In this document: positions 1 through 64,000 of the stretch, piece after piece
Layout of the letters: the number at the start of each line of letters is the position of its first letter
How positions within the stretch are numbered: position 1 is the first letter of the stretch
Notes under the pieces: model-generated
Database searches by the model: none
What the model saw: the letters and a program-made list of their open reading frames with translations, nothing else
Told to the model about the DNA's origin: nothing
Virus record (IMG/VR): IMGVR_UViG_3300031857_000010
Span: 1 to 64,000 of that record
DNA: 64,000 nucleotides
Reading direction: 5' to 3' (one strand)
Program-made: the position numbers and the translations under genes

Positions 1-1
1 A

Positions 2-2251
2 TCAGGAAGTGCAGGTTCATCTGGTACAAGCGGTAGTGCGGGTAGTTCTGGTATAGACGGAAGTTCCGGTTCATCTGGAAGTTCGGGTACATCAGGTAGT
101 GCAGGATCATCTGGTACAAGCGGTAGTGCGGGTAGTTCTGGTACATCAGGAAGTTCTGGTAGTGCAGGAACATCTGGTTCATCTGGAAGTTCGGGTACAA
201 GTGGTAGTTCGGGTAGTTCAGGAACATCTGGTTCATCTGGTAGTTCTGGTACATCTGGATCATCTGGTAGTGCAGGAACTAGCGGTAGTGCAGGTTCATC
301 TGGTACAAGTGGTAGTGCAGGTAGTTCTGGTATAGATGGAAGTTCCGGTTCATCTGGAAGTTCTGGTACATCTGGTTCATCTGGAAGTTCGGGTACAAGT
401 GGTAGTGCAGGTTCTGCTGGTACAAGTGGTAGTGCAGGTAGTTCTGGTGTAAATGGAAGTTCTGGAAGTTCTGGTGTAAATGGAAGTTCAGGATCTTCTG
501 GGGCAGCTGGTACTTCTGGTTCCTCAGGTGTTTCACCTACTTTACCAACTCCTGCTGATTTTATTTGGACTTATGGAAACAGTTATAACACTTCTTTAAA
601 AGTTTTAAGGAATAATTATACATTAAATGTTTATAGTAACTGGAGTATCTTGGCTGGAAGAAGTAATTCGATTGCTCAGTTTGCTGATCATGCTGGAATA
701 TTAGCCGGTAGAGACAACACTATAACATCAACTACATATAGACCAAGTCAATACGCTTTAATATTCGGAGGAAATCAAAGTAAAATTAAGAGATCATCTA
801 AAAATTCAGGTATATTCAATGGATATAAAAACTACATAGGAAATAATGATGACATTTACTTTAATACAACCAAATACAATAATATTACAACTGGAAAGTT
901 AAATAGAATAAATATAAATTTTGTTCCTACTCCTCAAGATAATATTAACATTGATTATAATTTAATTTCAAACGGTATTGGTAATAAAATTTATGCTACA
1001 GCCCATACTCAAAGAAACTTTATAGTAAACGGATACCAAAACTTTTTAGGTTCTGCAAAAGCAAGTTTTATAGATAATGGTGCATACAATAAAATAGAAT
1101 TAAACATAAGAGGATATAAAAACAATTCTGATTATTTCAACGTATACAATAGTGTTTATAGTAAATATCATTTTATAAACAATGGATATAGTAACTTAAT
1201 TTCGGATTACCTAAGAATATATAAAGTAGATACTAATCAAAAATTCGAAATTAAAGGAAGATCAAACAGTATATTAAACGGGACTGATAACGAGATATAT
1301 GGTGGATTAAGTTTTATTACAGATGAAAATGCTACAACAACTTCTTCGCAATCATATTTTAATACTGTTGAAAATGGAAAGCAAAATAAAATCGTAGCTT
1401 CAGGAAAAACAAATTATAATTTCATACAAAATGGTTTACAAAATACAGTAAATAACACTACTAATTCTGGAATTTTAAATGGGTATAAAAATAGAATAAT
1501 ACAAATAATCAATGCAGATATTGATGGAAGGGCAGCCAATAATCTATTAAATAAATATAATAGTATTGGTAATGGAAATAGTAATTTAATTTCTGGACAA
1601 AATAAAGCAAATTCTGATTATACTTCTAAATACAACACTGTAGCTAATGGTAGATTAAATAAAATAGAAGCTACTTCATATAGAGGATATAGTGCAAATA
1701 CAGAATATAATTTTATTGCAAATGGAAGAGGAAATGAAATTTATGCAGCAAAATTTTCTGGTATTTTGGGTGGATCTGGACACACTATTCGTTTTAATCA
1801 TTCTGTTATACTTGGAGGTACAAATCTCACATCAACAAGAGATGAAGAAGCTAGAGTTAAGAATTTAACTATTACAAATCAAGTTCTTGGTGGAGATAGA
1901 TTTTTAACTATTGACTCTGCAACAGGTTATGTTTATTATACGGGAACTACTGGAGGGGGTAGTGGTTCTGGAACTTCTGGTTCAAGTGGTAGTTCTGGAA
2001 TTAATGGAAGTTCAGGATCTTCTGGTAGCTCTGGGGCAAGCGGAAGCTCAGGTTCATCAGGAAGTGCTGGAGAAAGTGGAAGCTCAGGTTCATCAGGAAG
2101 CACTGGGGCAAGTGGAAGCTCAGGTTCATCAGGAAGTACTGGAGCAAGTGGAAGTTCAGGATCTTCTGGTAGTTCTGGTGCAAATGGTTCATCAGGAAGT
2201 TCTGGTGCAAGCTTTCAACAAATGTTAATAATAACATCATTAGGAGTGTAA
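2..2251 (+). CDS. Tail/virion fibre-like protein, 5'-truncated, with two Gly-X-Y Ser-rich tracts and a central Asn-Gly beta-helix-like region
   Basis: The frame of the called ORF 650..2251 stays open back to position 2 (SGSAGSSGTSG...GVSPTLPTPADFIWTYGNSYNTSLKVLRNNYTLNVYSNWSILAGRS), so the TTG at 650 is internal. At least 749 aa. Confidence 0.8.
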   Translation, partial: SGSAGSSGTSGSAGSSGIDGSSGSSGSSGTSGSAGSSGTSGSAGSSGTSGSSGSAGTSGSSGSSGTSGSSGSSGTSGSSGSSGTSGSSGSAGTSGSAGSSGTSGSAGSSGIDGSSGSSGSSGTSGSSGSSGTSGSAGSAGTSGSAGSSGVNGSSGSSGVNGSSGSSGAAGTSGSSGVSPTLPTPADFIWTYGNSYNTSLKVLRNNYTLNVYSNWSILAGRSNSIAQFADHAGILAGRDNTITSTTYRPSQYALIFGGNQSKIKRSSKNSGIFNGYKNYIGNNDDIYFNTTKYNNITTGKLNRININFVPTPQDNINIDYNLISNGIGNKIYATAHTQRNFIVNGYQNFLGSAKASFIDNGAYNKIELNIRGYKNNSDYFNVYNSVYSKYHFINNGYSNLISDYLRIYKVDTNQKFEIKGRSNSILNGTDNEIYGGLSFITDENATTTSSQSYFNTVENGKQNKIVASGKTNYNFIQNGLQNTVNNTTNSGILNGYKNRIIQIINADIDGRAANNLLNKYNSIGNGNSNLISGQNKANSDYTSKYNTVANGRLNKIEATSYRGYSANTEYNFIANGRGNEIYAAKFSGILGGSGHTIRFNHSVILGGTNLTSTRDEEARVKNLTITNQVLGGDRFLTIDSATGYVYYTGTTGGGSGSGTSGSSGSSGINGSSGSSGSSGASGSSGSSGSAGESGSSGSSGSTGASGSSGSSGSTGASGSSGSSGSSGANGSSGSSGASFQQMLIITSLGV
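5..535 (+). repeat. Gly-X-Y coding repeat, about 59 triplets (GSS/GTS/GSA), with ~90-bp near-exact internal duplications
   Basis: Gly codons in 9-bp phase at every checkpoint (5, 95, 185, 275, 365, 455, 482-527). Bases 1-52 closely match 91-142. Confidence 0.92.
1970..2212 (+). repeat. Second Gly-X-Y tract, 27 triplets, including a 36-bp tandem repeat x3 (2042-2149)
   Basis: GTS GSS GSS GIN ... GAS. The unit ggaagctcaggttcatcaggaag-N13 occurs at 2042, 2078 and 2114. Confidence 0.92.
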
Positions 2252-2256
2252 AAATT

Positions 2257-3159
2257 ATGATAATAGATTCAACAACAGATTCAATAAATGTTTTATTGTC
2301 GGGTAATGTAATAACATCGCAATTGGATATAATATCCTCTTATAATACTATAACTACAACATCTTTAACTCCGGGAAAATTTCAAGGTACAACTAATAAT
2401 TTAACACCAGTTACCATTGTTCCCTCTCCCGGTGTCAACCAACAAAATCAACTGAGATTTTGTTCTATATATAATAATGATAGTACAAACGCTACTGTAA
2501 CAATTCAATATAGTGGAAATGCGGGACAATCAATTATATTTATATCTAGTATTGATGCTGGAGATTCCATTCAATTTACTCATGATAAGGGTTGGGGGAC
2601 TTATGGTGCAGAAGGGGAGCAAAGAGTTTTGGGAATGAATGATGCTCCCGGAGAATTAAGATTTCCAATAAATCTTAAACCAATAAATTTAACAGATATA
2701 TTAACCTTGGCATCAGGTACAGATTATGGCTTTCATTTAGGAGAGGCAGATAGGGCTTATTCCAAAGTTAGTATTAGGTATAACGTTGTGAGTAATCCCA
2801 CTCCAACAACTTATGCTGAAGTTGCTATATATAAAACTCAATTTAAATTAGCTTCAGCAACTACTGTAGTAAATCTATGTGGATTTGCTGATATATCTGG
2901 AGTTATAAATACGACCGGAAACAAAACAACAACTATTAATGTTACAGGAATAACAGAAAACGATGATTTATTTGTTGTATTTGGAACTGTTCATACTGGA
3001 ACATTTACATTAAGAGCTGGTTTGGTTGATTCATTAGAGTCCGGTGGAGCAGGTTCAGTAGCTGGAAGCTTAAGACCTTCAACAAATTCAAGTTTAACAC
3101 TAAACACTTCCGGTGTTTTAAATATTCCTTGGATTGCATATCAACCATCTCAATGGTAA
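2257..3159 (+). CDS. Fibre-associated beta-rich protein, paralog 1 of 3
   Basis: 300 aa, Thr/Ser/Asn-rich. Shares the N-terminus (MIIDSTTDSINVLL), SGTDYxFxLGxADR and RPSTNSSL with its neighbours. Confidence 0.65.
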   Translation: MIIDSTTDSINVLLSGNVITSQLDIISSYNTITTTSLTPGKFQGTTNNLTPVTIVPSPGVNQQNQLRFCSIYNNDSTNATVTIQYSGNAGQSIIFISSIDAGDSIQFTHDKGWGTYGAEGEQRVLGMNDAPGELRFPINLKPINLTDILTLASGTDYGFHLGEADRAYSKVSIRYNVVSNPTPTTYAEVAIYKTQFKLASATTVVNLCGFADISGVINTTGNKTTTINVTGITENDDLFVVFGTVHTGTFTLRAGLVDSLESGGAGSVAGSLRPSTNSSLTLNTSGVLNIPWIAYQPSQW

Positions 3160-3171
3160 AAAAAATAAATT

Positions 3172-4110
3172 ATGGTATTAGACGCAACAACAGATTCGCT
3201 TGAAGTTATATTATCAACGGCACACTCAGTAAGACCGCTGCAATTTTATGTATCTTATAATACTATTAATGTAACCAATTCGACAATAGTTCCCACAAAA
3301 AGTTTTGGTTCAACAAATGGTATTACATCTGTAACTATGGTTTCTGCACCATCATCTAACGAAGTAGATCAAGTAAAATTTCTTTCAATTTACAACTGTG
3401 ATAATAGACAAAATACTGTTACTGTAAGGATAAATTCATCATCTAATTTTAGAATATTATTTTCAATTCAATTGCTTAGTGGAGAGCAACTTCAATACAC
3501 AATTGCTGATGGTTTTAAAGTTTTTAATATGGATGGTATTTTAAAAACTGCAAATGCAACAGTTGGAAGTGCCGGAGTTAAATATGCTGTTTTACCTAAT
3601 CCATACTCTAATGGAACACAAACAATAACCAGTGGAACTGATTATGCATTTTATTTGGGAAAAGCAGATAGAAGATATGATTCTGTAACAATTCAATTAG
3701 CTGTTACTACAGCACTTGGAGCTACAATAACATGGGCAGAAGCAGCAATATATAAAGGTTATCCAGAAATTGCAACAAATTTGACTTTGACCAGATGTGG
3801 ATTTGTCGATGTTTCGACTGGTACAAACCACGGCGTAAATGCTACTGGAGGTAAAACTATTGTTATACCAATAGGTGATGGTAATCTTTCTGTTGGAGAG
3901 GATATTTGGTTTGTTATAGGGACTGTTACAAGTGGTACGGCTTTAGTTCTAAGATCTGTTGGGGCTGGTGGTGTAGATACTATAGGTGCAGGCATTGTTC
4001 AAACAGTAACCGGAAGTTTTAGACCATCAACAAATTCATCACTTTCTTTTACACTTCAAACAGCAGTCCAACCAGTACAAGTTGCTTGGTTTGGTGCTAT
4101 TAATGTTTAA
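3172..4110 (+). CDS. Fibre-associated beta-rich protein, paralog 2 of 3
   Basis: 312 aa. MVLDATTDSLEVIL, SGTDYAFYLGKADR, RPSTNSSL. Confidence 0.65.
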   Translation: MVLDATTDSLEVILSTAHSVRPLQFYVSYNTINVTNSTIVPTKSFGSTNGITSVTMVSAPSSNEVDQVKFLSIYNCDNRQNTVTVRINSSSNFRILFSIQLLSGEQLQYTIADGFKVFNMDGILKTANATVGSAGVKYAVLPNPYSNGTQTITSGTDYAFYLGKADRRYDSVTIQLAVTTALGATITWAEAAIYKGYPEIATNLTLTRCGFVDVSTGTNHGVNATGGKTIVIPIGDGNLSVGEDIWFVIGTVTSGTALVLRSVGAGGVDTIGAGIVQTVTGSFRPSTNSSLSFTLQTAVQPVQVAWFGAINV

Positions 4111-4122
4111 AAATAAATAAAA

Positions 4123-5037
4123 ATGCTAATAGATAATACCAATGAAACAATTGAACTAGTACTTGCTGCTAGTGTTACGACAAATCAGGCAACATTTTCT
4201 TGTTCATTTAATGAATTTTCATCTAATACGTTTTCAGGGAATGAAACTAATGGTACAAGTAATAATACCACAGCGGTGACTTTAGTAGCAAGTCCTTCAT
4301 CAGGTTTTCAAAGACAAGTTAGAGAATTAATTATTGAAAATAATGATACCGCTTCGATTACAGTCACCATAAGATTTAATAATACATCGGTTACTAGAAT
4401 AATTATGAAAGCTATATTAGCAGTTGGAGATAGTTTAACTTATTCAGCACATGACGGTTGGAATTGTAAAGATACAAACGGAGGAATTAGATTTTATAAC
4501 ATACATATCAATCCAACTGGAAGTGTTAGAGGTCCTGAATTTTTTCCAGTTTCTGCTGCTGCTACGACTACAACTTTAGGTGCGAATGTTGCAGGTCAAT
4601 ATTTGGGTAAAGCTGAAAAGGCATATTCATCAATCGATTTTAGGTATAGAGTTGATACGGCTATTGCTGGTACTCAAACATTTTCTGAACTGGCTGTTTA
4701 TAGGATTTCAAATAGAATGAGCATAGGAACACAACAAGTATGGACAAGATTGGGTTTTACAAACTGTGCTGCTGTATGGAATTCCACCGGTTTAAAAACA
4801 ACTAATGTTGCTCTTACAGGTTGTAGAACAGGTGATGATTTATATGTAATTTGGGCAAGTAATAATACTACATCTATGGCACCAAGAAGTGGCAACTATG
4901 CTGATCCAATAAGTTCAATATTACAAGTTACAACAACAACCGTAGCAAGCTGGAGACCAAGCACATCACCTCTATATCAAGCTACAAGTTTTACTGCAGC
5001 TGCATCAGCTGTATGGGTCTTGTGGCAAGGAAATTAA
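4123..5037 (+). CDS. Fibre-associated beta-rich protein, paralog 3 of 3
   Basis: 304 aa. MLIDNTNETIELVL, YLGKAEKAYSSI, RPSTSPL. Confidence 0.65.
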   Translation: MLIDNTNETIELVLAASVTTNQATFSCSFNEFSSNTFSGNETNGTSNNTTAVTLVASPSSGFQRQVRELIIENNDTASITVTIRFNNTSVTRIIMKAILAVGDSLTYSAHDGWNCKDTNGGIRFYNIHINPTGSVRGPEFFPVSAAATTTTLGANVAGQYLGKAEKAYSSIDFRYRVDTAIAGTQTFSELAVYRISNRMSIGTQQVWTRLGFTNCAAVWNSTGLKTTNVALTGCRTGDDLYVIWASNNTTSMAPRSGNYADPISSILQVTTTTVASWRPSTSPLYQATSFTAAASAVWVLWQGN

Positions 5038-7397
5038 AATATAATTTTATTAATTTTATCTATTACCATATTTGAAGTAATTGATTTGGTACATTCAAAT
5101 TGTCTTGAAGTTCCTTTATGTCTTGGGCACCAATTCCAGTCAGCAGGATCTAATCTAAAATCATTGAAACATCCATTGCAAGTTTTAGTCTGATCTTCTA
5201 CAAACACTCGTTCACAATCTGTCATTTCGCAAATAGGTCTAGAAAAACCACTTATTAATACAGTTGGTTTATTCAATGACCAAGATAACCATGATAAACC
5301 ACTGCCCAATCCAATAAAACCTTCTGAGTGATAAATATAATTACATATTTCTTGAATAGTCTTACCATCTATTTTAATTACACCTTTAGGGTTTTTATTT
5401 CCCATATAATTATCAGGTTCTTTTGATAAAAGAAAAACTTCATAATCATTAGATTTCAAATAGTCAACAACTTCTTGCCAGCCGTTTGGATTATTCCAAT
5501 ATTTAGATTGAGCTGTGGAATGATTAGCAATACAAAAATATTTTTTATTAGTTGGTCTTTCAGATGGAGTAAAATCTATTTTTGGTTTTATTTCTTTGAA
5601 TTCTAATCCCAAAATATCACAAGCTGTTTTTTGTAGATGTTGATCTCTGAAATTAAAAGGATTTTTTGATGATACTATTTCGTTTTTATCATCATAAAAC
5701 CAACCTATAGTAAACATTTTATATAGATTATGAACTACTGATCCCGGTTGAACAAATTCTATTTCTGGATAATTTTTTTCAAAAAAACTATTATGGAAAG
5801 TTGAACATATTACTTTACAATTATTTTTTATTCTAAACTCTTCAACTTGTGGAAACCAAGCGATTGTGTCTCCCAGTGATGAGGAATCTAAGTGTATATA
5901 TATACGTTGATTTTCAAATGATGGTTTAATGATATGAGTTTTACCTTCAAGTTTATATTGTATATAAAAATCTCTATGATATTCTCTGTTCAACTGAGCG
6001 AACATATTATTTCTTAAAGTGGTTTCGTATAAAAGATCATTTGTTTCATTGTCAAAAAATCTGAATTTCACTTCAAATTTTTCTTCGCATTTTAAATCTA
6101 TTCTTGGTTCTTTAAAATATGAAAATAAAACTTCTGTTTTTGTTTTTTTATTTTCTTTAATTGAAATTGGTGTTTTTTCATAAACATCAATTAGTGTATC
6201 TTTAAGATTCATGTTTTCTTTTTTTTCATTATTTGATCCTTTATCAAGTTCAATAAAAGAAGCTCTAAAGTTTTGGTAATTAAAATAAATTGGAATTTTG
6301 TTTTGTATTTTTTGTTTAATCAATTCTAAATTATTTATGCCACTTCTATTGTTATTGTGTAGGTGAGTGTTATCAGAAAAATAATTTATTTTACAATTTA
6401 TATTAGAAGCAATTTCATATATAGTTTCGGCATCATCAAATGAATTTATTCTTAAAAAAGCATAATCCAAATCAATATATTCATCAAAATAAAGATCATG
6501 ATCAAAAAAAAGAATTTTTAGTTTTTCATTTTGTTTTTCATTGTAATTGAAATTAAAGAAACCTATTTTTTTTCTTGAATTTTCCCAGTTTAATGGACTT
6601 ATATATGTTGATTCGGCAGCTTCGTATATATCATCAAAGAATGTGTTTTTTCTCGGATATTCAATATTTGAATTTTTTCTTCTTTCTTTTGCTTCTTTTA
6701 TGAGAACAACCTCACCTCTTATATTCCAATTTCTAAAATTTTCAGAATCATAATGTTGTCTAGCCAAATAAACTGTTCTAGGAATAGTCAACCATTTTCC
6801 TTTTTCTTCGAGATTAATTAACCATTGAGCATCATTAGAAGTACATATTTCATTATCTTCATGTACTTTAAAATTAAGTTCTGGTAAATTTCTAAATATT
6901 CTTAAGTAGCCAAAAATTCCACTTCTTTCTGGTGTCAATCTTTCAAATGCTTCTAAAAATGAATTATTATCTCTTGATATATAAACATTGTCAACAAATC
7001 TTTCTAAAAAATTTTCTTTAGAGGAAGGTAATGAATCTTGATATTTATTAGCATTAAAATGTAGAAAAATAACTTCTGGAAATTTTTCAAAATAAAAAAC
7101 AATCTTTTCAAATGTATTTGGTAAAATTTTATCATCACCATCAATTGGACATACTATGTCTCCGGTAGCATGTAGTTGTGGATTCCACCAAATTTCTTTT
7201 TTATAATTTGGTTTTTTTAATTTTATTCTGTTATCTAGTCTTGAAAGTTCTTCGAGAATTTTACCTGTATTGTCTGAAGAAAAATCGTCAGCTATAATCC
7301 ATTCCCAATTATTATATCTTTGAGACAGAATTGAACTTGCTAATTCTTGGATATATTTTTCAGAATTATAAAAGGAAGTTATTATAGATAATTTCAT
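5034..7397 (-). CDS. GT2 glycosyltransferase fused to an AAH/TibC-like (autotransporter O-heptosyltransferase family) domain
   Basis: N-terminal GT2 motifs (SIITSFYN, IADDFSSD, PIDGDD). C-terminal IHLDSSSLGDTIAW, FIGLGSGLSWLSW, VLISGFS and the four-Cys motif CNGC...WCPRHKG...FEC characteristic of the AAH/TibC family. Confidence 0.8.
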   Translation of the reverse strand: MKLSIITSFYNSEKYIQELASSILSQRYNNWEWIIADDFSSDNTGKILEELSRLDNRIKLKKPNYKKEIWWNPQLHATGDIVCPIDGDDKILPNTFEKIVFYFEKFPEVIFLHFNANKYQDSLPSSKENFLERFVDNVYISRDNNSFLEAFERLTPERSGIFGYLRIFRNLPELNFKVHEDNEICTSNDAQWLINLEEKGKWLTIPRTVYLARQHYDSENFRNWNIRGEVVLIKEAKERRKNSNIEYPRKNTFFDDIYEAAESTYISPLNWENSRKKIGFFNFNYNEKQNEKLKILFFDHDLYFDEYIDLDYAFLRINSFDDAETIYEIASNINCKINYFSDNTHLHNNNRSGINNLELIKQKIQNKIPIYFNYQNFRASFIELDKGSNNEKKENMNLKDTLIDVYEKTPISIKENKKTKTEVLFSYFKEPRIDLKCEEKFEVKFRFFDNETNDLLYETTLRNNMFAQLNREYHRDFYIQYKLEGKTHIIKPSFENQRIYIHLDSSSLGDTIAWFPQVEEFRIKNNCKVICSTFHNSFFEKNYPEIEFVQPGSVVHNLYKMFTIGWFYDDKNEIVSSKNPFNFRDQHLQKTACDILGLEFKEIKPKIDFTPSERPTNKKYFCIANHSTAQSKYWNNPNGWQEVVDYLKSNDYEVFLLSKEPDNYMGNKNPKGVIKIDGKTIQEICNYIYHSEGFIGLGSGLSWLSWSLNKPTVLISGFSRPICEMTDCERVFVEDQTKTCNGCFNDFRLDPADWNWCPRHKGTSRQFECTKSITSNMVIDKINKIIF

Positions 7398-7423
7398 TTA
7401 TATAATTTTATTTATTTAAAACA

Positions 7424-8905
7424 TTAAAAATTCTTGAGTTTTTTATTTTTAATCTTAATTGCAAAGTTATCCATTTTTAAATTAAAAGGGATTTTATTCA
7501 CAAAAAACTGAGTTAATCTATATTGTCCAAAATTTATTCTTAATTCATATAATTCATTTTCTTTAAGAGGTGAACTTGGAACCATATAAAAAGAGTTATT
7601 TTTTATTCTACACCCAGAAATTACAACTCCATTTTTATTATGTACAGTTGCCATTATAAATAAATTTTTTTCACATAAAAATTCAAATCTTATATAATTT
7701 TCTTCCACGTTAATTAAAAATGTAGAATTTACAAATTCTTCACTCTCTAAATATTCATTTTTGACAAATGAAATTTTAACTGCATTATCTGCTAACCAAG
7801 TTTTACCAAAAGAATGGTCACAATTTAACCAAGTTTTTTCAATATCTGGTCTAGATTTATAATCTATTAATTTTTTCTCTGTTTCACAATCTTTTGATAA
7901 AGTCCAATCTGTTTCGGTATAACTATTGTAATTTTGATTTTCACCAACCCTTAACCATTTTTCTTCGAATTGAGTGTGAGATAATCCTCTAAAAATTCCC
8001 CATGAGCTGACACGAGGTAAACATATTGATTCATTACCCCTTTCGAAAAAAGAAATATTATTCATTTTTAATCTAAAAAACCAATCTAAATCTTCACACT
8101 CACCTCCAATAAATCTTTCATCCATCAAGCCAATTTTTCTAAACAATTGTTTTGAACAACCAAAAAGTCCAAAATTAACCTCTGAAACAAATGCATAACC
8201 AGAACACAAGAGAACTAAAAGATTTTCTATAATTTCAAACGTTGTATTTACTCTTGGATGAATCCAAAAAATAAATTCACTATCATGCATACAAAATACA
8301 GACTCATTTATAATTTGAGAAAAAGAATTGTATGTGCCTGACCAAATTTCATTTCTAAACCATGTTTCATAAACAAAATTATTTTTTACACAATCTTTTA
8401 GAATTATTTTTTCATTTTCATAATTATTTTTACCTAAAAAAGCTAAACCTATTTTCGATGGTTTTAATTGACGAGCTTTAAGGAATTTGAAGTATTTATC
8501 AGTTACATCGTTCAAAAATGATATTTTTTGAGTTCCATTAAATATTAATATTAAATTTTTTTGATCTGTAATATTTATTTTAAAAGATGTTATATCAATT
8601 AAATCTTTTAATTTATTCTCAATTAAAAAATATTCTTCATTGTTTTCTGTAATAATAGCTATTGATCCCCAAAGGTTAATTTTATTTATCAAACTATGTA
8701 TGTCATTATTTTCATTATCTGATAAATCTTTAAATTTTATTATTATCAAATCAAATTTATGATTCAAAGAATTATAATAAATTTCACTTGATTGATTGCT
8801 GTAATCCTTTTTATTTTCTAAAATTGAATTTTTGTCTAAAATTTTTGAATAATTTAATAAATTACAAGTTGTAATAAGTAATTCTTTGATAAATATATAA
8901 TTCAT
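7424..8905 (-). CDS. Glycosyltransferase-like protein (GT-A/GT7C-like core)
   Basis: LFRKIGLMDERFIGGECEDLDWFFRL resembles the GT2/GT7 C-terminal motif. Lies in a glycosylation operon. Confidence 0.55.
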   Translation of the reverse strand: MNYIFIKELLITTCNLLNYSKILDKNSILENKKDYSNQSSEIYYNSLNHKFDLIIIKFKDLSDNENNDIHSLINKINLWGSIAIITENNEEYFLIENKLKDLIDITSFKINITDQKNLILIFNGTQKISFLNDVTDKYFKFLKARQLKPSKIGLAFLGKNNYENEKIILKDCVKNNFVYETWFRNEIWSGTYNSFSQIINESVFCMHDSEFIFWIHPRVNTTFEIIENLLVLLCSGYAFVSEVNFGLFGCSKQLFRKIGLMDERFIGGECEDLDWFFRLKMNNISFFERGNESICLPRVSSWGIFRGLSHTQFEEKWLRVGENQNYNSYTETDWTLSKDCETEKKLIDYKSRPDIEKTWLNCDHSFGKTWLADNAVKISFVKNEYLESEEFVNSTFLINVEENYIRFEFLCEKNLFIMATVHNKNGVVISGCRIKNNSFYMVPSSPLKENELYELRINFGQYRLTQFFVNKIPFNLKMDNFAIKIKNKKLKNF

Positions 8906-9697
8906 TTATAAATATTTTTTTTTAAAGTATATCATAGATAAAATTTGCATATCTAGACTTGGTAAATTAATATCACTTTCTAGACATTTGTTTATGTTTT
9001 TTTTATTAAGAACGGGATTTATTTTTTTATTTAAATGTAGAAAATTATTAAATTTTGATAGTAATTGATATTTGCTTAATTTTTCTGAGCCTACTTGAAT
9101 TACATTTTCAAAATTTTCAGGATTTTCTATAATAAATTCACAAATTTCAGCCCACTGCAATGTAGTTATTCCATTCCAAAAAACATTAGTAAATCCATCA
9201 ATTATTTGTCTTTCATTATTAACAAACCAATTCCAAAGAGAAAAATTAGAATTTTTTTCTGGTCCAACGATAGAAGTTCTTATTTGCTTTACATTTTTAT
9301 AGTTTTTCTCTAAGAACAATGATCCATATGCTTTGGATGAACCATAATTATCTTCAGCATTTCTTATTGTTTTTTTTGAATAAAATCCATTTTCTTCAAT
9401 ATTACCATTAAACTCACAATCTGTGCTAGGATGAATGATCAATCCATTAAAATTATCAGCCAACCATATTGGAAGCATGATGTTAATCGTTAAGTAATCA
9501 TTAAGTTTTGGATTTTTTTGAGGAATAATTCCTATGCAATTAATTAATACATCAGCTTCAGAATTTTTAATTTTCAGTTTAAAATTTTCATCAGGCCATT
9601 TCAAATCTAATGTATCAACTTTGAAACCTTTGATTTTAAAATAACTTAAAACAACATGGCCTAACATACCATTGTGGCCCAATATTAAAATTTTCAT
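8906..9697 (-). CDS. RmlD-like SDR nucleotide-sugar reductase
   Basis: GHNGMLG Rossmann motif, INCIG, YGSSK catalytic YxxxK, IRTSIVGPE, WNGITT. Confidence 0.75.
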   Translation of the reverse strand: MKILILGHNGMLGHVVLSYFKIKGFKVDTLDLKWPDENFKLKIKNSEADVLINCIGIIPQKNPKLNDYLTINIMLPIWLADNFNGLIIHPSTDCEFNGNIEENGFYSKKTIRNAEDNYGSSKAYGSLFLEKNYKNVKQIRTSIVGPEKNSNFSLWNWFVNNERQIIDGFTNVFWNGITTLQWAEICEFIIENPENFENVIQVGSEKLSKYQLLSKFNNFLHLNKKINPVLNKKNINKCLESDINLPSLDMQILSMIYFKKKYL

Positions 9698-9700
9698 TAT

Positions 9701-10252
9701 TTAGTAAATTAATTGTTTAAATCTACTGATTTTTTTTACCATGGTAACGCCCGGATTAAATGGTAGTGTTAGAATTTCAAAATCGTCAATTAAATTTTTT
9801 TTAATAAATAAAGGGGTTTTATATGCATCATTACAAAAACCCGGATCAAACATGTAAGGGTCATAAGGGTATGTATCATGAAAGAATATGAATCCATCTT
9901 CTATAATGTGTTTTGAGGCATTCATAAAATCTTTTAAAGATTGTTCATGTGAATGATCAGCATCAATAAAAATCATATCAAACTTAATGTTGGGATCTAG
10001 TTCTTCAAAAAATTTGTCTGTTGTCATTTGAAAATATTTCATATTACCTTTTAAGTTAAATGGACATGATGATGTGTCTACTCCCCAAGACTCTTGACAA
10101 AATTCAGAAATTGGATTAAAATTTCTTCCATCTCTCACACCAAGCTCTAAATATCTTTCAGGTTTTAAGTATGAACATATAAATGAAAAATAAGATACAT
10201 GATCAAATGTTTCAAGTGGTGGTGGTACGTTTCTTAAGTGTATTGGTTTCAT
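9701..10252 (-). CDS. Class I SAM-dependent methyltransferase (Methyltransf_24-like)
   Basis: YLELGV, FDMIFIDADHSHEQSLKDF, FHDTYP. Confidence 0.8.
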   Translation of the reverse strand: MKPIHLRNVPPPLETFDHVSYFSFICSYLKPERYLELGVRDGRNFNPISEFCQESWGVDTSSCPFNLKGNMKYFQMTTDKFFEELDPNIKFDMIFIDADHSHEQSLKDFMNASKHIIEDGFIFFHDTYPYDPYMFDPGFCNDAYKTPLFIKKNLIDDFEILTLPFNPGVTMVKKISRFKQLIY

Positions 10253-10259
10253 ATTTTTT

Positions 10260-11186
10260 TTAAATATTGTTGAAGTAATTTTTGTTCAATAAAAATGTAT
10301 TTAATTCTTCTTTACTTAGACAGTGATCTTTACTTGAATATTCTTTGAAATTTAATTCATTGAAAACCTTATGATAATGCATTAACAAATAATTATCAAT
10401 TTCTTTTGTTCTAGAAACTTCTTCTTCTGCAATCATGATTTCGTGTATTTTTTCAGATATTCTTGGTTCACCTATTTTATATCTCAAACCAAATTTTTTT
10501 TGATAAATTTCGAAAAGATCTTTAATATAAAAACTTTTTATTTTAGGTATTATATTGTAGCTTTTTTGTGTCAAAGAAAATTCAACTAACTCTATAGCTT
10601 CATCAATAGTCAAAATAAATCTTGTCATATTTTCAGAATATAGAGTCAGTTCGTAGTCTTTTTTTATAGCATCCCAAATTAGAGGGATAATACTTCCAGT
10701 AGAATTAGCAACATTTCCATAAATTGCACAACTCAATCTTGTTTCTGAGCATTCAGAGTTCACTATAAAACTTTCTCCAGCTACAAATTTCATAGCTCCA
10801 TATAAAGTCGTAGCTCCTCTACTCTTATCAGAAGAAATAAAACAAGCTGATTCCATCTTATTTTCCTCTGCTACCCTTCTTGAGTTTAATGCCCCTTCTA
10901 TAATTATTTTTACTGCTTCCTCCACGTTTTGATCAACACTTTCTATTTGTTTTAGAGAAGCTGCAAAAATTCCAATATCATGTTTTGTTGAAGCTCTCTT
11001 TAATAAATCATAGTTTCTAATATCTCCAATTACAGTTTTAATTTTTGGATATTCTTTTTTTAAAAAATAATGCTTTGATTCATCTCTACTATAAACTGTA
11101 ATTTCGTTATTATTATAATATTTTTTTATAAGATTTTTACCTAAAAAACCTGCACCTCCGGTTATAAATATTTTTTTATCTTTCAT
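10260..11186 (-). CDS. UDP-GlcNAc 4,6-dehydratase (PseB/FnlA/CapD-type)
   Basis: FITGGAGFLG, YSRDESKH, IGDIRN, SSDK, YGAMK, YGNVANSTGSIIP, MTRF, RISEKIHE. Confidence 0.82.
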   Translation of the reverse strand: MKDKKIFITGGAGFLGKNLIKKYYNNNEITVYSRDESKHYFLKKEYPKIKTVIGDIRNYDLLKRASTKHDIGIFAASLKQIESVDQNVEEAVKIIIEGALNSRRVAEENKMESACFISSDKSRGATTLYGAMKFVAGESFIVNSECSETRLSCAIYGNVANSTGSIIPLIWDAIKKDYELTLYSENMTRFILTIDEAIELVEFSLTQKSYNIIPKIKSFYIKDLFEIYQKKFGLRYKIGEPRISEKIHEIMIAEEEVSRTKEIDNYLLMHYHKVFNELNFKEYSSKDHCLSKEELNTFLLNKNYFNNI

Positions 11187-11191
11187 AATTT

Positions 11192-14100
11192 TTAAATTAA
11201 ATCAAATTCATGGTCTAGGTTTTTTGAATATTGTAAATATCTTTCATATTCCTCCATAAACGGATTTAGATTTCCCCCCTGTGAAGCTCCGGGTTGATAG
11301 TACCATCTTTCGTTCAAATGATATATTTTTGGATCTAGATATTTGTTCGCAATTCTCACTGTTCCATCTATTTCATTTTTCCATGGATTTTCATTCTCTT
11401 CTAAAGAAGAAATTAGAAATTCTCTATTCCAGATACATGCATTGTGAGTCAAAAGCCATTCACTATTATTTTTTGCTTTTAATACTCTTTTACCTTCAAC
11501 AAAATGACTTGTTTTAATAAATTCATATGAACCCCAAAGCTTTTCATGTATTCTTAGACAGTTCCAATCGTTTAACCTAACCTTGTGAAGAGATTTCTTG
11601 AAAGTATTATAATCAGCTTTTACTGTAAGCCACATATCTTCCTGCATATATAATACATATTTTGTATTCAATTTACTCAAAATATCGAGTAGTCTATTTG
11701 AAAATTGAGATGAGTCAATTGATTTAGGAGATTTAATGTTATTAACCCTGAAATCATTGAATGGTAAATCTTTTTCTTCTGTACAAAAATATACCGGCCA
11801 ATTCAAACTCCAATCCCAATATCTGGAAAAAGATAAATACCAACCATTCCAAAATCTTTCATAATTATCACATGATTGAATAATTACAGTTATATCATCA
11901 TCAATATTTTCTTTTCTATATATTGGGGTATTTGGATCGATATCAGTTCCCTCTTTAAATCTCATATCTATTGATGATATTCCGGGCTGTTGAAGAAAAT
12001 AAGGTATTCTATAAATTCCTCTTTTTCTGTTCCAGAAAAATATATTACACCATAGATCATATGCATCCCAATTTGTATTTAATAGTTTATCTGCATATTC
12101 ATTTATGTGAGATTTAGTTATTAAATAACAATGTGCTTCTGATTGTTTGAACGTGAAGAACAAATCATTAACTATATTTTCGTGCTCAACTCCCGGAATT
12201 TGTTTACCAAAAGATGTTGAGATTAAATCATGTTTATTGTTTAAAAAATAGGTATCTATAATTTTTTCATAAACTTCTTTATATTCACCAAAAACTATAC
12301 AATCACATTCACAAATCAATATAGCATCATAATTTTTTATATAATCATCACAAATTGATTTTTTGTGTGAATTATAACATCCATAGTGAGATGGTGTCAA
12401 CAAATAATCTCCGGGATTTAAAGATATTGCGTGTGGTCTTTGACAATTTTCATAAGGGGGTAAATCATAATATTTTGGTGTTATTAATTGTTCATAATCT
12501 AATCCGTAAGATGATAGGTTGCGAAGAGATTCTATAGATTTAATTTCTCTTGGACCTTCGGGATTATTTAATATATGAATTATTTTGATTTTTGGTTTTT
12601 TGATACAATAAAAATTAGATAAATTTTTATCATCTGTATAATTGTCTTGATAATTGAAGCCACAATCTTTTAAAGTTTTTACTATAAAATTATACCCTTC
12701 AATTCCTATTGAATTAATATGAATCTCTCCTGTTATTTTCTTTATTTTATGTTTTAAAAAATCTTTGTCAATAGTTTCAAAAAATTCTAATTCTGCCCCT
12801 TCGCAATCAATCTTTAAATAATCGATATAATTGATATTGTTTTCAGAAATAAAATCATTTACATTTTTTATTGTGACTTTTTCTTTTTTTCTATTTAAAC
12901 CCCAATAATGTTCTATGTTTTCTGTTAATTCTTTCTTACCTGATATTGATGAAACCTCGCCTGTTAAAAATTCTACTTCTTCATTTTTAGCACCTATTCC
13001 GAAATTGAAAACTTGTATGTTGGATAAATCTTTTGTATTAAATTTTAAATATTCATATGTCTCTTTTATGGGTTCTATTGAATAAACCTTTTTAGCACCC
13101 ATCGAAGCAGCATATAATGTAAAAAGTCCTATATTAGAACCAATATCAACAACTATATCATTATTCTCTATGTTTTTATAATCTTCTCTTATGAAAATTT
13201 CATAAAAACTCCAAAATGAAGAATGATCTATTGGATTACATTTAAGTTCTATTTTTTTATTTTGTATTATTATTTCTGTTGTTGGAAATACATTTGGTTT
13301 CCATGTAGTTTTTTTTAAATCTAAAAAAGATTCACTTTGTATTATGTTTAAATCGTTGTCAAAAAATTCTACACAAATTCCATTTCTATGATTTTGTTGA
13401 GCATTTGGAATCATCCACATTCCATCTCCCTTATTGAAAGATAAGTCTGAATATAGACTTTGAAAAACTAAATTGGTTAAGGGGTCTCTCATTCTTATAT
13501 TGTATGTTTTGAGAGAAGGGTGATTGCTTATTATTGAATAATGTATTTTACCTTCATTTTCATCATAAGACACATCAAAAAATTTTTGTTTAGTTCTAAG
13601 TTTTAATTTATCTTTAATTAATTCAATATTGTTCTCTGAATTAGATAAATAATTTATATTATCAAATTTATCAAAATAATTTTGATATACATCTAAATTA
13701 TAAAGTAGAATTGGAATTTTCCAACCGATAGCTTCTCTTAAAACTAAAGGCATTGTCTCTTTATCACCATTATTGCCCCTAGATGTAAAAAGAAATAAAT
13801 CCATGCAACTGTAAAAAGTATCTGTATCATTTCTTTCACCCCATATTCTGCAATTTGCAGGTTTGTTAATTAATAAAGGTTCCCAATAGAATTTAAAATT
13901 ATCAGCCTGATTTCCTAAAAAATGAAATTCTACAGTATTGTCAAAATATTTAGCTAATTCAAATATTTCAGCTTGATTTTTTCTTGGTGTAAAAAGTCCA
14001 ACATTTAATATATGTTTTTTTTTGGGATCTAATCCTAGTTTTATTAATGTTTCCTCTCTATTGGGTCTTTCTTTGTATTCTATTGGATATTCTGCCAAAT

Positions 14101-14557
14101 ATTTAGGAACATCAATATTTTTATATTGTTCAATTTGCCAATTGCTTACAAAAAGAAATGCATCTGGAAAATATTTTTTGTTTTCATCCGGATTGTAAGA
14201 TGAATCATGACTAGTTTCAAAAATTTTATATGATCTATTTTTATTATAAATAAAATCAGCAATTTCTTTTGGTAAAAAATATTCCGGAATTTCTTCAATA
14301 TGAATGAAATCTGGTTTGATATTATCAATTAAATCTTTAATTTCATATAATTTGTTTTGTCCTAAAGAGAAAAAATGATTTTCATCTAAAATTTTTGTTA
14401 TTCTGTTTCTTTGAATTACTAAAACTCCACCAGTAATATTTTCATATTCAATACAGAAAACCTCTAATTTATCCTTAAGAAGTTCTATTTTTTTGAATAA
14501 GTATTGTGGTAGACCCCCTGTTGAAAGGTGTGGAGCAATAAATATTATTTTTTTCAT
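11192..14557 (-). CDS. Multidomain protein: GT4 + FkbM methyltransferase + two GT-A-like domains
   Basis: GT4: APHLSTGG, NVGLFTPRKNQ, DLFLFTS, ETMPLVLREA. FkbM: DIGSNIGLF, LKIDCEGAE. Then YGCYNSH...ECDC, and QSCDNY...QEDMW. Confidence 0.75.
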   Translation of the reverse strand: MKKIIFIAPHLSTGGLPQYLFKKIELLKDKLEVFCIEYENITGGVLVIQRNRITKILDENHFFSLGQNKLYEIKDLIDNIKPDFIHIEEIPEYFLPKEIADFIYNKNRSYKIFETSHDSSYNPDENKKYFPDAFLFVSNWQIEQYKNIDVPKYLAEYPIEYKERPNREETLIKLGLDPKKKHILNVGLFTPRKNQAEIFELAKYFDNTVEFHFLGNQADNFKFYWEPLLINKPANCRIWGERNDTDTFYSCMDLFLFTSRGNNGDKETMPLVLREAIGWKIPILLYNLDVYQNYFDKFDNINYLSNSENNIELIKDKLKLRTKQKFFDVSYDENEGKIHYSIISNHPSLKTYNIRMRDPLTNLVFQSLYSDLSFNKGDGMWMIPNAQQNHRNGICVEFFDNDLNIIQSESFLDLKKTTWKPNVFPTTEIIIQNKKIELKCNPIDHSSFWSFYEIFIREDYKNIENNDIVVDIGSNIGLFTLYAASMGAKKVYSIEPIKETYEYLKFNTKDLSNIQVFNFGIGAKNEEVEFLTGEVSSISGKKELTENIEHYWGLNRKKEKVTIKNVNDFISENNINYIDYLKIDCEGAELEFFETIDKDFLKHKIKKITGEIHINSIGIEGYNFIVKTLKDCGFNYQDNYTDDKNLSNFYCIKKPKIKIIHILNNPEGPREIKSIESLRNLSSYGLDYEQLITPKYYDLPPYENCQRPHAISLNPGDYLLTPSHYGCYNSHKKSICDDYIKNYDAILICECDCIVFGEYKEVYEKIIDTYFLNNKHDLISTSFGKQIPGVEHENIVNDLFFTFKQSEAHCYLITKSHINEYADKLLNTNWDAYDLWCNIFFWNRKRGIYRIPYFLQQPGISSIDMRFKEGTDIDPNTPIYRKENIDDDITVIIQSCDNYERFWNGWYLSFSRYWDWSLNWPVYFCTEEKDLPFNDFRVNNIKSPKSIDSSQFSNRLLDILSKLNTKYVLYMQEDMWLTVKADYNTFKKSLHKVRLNDWNCLRIHEKLWGSYEFIKTSHFVEGKRVLKAKNNSEWLLTHNACIWNREFLISSLEENENPWKNEIDGTVRIANKYLDPKIYHLNERWYYQPGASQGGNLNPFMEEYERYLQYSKNLDHEFDLI

Positions 14558-14598
14558 TAATTATAAAATTAATAAAAAAAACTTAAAAAAGAAATTAT

Positions 14599-15480
14599 TT
14601 ATTCTCCATTACCCCTAGAAAGTTGATCAAATTCTTGATCAAAATTCGTTATTGTTCTTTGTTCTCTGACATCGACGTTACCAAATTCAAAATCAGTTTT
14701 CCTTGTGAATAAATTGTATTGTCTGTAAATGAAATTCTGATCATTAAAATAAGTCAAAATACCATTTTGTAAATCTCTGGTCGAATTTCCATAAAGTGCA
14801 TAAGAAAGTGTTTTTATAGTTTGATCAACCATTTCCACTTCAACATAAAAAGGGTCAAAATAAGTATTTGTAATTAATACTTTTTGATTTTTTTGACCAA
14901 TATCTACTCTGACATTATTTGATATCAAACTACCCTGATCTGGTGATACTGTTAAAAACAAAATTGTTCCAGCAGGGTCTAGGACATAAGTTGTTGCCCC
15001 TTGATTTACGGTATTATTATTTACATTGATGCTTACCAAATCACTTGAAGTTATAATTCTTGTTAAATTATTGATTTTTACATCATTGCTATCAAAATAT
15101 TCAATTTGATAACCTACAAGTGAATTATTTCTAGAAAACTGTAAAGCAGGTATTACTATGCCTTTTTTTGATATATTTAGCTGATTATTATCGTTTGTTA
15201 CTACGTATGAACAATCTAATATCGTGGTTTGAAATGTTTTTGGCTTAATTAATATGCTATAATATCCCAATTTATTAAACACATTTGCCGGAAGTCTTAA
15301 TTTATACATTCCGTCAGCACCAATAAGTTTTCTAAAATCTGAATTTGTTATGGAGTTAAAAAGGGGCCTCAGTTGTATGTCGCCAATTTCCTCTCTAGAA
15401 GCACTATAGGCATAAAGAATGTCAACGTCATCAATTGACACATCTGCTAATTTGTTTACACCATATAGACCAACCGCCAT
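14599..15480 (-). CDS. Hypothetical protein, probably structural
   Basis: 293 aa beta-rich ORF at the end of the tail/baseplate block, preceded by a TATTTATT motif. Confidence 0.5.
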   Translation of the reverse strand: MAVGLYGVNKLADVSIDDVDILYAYSASREEIGDIQLRPLFNSITNSDFRKLIGADGMYKLRLPANVFNKLGYYSILIKPKTFQTTILDCSYVVTNDNNQLNISKKGIVIPALQFSRNNSLVGYQIEYFDSNDVKINNLTRIITSSDLVSINVNNNTVNQGATTYVLDPAGTILFLTVSPDQGSLISNNVRVDIGQKNQKVLITNTYFDPFYVEVEMVDQTIKTLSYALYGNSTRDLQNGILTYFNDQNFIYRQYNLFTRKTDFEFGNVDVREQRTITNFDQEFDQLSRGNGE

Positions 15481-15498
15481 ATTTTAATATTATTTAAA

Positions 15499-15506
15499 AA
15501 TAAATA
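15499..15506 (-). promoter_or_regulatory. Candidate late promoter TATTTATT
   Basis: 18 nt upstream of the ATG at 15480. Confidence 0.45.
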
Positions 15507-15519
15507 GTATTTTAAAAAA

Positions 15520-17982
15520 TTATAGAGATAACATTTCTTGATATACATTATTGATTTTCGGTTGAAAATAAGCTAAAACTTCTTGCCAATTGTTAAATGT
15601 GCTATTTCTTATCTCTTCTAAGTTATCATTTGATTGTTGAATATCTAAAATTTTACCATTTTTGATTAAATCTATTGACATTTCATAACCTCGGATAACA
15701 GACCATAAAGCTTTTTGGTACCTTTCAAATTCTCTATTTTCAAAAGATTTTTGGGCTAAATTCAAATGAAAATCTCCTCTTTCTTTTTGTTTTGTTTTTA
15801 TTTTTTGTTTATCTAAAACATAATTAAATTTAATTCTTTCTAGGGCTTTAAAATCATATGATTGCGTGTTATAAACTTGCCAAACCCTATCTGTAGGAAC
15901 GTAGTCTTCTACAAATGCACTTCCAGTTACATCGTTTAATTGTTTTTCAAATTCATCTGGGTTGTAAATATAATACTCAACATTGTCCTCTTTTATAATG
16001 GTGAGAGGTTCAGCATTTTGGGCAACAATTATAATATCTATATCTGAAGTATCATTTACAGTACCAAAATAATACGAACCATAAACATAAATGTTATATA
16101 TACCACTCATGGGAACACCAATTTTTTTTGCGATATTAAATAAATTTATAGAAGAGAGTTTTAAAATACTCTGTAATTTTGAATTTACTGAATCCTCTAA
16201 ATTGGGATCAAAAATGTCTCTACTTAAAATATTTGGGTTTGGTGTTAAATAATTTATATCAATATAATCTTGTCTGTATCTCTCTAAAAAACTGTCACTA
16301 AAATTCTCGAAAACAAATCCATTATACATTAATTTACACTTGTTTGTGTTTGTAACATCGATTTGTTCATAATAATTATATGTGCTTAAGTCATAAAATT
16401 CCTCTAAATAAATTATTAAATATTGACAAATTTGATTGGGATTGTTGAAAGGTCTTAAAGATAAAACTATTGGAGATCTAACTCCCCAATTCTTGTAAAT
16501 GTTTATATTTATGGTTTTAACAGTATCTCCTATATCAAATTGCAGTTCATATGTTGGATCTAAAACATCGTTGTTTGGATTGGCTAAGTTAAAAGCACTA
16601 ATTCCGTCATCAGGACCCAGAAGGCTTGGTGAGAAGTATTCGTAGTTTAATATAACTTTATCTCTTTTATTTGGGAAATTATGTTTTATTGAAATTGAAA
16701 GTTGATTAGTATTTAAGGGATCATAAATTTGACCAATATAGTCTAAATTATACCAATTTTGATCTTGAACAAATTCAAATTCACACCTAGTTAGATTCGG
16801 TACATTTGAATTGTTATTAGAGCCCATAGACATTGATCTAGATTGTCTAATACTCAAGCTTAAATTTGGGTTAGAGCTATCTATTAAAGTATTAATTTGA
16901 GCTGATAAATCAATTACACTTTGATAAATATAGTTTTGATTTATATCCTGCACACTATTGAAGTTGGGGCTATAACTCCTATAATTCCAATTAAAATATT
17001 GTTTAAAAACATTGAAACCTCTAAAGTTTTGTATTTGATTGTCATTTGATGGTTGAGGAATATTTATGACTTGTGCTGGAGAGCTAAAATAAATACCATC
17101 TTCTAAAACTATTTGTGCTGTATTGTTTTGACTTTGACTTATTGAATTATTGGATTGATTTTGCATTCTCAAAAAATTTACCGGAAGTAAACTTTCAAGA
17201 TATTTTATTGAATTGGTATTTGGACCGAAATTAGAATTTGAACTTTGTTGAAGTCTGATAATTTCATCTATGTTACCATAAAGTGGTTGACTATTAAAGT
17301 TATTTCTATACAAATATCTAGTTACATTAATATTTCCATCACATGTGTCTTTAAAATATTGTGAAAAGTCTTCAAATGATAATAAGGCACTTTTTTTATT
17401 AATTGTTATATTAAGATAGTAATTCTCACTATCTCCAGTAAAATTAATAAAATCAGATGGTCTTGTTGCGTTTGGATAGTTATTTGGTAAAAAATTACCA
17501 TTAGGTAAAACCCTATTGGTAAAATAATTTGTTAAAGAATTAGTTTTTAGATATTTTTCATCAGCATTGAATAAACTGTTTTTTGTATCTATGAGATTAA
17601 TATCAGTGTTTTCAATATCTGTACTTTGACCTTGATTTGAATAATTAATATATTTCCTATAATAATCATTAAAAAATTCTGCTAATTTTTTATTATCATA
17701 AAATAAATCCCTAAATTCCTCAATTGTAAGGAGGCTTTTTATATAATTAATAAACTCTAAAGCAATTTTTTCATTTTCAGGTTTATCTAAAAAAGCTTTG
17801 ACATTTAAATCATTTACTAATGATACACCTACCTGAGGTGTGTAAGAGAAATATTCTTGATTTAAATTAATATTTTGTTGAGTATCATACAATACAGGCT
17901 CGTTAGAATCTAAAGTCAAAAGACTATTTAGATTTGTATTAGCACTGAAGGCAATGTTGTATAATATCTCAAATTTTTGCAT
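15520..17982 (-). CDS. Asn-rich structural-type protein with a Calx-beta-like segment and a C-terminal Pol-beta-superfamily nucleotidyltransferase domain
   Basis: LQFDIGDTVKTININI (Calx-beta-like). NIYVYGSYYFGTVNDTSDIDIIIV is the hG[GS]x(9-13)DxD NTase signature, followed by a helical domain. Confidence 0.65.
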   Translation of the reverse strand: MQKFEILYNIAFSANTNLNSLLTLDSNEPVLYDTQQNINLNQEYFSYTPQVGVSLVNDLNVKAFLDKPENEKIALEFINYIKSLLTIEEFRDLFYDNKKLAEFFNDYYRKYINYSNQGQSTDIENTDINLIDTKNSLFNADEKYLKTNSLTNYFTNRVLPNGNFLPNNYPNATRPSDFINFTGDSENYYLNITINKKSALLSFEDFSQYFKDTCDGNINVTRYLYRNNFNSQPLYGNIDEIIRLQQSSNSNFGPNTNSIKYLESLLPVNFLRMQNQSNNSISQSQNNTAQIVLEDGIYFSSPAQVINIPQPSNDNQIQNFRGFNVFKQYFNWNYRSYSPNFNSVQDINQNYIYQSVIDLSAQINTLIDSSNPNLSLSIRQSRSMSMGSNNNSNVPNLTRCEFEFVQDQNWYNLDYIGQIYDPLNTNQLSISIKHNFPNKRDKVILNYEYFSPSLLGPDDGISAFNLANPNNDVLDPTYELQFDIGDTVKTININIYKNWGVRSPIVLSLRPFNNPNQICQYLIIYLEEFYDLSTYNYYEQIDVTNTNKCKLMYNGFVFENFSDSFLERYRQDYIDINYLTPNPNILSRDIFDPNLEDSVNSKLQSILKLSSINLFNIAKKIGVPMSGIYNIYVYGSYYFGTVNDTSDIDIIIVAQNAEPLTIIKEDNVEYYIYNPDEFEKQLNDVTGSAFVEDYVPTDRVWQVYNTQSYDFKALERIKFNYVLDKQKIKTKQKERGDFHLNLAQKSFENREFERYQKALWSVIRGYEMSIDLIKNGKILDIQQSNDNLEEIRNSTFNNWQEVLAYFQPKINNVYQEMLSL

Positions 17983-17985
17983 TCT

Positions 17986-18339
17986 TTATTTATTAATAGT
18001 TATAGAAAAAATTTCTGCCTTTTTAATTATATTCTGAGTGGTCGGTACAAGAGTATTGTTGCTATTTGTCTTACCACTAATGCCGGTAGATCTTATACTT
18101 TCAAAAAAGCCAAATTCTATAAAAGACGGATTAATTAATTGTCTTTCCATTGATACTCTTAAGGGATCTAATTCAACGTCAACATAATCATCGAATAATT
18201 TTAATTCTCTGTTTAGTTTTACATTAAGATAAAAATCTTTATGGTTTTGAGTTCCATAAGTTCCATCAGGCTGAACAATTCCCTCTGGTCTAGAATCTAT
18301 ATATAATTTTATTTTTAAATTTTTTTCCATTTTAGTCAC
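17986..18339 (-). CDS. Hypothetical protein
   Basis: 117 aa, tightly packed in the structural operon. Confidence 0.55.
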   Translation of the reverse strand: MTKMEKNLKIKLYIDSRPEGIVQPDGTYGTQNHKDFYLNVKLNRELKLFDDYVDVELDPLRVSMERQLINPSFIEFGFFESIRSTGISGKTNSNNTLVPTTQNIIKKAEIFSITINK

Positions 18340-21300
18340 TTGTTTGATTAGTGCTTTTTATCCAAGTAAATCCATTTTTATTACAATAGTCACCGTTGAT
18401 AGAAATATCATTTGAAAAATAAACATCTTCTATGGGACAATTATTTGAAGCTGTTGCTAAAAATCCATTAATTTTGATTGATCTATAAATAAGACTTGTT
18501 GATACTTTTTTAAGATTTCCTAAAAAACTATTACACCAAGCCCATCCCCAAACAGGATCTGAGCCTTGCCAAGCATTAGCCGAAAATCTTGTCCTTAAGA
18601 AAAAATCGGTTTCCTGATAGGTTAATTGACTAGAGGATCCTAAAGCAGATGAAATTAAAATGGATGGAGATTTTTTAAATGTTATTGATTTATTTATAAC
18701 TTTGTTTGATGGCGTTCCATTGTAGTTATATAATACAAAGTTTAAAAATGATATTATATAATTGCCTTGAGTTAATTTATTTACCGTCCTAATTCCTGAA
18801 TTAGTATTTATTTGATATACAAATTTATCATTTGTTGGAACGTCAAATGATAAATTTTTTAATGATCTTACAACATTATAAACCCCATTTACTCTAATAC
18901 TCAAAGGTCTTTCAGATATCCATATTTTTTCATTCGGTTTAACGTTAAAACCTAAAATATTTGATGATACAATTCCATTATTTATAATTTCTATTACAGC
19001 TTGGTTTTTTGTATTAACATTTGCCTGTGACCAATCATACAAAAATAGATTTTTCTGTGTGAATGAACCACCATATTGAGTTGTTGCCAATACAAAAGAA
19101 TCATCTTGAACAGATGGAGAAGTAAATCCATTTGGAAAGGTAGTCAAAGTACCATAACCTGCCTGTATTAGTAGTTGACCAAAATATAATTTTAAATTAA
19201 TTTGATAATCTGAAAAAGGCTCGAATAATAATATATCACTTATTGGAAAATTATTTTGTGTTGAATTTAATGGTGCTACTGGAATAAAATTATTCTGCAA
19301 AATATTGATACCTTTAGTTATAAATATTTGATTATATGTTGTATCAACATTTGATAAAGAACTAAATAAATATCCATTTGGAATAATCACTGCACTTGGA
19401 TAATATAATACATTTGTTGTTTTATCTAAACTGGTTCCCGTATAAGATTCAATAAATCCTTGAGCGTCATATTGAATTTGACTAAAACAATTTTTTATTC
19501 TTGTAAAAAAATAATAAGTTTCTTTTGAATTATCATTACCTGAATTTAATGTTATATTAGTATCTGTATTTATTTTTAAAGCGTTGTTAAATTCTTCTCC
19601 TAGTAAAACCGTTTTACTTAATAGGTTACTAGTTTTAAAATTATCTGAATTAGGATCTATGTTTGGTAGATAATTATAGCTGTTATTTTCAAACGTTATA
19701 GAATACTTACACTTAAAAAAACCCCAAATTGAATTTTGATTTAAACCTAAAAATGCTGGAATTGTACCTCCAAAAAATTCATCATTTGCTGGAAGTTTTA
19801 GTTTGAATTGTTTTCCATCGTATACAAACTGATCAGTAGAAACGCCAGTTGTAAAACCTGAAGTTACAACAACACTAATTGTTTCAGAAAATTTATATAG
19901 TTTATTATCAAATACAACGTTACTTCCTAAATTTGTAAAATTTATTTTAAAATAGGGTTCTAAAACTAAACTTCTTAATAATTTGCTATCGGTATTTCCG
20001 GTTACTAGTGTATTTTTCTCAATATAACCTTGATTAGATTGGTAGTAAGTTTGTAGTCTTGTTAAATTATCATTTAACCCTTGACTAACATATGTATTTT
20101 TAGCTACGGGTTTGTTGTATAGACTTCTTAATACAGCTATTCCATTAGGGGCATCATATGGAATTATCAATTCAACATATCTTTTATCGATGTCTTTATT
20201 TACATATAAAGTATAATTTATACTTTGTCCTTGATTAAAAGAACCTGCTATTAAATTGCTTGTAAGATTTCTAAATTTTAAAACTATTTTTCTTTGAATA
20301 TCGTCTTGTCTTGCTGAAATGAAATAAAAATTGACAGAATATAATAAATCAATTTGATTTAAATTTACAACAATACTATTGCTAAACCCTGTTCCCTGTG
20401 TATTTTGAAAGCCAAATGTTGACAAACAATCAGTTTCATTTTCATCAATATATATTTCTAAACTTTGATTTGGAACTAGTAGTTTTCTGTCAAGATTTAT
20501 ATCAATAGGAATTATTAGCGGGTTATTATCTTGTCTTGGTTCTGTAAATTCAAAAGATTGACTTGAAAAAGACACTTGAGATGGAACATCGTTATCGTTT
20601 ACATATAAGGAAATCATTTGAGCCTTTTCTGGGTCTGGTAAAAGACCTAAAATTGGAGTTACTTGCAAAGTAAGTCTTTTGACAGGTTCAACATAAAAAT
20701 CATCAGTAATTCTGATTCTTATATTTTTTGTAAGATTATCATTTTTATTCCATTCAATGTCATTAAAATTTAAAATAACATCTTGAGGCAATGTTACTGT
20801 TGTATATTCATTCATGTTTTCATCAACACCATATACAACATTTAATTTTGCTTTTTCATAACCTCTCGGTGGTTTTGAAATAGATATTTCAACATCAAAA
20901 AATTTATTTTCTAATAATCTGTCGTTAGAACCACCTTCTGTAACAGTAATTTGTTCTTGTTCAAAATATATAAAAGGGGGTCCAGTAGGTTCAACTTCTC
21001 TCCTAATCCAATGTCTGTCATAAAAAAATGGATAATTATTATTTATTTCAATAATATTTCCATTATCCAAAATTTCAGCTGTTTCAGAACCATATTCAAG
21101 TGGTAACCCATCTTCATTATAATAAAAAAATGGAAATTCTTGCTCTGCAGATAAATTTGAAATAAAATTATAGGTTGAAACAAAAATTGATTTGTTAGTA
21201 TTTGTTAGACTTTTAATGTCAAGTTCAAAAGGAAAAAAATAGTGTGCCTTTTTTTTTCCGTAAAGATTTTTACTCAAATCACCATTTCTAGAATCTAGAG

Positions 21301-21646
21301 GTTTGGAAAGTACAGACCAAGTTAATGCTGATGTATTTGAACTTTTATCATATATCCAAAATGGATAATTTGTCAGACCACTAGTGGCATTTGTACTAGA
21401 ATCGCCTATTCTGAAATCTAATTTTAGATTATCACAATCGCCCCATTTAGATTCTACCATACCGTACAAACAAAATTTATAAGAAGCATTTCTTTCCTGT
21501 TCAAATTTTACAGAAAAATCAAAAACATTATCTGCTTTTTCTACTTTTAAAATACTTTCCTCTCTGGATAATTCAGCATTTACAAAAAGTGAAATGTTTT
21601 TTGCATTTACATAATCTTTACTTGGTAATAATTCTTTTATTTTCAT
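18332..21646 (-). CDS. Large structural protein with Calx-beta-like domains
   Basis: 1104 aa. IYFEQEQITVTEG...IRITDDFYVEP...LYVNDNDVPSQVSFSSQSFEFTE. Confidence 0.55.
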   Translation of the reverse strand: MKIKELLPSKDYVNAKNISLFVNAELSREESILKVEKADNVFDFSVKFEQERNASYKFCLYGMVESKWGDCDNLKLDFRIGDSSTNATSGLTNYPFWIYDKSSNTSALTWSVLSKPLDSRNGDLSKNLYGKKKAHYFFPFELDIKSLTNTNKSIFVSTYNFISNLSAEQEFPFFYYNEDGLPLEYGSETAEILDNGNIIEINNNYPFFYDRHWIRREVEPTGPPFIYFEQEQITVTEGGSNDRLLENKFFDVEISISKPPRGYEKAKLNVVYGVDENMNEYTTVTLPQDVILNFNDIEWNKNDNLTKNIRIRITDDFYVEPVKRLTLQVTPILGLLPDPEKAQMISLYVNDNDVPSQVSFSSQSFEFTEPRQDNNPLIIPIDINLDRKLLVPNQSLEIYIDENETDCLSTFGFQNTQGTGFSNSIVVNLNQIDLLYSVNFYFISARQDDIQRKIVLKFRNLTSNLIAGSFNQGQSINYTLYVNKDIDKRYVELIIPYDAPNGIAVLRSLYNKPVAKNTYVSQGLNDNLTRLQTYYQSNQGYIEKNTLVTGNTDSKLLRSLVLEPYFKINFTNLGSNVVFDNKLYKFSETISVVVTSGFTTGVSTDQFVYDGKQFKLKLPANDEFFGGTIPAFLGLNQNSIWGFFKCKYSITFENNSYNYLPNIDPNSDNFKTSNLLSKTVLLGEEFNNALKINTDTNITLNSGNDNSKETYYFFTRIKNCFSQIQYDAQGFIESYTGTSLDKTTNVLYYPSAVIIPNGYLFSSLSNVDTTYNQIFITKGINILQNNFIPVAPLNSTQNNFPISDILLFEPFSDYQINLKLYFGQLLIQAGYGTLTTFPNGFTSPSVQDDSFVLATTQYGGSFTQKNLFLYDWSQANVNTKNQAVIEIINNGIVSSNILGFNVKPNEKIWISERPLSIRVNGVYNVVRSLKNLSFDVPTNDKFVYQINTNSGIRTVNKLTQGNYIISFLNFVLYNYNGTPSNKVINKSITFKKSPSILISSALGSSSQLTYQETDFFLRTRFSANAWQGSDPVWGWAWCNSFLGNLKKVSTSLIYRSIKINGFLATASNNCPIEDVYFSNDISINGDYCNKNGFTWIKSTNQTSD

Positions 21647-24600
21647 TAATAATTAAATGCTTGTATATAACTTTTTGATTGTGGGGACCCTCCTCCAAAT
21701 ACACCTTCAAGATAGTATCTCATGTTATTGTAACCTTTAGGATATTCATTTGGCTGCAAAGGTTTAGGTTGAAATACTGATAAAGAAGCTCCGTTATTTA
21801 TTTGATTCAGCCAATCTGAAAAAAACCATGACCCTTGGAATGGAACATTATTTCTGATATCAAATGATCTTGCGTCTTCTAGTTCTTCTCCTACATATGG
21901 TAAAAATCCTTTAGCGTCAAAATAACTTCTACTTACTTTATATGGATTTGTAATTTCTCCATACGCCAAACCATTTATAAAAACACCATAGTAATTTTCT
22001 CTTCTAAAAGTTGAATCATAAGGTTGGCCTCCATTTGTAGCATAGTCGGATGATGCGTTGCATTTACTAGGGCCTAATCCAACTTCTCTAGGAACTAAAC
22101 TAGTCAAATAATAATTTTTTTCTTCACCCTCTGCACCTACAGCATATCTATAAACTGGTTGAACTATACCTGCAATTGATTTTATTCCTCTTGGAGTATA
22201 CGTTTGTCCTAAATAAAACAAGTATGATGCACCTTCATAAGAATTTGTATTAGGATTATATTTATCATTAGCTGGTAAAACAATTTCAAAATACGAATAT
22301 GTTTGAAAATCCATTCCTTTGTCCCAACCTCCGGGAACCACTTCTTGGCCATTGATATTAACTTTTGTTGTTCCTATATTAACAATTCTTAACTGACCTT
22401 GTCTATAATTTTCTATTCTAGTGAATTTGATTTCACATCTTTTTCTAAAAGAATAGGATGGACTTGTAGTTAGTTCTCCTTTTTGTAACCAGACAAAACC
22501 TTCAGATTTTGGACCGGGACAAGTTTTACAAGTATCTGAACTTTTTTTAGACTGATCAACAATTAATTCTTGTAAATTAAATCTTGCGAACTTAGCTGTG
22601 AAAGGAGGTTTTTTTGGATTTAAATAATACGGTTTTTCAATTCTATAGATATTTAATCTTCCAAATTTGGAAAAGAAATTTGCTCGACTTCCCATTTGAA
22701 GTGTAACTTCATCAATGTAATTGTAAATTGAAAAGTAATATGAGTTATATTCATTTGGACTTTGATAAACTGAATTTTTATCATGATTTGCAAAAATATT
22801 ATAGTCATTCTCTAATAAATGATCTCCCCAAGATTCATTTTTAATTCTTGGCCACCCTCTAGGTTTTAGCCAATATGCATATCCAGCTTCTAATCTTTGA
22901 TATCTTTCTCCAGCAATATCTGGTTTACCAGCCCAATCATAAGCTTCTGGATATTTATCTAAATCATAAGGTGTGAGTCCAGCATTATACCCATTAGACC
23001 ACTCTTCAGTCCAGTGATCAACTGCTTCATATCTCCAAATTTCATTTTTTGTTACTTCTCTTGAAAAATTATTTCCTGCATAAACTTGATTGAATGATTG
23101 TAAACCATAACCATTAGCATTTGTAGCCCAAGCATCTGGACCTCCTGCCATATCACCGTCTATAAATCTTGGTTGTAGAAAAAACTGTCCTTCAGATAAG
23201 TTGTATGTATTGGTTATTCCATTTCTATTTGTTATAGTAGGATTTAAATTTGGTGATCCATCAGGATTCCATGATTTTAATGGGTTTGTAATTATTGGTT
23301 TTCTTGCAACTCTGTATGTATCAGGATAATTTAATGACCATGGTTTTTCATAAGGATATTTTCCAATTCCGGAACCGGGAGGAGGAGAATCAGACTCATT
23401 TTCCCAACCACTAAATCTATTTAAATCAAAATGATTTACCTTAAAATATTTTACATTACCGTTTAAATCTGTTGGCCAATTTTCTGCAAAACCAGTAGTT
23501 TGAGATGAAACATTAGGGTCGGGAAAAGAAGTTTTTATTTGATATGCTCCTAGCCATAAACCTTTGTTTCCATTGGTGTCAATACCGTTTGGATCATAAA
23601 GGTTGGCAGGTAATTTAAATGCATTAAAATTAGTAGTATTAAATTCAACTTTATTATTTTTAATCTTGAATTCATCATTCCACGAAGTTTTTAAATCCAA
23701 GTTTCTATCATAAATGTCAATTATTTTTACTAATTCTACTTTTGGTAAAACATCTACGACAAAAGGTTTAGTCATGTCTCTTATAAAAACAGTAAAAGGA
23801 TTATTGACTCCAATTGCAGCCAATTCTTCAAGAACTTTTGGAGTAGATTCGACTGACTGATTAGTTATATTTTGTGGATTACCAGCTTGTGCTGAAATGG
23901 GATAAGTAAAAAAAGTTATCCATTTTCTTAAATCCAACACAATTGAAAGTTCTATTTCTGTATATCCTGTTTGAAATTCACCCCAAGACGGGACTATGTT
24001 TACTGGAAATTGATTAAAATATAAATGAGGTATTGTTGAAATATTTGGCTCATCATTTAAAGGGTATGGAAAAAAATTTAATGCAACTTCTTCTGGTTCT
24101 AACCCTTGTTTTAATAAATCTACTTCCAACATTAAAGTTTGTTGTCCAGTTGGAATGTTGTGAAGAACAAATTCTCCAAATTCGTTGGTTAAAGATGTAT
24201 ATTTATATTTTGGTGGTATGGTATCATTTCCTAAATCTTTTGGAGAATATGTGACATCAGTAAGATATGATTGAAAACTTCCATAGCTTGTTAAATTATT
24301 AGGCCCATTTACAGATGTTAAATTCTCAAATAAATTCAATTCAATTCTATTCCCATTTTCATCTACAGATCCTATTGAAGGTATTTCTTCACTCGGATTA
24401 AAAATTCCGACGACTGCATTTTTTATTGGAACTCTTAACTTATTTCCAACATCATCTAATAAAACTTGAATAGCTTCTATTTTTCCAAAAAGCACACCTC
24501 TATCATTAGTAAATTTTGGAGATTCATTTATTGGTACATTGTATACATTTAATGTATTTAAAACTTCTACCCCTCTATTAATTTTTATATTTAAAAAATA

Positions 24601-24999
24601 ATCATTAAACAAAACCTCTTCAAAAAAAACATATGAAAATAAATTGCTTAAAGGGATTTGATTTTGATTTGCTTGATATTTAATTCTATCTATGTAATCT
24701 TCCGAAATATAAGCTCTTTCGTTGGAATCTATTTTTTTAGATACTTCGTTTTGTATTACACTTCCAGTATAAATATTATAACCAGCACTTATAGCTGAAA
24801 GTGGAATGTTGTAATTATCATAATCTAATCCAAATTCTGTTTCTAAAATTGATTGACTTAGTTTTAAAGGATTGTTATTTACATCAGTTATAAGATAATA
24901 AATAGAATTGTCATCAGAGGTTTGACCACTGAATGTAGTGAAGTAATTAATTAATGTTTTTACTGCTTCTCCTTGTATAAGAATTTCTTCTTGTTGCAT
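21646..24999 (-). CDS. Large structural protein with a carboxypeptidase-regulatory/prealbumin-like beta domain
   Basis: 1117 aa. GVLFGKI...IKNAVVGIF...TNEFGEFVLHNIPTGQQTLMLEVDL. Confidence 0.5.
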   Translation of the reverse strand: MQQEEILIQGEAVKTLINYFTTFSGQTSDDNSIYYLITDVNNNPLKLSQSILETEFGLDYDNYNIPLSAISAGYNIYTGSVIQNEVSKKIDSNERAYISEDYIDRIKYQANQNQIPLSNLFSYVFFEEVLFNDYFLNIKINRGVEVLNTLNVYNVPINESPKFTNDRGVLFGKIEAIQVLLDDVGNKLRVPIKNAVVGIFNPSEEIPSIGSVDENGNRIELNLFENLTSVNGPNNLTSYGSFQSYLTDVTYSPKDLGNDTIPPKYKYTSLTNEFGEFVLHNIPTGQQTLMLEVDLLKQGLEPEEVALNFFPYPLNDEPNISTIPHLYFNQFPVNIVPSWGEFQTGYTEIELSIVLDLRKWITFFTYPISAQAGNPQNITNQSVESTPKVLEELAAIGVNNPFTVFIRDMTKPFVVDVLPKVELVKIIDIYDRNLDLKTSWNDEFKIKNNKVEFNTTNFNAFKLPANLYDPNGIDTNGNKGLWLGAYQIKTSFPDPNVSSQTTGFAENWPTDLNGNVKYFKVNHFDLNRFSGWENESDSPPPGSGIGKYPYEKPWSLNYPDTYRVARKPIITNPLKSWNPDGSPNLNPTITNRNGITNTYNLSEGQFFLQPRFIDGDMAGGPDAWATNANGYGLQSFNQVYAGNNFSREVTKNEIWRYEAVDHWTEEWSNGYNAGLTPYDLDKYPEAYDWAGKPDIAGERYQRLEAGYAYWLKPRGWPRIKNESWGDHLLENDYNIFANHDKNSVYQSPNEYNSYYFSIYNYIDEVTLQMGSRANFFSKFGRLNIYRIEKPYYLNPKKPPFTAKFARFNLQELIVDQSKKSSDTCKTCPGPKSEGFVWLQKGELTTSPSYSFRKRCEIKFTRIENYRQGQLRIVNIGTTKVNINGQEVVPGGWDKGMDFQTYSYFEIVLPANDKYNPNTNSYEGASYLFYLGQTYTPRGIKSIAGIVQPVYRYAVGAEGEEKNYYLTSLVPREVGLGPSKCNASSDYATNGGQPYDSTFRRENYYGVFINGLAYGEITNPYKVSRSYFDAKGFLPYVGEELEDARSFDIRNNVPFQGSWFFSDWLNQINNGASLSVFQPKPLQPNEYPKGYNNMRYYLEGVFGGGSPQSKSYIQAFNY

Positions 25000-25048
25000 A
25001 TTCTATTTTTATAACTAAAATAATTTATAAACACAAAAAAATAATTAA

Positions 25049-26485
25049 TTAATAATCTTGTGGATATAACTTATCGACTATTTTGAAATTCAATTTTTCA
25101 GCAATTATTCTTCTAGTTCCTAGTTCGTTAATTCTGAATGTAATTTGATAGTTTTGATTTGACAATAGCCAAGAAGTGTCTAAGTCTAAGAAAGATTTAG
25201 CACACCCATCAATAATTGCAGAATTACATGGTGTCCAAGGAATTATCTCTATGACATTATTCATAGAAAGTCTGTATTCGAGTCCAAAATTTGTTTTTGG
25301 ACTTTTTAAAGTATAATTCACTCTCGTATCAGCATAAATTCTAATGAGTTCATCTGTTTGTAGGGTGTCATTATTATTTAACCCATATGTTGTGACCACA
25401 TAATCATTTATACTTTTAGAATTATTTGTGTAATAATTCTGATTTATATCAAAAAATTGAATAAAATCTGTTTGATCATATCCGGGTTGAAATGTTACCC
25501 CTTGCCAAACATCTTTATATCTTTGACCGGGTGTTGCACCACTCATCCAAACATCAACATAATATACGCCTTTAGAAAGTTGTTGAGGTACCAAACCTGT
25601 AAACACATTAGCATTACTCATCGTTTTTATACTCACTGTACTAGATGAATAGAAATTTGTTGCCTGATTTCCTGAAAACGTATAAAGAAATAATCTGCAA
25701 GGTCTATTATTTGTTACTATATTTCTGTCATCATTTATTGTTTGATTGTATGTAACCTCCAAATAAGGTTTAAATGATGAATTTGTTTTTTGAGTAAAAA
25801 ATGAAGCAATATTTCGTGTATCTCCACTTTCTAATTCATAGGGTCTGGAATAACTGACTGCTAATCCATAATTTATAGAACCACCAGACAACCAATCATT
25901 AACAATATTTGTAACATCCATACTTATATCTTCGCTACCCAGCTGAAAATGCTGAGTGGAATAATAAGTTGTGGATGCTGTTGGATTGTTATATATTCCG
26001 GGTTCATTCCAAGAATCATTAGATTTTGCATAAATCCAATTTGAATTACCGGTAAGTCTCAGATTGCCTGCAGACTTTATCAAATAATTTGTATCAAATA
26101 AATCATAACCTCTTCCTTCATCCCAATCTTTGTCTATTGGGAAAGAAATTAGATCAAAAGAAGCGGAAATAGCTTTATTTAAAGTCGCATTTTGATATTC
26201 TGGTATGAGAATTTTATCTGAAGGGACTGAATTTTTTAATACAATTCTAAAGGATTGTACGGTTCCAGAATTTATAATTAAATCACTAAATTTTGTTACT
26301 AAATTAGAAAGGTCAAAATACAACAATAATCTGCTTATATTATTTTCTCTATATACTCCATTTTCGGTGAATCCTCCACCATAAAATATATCAGAAACAG
26401 GATTTTGTGAAGAATTTATGTATTCAAAGGCAGAACCGCTTGCAATTGTATTGCTTTTGCTTGGATAAATGCGATAAACAGACAT
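25049..26485 (-). CDS. Structural protein with a DNRLRE-like domain
   Basis: SRLLLYFDLSNL, W..G.G, W..PG, DVTNIVNDWLSG...NYGLAV, KPYLEVTY pattern. Confidence 0.5.
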   Translation of the reverse strand: MSVYRIYPSKSNTIASGSAFEYINSSQNPVSDIFYGGGFTENGVYRENNISRLLLYFDLSNLVTKFSDLIINSGTVQSFRIVLKNSVPSDKILIPEYQNATLNKAISASFDLISFPIDKDWDEGRGYDLFDTNYLIKSAGNLRLTGNSNWIYAKSNDSWNEPGIYNNPTASTTYYSTQHFQLGSEDISMDVTNIVNDWLSGGSINYGLAVSYSRPYELESGDTRNIASFFTQKTNSSFKPYLEVTYNQTINDDRNIVTNNRPCRLFLYTFSGNQATNFYSSSTVSIKTMSNANVFTGLVPQQLSKGVYYVDVWMSGATPGQRYKDVWQGVTFQPGYDQTDFIQFFDINQNYYTNNSKSINDYVVTTYGLNNNDTLQTDELIRIYADTRVNYTLKSPKTNFGLEYRLSMNNVIEIIPWTPCNSAIIDGCAKSFLDLDTSWLLSNQNYQITFRINELGTRRIIAEKLNFKIVDKLYPQDY

Positions 26486-26501
26486 TTTTTTATATTTTTT
26501 T

Positions 26502-26509
26502 TATAAATA
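26502..26509 (-). promoter_or_regulatory. Candidate late promoter TATTTATA
   Basis: 16 nt upstream of the ATG at 26485. Confidence 0.55.
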
Positions 26510-26555
26510 GAACAATAAAAAAATCAATAATTTTTTAATGATATATTTATTATCA

Positions 26556-26945
26556 ATGGCTAATACAATAAATATCCGATTTCCGTTCAGAGAAACTTAT
26601 GATGGTGGTGTTTTTGATAGTACAATTACATCTGAAGCAGCTTATCAATCAGATTTAATATCTCTTTTGACAACAAAAAGAGGTCAAAGAGTTATGAGAT
26701 CTAAATTATATTCTCCAATATATGATTATTTAATGGAGCCTTTAGATACCATTACTGAACAAGAACTAAGGAGAGATATAGATTCAAAGGTTAGAGAGTA
26801 CATACCACAAATTGAGATAAAAAAAATTAGATTTAATCCAGATTATGATAATAATGCTCTCGGAATTAAAATTATTTACATTATAAAAGAATATTTTAGT
26901 ATTGAGAAAACTTTAGATTTATCTTTCCCAACTGAAATACAATAA
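26556..26945 (+). CDS. Baseplate wedge subunit, T4 gp25/GPW-like
   Basis: DLISLLTTKRGQRVMRSKLYSPIYDYLMEP...REYIPQIEI. Start placed at the second Met (MANTINIRFPF); the ORF track start is 26538. Confidence 0.85.
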   Translation: MANTINIRFPFRETYDGGVFDSTITSEAAYQSDLISLLTTKRGQRVMRSKLYSPIYDYLMEPLDTITEQELRRDIDSKVREYIPQIEIKKIRFNPDYDNNALGIKIIYIIKEYFSIEKTLDLSFPTEIQ

Positions 26946-26950
26946 TAAAA

Positions 26951-28807
26951 ATGGCTAATTTAAAACCAAAAATAAATTATTTAAATAAAGATTTCGATAG
27001 TATACGAAAAGAAATTGTAGACATTTTAAAAGTATATTATCCTGATCAATTTCAAGATTTCAATGTAACTAGCATTGGAATGTCACTGGTTGATTTATTA
27101 GCTTATGTAGGTGATATTTTATCCTATAACACAGATAAAAGGTTTAATGAACTTTTTATTGATGGAGTTTCTGAAAGGGAAGCTGTTTTCAGATTAGCAA
27201 AAACATTTGGTTATAGACCTGTAGGAAATAGACCAGCAGTTAGTATAGTTGATATTACTGTAGGGGTTCCGACTACTGCAAATGGCCCCAATACAGCTTA
27301 TTTACCAATTTTCAGACCCGGAGTTCAAGCAAAAGGTAATGGACAAGTTTTTGAAACATTTAATGAAATAGATTTTGGTAGTGATTTTTCTGCTACAGGT
27401 GTACCTAATAGAATTGTTAGTCCTGTATTTAATTCTAATCAAGATATTATTAGATACGACATAACTAAAAGGGAAGTTGTTAAGGCTGGTACTACATTAG
27501 TTTATAAAAAAGAAATTAGTACAGATGAGGCAGCAACATCATTTTATGAAATTTTATTACCTGAGACTAATGTTTTAGAAGTAGTTTCAGTGATTAACAA
27601 ACCGGGTACAGGTTATGTAACAGTTCCAACATATCAAGAATTTAATGATTATAATTTGAAATATTACGAAGTTGATTATTTAGCACAGTCACAGGTGTTT
27701 GTTGAAGATACGGCTGTATTGCCAACAAATGGTGTTTATGCTGGAAAATGGCTAGATGTTCCTCAGAGATTTATCAAAGAATATATGTCTAATGGAAGAC
27801 ATAAAATTACTTTTGGTGGAGGAACAAATAATAATAATGCTTATGAAAATTATTTGACTAACTTTAATATATATGATACTGGCTTAATAAATATTTCAGA
27901 TGTTTTAAATAATGATTCTTTAGGAACTAGATTACTCGCAAATTCTACTTTATTTGTACAGTATAGAATTGGAGGGGGCAGTTTATCAAATGTCGGTGCT
28001 GGTGCTCTGACAAATATTGCTAATATTTCAGCCGTTTTTGGAGGTAATGACCAAGGAACAATTCAAAATATTTTAGCAACAACTACAATTAATAATCCTT
28101 TGCCGGGATATGGTGGAGCTGAACCACAAAGTGTTGATGAAATTAAATTTTATATAAGTTCAAATTATGCAGCTCAAGATAGATGTGTAACATTGTCAGA
28201 TTATATTTCAAGAGTTAATCAAATACCGGGTAAATTTGGAGCACCATTTAGAACATGGGGTAAAGTTGAGGATAATAAAGTAAAATTGTATATAATAACA
28301 AAGAATGCAGATGGTAAGCTTGCAAACACATCTAATACTTATGTCAAAAACAATATTCTAAATTATCTGAAAAATTATAGAATGGTAAATGATTTTGTTG
28401 AAATAAATGATGGACAAATTGTTAATTTACAAATAGAAGCAGATTTATATATTGATAAACAATTTAATTCAAATGAAATTAAATTGGCTGCAATTACCGC
28501 TATAAAAGAATTTATGGATGTTAATAAATGGACATTCAATCAAAATATTTACATATCTCAAATTACCGATACTTTGAGAGAAATACCCGGAGTTATTAAC
28601 GTTGTTGATATTAGAGCTTATAATATGGAAGGTGGAAACTATTCAAGTTCTTTAATAACACAGGCAATTGGACCTAGACTATCTGTTATAGGAACAAGTG
28701 TATATAAAACTGAAATAGAATTTGTAGACAATACTATTTTCGGAAATTCAACTTCAATGTTTGAAATTAAATTCCCTGATGGAGATATAAAAGTACGTGT
28801 TGCTTAA
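26951..28807 (+). CDS. Baseplate wedge protein, T4 gp6/baseplate-J-like
   Basis: YLNKDFDSIR, SIGMSLVDLLAYVGD, YRIGGG, GGAEPQSVDEIK, AQDRCVTLSDY. Adjacent to the gp25-like gene. Confidence 0.85.
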   Translation: MANLKPKINYLNKDFDSIRKEIVDILKVYYPDQFQDFNVTSIGMSLVDLLAYVGDILSYNTDKRFNELFIDGVSEREAVFRLAKTFGYRPVGNRPAVSIVDITVGVPTTANGPNTAYLPIFRPGVQAKGNGQVFETFNEIDFGSDFSATGVPNRIVSPVFNSNQDIIRYDITKREVVKAGTTLVYKKEISTDEAATSFYEILLPETNVLEVVSVINKPGTGYVTVPTYQEFNDYNLKYYEVDYLAQSQVFVEDTAVLPTNGVYAGKWLDVPQRFIKEYMSNGRHKITFGGGTNNNNAYENYLTNFNIYDTGLINISDVLNNDSLGTRLLANSTLFVQYRIGGGSLSNVGAGALTNIANISAVFGGNDQGTIQNILATTTINNPLPGYGGAEPQSVDEIKFYISSNYAAQDRCVTLSDYISRVNQIPGKFGAPFRTWGKVEDNKVKLYIITKNADGKLANTSNTYVKNNILNYLKNYRMVNDFVEINDGQIVNLQIEADLYIDKQFNSNEIKLAAITAIKEFMDVNKWTFNQNIYISQITDTLREIPGVINVVDIRAYNMEGGNYSSSLITQAIGPRLSVIGTSVYKTEIEFVDNTIFGNSTSMFEIKFPDGDIKVRVA

Positions 28808-29835
28808 TTTAATCTGATGTTATTAGAAAGAATTTTAGCTGATAATGCAATTTTGTTTCTATATTTCTCTAGATTAAAAGCGAAATTATTTGGTAGTGCA
28901 GGACTTTGTGGTGGGTGAATATGAGAAAACATATAATTTATCATATTAATAATAACATCTACCAACTCATCGCCCAATACAGCTGGATGTAAAGTTTTAG
29001 CTTCTTCTCCAAAATCATTTAATCTTGGATTGTATTTAGCTTCATTATTTGCTTCTGTTATTTTTCTAAATTTTCCTTCTGGTGAAATTAAATTTATATT
29101 AGTAGCTTTAATGTTTTGTTGAGAAAACGGTTCAAATGTAGAATTTAATTGACTATCTGCTAATCGAACCCCTGAAGTAGAAATAGGTTTATCAACTATT
29201 TTTAATTCTATTTGACAAGGGAAATCCGTATTTTCTTTGAAGTCTAATAAATTTTGAAATATACCAGTTCTCAATTTAACATAATTGTTACCTAAGACCA
29301 AATCTGAATTTTGTCTACCTTGAAAAGCTACCTCATCTTGATTTGCAAATAATGTTCTTGCATCATTATCATTTCTTGTTGATGGACCGCCTCCAACTTG
29401 ATTTCCTCTGAGCGAAGCTTTATTATATACAGCTTGTGCAGATTCGAAATTTTGACTCTCTAATTTTGTTTGTTGTGTTATAAGTGGACCAATATAATAT
29501 CTGGCTGATGTAGGATCTGAAGGATTTTCCAAAAGAATTAAAACACATTCTCCAACCTTTGGTCTTACGTGTAGATATTCTGGCAGAAGAGGTACGCATA
29601 AAGGCATTTGTTGCAAAGACGAGTCTTTATCCTTGCCAGAAAATATCTTACCTTCGTTATTTATATTTACTATTTCAGCTTTAATTCTGTTGTATCCTGC
29701 ATTGTCAATAACTTCTCTAACAATAGCAGGATAAATTAATCTTTGACTTGGATTGGCTGCTTGTCTAAACAATGCCTGTCCATTAGTAGTCAAAATACTT
29801 TGAGATTCACTTGTAAAAATATTTTTTGTACCCAT
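28804..29835 (-). CDS. Baseplate hub/central spike protein (gp5/VgrG-like)
   Basis: N-terminal OB-fold-like RIKAEI...PLLPEYLHVRPKVGECVLI and a C-terminal HxH motif (SHIHPP). Confidence 0.65.
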   Translation of the reverse strand: MGTKNIFTSESQSILTTNGQALFRQAANPSQRLIYPAIVREVIDNAGYNRIKAEIVNINNEGKIFSGKDKDSSLQQMPLCVPLLPEYLHVRPKVGECVLILLENPSDPTSARYYIGPLITQQTKLESQNFESAQAVYNKASLRGNQVGGGPSTRNDNDARTLFANQDEVAFQGRQNSDLVLGNNYVKLRTGIFQNLLDFKENTDFPCQIELKIVDKPISTSGVRLADSQLNSTFEPFSQQNIKATNINLISPEGKFRKITEANNEAKYNPRLNDFGEEAKTLHPAVLGDELVDVIINMINYMFSHIHPPQSPALPNNFAFNLEKYRNKIALSAKILSNNIRLN

Positions 29836-29839
29836 TAAA

Positions 29840-30004
29840 TTAATTTTTTTTAATTTGATCTACTATTTCATAATATTTTATCTCTAGTGAATCTATTATT
29901 GAAAGAAGTTTTTCAACTTCTTCTTTGTATTTTTCTATATCTTCCGCAATTATTTGTAAATCCTTTAATAATTCATTCTTAGATTTTTCTTGAACATTCT
30001 CCAT
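29840..30004 (-). CDS. Small coiled-coil protein, 54 aa (not in the ORF track)
   Basis: Translated by hand: MENVQEKSKNELLKDLQIIAEDIEKYKEEVEKLLSIIDSLEIKYYEIVDQIKKN*. Fills the operon gap. Confidence 0.65.
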   Translation of the reverse strand: MENVQEKSKNELLKDLQIIAEDIEKYKEEVEKLLSIIDSLEIKYYEIVDQIKKN

Positions 30005-30026
30005 TTTTATAGTTTAAAATGTAAAT

Positions 30027-30443
30027 TTATACTCCAACCCCAGTACCTATCCAAGGTGTCAAGTTTGATCCCTGAGTAACTATTGGCCCACCTGCATTAG
30101 CACCAAAAGAAGTGACTTGTTGACCAAAATCAACCATCAAATCTACTCTCATATCGTCTTGTATTGCACCAACTATTTCTTCACATAAAATATTAGTATA
30201 AATTTCAAGTGAATTTGGAGCTCCATCTTGAAGGGGTCCGTTTGGTATTCCTGCTTCTGGAAATCTGGATGTTACTGTTGAAGCTACAACTGTAGGATCC
30301 ATTCCCGGTCTTAATTTTGCTAAGAATAAACTAGATATACTTAGTTTAGGTATTTTTAATCTTGAGTTTGTTATTAAGCCTAAAATTAAATCAGATAATT
30401 CATCTGACACTTGTAGTTTTTCATCAATTGGTATAATTCCCAT
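30027..30443 (-). CDS. Hypothetical protein, probably baseplate-associated
   Basis: 138 aa, next to the spike gene. Confidence 0.5.
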   Translation of the reverse strand: MGIIPIDEKLQVSDELSDLILGLITNSRLKIPKLSISSLFLAKLRPGMDPTVVASTVTSRFPEAGIPNGPLQDGAPNSLEIYTNILCEEIVGAIQDDMRVDLMVDFGQQVTSFGANAGGPIVTQGSNLTPWIGTGVGV

Positions 30444-30462
30444 TTTATTTTATTTTAAATAA

Positions 30463-32115
30463 TTAAGCAATATAATCGTAAACAACTTTTAATGCTTTCA
30501 GTGCCTGAGCTGCTTCTGCTTTCTTTTCGATTTCCTGAGCCTGTTCTTGTAAAAGCTTAGCTCTTGCTTGATATCTTTTAAATTTTCTAGCTAATTGATT
30601 TGCTTTTCTCTTAGCTAGTGCTTTAGTAATAAGCTTAGTAATTTTAGGTATTAATTTTTTTAGAATTAAACTTAAAACTAAAGCATAAATTCCATTCATT
30701 ATTACTTTATAGAAAGTTGAATTTTTATCAAACAAACTTCTGTCTTTTGAAATATCATTTTTAACACTTGTAAGCAAACCTAAAGTATTTTCTACAGTTA
30801 ATATAGGAACATTTACGGCAAATGGATCATTAGGTGTTTTTTCATACTGAGCCATTATTGCTGTACCACTAGGTAGTGGATTTGTAAGTGTTATTGAACC
30901 GACTCCTGTATTGTAGTCAATTGTTCCAGCTTCTCCTGATGGTCCTGATAAACTACCGCTACCATTATCGGTCATTGTTATGTTATTAAATGAAACTCTG
31001 AAAGTCCCGGGGACAATAGTAGTCAACATACTGGCTGTAATAACAATTTGAGAATTACTACCAGCTGTTGCCACTTGTTCATTTACAGGAATATTTGCAG
31101 GAACATTAACACTTGAGCCTGTTTGACCAGCTGCTGCTGCTTGAATCTCTAAATTTATTTTATCAAGAACTTTTTGAAGTATAGGATATAAAACAAGAGG
31201 TAATAAATTAATTATCTTATCTAATAAAATTCTTATCCAACTTTTTCTAATGGCACCTGCATTTTCTTCACTATTGATTCTTTGTGCTTCACTATCAACA
31301 TATCCATTTAATTCCACTAAAACTCCTGCAGGATTTTGATATGTTACTTGTCCTCCACCAACCGTTTGACCTTGAAGAAAAACTTTAATATTGTTATCTA
31401 TAATTGCATCTGCACTTTGTAGAATTGATTCTGGTAAATTAATTTTTACATCCTGACAAGAAACTGTGAAAGTAATAATACCTTTCTCTAATTGTTCTCT
31501 TAATTTAATTATATTATATTCTACATCACCGTAGGTGTTGCTTACTGTATTAACAGTAGTAAACATAACATCTGAAAGAGATGCATTATCTAGGTAATCA
31601 TCCGGACTTAAATCTGTATAGTTCTGAGTCAAATAGAAATTATTTCCATAATTATTTGGCGGTAATTTTAGAGGTTTAATTCTATCTTTTGGGCCATAAA
31701 TTAAAATTATAATTTTCTTTATTAATAAAGCTTTTAATAGCTCCATAGCAACATTGAGTTCTTGTTTGACATTTTGGTCTAACCAATCTTTGTTGCTAAT
31801 TCCTTGTTTAATTGTTATTGGTTTTGCGTCTAATGCTGCAGCTAAACCTTTAATTATAGCAGATACTAATTCGTCTGATCCCTTATCAAATAACCTATTA
31901 ATAAAAGACATTATTAAATTGTCTATATATCCAACACCAAGAGTTGCATCAGCAATTTTTGTTAAAAAATCTAAAAGAGAAATTTGTTGTGATTTTGGCC
32001 TATCGAAAAATTTTTTAAAAGGTATGGTAAGCAAATTATTCATAGAACTTAATTTGCTTAGAGCTTCACTTTGAGCCCCAGTTAATGGTTGTTGTATAGG
32101 TACATTAAAAGCCAT
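30463..32115 (-). CDS. Hypothetical helical protein with an inserted beta-sandwich domain
   Basis: 550 aa. Insert IVPGTFRV...TDNGSGSL...GTIDYNTG...ITL. Hydrophobic then basic C-terminus. Confidence 0.5.
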   Translation of the reverse strand: MAFNVPIQQPLTGAQSEALSKLSSMNNLLTIPFKKFFDRPKSQQISLLDFLTKIADATLGVGYIDNLIMSFINRLFDKGSDELVSAIIKGLAAALDAKPITIKQGISNKDWLDQNVKQELNVAMELLKALLIKKIIILIYGPKDRIKPLKLPPNNYGNNFYLTQNYTDLSPDDYLDNASLSDVMFTTVNTVSNTYGDVEYNIIKLREQLEKGIITFTVSCQDVKINLPESILQSADAIIDNNIKVFLQGQTVGGGQVTYQNPAGVLVELNGYVDSEAQRINSEENAGAIRKSWIRILLDKIINLLPLVLYPILQKVLDKINLEIQAAAAGQTGSSVNVPANIPVNEQVATAGSNSQIVITASMLTTIVPGTFRVSFNNITMTDNGSGSLSGPSGEAGTIDYNTGVGSITLTNPLPSGTAIMAQYEKTPNDPFAVNVPILTVENTLGLLTSVKNDISKDRSLFDKNSTFYKVIMNGIYALVLSLILKKLIPKITKLITKALAKRKANQLARKFKRYQARAKLLQEQAQEIEKKAEAAQALKALKVVYDYIA

Positions 32116-32117
32116 TC

Positions 32118-32462
32118 TTAAGAGTTATTTTCTACACTATTGCCTTCGTTAGTATCTAAATATTTAAGAATCTGTGATTTGATTTGATCATCGTTCATAA
32201 CAGGTTTTGATCCATTTTCATCCTTGTAAACTATCGTGCTGATCATTTTTGTCAAATTCATTAATGCATCAGTTCTGTCTGAGGCAGTTCTCAAAAAATC
32301 AACTAAATATTTACCTTGAAGAATAAATTGCTCGTTATTTTCTATAGTTTCATCCTGTCTTCTAAATCTCTCTAAAGCCAAATTTCTTTCTTCATTGATA
32401 TTGTCTTTAAGATTGTTTAAAAGGGATTTTATCCCATCTTCAGAAATTTCTACCTTTCCCAT
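32118..32462 (-). CDS. Hypothetical helical protein
   Basis: 114 aa, with TATTTATT 10 nt upstream (32473-32480). Confidence 0.55.
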   Translation of the reverse strand: MGKVEISEDGIKSLLNNLKDNINEERNLALERFRRQDETIENNEQFILQGKYLVDFLRTASDRTDALMNLTKMISTIVYKDENGSKPVMNDDQIKSQILKYLDTNEGNSVENNS

Positions 32463-32495
32463 GGTTTTTATTAATAAATATATTGAAGGAAAAAA

Positions 32496-33380
32496 TTATT
32501 TATTTTTATTTAAGAAATTAGTCTTAAATATTTTATAGAAACCTTTAAATCTACTCAAAGAATAAGTAATTTCTTTAGTTTCAAGACCTGTACGCTCTTT
32601 CAAGAGATAATAAATTGTGTTTTTATTATATAGTTTTAAAAGTTCATGATTTCTAAAAACCCACACTATGGCTTCTCCTACCCTACGATCGTTTGGAAGC
32701 ATTTTAGGTTTTTGAATTTCCTCTTCTAGTTTATTTATAATATTTTCAAAAATTTTTAAATTTACATCCTCTTTTTCGATTTCATCATAATCTAGAATAT
32801 TTTCAGGTCTACCTGAAGCCTCTTCAATGGACTCATCAATATCAACATTAGATTTTACATGTTTATATTGAATTCTCTTTTCTCCCATTAAATAGTGTTT
32901 AGCTATTGTTCCTAAATATGAAAAAGCTTGAGTACCATTTTTGGGATTGAATTTGTCTATTTTGGTTATTAAAAAAGACATACAATCTATTTGTAGTTCT
33001 TTTACTTCAACATCAGATCGAAATAGTTTATATGTAAAAATTATATTTTCAATTAATTTAGTCATAGGTTTATATAGATGTTTACTATAGATCCTATTTT
33101 TTTCTTCAATATCTTGAGAATTAATATAATCAACTATTGCTTTTTCTTGTTCAGGATACCAATATCTTTTAGAACCTTCATATTTCTTATCTAATTCATT
33201 CATTGCAATCAGATCCTTATAATATTCTCTTAATACAGAGATGTCTGGTGATCCATCATCAGATTTTAAAATATCAGAAAATGCACTTTTAAATAGAATT
33301 CCATGAAGATAGACATATTCTTCTCCAACAGTATCAAATTTTAAATCATCAAGTTTTAATAATTTTTTATTTTTTTCCAT
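32496..33380 (-). CDS. Phage sigma70-family factor (gp55-like, probably late)
   Basis: Region-2-like DCMSFLITKIDKFNPKNGTQAFSYLGTIAKHYL. No obvious canonical region-4 motif. Confidence 0.65.
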   Translation of the reverse strand: MEKNKKLLKLDDLKFDTVGEEYVYLHGILFKSAFSDILKSDDGSPDISVLREYYKDLIAMNELDKKYEGSKRYWYPEQEKAIVDYINSQDIEEKNRIYSKHLYKPMTKLIENIIFTYKLFRSDVEVKELQIDCMSFLITKIDKFNPKNGTQAFSYLGTIAKHYLMGEKRIQYKHVKSNVDIDESIEEASGRPENILDYDEIEKEDVNLKIFENIINKLEEEIQKPKMLPNDRRVGEAIVWVFRNHELLKLYNKNTIYYLLKERTGLETKEITYSLSRFKGFYKIFKTNFLNKNK

Positions 33381-33394
33381 AAAAACTATAATAT

Positions 33395-33427
33395 AAAAGG
33401 GGGTTTTTTAGGCCCCCCTTTTTTTTT
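33395..33427 (-). terminator. Possible intrinsic terminator
   Basis: AAAAGGGGG-N10-CCCCCTTTT inverted repeat flanked by A/T tracts, just after the GT gene. Confidence 0.45.
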
Positions 33428-34364
33428 AGGCTGGTTGATAGACTTTGTTTCTATCATTGTCAAAGAAATACTCTTTCTTAGCTAAATCTGTCCAATATTT
33501 GTACTCTTCAATTGAAAGTCCTCCGTTTTCAGAATTTTTCTGTACTAGGTCTGATGGTAATTTGGAACTGAAATAATCATATTTATCAATTGCTCTATTT
33601 ATTTTGGCATCATATCCCAATCTAGGTATGGTGAAAAATTTAAGATCATTATAGATCATCCTAAGCAAAAATTCATATGAATAATTAATCTTCATACTTT
33701 CTTTCATGGGCTTATATGTACCATCTTTTTCTTCTGAATAATTGATGAGTGATTTTGTTTTGAAAGTACATCCTGCGATATTTACGCAATTGAATCTTAA
33801 CATCAAATTCAAATCAAATATTCCAGCAACTTCAGCAAAACCATCAACCCAAGAAGCTTCATTCATAAATCCAGCAAAACCTAACGGGCCAGTTTGTTTT
33901 GCAAGTGGTACTAACACATCATATTCACTTTTTTCTTTAGAATATAGATTAAAATATTTTAACCAAAACCTTGTTAGAAAATCATCTTGCTCTACCAAGG
34001 AAAACCATTCATAGTTGTTTTTATTGGCATAATTTAATGATTCATTGAATACTTTTGAGAATGTATCAGAAGTGGTTTCTTGAATTATAAAATTAATTTT
34101 ATTTTTACCAACTAATGTTTTTGTTTCTTCTTCGCCAGATTTTCCGATTTTTCTTTCAATGGATGGTTTTTCCAAGATAGATTTCAATTGATCCATCATC
34201 CCAGTACTCAAATTATTAGTTAAAACCAATAAATCAACAATTTCATCTTGTTCTGCTAAAGAATATAAACATTCATTTAGATGCAAATCCTCAATTTTAT
34301 TTAGAGGCAATACAAACAAAATTTTATTATTGTTTGAGCTTTTGTAATTCGTTAATTCTTTCAT
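33426..34364 (-). CDS. GT2-like glycosyltransferase
   Basis: ECLYSLAEQ, NESLNYA...WFSLVEQDD (DxD-like), YEFLLRM. Confidence 0.6.
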   Translation of the reverse strand: MKELTNYKSSNNNKILFVLPLNKIEDLHLNECLYSLAEQDEIVDLLVLTNNLSTGMMDQLKSILEKPSIERKIGKSGEEETKTLVGKNKINFIIQETTSDTFSKVFNESLNYANKNNYEWFSLVEQDDFLTRFWLKYFNLYSKEKSEYDVLVPLAKQTGPLGFAGFMNEASWVDGFAEVAGIFDLNLMLRFNCVNIAGCTFKTKSLINYSEEKDGTYKPMKESMKINYSYEFLLRMIYNDLKFFTIPRLGYDAKINRAIDKYDYFSSKLPSDLVQKNSENGGLSIEEYKYWTDLAKKEYFFDNDRNKVYQPA

Positions 34365-35520
34365 TTTTATATTCGTTTATGTTTTTAATAAGTGAATTTA
34401 TTTCAATATCTTCTGTATATTTATCGAGTGTGATATCATATTGTTTTTGAACTTCATCTGAATCTAATTGACCAGTTAAGAGTTTTTCTACAGCAATTCC
34501 TAACAATTCTGCCAATTGAAAAATATCACCATTAGCAGCCCAAAATCCATTGTCTGCATTCATGTATTCTTTACCACCGAGTGGTGTCCAACCTACTACG
34601 TGTGTTCCACAAGCCATAGCTTCAAGTGGCATTGTTCCAAAGCCTGCAATTTCATCGGTATATAAACAAATGGATGAGGTTCCTAATCTCTCGGCAAATT
34701 CTTCTTTGGATAAACCTTTTAATTCATCAAATCTGACCCATCTGAATTGAGGGTAAAAAGAATAGAAGGTCTTAATTACATTATATGTTTTAATTACTGC
34801 ATCTTGACTTCTTCCGGGCATGAATGCTATTTTAGGATATTTTTCAGTCAAAGGATATTTTTTAAATAAACTCTTATCAATTGATTGAGTACAATTCTTA
34901 ATGTTTAAACCCGGCATTATTGCTTTAATATACTCAGATATGCCATTTGAAATACTCATAACATCTTGTATTCCGAATTGCTGCCATTTTTGACCAATTT
35001 GCATAGCATTCAAGATGTAATACCAGCTTTGTGCTAAAACAATTTTTTTACAAGCTATTTGAGAAAATTTCTCCATCACATTTGGAAATCCTTCAGGAAT
35101 AATTACAAAATCTTCAGGATTTATTACAAGTTGTTTGGCTTGGACTGAAGTTCCATCATTAAATTTAACTTCTCCTTCTCCTAAAATGTGAAGTTCTACA
35201 TTTTCAGCTTCTTTCCCTAACCAGCTTGTATTGAATTTTTCGAATACATTTATTTGTTTTCTAGCTTTCTGTGATTCTTCATAGGAAGATTTATTATCAA
35301 TTCTTGGTTCATAGACAATACAACTATTAAAACCGCTATTCTTTAAAATGTTTACTTGTTTAAAGATAACTGATACACCACCTGATGCTACATTCATGGG
35401 AGGGCAGTAATAATAAATTTTAAAATTATTAGAACTAACCTTTTCAATCACATCGTTTAAAATTTTATTGTGATCAGGAATTTCTTGTTTAACTTCTTTT
35501 TCAATTGTTTCTTGTGACAT
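34327..35520 (-). CDS. GT4/GT-B glycosyltransferase
   Basis: PPMNVASGGV, IAFMPGR, GFGTMPLEAMACGTHVVG. Confidence 0.75.
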   Translation of the reverse strand: MSQETIEKEVKQEIPDHNKILNDVIEKVSSNNFKIYYYCPPMNVASGGVSVIFKQVNILKNSGFNSCIVYEPRIDNKSSYEESQKARKQINVFEKFNTSWLGKEAENVELHILGEGEVKFNDGTSVQAKQLVINPEDFVIIPEGFPNVMEKFSQIACKKIVLAQSWYYILNAMQIGQKWQQFGIQDVMSISNGISEYIKAIMPGLNIKNCTQSIDKSLFKKYPLTEKYPKIAFMPGRSQDAVIKTYNVIKTFYSFYPQFRWVRFDELKGLSKEEFAERLGTSSICLYTDEIAGFGTMPLEAMACGTHVVGWTPLGGKEYMNADNGFWAANGDIFQLAELLGIAVEKLLTGQLDSDEVQKQYDITLDKYTEDIEINSLIKNINEYKNERINELQKLKQ

Positions 35521-35568
35521 ATTTAAAATTTTTTATTTAAAAATATTTTTTTTGTTGGATAAAGTAAA

Positions 35569-36240
35569 TTATAAAATATTTTCTTTTATTAAATTAATAA
35601 AGAATGTGTCTTCCACTTCTGTTAAAGAGTTGAATTCGTAATCTGCTTTATCGTAACTGTTATAATCGGCTTTTATTTTAATTGATATTTTATTATCAGG
35701 TTTTGACTCTATAAATTCTGGATTATCTGTAATTACTAAATCACAATAATCCCAAACCCTATTCATATCGTTTTCAAAAATTATTTTTTTTATTCTGCAG
35801 GCAGATTTGGCTAAAAAATGATATGTTGCTTGGATTGCTTGATCTTTTTCATGAGAGAAAAGAACAATTTCATATTTACCATTGACCTCACCAATTTTTT
35901 GTAATTTATTTGCTTTGTCCATTGCTTTCGCAATAGGAGGTGCAGATCCATAAATTTCAAACACATAATCTTGATTTATGAAATTATAATATTCATCTTT
36001 AGAATCAAAATGATAATGATTTAACAAATCAAAAGTATCTATGGGATACTTTATTTTTTCGTCAACCATATTTTGTATTCTAGCATTTTCTCCTTCATCT
36101 TCTTCTTCTGGTACATATCTAAAATATTCATCCATTTTGACTATGGATTCATTTTTAATGTATTTTTTCCTATACATTTTATCAAATTGAGACAATTTAT
36201 CTCTCAATACTCCGTCTATGTTAATTCCAATTATTTTCAT
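35569..36240 (-). CDS. HAD-family 5'(3')-nucleotidase-like protein, with Asn at the catalytic Asp position
   Basis: IGINIDGVLRD versus the canonical DxDGVL; DLVITDNP. Start placed at MKIIG (36240). Confidence 0.6.
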   Translation of the reverse strand: MKIIGINIDGVLRDKLSQFDKMYRKKYIKNESIVKMDEYFRYVPEEEDEGENARIQNMVDEKIKYPIDTFDLLNHYHFDSKDEYYNFINQDYVFEIYGSAPPIAKAMDKANKLQKIGEVNGKYEIVLFSHEKDQAIQATYHFLAKSACRIKKIIFENDMNRVWDYCDLVITDNPEFIESKPDNKISIKIKADYNSYDKADYEFNSLTEVEDTFFINLIKENIL

Positions 36241-36276
36241 ATTTTTAAAAATAATTTTATTAAAAATAAAGTAAAC

Positions 36277-36306
36277 AAAAAAGTCTCCCAAGTTAGAGAG
36301 ACTTTT
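36277..36306 (-). terminator. Intrinsic terminator
   Basis: Minus strand AAAAGTCTCTC-TAACTT-GGGAGACTTTTTT, just downstream of ORF 36326..36754. Confidence 0.65.
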
Positions 36307-36325
36307 AAAAACATTAATTATTTTT

Positions 36326-36754
36326 TTAATATACGAATGATGATTGATTTTTGTTTACTAAATTAAAACCGAAAAGTTTATAATTTTTCTGAACTACACC
36401 ATCCCTAACTTCAGCCTTACCCTTTGGTATAATCACACAATCGTCTAAATTTATTTTCTTTGAATAAATTTCATTGGATTTAAAACCTTCTAAAAAGAAT
36501 TTAACTTTTCCAAATAGTGTGTTATCTTTTATCTTTAATTTGGTGACAATTCCGCAAACCAATTCAGAATTAGTGTATTCATATTGGATGTCTTTTGATT
36601 TTGCGTCTACTGCAAATTCTAAATCATAACCATTTTCATCTAAACCATCAATCCAAGACCTAATCAATTCTTCTGGATATCTTCTAAAGTTTTTATTTGG
36701 TTCATTTATTTTAAGAATAAAGAATTCTTTTTCAATTATTTTTTTATTATTCAT
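36326..36754 (-). CDS. Prohead-protease-like protein (T4 gp21/S77 fold), apparently lacking the catalytic residues
   Basis: NKNFRRYP, GIVTKLKIKDNTLFGKVKF, PKGKAEVRDGVVQKNYKLFGFNLV parallel the gp21 family pattern. The HP and SSRG motifs are absent. Confidence 0.45.
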   Translation of the reverse strand: MNNKKIIEKEFFILKINEPNKNFRRYPEELIRSWIDGLDENGYDLEFAVDAKSKDIQYEYTNSELVCGIVTKLKIKDNTLFGKVKFFLEGFKSNEIYSKKINLDDCVIIPKGKAEVRDGVVQKNYKLFGFNLVNKNQSSFVY

Positions 36755-36760
36755 AGTAAA

Positions 36761-38431
36761 TTAATAGAGAGTGATTTTGTTGTAATCGAAACCATAACCT
36801 ACTTCAGGCTGTTTTCCAGTAATAAAACCCGGTAAATTATTGTTACCTAATTCTTCTAAAATAAATTTATCAGAAGAGGCTACAGAAGGTACTTTTAAAG
36901 CTATAAAATTAGTACCTTCTTCAACTTTTAAAGAATGCCAATGGCCCTGAACTAATATGGTAAAACAACCCGGTTCACCGTAAAGGTTTACTAATTCGCT
37001 TGGCTTCTTTTTAGATAAAGAAGAATCTCCGTGTTGAACGAAAATACAAATATTATCTTTGACAATTTTACAAAGGTTATTTTTTGGAATGAAAAATTTA
37101 AGTCTTTCATTCTCTAATTCTCTTTTTAAAACATGAGAAATAACTTTTCCAGCAGTTCTGCTTTTATCTTCATCTCTTCCAACTCCTACACGATCATGAT
37201 TACCATGTATTGAATAGAATTCAATTGGACAATTAGTATTATTATGTATTTCTGATAATAATACTTTTAAAGAATCAATAGCATAAAATATTTGTTCCTC
37301 TTGAAACAAATCCATTTCGGCAGTATGGTTTGGATGCATTCCATCTTCTAAAACACTTTCTACTAGATCTCCAAGATTAACTAAAACAATTTCCCTGCTA
37401 TTATATTGATTATATTGTTCTAATATTTTATTCTTAATTTCTAAAATTCTTTCGTGAGCTATTTCTTTATTATAACCTCTACCATAAATTGGATTGTTAT
37501 ACTTCTTTCCATAATGTATGTCTCCAAAAAAACATATTAAAGGTTTTCCAGTGTTTTTGTTATCTTTTTTATTTATTTTGCCTTTTTGAATATTTGTTAT
37601 AAGCGTTTTTTTATCTGTTTGATCGATATATCTTGACACTATACTTTCAATCCATTCCTCATTGTTTTTATACTCAATTATTAATTTATGAGCATCTTTT
37701 AGGTTTTTTTCTACATATCTTCCTCTCTCATCCTCTAATTTTTTAAGGATATTGTTTTCTTTATTTCTAAAGATTATATCCATAACTTCTTCTTCAGTAG
37801 ATTCTTCAATAATGTGTGGTGCTACGGGAATAGAAGATTTTGTAATATTAAAAGCTCTTAGAATTCTTTTAAAGTCTCTAAAAGTCAAGTTTGAAAAATA
37901 TCTAGAAACACCTCTAAGTGTCATTCCGGCACCATCCATATTAGAATATAAACGATAAACCAGATCCATTTCTTCTCTGGTAAAATATCCCTCTAAAGAT
38001 TTTTCATCTCTTATAAAAATTTTATAATGATAAGATGAAACTTTTTTATTTTCATCTCTTATGATTTCAGAAAAACTCCTTTCATCATATTTTTCATCAT
38101 TATATGCATCGTAATTTAATTCTTCTATTTCTTCCTCAGTCAAAGATTCATTCTCCAAGGCTAATTTATCAGTTATTGATAAATTTTTATTATTTTTTAT
38201 CTTTTTAGATTTTGAAAATTTATGCCCTTTTAATTCTTCATAAAGTTTAACAATTTTATCAGCTTCCTCTTTAGTGACTGAATTGTTTTTTACTCTTTCT
38301 TCGATTCTTCTACAAAATGTAGAAACATAATCTGTGCTTCTACCAGATTTTTTACAAGATTCAGGAATTGAAATTTCTTGTTTAATACATCTGTTGAGAA
38401 TTGTAAGACAGTTTTTATAGTATTGATTCAT
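36761..38431 (-). CDS. Calcineurin-like metallophosphoesterase with a long N-terminal region
   Basis: GDIHYG, LGDLVE, HGNHDR, QHGD, QGHWH. Confidence 0.8.
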   Translation of the reverse strand: MNQYYKNCLTILNRCIKQEISIPESCKKSGRSTDYVSTFCRRIEERVKNNSVTKEEADKIVKLYEELKGHKFSKSKKIKNNKNLSITDKLALENESLTEEEIEELNYDAYNDEKYDERSFSEIIRDENKKVSSYHYKIFIRDEKSLEGYFTREEMDLVYRLYSNMDGAGMTLRGVSRYFSNLTFRDFKRILRAFNITKSSIPVAPHIIEESTEEEVMDIIFRNKENNILKKLEDERGRYVEKNLKDAHKLIIEYKNNEEWIESIVSRYIDQTDKKTLITNIQKGKINKKDNKNTGKPLICFFGDIHYGKKYNNPIYGRGYNKEIAHERILEIKNKILEQYNQYNSREIVLVNLGDLVESVLEDGMHPNHTAEMDLFQEEQIFYAIDSLKVLLSEIHNNTNCPIEFYSIHGNHDRVGVGRDEDKSRTAGKVISHVLKRELENERLKFFIPKNNLCKIVKDNICIFVQHGDSSLSKKKPSELVNLYGEPGCFTILVQGHWHSLKVEEGTNFIALKVPSVASSDKFILEELGNNNLPGFITGKQPEVGYGFDYNKITLY

Positions 38432-38493
38432 CTTAAAATAATATTTCTGAAAAGTAAAATAAAAAAATTATAAAAACAAATTATAGATTTTAT

Positions 38494-39456
38494 TTAATTA
38501 ATACAGGAAATAGATTTGTTTAAAATCGGTTTATACCATTTAAAAGTTTCTATTAAACCTTGTTCTAATTCATAGTCAGGCTCGAAGCCATATTTTTTTA
38601 TTTTTTCTATATCTGCATGAGTTTTTGAAACATCTCCTTCTCTTTTAGGTGCATTCAATACTATAGGATTAGTTCCAAGTAAATCAGACATAATTTCTTT
38701 TATTTGTATTAAATCATAAGTTTTGTCATTTGATACATTGAAAATATTTCCATTTAATTTATTATTATATTCACCCATAATAAAATTTGCTTTGCAAACA
38801 TCTTTAACAAATACAAAACTTCTTGACTGAGATCCATCACCATCTAATCTTATCTCTGAATTTGTTATGAAGCCTTTCATCCAAGCACATATCACATTTG
38901 CATAAGAATTTGTTGCATATTGATTCGGACCATACACATTAAAATATCGAAGACAAACACTATCTAGTTGATAAAGTTCAGACCATATTTTTAAATATTG
39001 TTCAATTATCAATTTTTGTACTGCATAAGGTGATTTAAAATTTATTGAAGTGGTTTCTGGAGTAGGTAAAAAAACTGTATCACCATATATAGCAGAAGTA
39101 GAGCTGAAAACAAATTTCTTAATTCTATTTTCAGAACAATTTTTTAATAATATTAAAGTTTTTGTAACATTATTATTATTAGTAATCAATGGATTTTCAA
39201 CTGAATAACCCACACTTGGCATAGCTGCAAAATGATAAACTATATCTATGTTTTTATTTGTAAAATCAAAATTTACAAAATCATCATTTATGAAAATGAA
39301 TTTTTCATTTACTAAATTTTCTATAAAACATTTATTCTCTTCCCCGTTTATAAAATTATCTATGCCATAAATAAAATATTCAGTGTTTTCAAGTAAAAAA
39401 TTTACCATGTTGGATCCTATAAAACCTCCTGCACCAGTGACTAAAACTCTTTTCAT
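38494..39456 (-). CDS. NAD-dependent epimerase (UDP-hexose/HexNAc 4-epimerase-like)
   Basis: VTGAGGFIGS, HFAAMPSV, FSSTSAIYG, SPYAVQK, LRYFNVYGP. Confidence 0.85.
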   Translation of the reverse strand: MKRVLVTGAGGFIGSNMVNFLLENTEYFIYGIDNFINGEENKCFIENLVNEKFIFINDDFVNFDFTNKNIDIVYHFAAMPSVGYSVENPLITNNNNVTKTLILLKNCSENRIKKFVFSSTSAIYGDTVFLPTPETTSINFKSPYAVQKLIIEQYLKIWSELYQLDSVCLRYFNVYGPNQYATNSYANVICAWMKGFITNSEIRLDGDGSQSRSFVFVKDVCKANFIMGEYNNKLNGNIFNVSNDKTYDLIQIKEIMSDLLGTNPIVLNAPKREGDVSKTHADIEKIKKYGFEPDYELEQGLIETFKWYKPILNKSISCIN

Positions 39457-40388
39457 TTTCTGATTTTATTTAAATTATTATAGAACCAATCTATTGTTTC
39501 CTTCAAACCATCCTCTATTCTGGTGAATTTATAATCTGGTAAATATTTTAATAACTTACTATTATCACTTGGTTTTCTGAGTTGACCATCTGGTTTTGAT
39601 TCATCCCAAATTATTTTATTTTTGAATCCCATTAAATCTGCTACCAATGTAGCTAGATCTTTTATTGAAATTTCTTGTGAAGTGGAGAGAATTATTGGTT
39701 CATTTTCTTCATAATTTTCTAAAACCCATAGCGATAAATCAGCTACATCTTTGGAGAATATAAATTCTCTTAGTGGTTTACCTGTTCCCCAAACTATCAA
39801 GTCTTTATTTTCTTTAATAGAATTATAGCATTTATAAATTAATGCTGGCAATACATGTGAATTCTCTAGATTAAAATTATCGTTTGGACCATAAATATTT
39901 GTAGGAATAACTGATTTATAATTTAATCCATATTGTTCTCTATAAGACCTAATTTGTATATCGGCCATTCTTTTAGCATAAGCATAAGGATAATTTGAAT
40001 CATGTGGTGGCCCTAAGTGTATTTTTTTTTCATTTAGAGGATATTCTATGTTATCTGGAAAAACACATGTAGATAAAAAACAAACTAAATTTTTTATGCC
40101 AAATTTTCTACTCGATTCTATAACATTTGTATTTATCATTATATTGTCATAGAAAAATTCTCCTTTTAAATTCATATTACTTCCTAATCCACCAACTTTT
40201 GCAGCACAATGTATAACTTTATCTACAGCAAATTCGTTTTGTATTTTTGAGTCAGTATAAAATTCAAATATTTGCTCTGTACTTTTTTTATCTCTCAAAT
40301 CACAAACCTTAGAAGATAATGCAATTAAATCTCCTTTAAATTGAGATCCAACTAAACCACTTTGACCAGTTACTAATAACCTTCCCAT
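39453..40388 (-). CDS. fcl: GDP-L-fucose synthase
   Basis: HCAAKVGG, FLSTCVFP, YAYAKR, PTNIYGPNDNF, SHVLPAL, WGTGKPLREF. Confidence 0.92.
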   Translation of the reverse strand: MGRLLVTGQSGLVGSQFKGDLIALSSKVCDLRDKKSTEQIFEFYTDSKIQNEFAVDKVIHCAAKVGGLGSNMNLKGEFFYDNIMINTNVIESSRKFGIKNLVCFLSTCVFPDNIEYPLNEKKIHLGPPHDSNYPYAYAKRMADIQIRSYREQYGLNYKSVIPTNIYGPNDNFNLENSHVLPALIYKCYNSIKENKDLIVWGTGKPLREFIFSKDVADLSLWVLENYEENEPIILSTSQEISIKDLATLVADLMGFKNKIIWDESKPDGQLRKPSDNSKLLKYLPDYKFTRIEDGLKETIDWFYNNLNKIRK

Positions 40389-40394
40389 AATTAT

Positions 40395-41039
40395 TTAATT
40401 AAAGTTTTTTTTCCAATTATTATCAAATAATTCTTTTTCTTCGTAAGTATTGAATCTAAATGGACTTTTATTATTGAAAAATAATACGTGGTTTTTTATT
40501 TCTTGAACTTTTGTAAAACCAAAACTTTCAAGGTAATCAAAATTAGTCCACTCGTCATTTATTTTATGTATTTCTATGACCATACAATGTATGTAAACAT
40601 CATCAAAATTTATTCCTTCTAACACTTCTTTCTCATAACCTTCAACATCAAGGCTAAAAAAATGTATTTCATTTATATTATGTTTCTTGAGTAAGAAATC
40701 TAAAGTTTTACAAGGAAACTTAGTAGGAGACCAATTAGATTTATTATGAATGTTTATTATGCCACCAGTCATAAAATCATCAAAATCACCTTCTATGAAA
40801 TCTTCTTTATGATTTTTACTAACTAAAACATAATTTTCTAAAATTGTTTTAGGTCTAAAATCTCTATATGTAGAATTCCAATAATCTTTTGGTTCTACAA
40901 CTAAACCAGACCAACCATTTTCTTCTAAAAAAGTAGTATTACATTGATCATAAGGATTAGATCCACCAGCTTCAAAAAATATTTTTTCTTTGCCAAAAAT
41001 ATTATATATTATTTTATCAATCTGATTTTGAGAAGACAT
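40395..41039 (-). CDS. FkbM-family methyltransferase
   Basis: FFEAGG, GWSGLVVEP, FSLDVEGYE. Confidence 0.75.
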   Translation of the reverse strand: MSSQNQIDKIIYNIFGKEKIFFEAGGSNPYDQCNTTFLEENGWSGLVVEPKDYWNSTYRDFRPKTILENYVLVSKNHKEDFIEGDFDDFMTGGIINIHNKSNWSPTKFPCKTLDFLLKKHNINEIHFFSLDVEGYEKEVLEGINFDDVYIHCMVIEIHKINDEWTNFDYLESFGFTKVQEIKNHVLFFNNKSPFRFNTYEEKELFDNNWKKNFN

Positions 41040-41040
41040 A

Positions 41041-42015
41041 TTAATTTTTATTTAACCAATACTCAATCATTTCATCAATCATACTATTAAAATTATATGA
41101 AGGGTTCCAATTTAATTCTTCTCTAATCTTAGTAGAATCCCCTCTTAAATAATTTAATTCTTCTGGTCTTTGATATTTTTCACTGGATTCAACATAAATT
41201 TCTTTTGATAAATTTAATTTATTAAAAACATAATCAACTAATTCTTGAACAGATCTACTTTCACCGGTTGCACAAACATAATCTTTTGCTTCATTGTTTT
41301 GTAGCATTAACCACATTGCTTGAACATAGTCTTTAGCATGTCCCCAATCTCTCTTTGCATTTAGATTTCCGAGTATTAATTTTTTAGACAATCCTTTATG
41401 AATCTTTACAGCTTCTGATACTACTTTATTTGTTACAAAATTTATACCTCTTCTTGGAGATTCGTGATTAAATAAAATCCCGGAGGTTATAAACATATTA
41501 TAAGAATTTCTATAGTTATTACATAAATTATGTGCAAATAATTTGCTACAACCATATGGACTAACTGGTTTCATTGGTGTAATTTCTCTTTGAAAAAAAT
41601 CTTGATCATAATTGTTGCCGAACATTTCAGAAGTTGCTGCGTGATAAATCTTTGAATCAGGTGAAAATTTTCTTACTGCTTCTAAAATAGATAGTGTACC
41701 ACCTGCATTAACGTCTAATGTATATTTTGGTAACTCAAAACTTATTTGAACATGTGATTGAGCTGCCAAATGATAAATCTCATCCGGTTTTAATTTATTT
41801 ACTATAGTTTCTATACTTATTGGATCTGTTAAGTCTGCGTAGTGTAACTGGATTAAATTATTTTTGTGTAAATGTTCAATTCTTGTTGTTTGTGATTCTG
41901 GCACTGAATTTCTTCTTATGGTTCCGTGAACACTGTAATCTTTTTCAATTAAAAATTCAGATAAATAACTTGCATCTTGACCATTTGCACCAATTATCAA
42001 AGCCGTTTTTTTCAT
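41041..42015 (-). CDS. gmd: GDP-mannose 4,6-dehydratase
   Basis: GANGQDASYL, YHLAAQSHV, YHAATSEMFG, SPYGCSK, LFNHESPRRG, GNLNAKRDWGHAKDY. Confidence 0.95.
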   Translation of the reverse strand: MKKTALIIGANGQDASYLSEFLIEKDYSVHGTIRRNSVPESQTTRIEHLHKNNLIQLHYADLTDPISIETIVNKLKPDEIYHLAAQSHVQISFELPKYTLDVNAGGTLSILEAVRKFSPDSKIYHAATSEMFGNNYDQDFFQREITPMKPVSPYGCSKLFAHNLCNNYRNSYNMFITSGILFNHESPRRGINFVTNKVVSEAVKIHKGLSKKLILGNLNAKRDWGHAKDYVQAMWLMLQNNEAKDYVCATGESRSVQELVDYVFNKLNLSKEIYVESSEKYQRPEELNYLRGDSTKIREELNWNPSYNFNSMIDEMIEYWLNKN

Positions 42016-42023
42016 TTATTTAA

Positions 42024-43157
42024 TTATTTATTTATTTTTTTATTGATCCAATCAAAAGTTTTTTCTAGTCCTTTTGTCAATGGTTCAGAAACTTTCCATC
42101 CAATTTTTTCAAAGAATAGAGTATTATCAGATTTTCTACCTCTCACGCCTTGAGGGCATTTATGACCATATTTTTTTAAAAATTCATCACCCCAAATATT
42201 ATTTATGTTTATTTTTTTTCCAGAAATTTTAATTACTATTTCTGCCATTTCATTTATAGTGATCATTTCTTCTGAACCTATATTGACAGGTCCTATAAAT
42301 TCTGAATTCATAAATTTTTCTATTGCTTCTAAACATTCATCAATATACAAAAATGATCTTGTTTGTAATCCATCACCCCAAATTTCGATACTACCACCAT
42401 TTTGAGTTTCTGCAACCTTCCTACAAATTGCTGCAGGGGCTTTTTCTTTGCCATTATTATATGAACCAAACGGGCCAAAAATATTGTGAAATCTTGCTAT
42501 TCTGACATTTAATCCATAGTTTCTATTGAAGGCTAGATATAATCTTTCACTAAATAATTTTTCCCAACCATATTCACTATCTGGGTTGGCTGGATATGCT
42601 GAATCTTCTACACAATTCGGATTTTCAGGATCATTTTGATTGTGCTCTGGATACATACAAGCAGATGAAGAATAAAAAATTTTCTTAACTTTTTTTACAA
42701 CACACTCGTGGGATACATTTAAATTTATTATTGCTGAATTAAGCATCACGTTGGCATCATTTTCTCCTGTAAAAATGTATCCAGCACCACCCATATCAGC
42801 CGCTAATTGATATAATTCATCTGTGTTTTCTAAAATTGACTTCTTTACTATTTCTGGATTTGTCAAATCTCCGACTATGAAATCATCTGCATGAGTATTT
42901 TCATATTCAGGATATTTGATATCAACAGCTCTAACCCAGAAACCTTTATTTTTTAATTTTTTAACTAAATGGCTACCAATGAAACCGCCTCCCCCAAGTA
43001 CAATTGCAATTTTTTTATTTTCTGGACTTTGAAAAGAAGTATTTCCTACAAATCTTTTTTCATTTGTATCTAAACATTTTTGAAAAAATGTAACCTCATC
43101 ATCTGTAATATAGATTGAGTTTTTGAATGTGTAATTTTCGAAATCGTAATATTTCAT
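42024..43157 (-). CDS. GDP-mannose 3,5-epimerase-like SDR
   Basis: GGGGFIGSHL, QLAADMGGAGYI, YSSSACMYP, YGWEKLFSE, RFHNIFGP, GKEKAPAA, QTRSFLYIDEC, GVRGRKSDN. Confidence 0.85.
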   Translation of the reverse strand: MKYYDFENYTFKNSIYITDDEVTFFQKCLDTNEKRFVGNTSFQSPENKKIAIVLGGGGFIGSHLVKKLKNKGFWVRAVDIKYPEYENTHADDFIVGDLTNPEIVKKSILENTDELYQLAADMGGAGYIFTGENDANVMLNSAIINLNVSHECVVKKVKKIFYSSSACMYPEHNQNDPENPNCVEDSAYPANPDSEYGWEKLFSERLYLAFNRNYGLNVRIARFHNIFGPFGSYNNGKEKAPAAICRKVAETQNGGSIEIWGDGLQTRSFLYIDECLEAIEKFMNSEFIGPVNIGSEEMITINEMAEIVIKISGKKININNIWGDEFLKKYGHKCPQGVRGRKSDNTLFFEKIGWKVSEPLTKGLEKTFDWINKKINK

Positions 43158-43221
43158 ATAATTTATTTTGTCTTTAATGAAATAAAAATAAAATAAAATA
43201 TAGGAAATAAAATATTAAAGA

Positions 43222-43977
43222 TCAGTTTATTTTACAAACTGGTATTGGTATCATTTTATGTAAATTCTTAGAATTTAAAAAATTATATATATTAATTATC
43301 TCCAATTGTCTTTCTGAATATTTTAATGGATCAATTGTATTGCTTTTACTTAATAATTCCATAGCCCACTCTAATTCTTCGTATGAAGCACCAATTTGTT
43401 GTTCATCTGTTCTGTCATCTGACCATAATCCATCTGTAGGAGCAGCTTCAATGATTTCTGAAATTATACCTAAATTTGATGCCATTTTTCTTACTTCAGT
43501 TTTAGTCAAATCTGCTATTGGGGAAATATCAACTCCACCATCACCATATTTTGTAAAGAATCCAATTCCAAAATCTTCTATTTTGTTGCCAGTTCCAACC
43601 ACAATTCCATTAACACTTGTTGCTATTTGATAAAGAGTAATCATTCTTAACCTTGAACGAGTGTTTGCAAAAGCTAGATTGTTATTATATTCATTTGCAA
43701 ATTTTTTTAAAAAAACATCATATATGTTAGTCAAATCATATTCTTTTTCAACAACATTGTTGTATTTATTTTTTAACCAATTAATATGCTTTCTTGCTCT
43801 TGTCAATTCAAGTTCATTTTGATAAATTGGCATTGAAACTAATATGGTTTCAATTTCAGTCATAGCACAAAGAGTTGAAACTAAAGCGGAGTCTATACCC
43901 CCAGAAACACCAACAACTAACTTAAATTTTTTTTCACTACAATAATTCTTAATCCAATCTACTATTTTTCTCTTCAT
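43222..43977 (-). CDS. nadE: NH3-dependent NAD+ synthetase
   Basis: VGVSGGIDS, NTRSRLRM, GTGNKIE, GFFTKYGDGG, PIADLTKTEV, APTDGLW. No glutaminase domain. Confidence 0.92.
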   Translation of the reverse strand: MKRKIVDWIKNYCSEKKFKLVVGVSGGIDSALVSTLCAMTEIETILVSMPIYQNELELTRARKHINWLKNKYNNVVEKEYDLTNIYDVFLKKFANEYNNNLAFANTRSRLRMITLYQIATSVNGIVVGTGNKIEDFGIGFFTKYGDGGVDISPIADLTKTEVRKMASNLGIISEIIEAAPTDGLWSDDRTDEQQIGASYEELEWAMELLSKSNTIDPLKYSERQLEIINIYNFLNSKNLHKMIPIPVCKIN

Positions 43978-45092
43978 GTGTGTAAAAATTTGTCTATGAA
44001 TACATTTATTTTTTCGAAATTATCTGAATTGAAATTATATGATATTGATTTTTTATTTTTTAATTCACAAACTTTTGAAACAAAAGTATTTTTATTTTGT
44101 TTGTCATCGAGTAAAACTAAATTTGTATTACAATAATATGATGCTAGATCGATTGGTGAAGTTGATGGGCTTATAAAAATTTCAGAATTATGAACCACAC
44201 TCAAAAATTTTTTTACATCGAAAAAATTTCTCATATCATATTCTATGATATAATCGTTTTCTGGAATTGGATATTTTACTAAATCGTTTATAATCACTAA
44301 AAATTTCTTTTCTGAAATAAATTTGTTCACAAGTTTATTATAGAAATCTAAATCTACAAAACCAAAACCCGGATTTCCTTTTGTTCCATCTCCAACTAAA
44401 ATTTCATTTATATTGGATGATCTAAAATTTCTACTTTTCCAAGTATTTTTTACAAATAAAGTACAATATTTCTTATCTAATTTTAAAACATCTTCAAATT
44501 CGTAATTATTTTTCCACAAATCTAAATTCCAACCTAAAGTTCCACTAGTTTTCCAAGCAGTATTTTCCGATGTATAATAATCTCTTTCCCCCGAAGCATA
44601 TTTATATGATTGTAGACTAAATAAGTTGTATTTCCAAGGCAAATCTCTTCCTATAGCATGAATTTTATTCTTAAATTTATATTTTGATAGAATTAAATCA
44701 TAATCATCCTCATTAAAATTTCTTATCGTATACCAAAAAGCAATACCTCTATCTCCTTGGTTCTGAAAATTATTAATTAATAAATCGGTTTCTTTATTAT
44801 TTTTATAAGCTTTATTTGTATCAATAAAACCTTCTAATATAATCAATTCATCTACCCAAGGTTCATAAAAAATTTCTTGACCCTCAAAACAAATTCCAAC
44901 TGTTGGCCCATTGATATTTTTGAAAAAATCTAAAAACAATTCATTGAAAAAAATAGGATAAAAACCATATTCACACCAAAAATAATTTATCAAATTATAT
45001 TGTTCCGTATTTCCAATTGAACTTAAATAAAGATCTAAATCTTTTAAATTGTTTATTTTTACTTTTTTAATTTTTTGCATTATTGATTTCAA
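43974..45092 (-). CDS. Hypothetical protein, possibly a GT-B glycosyltransferase
   Basis: 372 aa within the glycan operon. The C-terminal NSEIFISPSTSPIDLA loosely resembles GT9. Confidence 0.4.
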   Translation of the reverse strand: MKSIMQKIKKVKINNLKDLDLYLSSIGNTEQYNLINYFWCEYGFYPIFFNELFLDFFKNINGPTVGICFEGQEIFYEPWVDELIILEGFIDTNKAYKNNKETDLLINNFQNQGDRGIAFWYTIRNFNEDDYDLILSKYKFKNKIHAIGRDLPWKYNLFSLQSYKYASGERDYYTSENTAWKTSGTLGWNLDLWKNNYEFEDVLKLDKKYCTLFVKNTWKSRNFRSSNINEILVGDGTKGNPGFGFVDLDFYNKLVNKFISEKKFLVIINDLVKYPIPENDYIIEYDMRNFFDVKKFLSVVHNSEIFISPSTSPIDLASYYCNTNLVLLDDKQNKNTFVSKVCELKNKKSISYNFNSDNFEKINVFIDKFLHT

Positions 45093-45798
45093 TTATATCT
45101 TCTATATCATTTATTTCTAACATTTCTCTACTATCATTAGATGCCCATTTCATAAACCAAGGATATTGATTTGTTGAAACTATGGGTAAATTATTAAATT
45201 CTTTTGAAATAAAAAACATATTTACTCCATTTATTCCTACTAAATCATAGTTCTTAAATTTACCTAAAAGTTCTAGTGCTGGAGGAGTAGCACCGTAATA
45301 AATAGTATTGTGATGAACATAATTTTTATCATATGGCATGATGCAACTTTTTTGAATATTGCTATTATATTCGATTACTACAATTTTAGGTCTATATTTA
45401 TTTAAGCTATTCCATATCCACCAATCATTACCGTCTATGTCAATAGAGATTAAATCAAAATTTATAGGACAGTTATTTTGTTCTAAAAGATAATCTATAC
45501 AATTATCTTCTTCAATTGATATAAAAGAATTTAGACATTTAACATTAAATGATGACATATTATTTGTTAATTGATCAAATTTATTTTTATCAGCTTCTAT
45601 ACAGATACCTGAAAAATTTTTATCTTTAATTAAATGATAAACGTTACTTAAATAAATTCCATCCCAACTTCCTACATCTACGAAGTATCCATTTTCATTT
45701 ATATTTAAGGACTCGAGACATTCTTTAATCATTCCGTCTTCTCCATATTGAGAATAATAATTTTCTTGGTACTTATTTAAACCGTAATTTTTTGACAT
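45067..45798 (-). CDS. FkbM-like methyltransferase
   Basis: YSQYGEDG, FVDVGSWDG, LISIDIDGND, IVVIEYN. Confidence 0.75.
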   Translation of the reverse strand: MSKNYGLNKYQENYYSQYGEDGMIKECLESLNINENGYFVDVGSWDGIYLSNVYHLIKDKNFSGICIEADKNKFDQLTNNMSSFNVKCLNSFISIEEDNCIDYLLEQNNCPINFDLISIDIDGNDWWIWNSLNKYRPKIVVIEYNSNIQKSCIMPYDKNYVHHNTIYYGATPPALELLGKFKNYDLVGINGVNMFFISKEFNNLPIVSTNQYPWFMKWASNDSREMLEINDIEDIIEINNAKN

Positions 45799-45807
45799 AA
45801 TTTTAAT

Positions 45808-46479
45808 TTATAGAATTGAATAATTAATATTGTTTTCTTTTTTAATCAAGTAATCTTCCTTTATATCTAATTCTTCAAAAGAGTTTTTTGGTAAAACATA
45901 AATTTTTCCAACACCACCTATACTACCATCCCTAATTGGTAATTTTCTGTTAGTGGAATTAAGATAATAATATAGATATCCATTATCATCATAACAAGTA
46001 TTTAATTCTTTTTCAATAAAAGAAAAATCACATTTTACGTTATGATATGAATCATATTGAAAATTTCTATTAGGTACGAAAAAATCATCAATTACTATAA
46101 TTGCTCTGTTTTTGAAAGATTTAGATATTGCAATTAATTCGTCTTGTAATGGCCAATAATTTTCCCAGTGTGCATCCAAATAAAACATCACAAAATTATA
46201 GTCATTTTCAATTTTTGGTAAAATTTCAGAAAGAAATTTTTCTGAGGAATCTTTGTATATTTCAACATTTTTTAAATGATTACATTTTTGATTTGACAAT
46301 TGGAAAAAATGATCTGTAATTTCTACACTTAAAACTTTTTCAAAATTTTCGCCTAAAAATTTTGTTGTATTACCCTCATATGAACCTGTTTCTATTACAC
46401 ATTTTATGTCAAATAGATTCTTTAATTTTAATATTTCCTCACAAACTTTTGTGTCTGAGTTGAAAGCTGTTGTTTCCAT
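45808..46479 (-). CDS. SAM-dependent methyltransferase-like protein
   Basis: VIETGSYEG, SVEI, DS, FYLDAHW, IVIDD. Start placed at METTAF. Confidence 0.65.
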   Translation of the reverse strand: METTAFNSDTKVCEEILKLKNLFDIKCVIETGSYEGNTTKFLGENFEKVLSVEITDHFFQLSNQKCNHLKNVEIYKDSSEKFLSEILPKIENDYNFVMFYLDAHWENYWPLQDELIAISKSFKNRAIIVIDDFFVPNRNFQYDSYHNVKCDFSFIEKELNTCYDDNGYLYYYLNSTNRKLPIRDGSIGGVGKIYVLPKNSFEELDIKEDYLIKKENNINYSIL

Positions 46480-46498
46480 ATTTATTATTTTAATTTGT

Positions 46499-47596
46499 TT
46501 AATTAGATGTATATTCGAATAAATCACCGTAAATTTTTTTGACTTGAGTTATTACTTCTATTTTATCTTTTATTACTATTTTTAAACCTTTTTTTGCCAA
46601 TTCTACAGCGAATTTTAGTTGTTGAGATTCTTCGATTATAATAGAATCTTTTTTATAACTAACACCATCAATTTCTATAGTTTGTTTTTCATTTTTTCTA
46701 ATAAAATCTTCTATTTGATAATTTAAATGAATGTTGTTATATTGATCTGATGCTTTTGGTATTAAAGGATCAATGTTTATTTCTTCAGCAAAAATTCCCA
46801 ATGCTCTATTATCTCTTGGAAAACAAGGGCCACCAAACCCATAACCCCATTTCAGATATTTATTATTTATTCTCGAATCACAACCGATAGCATTGAGAAC
46901 ATTAAAATGAGAAATTTCTAATTTGTTACAAATATCGCCTATCATATTGGCAAAAGATATTTTTGTAGTTACAAAACAATTAATTGAAATTTTCGTTATT
47001 TCAGCTTCTGTTCTTGACATTTTACAAAAAACAGGTTGATTTTCTACTAAATTTTTATATACATTTTCAATCAGATTTCCAGATATTTCATCTGCTTGTC
47101 CTATTAAAACCATGTCTGGATATAATTGGTCCTTTATAATGCTACCCTGTGCTATGAATTCAGGATTATAAGATATTTTGTAATTATAAGAATCTAATTC
47201 TTCTTGGATTTTATCACAATAAGTTGGCATAGTAGTGCAACAAATTACTAAATCTTTTCTTTTTTGTTGTTTTCCTATTTTTTTTAATTTACTCACTAAA
47301 ATATCTATTTGTTCGTGATTGTATTTTCCGTTAGGAAGAGAGGGTGTTGCAACTACTACAAATATTATATCATTTTCTAATGCTAACTCTAGATTGTTAG
47401 ATGCATATAAATTTTCACATCTACTTAATAATAATTCAACATCTTTTTCAAGAGATTTCAATGTTTTATAATTTATAGAATTTATATAATTTTCATCAAT
47501 GTCAATTCCTGTAATTTGAAAACCTTTTTTTTCTAGATTAAGAGCAAAACACAAGCCTAATTTTCCTAATCCTATAACACTTATTTTTTTATTCAT
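46499..47596 (-). CDS. UDP-glucose/GDP-mannose dehydrogenase family protein
   Basis: IGLGKLG, VVATPS, YNPEF, KISINCFVTTKISFAN, GYGFGGPCFPRD (catalytic Cys). Confidence 0.9.
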   Translation of the reverse strand: MNKKISVIGLGKLGLCFALNLEKKGFQITGIDIDENYINSINYKTLKSLEKDVELLLSRCENLYASNNLELALENDIIFVVVATPSLPNGKYNHEQIDILVSKLKKIGKQQKRKDLVICCTTMPTYCDKIQEELDSYNYKISYNPEFIAQGSIIKDQLYPDMVLIGQADEISGNLIENVYKNLVENQPVFCKMSRTEAEITKISINCFVTTKISFANMIGDICNKLEISHFNVLNAIGCDSRINNKYLKWGYGFGGPCFPRDNRALGIFAEEINIDPLIPKASDQYNNIHLNYQIEDFIRKNEKQTIEIDGVSYKKDSIIIEESQQLKFAVELAKKGLKIVIKDKIEVITQVKKIYGDLFEYTSN

Positions 47597-47625
47597 ATGT
47601 TGTAATGTTGATTTTATTAAATTTA

Positions 47626-48489
47626 TTACATTCCATGTAAATTTTCAAGACTTGGAAAGAAATTGTATTTAATTTTATTATTAATAATTAATATTCCAAA
47701 AACCATATTACTTGTTGACATAATTAATTCATCACACATTGTCAAATTATATACATCAGTAAAACAATTTACAATTTCTTCGTTGTAACAAAAATTCGGT
47801 TTATCTCTCCAGTCCATGTTACCTACCCCTCTTTGGTAATCATGATATATGATTTTATGTTTTGGTATATATAGTTCTATTTTTTCTATAAATTCTGAAA
47901 TATCACATGCAATATATATCTCGTCAAAATTATTATTTTCGAAGTAATCTCTTACGAATTTTGCATTCTCAGAATAAAAATTGGAATTTTCAACTCTTAG
48001 TTGAGGACCATTATGTTTTCCTATACAATAATGTTGTGGAGATCTTAGATGTACACCTAATATTTTTTTATTTGAATTATCAATTATTTTTTTTGAAGAA
48101 TCAATAAATGATTTTTTAAATTTCAAGTTTTTATTAAAAACTAAATTCCATTCATTTCTTAATATTTCAAAATCTTTTTCTCTATAAATTTCTGGTGTGG
48201 TATAAAAATAGCCATTATATTTATTGTAGAAGGGAATTTTATCTATAAAATTTTGATATTTTTCATTTAATCTATAATTTGAGTAATTAACCCAATTATT
48301 GGTATTTAAATTTATTTTTTCGTTGATGACAGGATTTGAATAATCAAAAACTAAATTAAGTAGGTCTATGTTATTAAAGTGCCAGTCAATAAAAACTTTT
48401 TCTCCAGTGTATTCTTGATAGCAATACCAATCTATAATTCTTAAAAAATTCGAGAAAATACCATTTTCATCTTTTTTTAAAACTATCAT
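47626..48489 (-). CDS. NodZ/GT23-like fucosyltransferase
   Basis: NGIFSNF, LGVHLR, IYIACD, DVYNLTMCDELIMSTSN. Confidence 0.6.
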   Translation of the reverse strand: MIVLKKDENGIFSNFLRIIDWYCYQEYTGEKVFIDWHFNNIDLLNLVFDYSNPVINEKINLNTNNWVNYSNYRLNEKYQNFIDKIPFYNKYNGYFYTTPEIYREKDFEILRNEWNLVFNKNLKFKKSFIDSSKKIIDNSNKKILGVHLRSPQHYCIGKHNGPQLRVENSNFYSENAKFVRDYFENNNFDEIYIACDISEFIEKIELYIPKHKIIYHDYQRGVGNMDWRDKPNFCYNEEIVNCFTDVYNLTMCDELIMSTSNMVFGILIINNKIKYNFFPSLENLHGM

Positions 48490-48491
48490 AT

Positions 48492-49307
48492 TTATTTAGT
48501 TTTTATAATAATATTTTCATCGTTAAAATCTGAAAATATCTTACAGTGTGAAATATCTGCAAATTTATTTGACAGTTTTGAATTTTTACTGAAATCGTCA
48601 TGAACGCTGGATAAAAAATTATTAAAATCTAAATTACCCTCCTCTCCATATTTATGATCTTGATGTATAGAAAAAATTGTCTTAGTAACATCAATAGTAA
48701 ATTGATTATTAGATATTGCATTAGATACAAGCCAATTATCATATCTCATTCTTGCAATATAAAAATCAGGAATATTATCAAATGTTTTTTCACTACATAC
48801 GAAATAATCAATAGCACATGCTGGATTAAGAACACCATCATTTCTCAAATTAGAGATTAATTTTTTGCTCCAATCAGTATCTTCGAAATTTATAGGTTCA
48901 GGCGTTTTCCAACTGGTTCTTTGTCCTATAAAACAGAAATTTCTTGTATTAATTTGATCTATAATTTCGTTAATTGTTTTTGAAAAATCGTCAAATAATA
49001 TCATGTCAGCATTTATCTGACAAATAAAATCGTTTTCAGATTTTATTTCGCTGACTGCTTTCGAGTAAAGTGACCTAAAAGTAGGTATTTGTGTTGAAGG
49101 ACTTTTTTCAAAATCTTTGATTATCTTTATTTTGTTTTCATTATTTTTAAGTTTATTTATTTCATCTTCAATATTTTCTTGGGTCAAAATAAAAATTTCT
49201 TTGTCAATATTCTTTAACAATAGCCAACTTTGAATAGCGTTTAATTGTCTAAATTTGAATACTTCATTAAAAGGTTTTATAGTTGTAACAAATATTACTT
49301 TTTTCAT
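48492..49307 (-). CDS. GT-A-like hypothetical glycosyltransferase
   Basis: INADMIL (DxD-like), IDYFV, YDNWL, IHQDH. Operon context. Confidence 0.5.
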   Translation of the reverse strand: MKKVIFVTTIKPFNEVFKFRQLNAIQSWLLLKNIDKEIFILTQENIEDEINKLKNNENKIKIIKDFEKSPSTQIPTFRSLYSKAVSEIKSENDFICQINADMILFDDFSKTINEIIDQINTRNFCFIGQRTSWKTPEPINFEDTDWSKKLISNLRNDGVLNPACAIDYFVCSEKTFDNIPDFYIARMRYDNWLVSNAISNNQFTIDVTKTIFSIHQDHKYGEEGNLDFNNFLSSVHDDFSKNSKLSNKFADISHCKIFSDFNDENIIIKTK

Positions 49308-49313
49308 GCCAAT

Positions 49314-49937
49314 TTATTTTTTTTTATTTTTTGCAATCAAAAAACCATTCCTATCATTTTCATCTTCTGCAATTATTTCATAATCAATATTGTTTTTCAT
49401 AATTTTTGCAACTTCAATATTTTTCATCAAATTAGTATCGTCTAAAATAAAATATTTAGATCTAGATTCCAATTTTTTAAATTCTGCAAAACTGCTAAAT
49501 TCACCACCATCTAAAATTAAAACATCAATTTTATTAGGTAATTTGTCAATGATATTAGGTATTTTTTTATAATTTAAAATATCTTCTTTAAGCCATTTTT
49601 CTAAATGAAATCTAGCAATTTTATTAAAATATTCTGATCCAAGAGAATCTTCATTTAATAATTCATTTAATTCAATTATTCTGCCTAACAATAAATTGAA
49701 ATTATCAATTTTAGGAATATTTAATACAGCTTGATTGTACATGTCTTCATTAGATTCTATAGAGAAAACTTCATAATTTTCTTTAGATGAATCTATTATT
49801 GCATCATAAATACATTTTGTTGTCCCCAATCCATTCCAAGTGCCAATGTCAACTATGATTTTATTTTCATCAAGTTTGCAAATATTATATATTAATTCTC
49901 CTAATTTGCTACCTCTGTTAATTTGGCCTAATTGCAT
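49314..49937 (-). CDS. Methyltransferase-like protein
   Basis: IVDIGTWNGLG, VFSIESN, LILDGGEFS, FILDDT. Confidence 0.55.
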   Translation of the reverse strand: MQLGQINRGSKLGELIYNICKLDENKIIVDIGTWNGLGTTKCIYDAIIDSSKENYEVFSIESNEDMYNQAVLNIPKIDNFNLLLGRIIELNELLNEDSLGSEYFNKIARFHLEKWLKEDILNYKKIPNIIDKLPNKIDVLILDGGEFSSFAEFKKLESRSKYFILDDTNLMKNIEVAKIMKNNIDYEIIAEDENDRNGFLIAKNKKK

Positions 49938-49978
49938 ATATTATAAAATTTTTTTTGTAATATTAATTAATTAAACAA

Positions 49979-50800
49979 TTATAGTAAATATTTGTCTTGT
50001 ATAATTTTAGGATGTTCTCCTATAAATTTTATATTGTGACAACCAAATGGTTTATAATTTTTATCTTTATCAAATTTGTTCCATTCCTCTAAACATTTTT
50101 CGTTTTTATAAAAAGAAGCTTTGAATTTAACTTGATTTAATTCTACGTAACTATAATGATATAATTTGATTCCTAATGCGAGTGTTTGGTCTCTAGTAAG
50201 TACTTTTCCTGTATTGCATACTGTATTATCACATACATAGTTAGGTGGTTCATGCGATATCCAATATGATTTACCCGGTACATTTCTGAATATTCTCATC
50301 CATGGTATTTGATTTGCCCATTTACTGTCAGTTTCATTTATACAATAATCATAACCGCCAAAAAAATGATTTGCATAAAAATGCACAGCATCAATTTTCT
50401 TTTTCTCTAATATTAATAATAAAGACTCTATGTCTTCATGATGATAAAATTCATCTGAATCTAATTGCCAAATATAATCTCCGGTTGCAATTTTTGCATA
50501 TTCATTACACATTTGAGTTTTACCATCCCAAAACCCTTTGGATTCAATTAGTTTTATTTTATTTTGAGGATCAGGAAAAGATTTTATAATATCTAAAGTT
50601 CCATCATTTGATTTTCCATCATTTGTGAATTTACTTGTATCCCCATCAAAATAATGATTTACTGCTTTTGTAGCTCCCTCTACTATTATAATTTCGTGTG
50701 CAAAGTCATAAATATTTTTAATGCAATTGTATAACATACCGTCTGGTAAGTTTTTTTCTGCATTAAAAACTATCATTCCAAAAGTAATTTTTATGCTCAT
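49979..50800 (-). CDS. GT2 glycosyltransferase
   Basis: FGMIVFN, IIIVEG, SNDGT, WQLDSDE. Confidence 0.75.
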   Translation of the reverse strand: MSIKITFGMIVFNAEKNLPDGMLYNCIKNIYDFAHEIIIVEGATKAVNHYFDGDTSKFTNDGKSNDGTLDIIKSFPDPQNKIKLIESKGFWDGKTQMCNEYAKIATGDYIWQLDSDEFYHHEDIESLLLILEKKKIDAVHFYANHFFGGYDYCINETDSKWANQIPWMRIFRNVPGKSYWISHEPPNYVCDNTVCNTGKVLTRDQTLALGIKLYHYSYVELNQVKFKASFYKNEKCLEEWNKFDKDKNYKPFGCHNIKFIGEHPKIIQDKYLL

Positions 50801-51582
50801 AATTTTGATTCTATATCTTCTATTGTATAGTTTAATAATTCTTTATATGTAAACAAACATTTATCACTTTTAAGATAATATTCATTGTTTTTTTCATATT
50901 CATTGAATCTGTCAAAATTTTCTGTTATATAATTATCATATCTTAAATTAAAGTGATGATACAAATCTTTTATAAAATCATTGACAAAAATCATTCTGCC
51001 AGAACCTATGAGTTGATGCTTTTCCGCTATTAAAGAAGTTTTTACAACTAATTTAGGATGTATTATATCTCTATAAAAATATGTGTTTCCTATTTGTGTT
51101 GGTTGTTTATTGATAATTGAATTAAATATTTTACCAAATAAAAAATTTTCATTTCTATAAATCGAGTTGAAATTAAATGGAAACATTATTAAAACATTTC
51201 TATAAATTTCATTATTTTTTAAAATATAGTCAGTGATTTTAAATTTAGATGATAGATAACTAGTATTAAAGAATTTTATTTCTTTTTTCAAGTCTACGGG
51301 TCCTGAATATTGGTTCCATAATTCACATGTTGAATAAATTATTACTTTATTTGCCCTATCTTTAAAAAAATCTATAATTTTTAAAGTTAAAAAAAAATTA
51401 ATGTCATCATATGTATTTTTATCTTCTAAAAACTTTCTTGATTCCCCAAAACATAAAAAAACTTTATCATAATTTTCATTTAAAGAATTGTAATTTATAT
51501 TTCTAGATGAAATAAAATCGAAGTTTTCTTTTGGAAAATAATGTGATAATTGTGAAGTATTGCCAATAACTAAATTTCTCAT
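50797..51582 (-). CDS. Atypical NAD-dependent epimerase/dehydratase (SDR-like)
   Basis: LVIGNTSQL, YSTCE, YLSSK, YRDIIH. Confidence 0.5.
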   Translation of the reverse strand: MRNLVIGNTSQLSHYFPKENFDFISSRNINYNSLNENYDKVFLCFGESRKFLEDKNTYDDINFFLTLKIIDFFKDRANKVIIYSTCELWNQYSGPVDLKKEIKFFNTSYLSSKFKITDYILKNNEIYRNVLIMFPFNFNSIYRNENFLFGKIFNSIINKQPTQIGNTYFYRDIIHPKLVVKTSLIAEKHQLIGSGRMIFVNDFIKDLYHHFNLRYDNYITENFDRFNEYEKNNEYYLKSDKCLFTYKELLNYTIEDIESKL

Positions 51583-51586
51583 ACTC

Positions 51587-52654
51587 TTATTTATTGGATA
51601 ATCTATTTAATAGATCTTTCCATTTATCTAAAATAAGATTTTTTCTTTTTAAATTAAACTCTTCCATTTTATTACTGATTGAATCAAGATCTGTATTTTT
51701 TATTTTATATTTTAAATCGTCAAATGAATCAAAATAAGTTATGTATGGCATCCATTCTTGATTATAAAAATCAGACAACTCGATCCATCTTCTAATATTT
51801 TCAGTATTATTATAGTCATTTGGATCATCATTTTTTTTGTTATTAAACAAAATGGATCCGGAAGGCAAATTGAATACTTGATTCCAAGTTAATTCAGATA
51901 AAACACCATTGTTTTTATGTTCTTTAAACAGCTCTAACATAAAATTTATGCTAGGTACAAATAATGGTATATTTGCAGTATAATGTTCAAATATTGACAT
52001 TATAGAACAGTTATATGGTATCAGAACTATTCCTTTAAAGTTTGCTAAATCTTGCCAATCATATTTGCCTAAAAGTTTTTTATTAAAAAATTCAGAACCC
52101 AAATTTATATCTAATTTGCTCGAATAGAGGAATTTTTTATTTATGGGATCGTATTTGCTTTTAGTGTATTCACAAATATTTGGTATATAATTACAATCTT
52201 TTTCGACAAAATATTCAAAATATTTTTTATCATATAAAGAATTAGATACTGGAAAAATAATATTTTTATCTATATTTTTTCTTAGAAAGTTATTAAACTT
52301 AATCCAATTGTTTTGATTATTGTGAAAAGGAACTTCATATCTTATTGGAATTTGTATTATGATAGGTTTTTCAAATTTTTCAAATAACATTGAAAAAGAT
52401 GGTGGATATGTCAATACAAAACCATCATATTCACTTAATTCTTCTTTGTAAGTATTATAAAAATCATCTGCTAATTTTTGATCCAAATTCCACCAATTAT
52501 TTGAGTTAATAACTTCTATTTGATCGGGGTTTTTACCGAAAATCCAGTTGTGTCCAGAAATTGATTTACTATCAATTGAGTGTCCTAAATCTTCAAATAT
52601 TTTTTTTAAATCTGCTATAACAGATATGTGGCAGTCTAAATTGAAAAATTTCAT
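51587..52654 (-). CDS. Hypothetical GT-B-like protein
   Basis: 355 aa. KGIVLIPYNCSIMSIFEHYTANIPLFVP resembles a GT-B C-terminal lobe. Confidence 0.45.
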   Translation of the reverse strand: MKFFNLDCHISVIADLKKIFEDLGHSIDSKSISGHNWIFGKNPDQIEVINSNNWWNLDQKLADDFYNTYKEELSEYDGFVLTYPPSFSMLFEKFEKPIIIQIPIRYEVPFHNNQNNWIKFNNFLRKNIDKNIIFPVSNSLYDKKYFEYFVEKDCNYIPNICEYTKSKYDPINKKFLYSSKLDINLGSEFFNKKLLGKYDWQDLANFKGIVLIPYNCSIMSIFEHYTANIPLFVPSINFMLELFKEHKNNGVLSELTWNQVFNLPSGSILFNNKKNDDPNDYNNTENIRRWIELSDFYNQEWMPYITYFDSFDDLKYKIKNTDLDSISNKMEEFNLKRKNLILDKWKDLLNRLSNK

Positions 52655-53340
52655 AATTGATTTGTTTGTTTTAAATAATTCTTTAGCAATTCAGTGTGTT
52701 CGGGTACATTGTTGTTTTTTTCATCAAATACTTCTCCAACAAATTCTAATTCTTTCCTTGGTGTAGGAAAAGGAAGATTGCATGGAAAATTAAATATTTC
52801 ATCGTGACATATATGACTTTTAAAATATTTTCTATATAAATCAGTCAAAAAAATTTGATCATCCATGTACTTGAAATCTGGTTTTATTTCTAAGAATTTA
52901 ATTATTGCATCCTTCATATTAAAATCAAATGAGTTCAATAATCCCCATGTTCCTCCTAAAATTTGAATTCCATGACTTGGATGATCTCTCATTATATGTA
53001 ATTTTTTATCTGTTTCTATCCATTCGTCTACAGCATATTTTTCTCTGAAGTTTAGTCTTGAATCAGTGTCTCTAACAATAAATCTTTCAACACTTTTATC
53101 ATCATATACTAGAAATCTCCAAAACATTCCATGATTGTCCATTCCTGAATTTGTCATATCTACAAGTTCAATCTTTAAATCTCTTAACTCGTCAATATAT
53201 TTTTCTGGAACTGAATTGTCATAATATATTCGACAGATCCAATCTGGATATATAAGTGGTTGCAATTTGACATTTTCGATTGCCCCAATACAATATTTCG
53301 GATTTTCTCCGTACAAACTGAAACTTATAATTTTTTTCAT
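52651..53340 (-). CDS. Nucleotide-diphospho-sugar transferase-like protein
   Basis: ISFSLYG, MFWRF, VRDTDSR, HIMRDHP, ILGGTWG, DQIFL. Start placed at MKKII (53340). Confidence 0.55.
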   Translation of the reverse strand: MKKIISFSLYGENPKYCIGAIENVKLQPLIYPDWICRIYYDNSVPEKYIDELRDLKIELVDMTNSGMDNHGMFWRFLVYDDKSVERFIVRDTDSRLNFREKYAVDEWIETDKKLHIMRDHPSHGIQILGGTWGLLNSFDFNMKDAIIKFLEIKPDFKYMDDQIFLTDLYRKYFKSHICHDEIFNFPCNLPFPTPRKELEFVGEVFDEKNNNVPEHTELLKNYLKQTNQL

Positions 53341-53341
53341 T

Positions 53342-54172
53342 TTACCAATAGCAGCCACCCTCTACCATTTTAAATTTTTCTGGAATTTCTATATCAAAAG
53401 GTCTTCTCCAATGTTCATTATAGAATTTATTGATATTTTTATTTTCGTCCCATCTTTTTCCTTTTATTCCAAATAATATTTGAGTCGCACCACCAACATA
53501 AATTCCAGATTTTTTCATTTCATTTTTTATGAAATTTAATAATGGTAGCCCATATGAACCACAACCAAGTAAGGCTATATCGAAATTTAATTCTGAAATT
53601 TCTTTCTTCATTATTTCGAGAGATTCTTTCCAGCTTGAATGAGGCCCTTCAGCACCAACAGATTGTACTGAAGTATAATTTATAAGATTAAATTTAGGTA
53701 ACATTTTTCCATCTGGCCAAATTTTTTCTCTTTTTTTATATTGATATCTTATTGATTGACTAAATGGATTTATAATTAATACATTCTTACCTTCTAGTTC
53801 TTGACTCCATGGATCATCAAAGTAATAAGGCTCAACTATTTTGAATCCTACTTTTGTTGAATTAGGAGAAAGTTTTTCGAATATTTTATGTTGTATATTA
53901 TCTATCATACTTCCATTCCATACCACTTGTAGATCTCCACAAGCTATTCCCTTTGAGTATTCTTCGAAAAAATCTTCTATTTTACCCCCATAAAATCCTG
54001 CTTGAATTGAAAGATAATATAATTGTTCATCTGTCACTTTTAAACCAGATAAAATTTGATTAGTCACAATTGTTTCAAAACCTGTTGCTATTCTCGAAAC
54101 TGCAAAAAGTTTATTGTTCTTAATATTTTGTTTAATTATTTCGTTCCCTTCTATTTCAGTTATCATGATCAA
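53342..54172 (-). CDS. GT-D/DUF1792-like protein
   Basis: KNVLIINPF, FDIALLGCGSYGLPL, IYVGG. Confidence 0.5.
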   Translation of the reverse strand: MIMITEIEGNEIIKQNIKNNKLFAVSRIATGFETIVTNQILSGLKVTDEQLYYLSIQAGFYGGKIEDFFEEYSKGIACGDLQVVWNGSMIDNIQHKIFEKLSPNSTKVGFKIVEPYYFDDPWSQELEGKNVLIINPFSQSIRYQYKKREKIWPDGKMLPKFNLINYTSVQSVGAEGPHSSWKESLEIMKKEISELNFDIALLGCGSYGLPLLNFIKNEMKKSGIYVGGATQILFGIKGKRWDENKNINKFYNEHWRRPFDIEIPEKFKMVEGGCYW

Positions 54173-54792
54173 ATTATTTTTTTATTAATACAAAAGCATT
54201 GATATGGTTTTTGACTATCGTAACTTACTTTTTTCATATTTTCTAAATCAATACAAGTTAATTCATATTTTTTTATAATTAAATCTTTTATAATGTCCCA
54301 ATCTTGTTGTAAATGACATTCAACCAAGATATATTTTGTTTTATAGATTATTTTTTCTAATCCCTCAAGAACAAATTTTTCTGCTCCTTCAACATCAATT
54401 TTAATTAGTTTAATAGATTCTTCATTCGAAAAAAAAGTATCGAGCCTTATTGATTCAACTTTTCCAGCTATTGGGTTTTCTACAAAATTCATGTCATGTC
54501 CAATTATATTATTTGTCCACGCATCTTTGCCTTTATAATAATTTATGATAGAATTTTCATTAGACACTGCTTTATTGTGTATGATTACATTTTGATTATT
54601 TTCAAATCTATTCAATAAAACTTTTGTTGTATCAGGGTCTAATTCAAAAGAATAAATTTTTCCTGTATTTTCTAGATTTTTCAAAAAAAATTCAGTGTAA
54701 TCTCCATAATTAGCACCTACATCAATTATAATATCACCTTTTTCGATGAATGATTTTAGAAATTCAAAATTTCTTATGTCGTTGTGGTCCAT
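54169..54792 (-). CDS. FkbM-family methyltransferase
   Basis: IDVGANYG, YSFE, AVS, IKIDVEGAE. Confidence 0.88.
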   Translation of the reverse strand: MDHNDIRNFEFLKSFIEKGDIIIDVGANYGDYTEFFLKNLENTGKIYSFELDPDTTKVLLNRFENNQNVIIHNKAVSNENSIINYYKGKDAWTNNIIGHDMNFVENPIAGKVESIRLDTFFSNEESIKLIKIDVEGAEKFVLEGLEKIIYKTKYILVECHLQQDWDIIKDLIIKKYELTCIDLENMKKVSYDSQKPYQCFCINKKII

Positions 54793-55454
54793 TGTATAAA
54801 AAAATTTTCTTTTTTTCTTTTTTCGTAATTTAATTTATCAATATTGTTAAATGAATCATTTTTAATTTGTAGTGGATCCCATATTTCGCCTAACCAAACT
54901 GGATGTTCGTGCTTAATAATAACATGAGGTATATATTTTACTTTTTTCAGAATTTTGGATATATCTGTAAATTCAGTATCACACCAAAGAGATATATAGG
55001 TTGGGTTGTAGATGTAATTAAATCTTTTATAATATTTTTTCCCTAAAATACAAAGTGTATTAAGATTGTTTCCTTGATATCCGTCATTGAACCAAAGAAC
55101 ACCGTCAGTATCTGGAAAAAACTTGTTAAAGCTTTGTCTAATTATTGTATCATATCCTTTTTCTTGAGGTATCATATCATCTGAAGCTAGTAGAATAATG
55201 TCATAATCCTCATCATTCATATCAGCATTAATAGCTTCAACTTTATTTTTGTTATTCCCAAAGAAAAATTCTAAATTTTTATACTCTTTAAATTTATTAA
55301 TAACATTGTCACAATTCATGGATAAATCATCAGAATCACAACTTATTATGAAACGGGTTTTTGACAATTCATCTAGCAATTCATAATATTTATCTAAAAC
55401 TGAAAAAAACTTATCCGGTCTTGATCTTGTTGGAAATTTAATTAATAAATTCAT
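54774..55454 (-). CDS. GT-A glycosyltransferase
   Basis: FPTRSRP, AINAD, LASDDM, WCDTEF, HEHP. Confidence 0.65.
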   Translation of the reverse strand: MNLLIKFPTRSRPDKFFSVLDKYYELLDELSKTRFIISCDSDDLSMNCDNVINKFKEYKNLEFFFGNNKNKVEAINADMNDEDYDIILLASDDMIPQEKGYDTIIRQSFNKFFPDTDGVLWFNDGYQGNNLNTLCILGKKYYKRFNYIYNPTYISLWCDTEFTDISKILKKVKYIPHVIIKHEHPVWLGEIWDPLQIKNDSFNNIDKLNYEKRKKENFFIQWTTTT

Positions 55455-56142
55455 TAGTTATTTTTGATTCTATAATAAATTTAGTTCTGTCTATTTTTAG
55501 ACTATTATAATCAAAATTAATAATTTCTTCCTTATTTTCAAAAATAACTTCTATTATTTTATTTTTATTGAAACATGACATGATATTTTTAGGATAATTA
55601 TCAAAGATTTGTAAGTTATTCTCCAGTTCTAGTGGGTTTTCAAAATTTATATTTTTTATAAATTTTAATAATTCTTTGCCTCTATATACTGTTCCGTCTA
55701 AATTTAATGGATAACCAAAATCCATATAGTGAACCGACCAATCCCAGTATAATAAATTGTTTTTTTCTTCTATAGGTTTAAAAATATTGTCACAATTCAT
55801 ATTTGAACAAAAAGTAATATTTTTCCCTAAGGATAAACTAAAACAAAAAACTTCATCATTTTTTAGACAATTATCAATTTCCTCTATACGAAATTCATCG
55901 TAACATAGTTTATTTTCATCAAGGATCATATAATTGATACTTGTATTTTCATTAATTTCTGAAATTAAATCATTCTTTAAATTATTGGTTTTTATTATTT
56001 TACATCCCAATATTTCAGTATATAATTTATTGTTTTGATCAAAAATTACAATTTGATTATCACCAATCGCTTTTTGATTTAAACTTTTAATTAGAATGTT
56101 TAAATTCTCTTTATTTTTATTAAAAAAAATTATAGTTTTCAT
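55438..56142 (-). CDS. Hypothetical GT-A-like protein
   Basis: MILDE, FSLSLG, DFGYPLNLDG, NPLELE. Confidence 0.45.
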   Translation of the reverse strand: MKTIIFFNKNKENLNILIKSLNQKAIGDNQIVIFDQNNKLYTEILGCKIIKTNNLKNDLISEINENTSINYMILDENKLCYDEFRIEEIDNCLKNDEVFCFSLSLGKNITFCSNMNCDNIFKPIEEKNNLLYWDWSVHYMDFGYPLNLDGTVYRGKELLKFIKNINFENPLELENNLQIFDNYPKNIMSCFNKNKIIEVIFENKEEIINFDYNSLKIDRTKFIIESKITNEFIN

Positions 56143-56969
56143 GCTTTTAATTGTTTTTTATTTTGAATTATTTCTAAAGTATCATAATAAAGATCGGAAT
56201 TAATTTTTTCCGAATTTAAAGGATTGTCAATATTATAAAAATACATTACATCGCTTATGTGAAATGTTTTTTCAAATCCTGCCAAATCAGCCAAAGGATA
56301 AAATAATGCATAGTTAGAACAGGTTGAAAACCATTCACCTTTATCATCAGTAAAATATTCGAATTTCGGGTCTAATTGACAAAATTTATCATAAAGTGAT
56401 TTTCTAAAAGTAATTGGATGGGAAAATTTAGGTGTTATTCTTCTTAATATAGGAAATTCTTTTTCTTGATAAGTGGTAGAATAGCATTTTTTACCATCTG
56501 TCAATTTAGAAGATCCATAAGTCATCAAACAATCTTTTTCATTATAGATTTCATTTATTTTTTTTAGAACGTTTTTATTTGATAACCAGTCGTCACCATA
56601 TAAAATAAAAATAATATCATCAGGATCCGTCGAAGCATTTATAATAGCATTGTGAATATTCGGTAGAGCAGTAAGTCTTCTACTTGATTTCCAAGCATTT
56701 ACCTTTAAACATTTGGTTATTTCTAGTATGGGATGAATTTCGGTGATTATTAATTCTCCTTTTTCATCCCTGACAGGTTCATTTTTATCATCTGTCTGGT
56801 AAATACAAGCAGGTATTTTATTATAGCTATCGTCATTTGAAAAATCGTCTATAAATAAAACTTCATAATTATCATAATCTTGAGTCAGTACTGAATTAAC
56901 ACACATGTCAAAATAATCTCCGGGATTATGCAAGGGAATGATGACCTTAATTTTGTTATTTTTTATCAT
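56139..56969 (-). CDS. GT2 glycosyltransferase
   Basis: VIIPLHNP, SVLTQDY, FIDDFSND, LYGDDWL. Confidence 0.8.
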   Translation of the reverse strand: MIKNNKIKVIIPLHNPGDYFDMCVNSVLTQDYDNYEVLFIDDFSNDDSYNKIPACIYQTDDKNEPVRDEKGELIITEIHPILEITKCLKVNAWKSSRRLTALPNIHNAIINASTDPDDIIFILYGDDWLSNKNVLKKINEIYNEKDCLMTYGSSKLTDGKKCYSTTYQEKEFPILRRITPKFSHPITFRKSLYDKFCQLDPKFEYFTDDKGEWFSTCSNYALFYPLADLAGFEKTFHISDVMYFYNIDNPLNSEKINSDLYYDTLEIIQNKKQLKA

Positions 56970-57027
56970 GCATTAAAATTATAAGCAAACTTTTTAATTG
57001 AAATAATTGATTTTAAAAAAATTGTAA

Positions 57028-57035
57028 TATTTATA
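57028..57035 (+). promoter_or_regulatory. Candidate late promoter TATTTATA
   Basis: 14 nt upstream of the ATG at 57050. Confidence 0.55.
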
Positions 57036-57049
57036 AGAAAATATTTAAC

Positions 57050-57403
57050 ATGAAGACAAATAAAATTACAAAAGATTTTATTTTAGAATCAATTGAAAAA
57101 CAAGCTAAAATATACGCTAGAAAAGCTGAGCTTTATGATCTTATAAAAGAAGTTAATGAAGAATTAAAAAGTTTAAATGAAAATTCTCCAGTTGCATCTT
57201 TTGGTTTTATAGCATCTAATGATGCTTTTGGAAGAAGTAAAACTGGTTTTGCCTCTACTCCTAATATTTCTTATATAGCTCAACTTGAACAAGAAATGAA
57301 TTCTAATAATATAAATGAAGAAAATCTAATGGAAATAGATGAGTTGAAAAAAGAAAACGAAACTCTAAAAAAAGAAATCGAAGATTTAAAGAAGAAAAAA
57401 TAA
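57050..57403 (+). CDS. Hypothetical coiled-coil protein, possibly head-associated
   Basis: 117 aa, Glu/Lys-rich. Confidence 0.6.
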   Translation: MKTNKITKDFILESIEKQAKIYARKAELYDLIKEVNEELKSLNENSPVASFGFIASNDAFGRSKTGFASTPNISYIAQLEQEMNSNNINEENLMEIDELKKENETLKKEIEDLKKKK

Positions 57404-57456
57404 TTTTTTCACATATTTAATATTATATACACAAATTAATAAAAAATTCAAATAAA

Positions 57457-58101
57457 ATGAAAATCACAAAATCACAGCTTGTGCAAATTATAAAAGAAGA
57501 AGCAGATTCTTTCAAAAAAGAATTAAAACTTAAAAAAGAATTAGCTGAAATTGAAAAGCAATTGAACGAAGTTCATGCAAATGGAGAAATGAGTTCTACT
57601 GAAGATGATGGAGTTCATTCTGGTCAGAGAAAACCAGTATTCAAGAAAAAGGGAAGTCATTTGATTGAAGTAGAAGATGAAGGTAATGATCAAGAAGCTT
57701 TGTTAAATGCTTTAAAAACAATTGCATCTGCTTGTGGTTTGACTGGTACTATTGAGTTAGATTCTGAAGAAGAAGTTGAAATGGGTGATGAAGAAGATGT
57801 TGATGTTGATGTAGTTGAGCCAGAAACTTCTGATGAAGAAGGTGAAGAGGATGAAGAAGGTGAAGAAGAGAAAGAAGATGAACAAGAAGAAGGTGAAATA
57901 GAAGAAGTAGATATGGAAGAAGAATCTATGGAAGAAGGTGAAATGGAAGAAGAAGGCGTTAAAGAAGAAGGTGAAATGGAAGAGGAAGGTGTTAAAGAAG
58001 AAGGTGAAATGGAAGAAGAAGGTACCAAAGAAGAAAATAAAATCATGAACGAATCTTTCGAAAGAAAGAGAATGATGGAATTGGCAGGTATCAAGAAGTA
58101 A
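57457..58101 (+). CDS. Highly acidic protein, possibly a scaffold or internal head protein
   Basis: MKITKSQLVQIIKEE N-terminus, poly-Glu tract, C-terminal NESFERKRMMELAGIKK. Confidence 0.6.
   Translation: MKITKSQLVQIIKEEADSFKKELKLKKELAEIEKQLNEVHANGEMSSTEDDGVHSGQRKPVFKKKGSHLIEVEDEGNDQEALLNALKTIASACGLTGTIELDSEEEVEMGDEEDVDVDVVEPETSDEEGEEDEEGEEEKEDEQEEGEIEEVDMEEESMEEGEMEEEGVKEEGEMEEEGVKEEGEMEEEGTKEENKIMNESFERKRMMELAGIKK
57931..58029 (+). repeat. 33-bp tandem repeat x3 encoding EEGEMEEEG(V/T)K
   Basis: Units start at 57931, 57964 and 57997. Confidence 0.9.
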
Positions 58102-58137
58102 ATTACCACTACCAAATCAATATATATAATTTGAATT

Positions 58138-58166
58138 AGCCCGAAGAAATTCGGGCTTTTTCTTTT
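58138..58166 (+). terminator. Intrinsic terminator
   Basis: AGCCCGAA-GAAA-TTCGGGCT followed by TTTTCTTTT. Confidence 0.85.
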
Positions 58167-58183
58167 AATAATTTTTTATAAAT

Positions 58184-58211
58184 AAAAAAACCCGAAAAAA
58201 ATTCGGGTTTT
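58184..58211 (-). terminator. Intrinsic terminator for the converging minus-strand genes
   Basis: AAAACCCGAA-N5-TTCGGGTTTT followed by a T-tract on the minus strand. Confidence 0.8.
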
Positions 58212-58232
58212 GAAATATTTTATATAATTCAA

Positions 58233-58445
58233 TTAAAGAATTATATTATTATTTTTTTGATACATTTCAAATGTAGATCCACAACAATTGCAATTATATA
58301 CTTTTACTTTTTTAACTTTTGGTTGTTGATGTGATGACTCATTTAATAGTTGATGTGAGTTTTCCACTATTGTTTTAATAGACTCTGTAAAAATTGGATT
58401 TGAGCAACCATTGGGACAATTAACTCTGTTTAGTAATTCTGACAT
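58233..58445 (-). CDS. Small Cys-rich zinc-ribbon-like protein
   Basis: CPNGC...CNCC, 70 aa. Confidence 0.6.
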   Translation of the reverse strand: MSELLNRVNCPNGCSNPIFTESIKTIVENSHQLLNESSHQQPKVKKVKVYNCNCCGSTFEMYQKNNNIIL

Positions 58446-58458
58446 TTTACTTTTTTTA

Positions 58459-58466
58459 TATAAATA
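58459..58466 (-). promoter_or_regulatory. Candidate late promoter TATTTATA
   Basis: 13 nt upstream of the ATG at 58445. Confidence 0.5.
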
Positions 58467-58474
58467 GATTAAAA

Positions 58475-59182
58475 TTATTTATATTTATCTAAAATTTTTG
58501 AGATAACTTTATTTCTAACTATGTCGTTCTCAGAAAATCTAAACACCCCTATTTCTTCTAAATCAGATAATCTCGTCAGAGCATCATATAATCCAGTTTC
58601 TTTTGTGTCTTTGTATCTATCAGACTGTTCAAGATCTCCACTTATTATAAACTTTGAATTATATCCTATTCTTGTTAGTAAAGTTTTTACTTGTCTTGGT
58701 GTTGCGTTTTGAAATTCTTCAGCAATTACTATGGCATTGTCTATATTTATACCTCTCATAAAAGCAAGCGGTATAACTTTTATATATTCTCTTTCGATTA
58801 AACTTTGTACTCTATTTTTTCCTAATGCTTTTTCAAATAGATAAATTGAAGAATAAATATACGGTTCCATTTTTTCCTCTAATGAACCTTTTAAATATCC
58901 AAGTTTTTCATCAGCTTCAACTGCTGGTGTACATAGAATAATCTGATAAAAATCTGTATTTGGATTTTTTAAAAGCTCTAATGCTTTGAGAATAGATATC
59001 ATCGATTTTCCGACACCCGCTGGTCCAGAACAAATAATTATTTCCTTATTATCTATGAGTTCTAAAAATTCTTTTTGACTATTATTTTTTGGTTGGAAAT
59101 ATAAATCTCCTATTAAAATTTCTAAATCTTTTTTGGTTTCATTTTGGTAACCACTGATTCTAGTCTTTTTCTTAGATGCCAT
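58475..59182 (-). CDS. phoH: PhoH-family ATPase
   Basis: SGPAGVGKS, EKLGYLKG, PLAFMRG, EEFQN (EE where DE is usual), LLTRIG, GDLEQSD. Confidence 0.92.
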   Translation of the reverse strand: MASKKKTRISGYQNETKKDLEILIGDLYFQPKNNSQKEFLELIDNKEIIICSGPAGVGKSMISILKALELLKNPNTDFYQIILCTPAVEADEKLGYLKGSLEEKMEPYIYSSIYLFEKALGKNRVQSLIEREYIKVIPLAFMRGINIDNAIVIAEEFQNATPRQVKTLLTRIGYNSKFIISGDLEQSDRYKDTKETGLYDALTRLSDLEEIGVFRFSENDIVRNKVISKILDKYK

Positions 59183-59197
59183 ATAAAATCATTTATT

Positions 59198-59205
59198 TAT
59201 AAATA
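59198..59205 (-). promoter_or_regulatory. Candidate late promoter TATTTATA
   Basis: 15 nt upstream of the phoH ATG. Confidence 0.5.
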
Positions 59206-59276
59206 TATTATAATTATTATTATATGTAATCAATTGATAAAATTAATTTTTTAAAAGATTAATAATTTTAGTTGAC

Positions 59277-59284
59277 TATTTATT
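59277..59284 (+). promoter_or_regulatory. Candidate late promoter TATTTATT
   Basis: 16 nt upstream of the ATG at 59301. Confidence 0.5.
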
Positions 59285-59300
59285 ATAATAAATTAGGATC

Positions 59301-60179
59301 ATGAAAAAAAGAATTTCTATTGAAGAAATTGAGGATATAATTAAAGAAAAACTAAAACAAAATGGTGTTTTAGAGGTAATTAGTCAAGAAAAAATTTCTG
59401 AAATAAAAAATAAAATTAAAGATATTTTGGAAGCTGGTAAAAAACTTGATGAACAAGAATTAGATGTAAAACCTGTTCAAACTGTTAATCCTAATATTAC
59501 TGTGAAAACTACAGAAGATCCTGAAAAAACAGATATTATAAAGAAAGAGACTGAGCTTGATATAAAAGAAAAAGAATTAATTAATAAAGAAATAGAATTA
59601 GAAGATAAAGAAAAAAAACTAGAAGATAAACAAGAGGAATTGAGCTATAAGCCAGAAATTCCTGAAGTTTTAAGAAATATAAAACCCGGTGAAATTATTG
59701 TTTTTGATACTAATGAATTGAGTTTGGGGTTTGAAAATTTATCTAACAGGAAATTCAGATTAAAATCAGATCCTGATGACAAGAAATCAATTAAAGATTT
59801 ATGGTTGTTAAGTGCAATTACTAAAACAGACGTTTATAAAATAGAGTTAAAGAAAATTGGAGAACTGGATTTTAACCCATATGAAGGGACTACTGAATTT
59901 AAAAATATCACACAGTTTGATATAGAATCTACTAATGAAAGTAATGAATCTGATCATAATGTGCAATCAGCTGTGAAAAGTCAATTTCCTAATGAGGAAC
60001 AAGAGATGTTAGATTCTGTAGAGCCGATTAAAAATGTTACTCAACCATTAATGAATGTAAATGATTTAGAGAAAGAAAAATTTGAGAATAATTTTAAAGA
60101 TGTGATTACTAAAATAGTCAGTGATCAACTTAATAAAATTAGTTCAGAGACCACTAAAAAAAATATTTTCAGTTTATGA
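59301..60179 (+). CDS. Hypothetical acidic coiled-coil protein, possibly head-associated
   Basis: 292 aa, MKKRISIEEIEDIIKE N-terminus. Confidence 0.6.
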   Translation: MKKRISIEEIEDIIKEKLKQNGVLEVISQEKISEIKNKIKDILEAGKKLDEQELDVKPVQTVNPNITVKTTEDPEKTDIIKKETELDIKEKELINKEIELEDKEKKLEDKQEELSYKPEIPEVLRNIKPGEIIVFDTNELSLGFENLSNRKFRLKSDPDDKKSIKDLWLLSAITKTDVYKIELKKIGELDFNPYEGTTEFKNITQFDIESTNESNESDHNVQSAVKSQFPNEEQEMLDSVEPIKNVTQPLMNVNDLEKEKFENNFKDVITKIVSDQLNKISSETTKKNIFSL

Positions 60180-60646
60180 TATCCGAATCATATAAAAATA
60201 GAATAAAAAAATTAAGTGGTATTAGACTTAATGAGGTAGAATTAAATGCCACTTCTGGAAGGAGTGGTAAAAATACATTTGGATATTTTGTCGAAGAATA
60301 CTTATTAAATGTAGGGGAAATTTTCTTTAATGATCTCAAGAAAAAAATAAACGAAAACCAAAATAAAAATTTGGAAATAAAAAATTCCAATAATAAAATA
60401 CAAAATAATTCAGTTTTAATAAATTTTCAAATAGAAGATACTACAGATAGAAATAATATTGAAGAACTTGATTTCTCTATAACTTTTTTGGTAAAAATAG
60501 AGTCTAATTCTAATACTGTTGCTTTATTAAAATATGAAAATGTAAATGACGAATTCAATCTGCAATCAAAACATTCAGAAAATGACTTGCAAGATTTTAT
60601 AAATGAAATCACTTTGAGAGTGATTAATGTGGAAAAGACAAATTAA
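60176..60646 (+). CDS. Hypothetical protein
   Basis: 156 aa, begins MISESYKNRIKKLSGI. Confidence 0.6.
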   Translation: MISESYKNRIKKLSGIRLNEVELNATSGRSGKNTFGYFVEEYLLNVGEIFFNDLKKKINENQNKNLEIKNSNNKIQNNSVLINFQIEDTTDRNNIEELDFSITFLVKIESNSNTVALLKYENVNDEFNLQSKHSENDLQDFINEITLRVINVEKTN

Positions 60647-60693
60647 TATTCTTTTTTTCTATATTTTAATTTAATTTAACAAAAACAATAAAT

Positions 60694-61011
60694 ATGATTT
60701 ACTGGAAAATTACAAATTTATCAAATCAAAACGCTAAATTAATTGTTAGCACAGCACCAAACCATTCAAAAGGTTTAATTATAAAACCCGGAGAGTTTTG
60801 CCTATCTAATCCGAAACAAACCCCGGTGATGGATGCCCAAATAAGAAGAGGACTTATTAGTGTTGAAAAAGAATTTGATAATTCAAAATATGGATTTAAA
60901 ATAGCAGAGGCTTATAATTTAGACATTCTAAATAATTTAATTCAGCAGGAAGAAGATAAAATGAAACAAGCTAAAATTGATGCTGAAAACTATATAAACA
61001 ATCCTGAATAA
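60694..61011 (+). CDS. Hypothetical protein
   Basis: 105 aa, A-rich leader. Confidence 0.6.
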   Translation: MIYWKITNLSNQNAKLIVSTAPNHSKGLIIKPGEFCLSNPKQTPVMDAQIRRGLISVEKEFDNSKYGFKIAEAYNLDILNNLIQQEEDKMKQAKIDAENYINNPE

Positions 61012-61015
61012 TTTT

Positions 61016-61633
61016 ATGAAAGAAACTTTTAATTATATAGCAAATAATTATACTTATATAGATTCAACTGAAATATCCAATATAACAACCACAACATCAT
61101 TAACAGGTGTAAGTAGTTCTAATTCTGGATACATTACGTTGAGTAATCCAATCACATACAATGGTACAGATTTCATTACTCTTCAGGGAAATACAACAGC
61201 AGGAATCAATACTAATATAGTTAATGTTGATAATTTAAATATCAAACAATCTTTTATAAAAAATATTTTAGATAGAGTTATTGAAATTAGAAGTTTAACC
61301 AAAAAAGCTTTTTATGAATTTTTTGACATTAAAAAAATAGTTTATTATAAAAACAGTACTAAAATTGTTTGTACAAAAAATGTGGATTTAGAATACATAG
61401 ATGAACTTAAAGACACGTCAGAACTTTTGTTGGAATGTATTGACGTTCCTTTTGACGACTACAAAAAAAAAGCTATTAGAAAAACAGATAATAATATCAA
61501 TTTAAACGGCAGTAATTCAATATGGGTTACTTCAGGTACTAATACTATTACTATAAATAATTCAAACACTTATATAAGTCCTAATAATTTTAATTGGATT
61601 TACAATACAAATAATATAACTTATACGGCTTAG
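61016..61633 (+). CDS. Hypothetical protein
   Basis: 205 aa, Thr/Asn-rich ends. Confidence 0.55.
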   Translation: MKETFNYIANNYTYIDSTEISNITTTTSLTGVSSSNSGYITLSNPITYNGTDFITLQGNTTAGINTNIVNVDNLNIKQSFIKNILDRVIEIRSLTKKAFYEFFDIKKIVYYKNSTKIVCTKNVDLEYIDELKDTSELLLECIDVPFDDYKKKAIRKTDNNINLNGSNSIWVTSGTNTITINNSNTYISPNNFNWIYNTNNITYTA

Positions 61634-61684
61634 TATTTTATTTGTTTTTTTTATTTAGTATTTTTTGAGAAATAATTAAAAAAT

Positions 61685-62947
61685 ATGTCAGATAATCAAA
61701 TTAAAATTTTAATGGTGCCAAGTGATTTGGCGGGTGTTGGTCATTACAGAAATATTTGGCCCGGTCAAGAAATTAATAAAAAATTCGGTAATCAATTCAA
61801 AATTGAGATTGATCATACACCAGATTTTAATAATGTTGATTTTTTCGCTCAATTTGATATTGTTCATTTTCATAGACAGTTAGGTCCATTTGAAAATCAA
61901 GAAAAATTAATTAAGGAACTTAGAAGCAGAGGTGTTGTAGTTGTGATGGATTTAGATGATTACTGGATGCCATCAAAAGATCATCCTATGTACGGTGCAG
62001 CCCTCAAAGAGAAATTGGCAGAGAAAGTTACTGCTACATTTAAAATGGTAGATTATGTGACCACAACTACTGATATTTTTGCAAGTCATATTAAGAGATA
62101 TAATCCAAATGTAAAAGTCGTTCCAAATGCTATTGATATGGCACATCCTATGTGGGCTCAAGAGAATACAAAAAAAACAGACAGAGTTAGAATATCTTGG
62201 ATTGGTGGTTCCAGTCATGCAAAAGATTTAGAGTTGCTTAAGAACTCTATGAATATATTGCACAATGACTCGAATTTGAGAAACAAATATCAAATTGTAA
62301 TGTGTGGTTATGATATTCGTGGCTATATAACAGAAGTCGACCAAGATGGTAATGTAATTAATAACAGAAAAATAACTCCTCAAGAAACAATATGGAACGT
62401 ATTTGAAGGAGTTTTTACAGATAATTATAATCCTAATTTTATATCAGAAGATTATAAAAAATATTTATTGAAGTGTGAAAACGCTCAATTTAAAGGATTT
62501 GATGTTTATGAAGGACCATATGTTAGAAGGTGGACTCTTCCACTTACTCAGTATGGAAAACACTATAATTATTGTGATGTTTGTTTGGCTCCCTTAGCTG
62601 AAAATACATTTAATGAAGTTAAGTCTGAATTGAAAATCATAGAAGCTGGTTTGACTAAGAAAGTTCTTATAGCACAAGAATATGGTATTTATAAAGAATT
62701 GATAAAGAATGGTGAAAATGGAATTTTAATTCCTAAATCTAAAAACGTAAGAGGTTGGTATGAGGCAATTAGAAAGGTCGTAAACGATAAAGAATACAGA
62801 GAGAAATTAGCGAACAATCTTTATGAATTTGTGAAAGACAAATATACTTTGGAGATAGTAACCGCAAATAGGGTTCAGTGGTATAAAGAAATTGTTGAAA
62901 AAGCTCAAAAAAATAAACCAATTCTTCAAGAGTCTTACTCAAACTAA
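61685..62947 (+). CDS. GT4/GT-B glycosyltransferase
   Basis: GVGHYR, VVMDLDD, PNAID, WIGGSSH, DVCLAPL, KSELKIIEAG, NGENGIL. Confidence 0.85.
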   Translation: MSDNQIKILMVPSDLAGVGHYRNIWPGQEINKKFGNQFKIEIDHTPDFNNVDFFAQFDIVHFHRQLGPFENQEKLIKELRSRGVVVVMDLDDYWMPSKDHPMYGAALKEKLAEKVTATFKMVDYVTTTTDIFASHIKRYNPNVKVVPNAIDMAHPMWAQENTKKTDRVRISWIGGSSHAKDLELLKNSMNILHNDSNLRNKYQIVMCGYDIRGYITEVDQDGNVINNRKITPQETIWNVFEGVFTDNYNPNFISEDYKKYLLKCENAQFKGFDVYEGPYVRRWTLPLTQYGKHYNYCDVCLAPLAENTFNEVKSELKIIEAGLTKKVLIAQEYGIYKELIKNGENGILIPKSKNVRGWYEAIRKVVNDKEYREKLANNLYEFVKDKYTLEIVTANRVQWYKEIVEKAQKNKPILQESYSN

Positions 62948-62960
62948 TTAAATTTCTTAA

Positions 62961-62968
62961 TATTTATA
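62961..62968 (+). promoter_or_regulatory. Candidate late promoter TATTTATA
   Basis: 15 nt upstream of the ATG at 62984. Confidence 0.55.
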
Positions 62969-62983
62969 ATTAAAAATATAATT

Positions 62984-63799
62984 ATGAAGAATATTAGTTT
63001 AAATTTTGGTTCTATAAAAGATACTATTTTTAGGTATTCATCGAAAACCATTATAAACGAAGGAAAAACATCCAGTTTTGTCGATTTATTTGTTGAAGAA
63101 TTAAAGAAAAAGCCAATTCTCAAACTTCAGTATTTGATCTATAAAAATATAGAAAATGCTAATTTTAAGAAAGAATACCTTGCTGAAAGATATTTGAATC
63201 AAAATATAAACTTGATAAAAGATTATAATTGGAATGATATTTTGAAGGAAAATAAAGATTTTAGAGTTGATATTCTTAAGAATTTCCATGTAGAATCTTC
63301 TCCGGAAAAAGCAGGTCTCTTTGAATCAATACATATTCTGATCAAATCTAAAACAATGAAAAATTTTAATGATTTAGATGATGAAAACAGGTCATATGAA
63401 ACAGTAATAAATTATTTGACCAGAGATATAGAAGTAGAAAAAAGCTCATTACAAGAAAATAAAACTAACGAAGAAATAGAGTTTCCTAAATTATTATCTT
63501 GGAAGTATGTGACTGAACTTGCAGTGAACAATTTTAACGAAAGATATTCTCACTTAAATGAATCAGAACAAAATTTAGTTAAAATTCTTATGTCTGAAGA
63601 AAATTACAAGGTAAATTATTTAGAGGATTTAAAACAAGAAAATCTTACATTGATAAATACTTTTCTCACTAATGCAGTTGATTCTGAAACAGCAAACAAT
63701 CTCAATAAATTTAAAAATAAAATAGAGAATTTAACGAACTCAAACTTAGATGAATCTATTATAAATCTCTATGAATTGAATTTGAACCTGAAAGATTAA
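62984..63799 (+). CDS. Hypothetical helical protein
   Basis: 271 aa ORF between a promoter motif and a terminator. Confidence 0.6.
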   Translation: MKNISLNFGSIKDTIFRYSSKTIINEGKTSSFVDLFVEELKKKPILKLQYLIYKNIENANFKKEYLAERYLNQNINLIKDYNWNDILKENKDFRVDILKNFHVESSPEKAGLFESIHILIKSKTMKNFNDLDDENRSYETVINYLTRDIEVEKSSLQENKTNEEIEFPKLLSWKYVTELAVNNFNERYSHLNESEQNLVKILMSEENYKVNYLEDLKQENLTLINTFLTNAVDSETANNLNKFKNKIENLTNSNLDESIINLYELNLNLKD

Positions 63800-63817
63800 A
63801 AAGTTTTTTTTAAAAAT

Positions 63818-63845
63818 AAACCCCCTAATTGGGGGTTTTTTTATT
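63818..63845. terminator. Bidirectional intrinsic terminator
   Basis: AAACCCCC-TAATT-GGGGGTTTTTTT between converging genes. Confidence 0.8.
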
Positions 63846-63999
63846 GTAGGTTATACTTCTTTCTGTGTTCTACCATTAAATCAACTATTATTTTACGAGT
63901 TTGGGTTGTGAACTCACCCTTGGTCATAATCCAATCATAATAAGATTTATCTTTTTCAAGAACTAATGTTACTGATTGACCTTGATATTTGCCAAATCC
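63841..63999 (-). CDS. C-terminal end of a probable 3'-5' exonuclease (exonuclease X/DUF3820-like tail), running off the window
   Basis: Translated by hand: GFGKYQGQSVTLVLEKDKSYYDWIMTKGEFTTQTRKIIVDLMVEHRKKYNLQ*. FGKYxG...YYxW motif. Confidence 0.6.
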   Translation of the reverse strand, partial: GFGKYQGQSVTLVLEKDKSYYDWIMTKGEFTTQTRKIIVDLMVEHRKKYNLQ

Positions 64000-64000
64000 A

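What the first reader, a model, noticed from the sequence alone, without database searches (positions are those of the whole stretch)
38494..56969. 22-gene, 18.5-kb co-oriented glycan biosynthesis island in a phage
Seen: nucleotide-sugar enzymes, about ten GT-like genes, five methyltransferases and nadE, mostly overlapping or abutting. No flippase, polymerase, ABC exporter or polyprenyl-phosphate priming transferase was recognised, and the GT-like proteins look soluble. With the 5-14.5 kb cassette, the two GTs at 33-35 kb and the GT at 61.7 kb, about half the window is glyco-related. Inference: the product is built in the cytoplasm on a phage substrate (virion protein or DNA) rather than exported like O-antigen or capsule.
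Basis: partly seen in the sequence, partly recalled or inferred. Interest (0 to 1): 0.72.

Follow-up and report, generated by a model that had tools for sequence, protein, structure and literature searches.

The report
Large sugar-coat gene island in phage
A large uncultured freshwater phage carries a real 22-gene block for making and methylating an unusual sugar chain from GDP-mannose. It has no genes to export the chain, similar blocks are already known in ocean cyanophages, and what the chain is attached to remains unproven.

Summary
Window 38494-56969 contains 22 co-oriented minus-strand ORFs with 11 overlaps and a largest gap of 64 nt. They encode six nucleotide-sugar enzymes, NadE, five methyltransferase-like proteins and ten GT-like proteins. 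Eight of the GT-like proteins are supported and two are unresolved.

New here:
- 42024-43157 is a GDP-mannose 3,5-epimerase.
- 47626-48489 has a fucosyltransferase fold.
- 50797-51582 is a short SDR, not a GT.
- Every identifiable sugar route starts from GDP-mannose.

The element is a T4-like jumbo phage: 216.7 kb held, about 83% complete, probably with a Bacteroidota host, and present in lake metagenomes from 2017 to 2025. The held genome has no protein with five or more hydrophobic segments. It also has no Wzx, ABC-2 permease, ABC ATPase, priming transferase, integrase or thymidylate-synthase-like hydroxymethylase.

Soluble GTs also act on host lipid-linked intermediates, and this phage encodes outer-membrane proteins.

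The same design, including homologous Gmd, Fcl and GME, is published for the cyanomyovirus S-SCSM1, so this is a new member of a known kind.

My best reading is cytoplasmic glycosylation of virion proteins (confidence 0.4). Host-envelope remodelling is the main rival (0.3).

The parts
56139..56969 (-). GT2-family glycosyltransferase (GT-A); first gene of the island
   Evidence: PF00535 E 1.6e-9, 38.4 bits, above cut-off; N-terminal part only
55438..56142 (-). GT-A-fold glycosyltransferase of a family not in Pfam
   Evidence: AlphaFold2 pLDDT 90.9 from a 36-sequence alignment. Foldseek PDB hits CgT, SpsA and TarP, E 2e-7. 1162 representatives, including domains in proteins of up to 2915 aa
54774..55454 (-). 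Probable GT-A glycosyltransferase
   Evidence: phrog_14945 'glycosyltransferase' E 4e-23; DSDD and SDD motifs
54169..54792 (-). FkbM-family methyltransferase
   Evidence: PF05050 E 1.9e-17, 64.4 bits
53342..54172 (-). Unresolved, weakly GT-D-like
   Evidence: PF22882 19.6 bits, under the 27 cut-off. Profile against PDB found nothing. Homologues in L013 (40%) and in a GVMAG contig, L038 (38%)
52651..53358 (-). GT-A-fold glycosyltransferase of a virus-specific family
   Evidence: Atlas model pLDDT 0.88. TM 0.85 to viral GT2-domain proteins and 0.80-0.84 to bacterial proteins with a GT-A domain fused to TPR repeats
51587..52654 (-). GT-B-fold (GT4-like) glycosyltransferase of a virus-specific family
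   Evidence: Atlas model pLDDT 0.85. TM 0.63-0.66 to GT1/GT4 families; nearest clusters are 84-100% viral
50797..51582 (-). Short SDR, nucleoside-diphosphate-sugar epimerase/reductase-like; not a GT
   Evidence: 721 homologues, some carrying PF01370/PF16363, named NDP-sugar epimerase by JGI. Paired with the 51587 homologue in L013
49979..50800 (-). GT2-family glycosyltransferase
   Evidence: PF00535 E 5.4e-12, 46.4 bits
49314..49937 (-). Probable class-I SAM methyltransferase; orphan
   Evidence: Motifs VDIGTWNGLGT and VLILDGGEF. Only weak PCMT and fibrillarin hints. No relative outside the same phage
48492..49307 (-). Unknown, possibly GT-A-like
   Evidence: 9 homologues. Invariant NADxIL..DF and HQDH motifs. 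No Pfam, PHROG or PDB match
47626..48489 (-). Fucosyltransferase-superfamily glycosyltransferase; probably uses a GDP-sugar donor
   Evidence: AlphaFold2 pLDDT 86. All 50 top PDB hits are NodZ, POFUT1/2, FUT8 or AtFUT1 (E 1.4e-7). Best viral hits are cyanophage S-SRM01 and S-SCSM1 fucosyltransferases and giant-virus FucTs. Invariant LG.H.R.P.HY motif
46499..47596 (-). Short NDP-sugar 6-dehydrogenase (UDP-glucose / GDP-mannose dehydrogenase family)
   Evidence: TIGR03026 220.6 bits, above the 189.8 cut-off. PDB 3gg2 142 bits, AlgD 1mfz 127 bits. Lacks most of the C-terminal domain and has no PF03720
45808..46527 (-). SAM methyltransferase (RrnaAD / Methyltransf_24-like)
   Evidence: PF00398 31.1 bits, above the 24 cut-off
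45067..45798 (-). FkbM-like methyltransferase (weak)
   Evidence: PF05050 20.6 bits, under the 22.7 cut-off. 56% homologue in L018 and L019
43974..45092 (-). GT-B-fold, GT9-like glycosyltransferase of a virus-specific family
   Evidence: Atlas TM 0.53-0.55 to GT9 families; nearest clusters are 100% viral. The likely true start is 4 codons in
43222..43977 (-). NadE, NH3-dependent NAD(+) synthetase family
   Evidence: TIGR00552 175 bits, above the 63.65 cut-off. Best PDB hit 3fiu (Francisella NadE), E 2.8e-30. SGGIDS and downstream family motifs kept
42024..43157 (-). GDP-mannose 3,5-epimerase (makes GDP-L-galactose / GDP-L-gulose)
   Evidence: phmmer against Arabidopsis GME 2c59: E 7e-84, 285 bits. 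Catalytic Cys, YxxxK and Lys are aligned and conserved. 53-59% identity to cyanomyovirus genes
41041..42015 (-). GDP-mannose 4,6-dehydratase (Gmd)
   Evidence: PF16363 E 7.8e-113. TIGR01472 383.7 bits (cut-off 415). 49% identity to S-SCSM1 Gmd
40395..41039 (-). FkbM-family methyltransferase
   Evidence: PF05050 E 2.8e-13, 50.8 bits
39453..40388 (-). GDP-L-fucose synthase-like 4-keto-6-deoxy-mannose epimerase/reductase
   Evidence: NF047922 247.9 bits (cut-off 500). 35% identity to S-SCSM1 Fcl
38494..39456 (-). GalE/TviC-like NDP-sugar 4-epimerase; last gene of the 22
   Evidence: PF01370 E 5e-49. TIGR01179 169.6 bits and TviC 162.8 bits, both under cut-off
36326..38431 (-). Two more co-oriented genes (556 aa with a weak metallophosphoesterase domain; 142 aa) lying before the first terminator-like hairpin; possibly in the same transcript
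   Evidence: PF00149 23.4 bits. No PDB match. Position relative to the hairpin
36279..36306 (-). Terminator-like hairpin (11-bp stem plus T-run) in the first intergenic gap downstream of the island
   Evidence: Consensus scan only
57028..57035 (-). TATAAATA motif 59 nt upstream of the first island gene; a lead only
   Evidence: Also found 29 nt upstream of gp25, but absent upstream of most structural genes
5034..14557 (-). Second glyco cassette
   Evidence: GT2+GT9 fusion, unknown 493 aa, RmlD-like reductase, Methyltransf_24, PseB/FnlA-like UDP-GlcNAc 4,6-dehydratase, and a 1121-aa GT1+FkbM fusion
2..2251 (+). Collagen-like fibre protein, open at the contig end; candidate glycan acceptor (inference)
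   Evidence: PF01391 E 4e-34. At least 59 plus 27 Gly-X-Y triplets, with 81% Ser/Thr at X and Y in the C-terminal 27-triplet tract and no Pro

Best explanation
The island, together with the 5-14.5 kb cassette and the scattered GT1 genes, is a phage-encoded cytoplasmic glycosylation system.

Proposed route:
- It draws host GDP-mannose. The phage has no sugar nucleotidyltransferase.
- Gmd plus the Fcl-like enzyme give GDP-L-fucose or a related 6-deoxyhexose.
- GME gives GDP-L-galactose or GDP-L-gulose.
- The short 6-dehydrogenase, possibly with the GalE/TviC-like epimerase, gives a nucleotide-hexuronic acid.
- The second cassette supplies a 6-deoxy-HexNAc.
- About ten soluble GT-A, GT-B and fucosyltransferase-type enzymes assemble these sugars.
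- FkbM-type and other methyltransferases O-methylate the product.
- NadE most simply supplies NAD+ for the NAD-dependent steps.

I infer that the acceptor is one or more virion proteins, made and assembled in the same compartment. The Ser/Thr-only collagen-like fibre proteins are candidates in this phage. The result would be a glycan coat, as on giant-virus fibrils or mycobacteriophage capsids.

Shown: gene content, enzyme families and folds, absence of export and priming genes, conservation, and purifying selection. Inferred: the sugars, the order of steps, and above all the acceptor.
For: - Enzyme assignments.
- No NTP_transferase.
- No multi-pass membrane protein apart from a PrsW protease and one Pfam-less protein with four predicted segments. 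No Wzx, ABC-2 permease or Bac_transf, and no ABC ATPase above cut-off.
- No integrase, so the phage is probably virulent, which reduces the value of lysogenic conversion.
- No hydroxymethylase for DNA glycosylation.
- The Pfam-less GT families have nearest clusters that are 84-100% viral. They are therefore long-resident phage genes, not recent host O-antigen captures.
- GT-methyltransferase fusion proteins are present, as in giant viruses.
- All glyco genes sit in the 64 kb that also holds baseplate and fibre genes.
- Ser/Thr-only Gly-X-Y tracts occur in two large proteins.
- The locus is anchored and variable across relatives.
- It is near-identical in lake metagenomes from 2017 to 2025, with 9 synonymous and 6 nonsynonymous SNPs.
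Against: - There is no direct evidence for any acceptor.
- Soluble GTs are equally expected for enzymes that act on host undecaprenyl-linked intermediates.
- The phage encodes outer-membrane proteins.
- In relatives the locus lies between dUTPase and PhoH, a metabolic rather than structural neighbourhood.
- The Ser/Thr collagen-like tracts occur in only 2 of 9 related records, whereas FkbM genes occur in 7 of 9. One FkbM-positive record that is 79% complete lacks the tracts. These fibres therefore cannot be the lineage-wide acceptor.
- The TATAAATA motif is not a general late promoter here.
- 17% of the genome is unseen.
- The hydropathy scan is crude.
Confidence: 0.4

Rival explanations
1. 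Host-envelope remodelling. The phage GTs extend or replace host lipid-linked O-antigen, capsule or general O-glycan precursors at the inner face of the membrane. The host's own priming enzyme, flippase, polymerase and ligase do the rest. The altered cell surface would block superinfection, grazing or recognition during a long infection.
For: - Non-priming GTs of bacterial glycan clusters are soluble or peripheral too (general knowledge).
- The phage encodes OmpA-like and TonB-receptor-like outer-membrane proteins.
- The homologous cyanophage islands are interpreted this way in the literature (PMC9602691, PMC12801897, PMC11662467).
- In relatives the locus sits among metabolic genes (dUTPase, PhoH).
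Against: - No priming, flipping, polymerising or ligating gene, and no integrase.
- The GT families are overwhelmingly viral rather than host-like.
- None of the published interpretations has been tested.
- About 30 kb is a large investment for a transient change to a cell that will lyse (inference).
Confidence: 0.3
2. Glycosylation of other cytoplasmic targets, or a metabolic role. Targets could be host or phage non-structural proteins, for example to disable defence or translation factors. Alternatively the enzymes divert the host GDP-mannose and UDP-sugar pools, or make a soluble glycoconjugate.
For: - The cytoplasmic location is as in the best explanation.
- NAD-linked sugar enzymes plus NadE are discussed as phage metabolic modules (PMC11662467).
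- The dehydrogenase-NadE-GME core is conserved even in relatives with few GTs.
Against: Ten GTs and five methyltransferases imply a defined, elaborate oligo- or polysaccharide rather than pool diversion. Inactivating modifications are usually single sugars (general knowledge).
Confidence: 0.15
3. DNA hypermodification. The GTs decorate modified bases in phage DNA to evade restriction, as in T4 and other phages with glycosylated hydroxymethyl-pyrimidines.
For: - Phage GTs are known to build glycans on DNA (cited in PMC12619734 as Pyle et al. 2024).
- A short PurA/PurZ-like gene hints that the DNA may be non-canonical.
Against: - No thymidylate-synthase-family hydroxymethylase in the held genome.
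- No T4-type GT or TET/JBP hit, though the controls for those two searches were silent.
- GDP-deoxyhexose, uronic-acid and O-methyl chemistry with about ten GTs far exceeds known DNA glycans (general knowledge).
- Illumina assemblies from many samples recover the region cleanly.
Confidence: 0.05

Closest known systems
GDP-mannose/fucose glycan islands of T4-like cyanomyoviruses (S-SCSM1 ORF117-135; also S-SCSM2R, P-SSM2, S-SSM7, P-TIM68)
   Same: - Both lie in T4-like myoviruses.
- Both are co-oriented blocks of about 15-18 kb.
- Both have adjacent Gmd, Fcl and GME; these are 49%, 35% and 54% identical to the genes here.
- Both have fucosyltransferase-fold GTs, several further GTs and methyltransferases, and an ATP-dependent amide-forming enzyme.
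- Neither has export genes (PMC9602691).
   Different: - The GTs share no BLAST-level similarity.
- The amide-forming enzyme is asparagine synthase in S-SCSM1 and NadE here.
- This island adds a 6-dehydrogenase, FkbM methyltransferases and a GalE/TviC-like epimerase. It lacks the 2OG oxygenases, carbamoyltransferase and mannose-6-phosphate isomerase.
- The host is probably Bacteroidota in fresh water, not marine cyanobacteria.
- The function of the cyanophage islands is itself untested.
Giant-virus glycosylation clusters (Mimivirus/Megavirus fibril glycans, chlorovirus capsid glycans)
   Same: - The virus encodes its own routes to rare sugars: GDP-mannose-derived deoxyhexoses, a 6-deoxy-HexNAc route via a PseB/FnlA-like dehydratase, and a sugar dehydrogenase.
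- The GTs are soluble, and GT-methyltransferase fusions are present.
- Collagen-like proteins are encoded nearby.
- Giant-virus proteins are among the structural neighbours of the fucosyltransferase-like and GT-A proteins. The giant-virus biology is from general knowledge.
   Different: This is a tailed phage with a prokaryotic host. No glycan has been observed. Sequence similarity is remote.
Mycobacteriophage virion O-glycosylation (Freeman et al. 2023, as cited in PMC12619734 and PMC12801897)
   Same: Phage-encoded soluble GTs act in the cytoplasm on capsid and tail-tube subunits. This is the only demonstrated case of a glycan coat on a tailed-phage virion.
   Different: That system has only a few genes, no nucleotide-sugar pathway of this size, and different GT families. 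The paper itself could not be read here.
Bacterial O-antigen / capsule gene clusters
   Same: Nucleotide-sugar genes, GTs and modifying enzymes sit in one co-oriented block. Content is hypervariable between relatives around conserved anchor genes.
   Different: No priming transferase, flippase, polymerase, chain-length regulator or ABC exporter anywhere in the held genome.
'Moraphages', freshwater jumbo phages of Bacteroidota (PMC12619734)
   Same: - Genome size of 200-307 kb and a freshwater source.
- gp6, PhoH, Clp ATPase and DnaJ are present.
- Four glycosyltransferase groups are listed among that lineage's core orthologous groups (shared by 80% or more of genomes).
   Different: No DnaK here. 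No sequence comparison with the published genomes was possible, so membership is unproven.

Membership tests
Wzx/Wzy- or ABC-transporter-dependent O-antigen/capsule cluster | Polyprenyl-phosphate priming transferase (WbaP/PglC or WecA type) | tested here: not met
   PF02397 has no hit in G000, and the control rang in 10 genomes. There is no protein with 10-11 hydrophobic segments that could be WecA-type.
Wzx/Wzy- or ABC-transporter-dependent O-antigen/capsule cluster | Flippase and polymerase, or an ABC-2 exporter | tested here: not met
   PF01943 and PF01061 have no hit. ABC_tran hits are only below cut-off. No protein has five or more predicted membrane segments. Caveat: the record is 83% complete.
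Wzx/Wzy- or ABC-transporter-dependent O-antigen/capsule cluster | Nucleotide-sugar genes plus several GTs in one co-oriented block | tested here: met
Cyanomyovirus-type GDP-mannose glycan island (S-SCSM1 ORF117-135) | Resides in a T4-like myovirus genome | tested here: met
   gp25, a gp6-like baseplate wedge with cyanophage and Flavobacterium-phage hits, and PhoH.
Cyanomyovirus-type GDP-mannose glycan island (S-SCSM1 ORF117-135) | Linked Gmd, Fcl and GDP-mannose 3,5-epimerase homologous to the cyanophage genes | tested here: met
   49%, 35% and 54% identity to S-SCSM1 ORF121-123. GME has hits in 40 phage records, nearly all cyanomyoviruses.
Cyanomyovirus-type GDP-mannose glycan island (S-SCSM1 ORF117-135) | Fucosyltransferase-superfamily GT plus further GTs and methyltransferases, co-oriented | tested here: met
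   Fold of 47626-48489; its best viral matches include S-SRM01 and S-SCSM1 fucosyltransferases. Annotation of S-SCSM1.
Virion protein glycosylation system (mycobacteriophage or giant-virus type) | Glycan covalently attached to virion proteins | not testable with these tools
   Needs virions. The phage is uncultured.
Virion protein glycosylation system (mycobacteriophage or giant-virus type) | Candidate acceptor co-occurs with the glyco genes across relatives | tested here: not met
   Ser/Thr Gly-X-Y tracts occur in 2 of 9 related records and FkbM in 7 of 9. G005 (79% complete) has FkbM but no tract. This tests only the collagen-like candidates, and most records are fragments.
Phage DNA glycosylation (T4-type) | dCMP or dUMP hydroxymethylase of the thymidylate-synthase family | tested here: not met
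   PF00303 has no hit, and the control rang in 10 genomes.
Phage DNA glycosylation (T4-type) | T4 beta-glucosyltransferase family or TET/JBP oxygenase | tested here: inconclusive
   PF09198 and PF12851 have no hit, but nothing rang in the controls either.
GDP-mannose 3,5-epimerase (GME) | Full-length similarity to a characterised GME with the catalytic Cys, Tyr-x-x-x-Lys and Lys conserved | tested here: met
   2c59: E 7e-84 over query residues 43-377. SSAC, YG.EK and EKAPAA segments are aligned and conserved. The residue roles (Cys145, Tyr174, Lys178, Lys217 of the Arabidopsis enzyme) are recalled from the literature, not tested.
NH3-dependent NAD+ synthetase (NadE) | Score above the equivalog-domain cut-off, with the PP-loop and C-terminal family motifs | tested here: met
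   TIGR00552 175 bits, above 63.65. SGGIDS, GDG..D..P and TDE..G motifs align to 3fiu and 2e18. It is below the cut-offs of the full-length models NF010587 and NF001979.
NH3-dependent NAD+ synthetase (NadE) | Other NAD-pathway genes present (supportive, not defining) | tested here: not met
   No PF01467 (NadD/NMNAT) and no PF04095 (NAPRT/NAMPT) in G000. NadE lies beside the sugar dehydrogenase in most relatives.

The most novel reading that the evidence does not exclude
The conserved dehydrogenase-NadE-GME core may be a three-step pathway. In it, a NadE-family enzyme has been recruited to amidate a nucleotide-hexuronic acid, chemistry that parallels nicotinate adenine dinucleotide to NAD. The product, a GDP-L-hexuronamide-type donor, would go into a methylated glycan coat on the virion of a tailed phage. 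That coat would be the phage counterpart of giant-virus glycosylated fibrils.
Probability: 0.1. Interest if true: 0.78.

Novelty: new member of a known kind. Interest (0 to 1): 0.5.

Why it matters
Large glycan gene blocks have been noted in T4-like cyanophages for about two decades. They are routinely labelled 'LPS' or 'cell-wall' genes, but nobody has shown what they glycosylate.

This island shows that the same GDP-mannose core (Gmd, Fcl, GME, a fucosyltransferase-fold GT) also sits in a distant freshwater jumbo-phage lineage that probably infects Bacteroidota. Here it is surrounded by virus-specific GT families, and there is no export machinery anywhere in the held genome. That widens the question from cyanophage auxiliary metabolism to a general phage trait.

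It also offers concrete things to test:
- GME, the dehydrogenase and NadE can all be assayed as soluble enzymes.
- Two Ser/Thr-only collagen-like proteins are candidate acceptors.
- The phage recurs in lake metagenomes from 2017 to 2025.

If virions are the target, tailed phages would join giant viruses in building their own complex glycan coats. That would matter for adsorption, grazing, particle stability and recognition.

Tried and rejected
- Megablast of 11.5 kb of the island against GenBank phages found nothing. tblastn of the GT-B protein (51587) and the 1117-aa protein (21646) against phages also found nothing.
- PHROGs matched only one of ten Pfam-less island proteins. A loose Pfam scan (E up to 10) gave only noise.
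- PDB sequence or profile searches for 51587, 43974, 48492 (A2), 55438 (A3), 53342 (A4) and 36761 were uninformative.
- hhalign of A2 against A3 was not significant.
- Pfam on 36 members of the 55438 family gave no family.
- TATAAATA as a T4-type late promoter: it is present before the island and before gp25, but there are only 15 intergenic copies and none before most structural genes. I dropped it to a lead.
- Collagen-like Ser/Thr fibres as a lineage-wide acceptor: co-occurrence is not supported.
- NadE as part of a phage NAD pathway: no NadD/NMNAT or NAPRT was found. In some relatives NadE lies next to ClpB, not NAD genes.
- NadE as an obviously divergent enzyme: rejected, because the family motifs are intact.
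- Moraphage membership: DnaK is absent, so it remains unproven.
- Rfam, including the wcaG motif annotated in S-SCSM1, gave no hit in the window.
- No metatranscriptome holds the island.
- Strain-level block replacement in 51200-57150: only SNPs were seen, and the reported joints have short sides and are probably spurious.
- Freeman et al. 2023 could not be read.
- Complex prediction was not used. An enzyme paired with a low-complexity acceptor would not give an interpretable verdict.

Full report
**What the element is.** The window is the first 64 kb of a 216,699-bp IMG/VR virus record. The record is linear, and CheckV estimates it as 83% complete. GC content is 28.6%.
- It encodes a gp25 baseplate protein and a gp6-like baseplate wedge protein. 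The best cultured matches of the latter are Flavobacterium phage 'immuto' and T4-like cyanophages at 22-27% identity. It also encodes PhoH.
- Elsewhere the genome carries a split ClpB, DnaJ, an OmpA-like protein and a SusC/TonB-receptor-like N-terminus.
DnaK is absent, and I could not compare sequences, so membership is unproven.
- No tyrosine integrase was found.
- The island region occurs, with 78-100% of its sampled 31-mers, in at least 20 lake or freshwater metagenome runs from 2017 to 2025.

**The observation.** Exactly 22 minus-strand ORFs fill 38494-56969. Eleven junctions overlap and ten are gaps of 1-64 nt.

- Six are nucleotide-sugar enzymes.
- One is NadE (TIGR00552 175 bits against a cut-off of 63.65).
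- Five are methyltransferase-like: two FkbM and one RrnaAD-like above cut-off, one weak FkbM, and one recognised only by SAM-binding motifs.
- Ten are GT-like.

Only two GTs are visible to Pfam and one to PHROGs. The rest needed structure:
- 51587 and 43974 are GT-B (GT4-like and GT9-like), and 52651 is GT-A, all from ESM Atlas models.
- 55438 is GT-A (AlphaFold2 pLDDT 91; Foldseek hits CgT, SpsA, TarP).
- 47626 has the fucosyltransferase fold. All 50 top PDB matches are NodZ, POFUT1/2, FUT8 or plant FUT1. The best viral matches are cyanophage and giant-virus fucosyltransferases.
- 50797, which has no Pfam hit, is a short NDP-sugar epimerase-like SDR with 721 homologues, not a GT.
- 53342 (weakly GT-D-like) and 48492 (DxD-like motif) remain unresolved.

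**The sugar chemistry.** The most informative new assignment is 42024-43157. It matches Arabidopsis GDP-mannose 3,5-epimerase at E 7e-84, with the catalytic Cys, Tyr-x-x-x-Lys and Lys aligned. With Gmd (41041), the Fcl-like reductase (39453) and the fucosyltransferase-fold GT, every identifiable route starts from GDP-mannose. These routes lead to L-fucose-type deoxyhexoses and to L-galactose or L-gulose.
- The 365-aa dehydrogenase (46499) passes the NDP-sugar dehydrogenase subfamily cut-off. It resembles UDP-glucose dehydrogenases and GDP-mannose dehydrogenase about equally, and it lacks most of the C-terminal nucleotide-sugar-binding domain. Its substrate is therefore open.
- The 5-14.5 kb cassette adds a PseB/FnlA-like UDP-GlcNAc 4,6-dehydratase and an RmlD-like reductase, a route to a 6-deoxy-HexNAc. 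It also has GT2+GT9 and GT1+FkbM fusion proteins.
- The genome has no sugar nucleotidyltransferase, so the activated precursors must come from the host.

**Export, priming and DNA routes.** A Kyte-Doolittle scan of all 288 ORFs finds no protein with five or more hydrophobic segments. The two four-segment proteins are a PrsW protease and a Pfam-less ORF far from the island.
- Family searches of the whole record find no Wzx, ABC-2 permease or Bac_transf, and no ABC ATPase above cut-off. The positive controls rang in each case.
- No thymidylate-synthase-family hydroxymethylase is present.
- Searches for T4 beta-glucosyltransferase and TET/JBP were negative, but their controls were silent.
- All Pfam GT1 and GT2 hits lie in the first 64 kb.

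**Relatives.** NadE homologues (46-65% identity) retrieve 20 further IMG/VR loci. In at least 14 of them the short dehydrogenase lies beside or within 3 kb of NadE. In eight, the GME homologue (61-72% identity, the best-conserved gene) completes a triad.
- The usual order is dUTPase, dehydrogenase-NadE, a variable stretch, GME (with or without Gmd-Fcl), PhoH, and then homologues of 35569, 34327 (GT1), 33426 and 32496.
- The locus is thus a conserved anchor with variable content.
- Relatives differ widely in FkbM and epimerase counts.
- One relative (L013) has its own run of about 20 co-oriented genes, of which only 5-7 are shared with this island.
- Within the species the upstream third of the island is stable. 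A 22.5-kb contig from a 2024 sample spans 51200-57150 with 15 substitutions, 9 synonymous and 6 nonsynonymous. Contig pieces from a 2017 sample are identical over the parts they cover.

**Comparison with what is known.** GME homologues at 53-59% identity occur in 40 GenBank phage records, nearly all T4-like cyanomyoviruses. In the isolate S-SCSM1, ORF117-135 form a ~15.5-kb co-oriented island. It contains Gmd, Fcl, GME, three fucosyltransferase-type genes, five further GTs, two methyltransferases and an asparagine synthase (PMC9602691).
- Only Gmd, Fcl and GME are similar to the present genes at BLAST level.
- S-SCSM2R is reported to have 13 GTs among 22 'cell-wall' genes, 'possibly the highest number in a marine phage' (PMC12801897).
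- These papers read such genes as host cell-surface modification or DNA protection, without tests.
- The design is therefore known and this island is a new member, in a different lineage and habitat. Its particular features are the dehydrogenase-NadE-GME core, the FkbM enzymes and the set of virus-specific GT families.

**What it most likely does.** The shown facts establish a cytoplasmic, soluble, multi-sugar, methylating assembly line with no means of its own to prime on lipid or to export. I favour virion proteins as the acceptor (0.4), for these reasons:
- The Pfam-less GT families are overwhelmingly viral.
- The nearest cellular neighbours of one GT-A are TPR-fused, protein-directed-looking enzymes.
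- The phage appears virulent.
- The glyco genes are interleaved with baseplate and fibre genes.
- Two large proteins carry proline-free Gly-X-Y tracts whose X and Y positions are over 80% Ser/Thr. This recalls heavily O-glycosylated collagen-like fibres such as BclA (general knowledge).

Against this reading:
- Those tracts occur in only 2 of 9 related records, whereas FkbM genes occur in 7 of 9.
- The locus sits in a metabolic neighbourhood in relatives.
- Nothing observed here bears directly on the acceptor.

Host-envelope remodelling through host lipid carriers and exporters remains a serious rival (0.3), strengthened by the phage's own outer-membrane proteins. DNA is unlikely (0.05).

**NadE.** It keeps all family motifs, and its best structural relative is the short Francisella enzyme. 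The parsimonious reading is an NAD+ (or NMN) synthetase that supports the NAD-dependent sugar enzymes, as proposed for other jumbo phages (PMC11662467). Three things are unusual:
- It is the only NAD-pathway gene in the held genome.
- It is persistently linked to the dehydrogenase and GME through several rearrangements.
- An amide-forming enzyme of another family sits in the S-SCSM1 island.

A recruited uronate amidotransferase is therefore not excluded, and I put it at about 0.1.

**Verdict.** The system is a new member of a known but functionally unsolved class of phage glycan islands. Interest is moderate (0.5). It is a useful handle on an old open question, but the phage is uncultured and nothing here identifies the acceptor.

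Noticed in passing
G000 132643-133641 (-), outside the window (L005:8643-9641): A 332-aa short adenylosuccinate-synthetase homologue (PF00709 E 2e-82), the length of phage PurZ. tblastn hits include the PurZ-carrying Vibrio, Arthrobacter and Acinetobacter phages, but also host-like PurA at 35-40% identity. A metallophosphoesterase lies next door. It is not resolved whether the DNA contains 2-aminoadenine.
   Followed up: partly
G000 106890-110643 (+) (L004:2890-6643): A ClpB-like chaperone is split into a D1 gene and a D2 gene by a 365-aa Pfam-less ORF (108282-109379). The two halves are contiguous in relative L013. A full DnaJ follows at 110684-111802.
   Followed up: partly
G000 130048-131193 (-) and 144251-146716 (-): The phage encodes outer-membrane proteins: an OmpA-like beta-barrel with an OmpA domain, and an 821-aa protein with the CarboxypepD_reg and Plug domains of SusC/TonB-dependent receptors. 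These point to a Bacteroidota host and to envelope remodelling.
   Followed up: no
window 2257-5037 (+): Three tandem paralogues (300, 312 and 304 aa; 30-36% identical; 23-25% Ser+Thr) lie directly after the collagen-like fibre gene and converge on the first glyco cassette. No family hit.
   Followed up: no
window 2-2251 (+) and G000 77457-84485 (-): Proline-free collagen-like tracts made almost only of Gly-Ser-Ser and Gly-Thr-Ser triplets. The first ORF runs off the contig start, so the repeat may have broken the assembly.
   Followed up: partly
L038 (IMGVR_UViG_GVMAG-M-3300023179-123_000001) 153-9027: A 38% homologue of the GT-D-like protein 53342-54172 sits in a contig binned as a giant-virus MAG (GC 26.8%), directly upstream of an ORF of more than 2645 aa. 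Either the GT family is shared with giant viruses or a phage contig was mis-binned.
   Followed up: no
L013 (IMGVR_UViG_3300032294_002964) 7-18792: A related huge-phage fragment (CheckV 13% complete at 92 kb) has its own run of about 20 tightly packed co-oriented genes with four FkbM genes. Only 5-7 of them are homologous to this island.
   Followed up: partly
window 57457-58101 (+): A 214-aa protein that is 30% glutamate, in the divergent unit just upstream of the island. No family hit.
   Followed up: no
G000 93456-94295 (+): Two adjacent 134-aa genes that are 97% identical (a recent tandem duplication).
   Followed up: no
window 1944-2032 (+): ARAGORN calls an 89-nt tRNA-Arg(tct) inside the collagen-like ORF. 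Probably a false positive.
   Followed up: no
window 57028-57035 (-) and 26502-26509 (+): TATAAATA, the T4 late-promoter consensus, lies 59 nt upstream of the first island gene and 29 nt upstream of gp25. Fifteen of the 67 genome copies are intergenic although only 6% of the genome is. Most structural genes lack it.
   Followed up: partly
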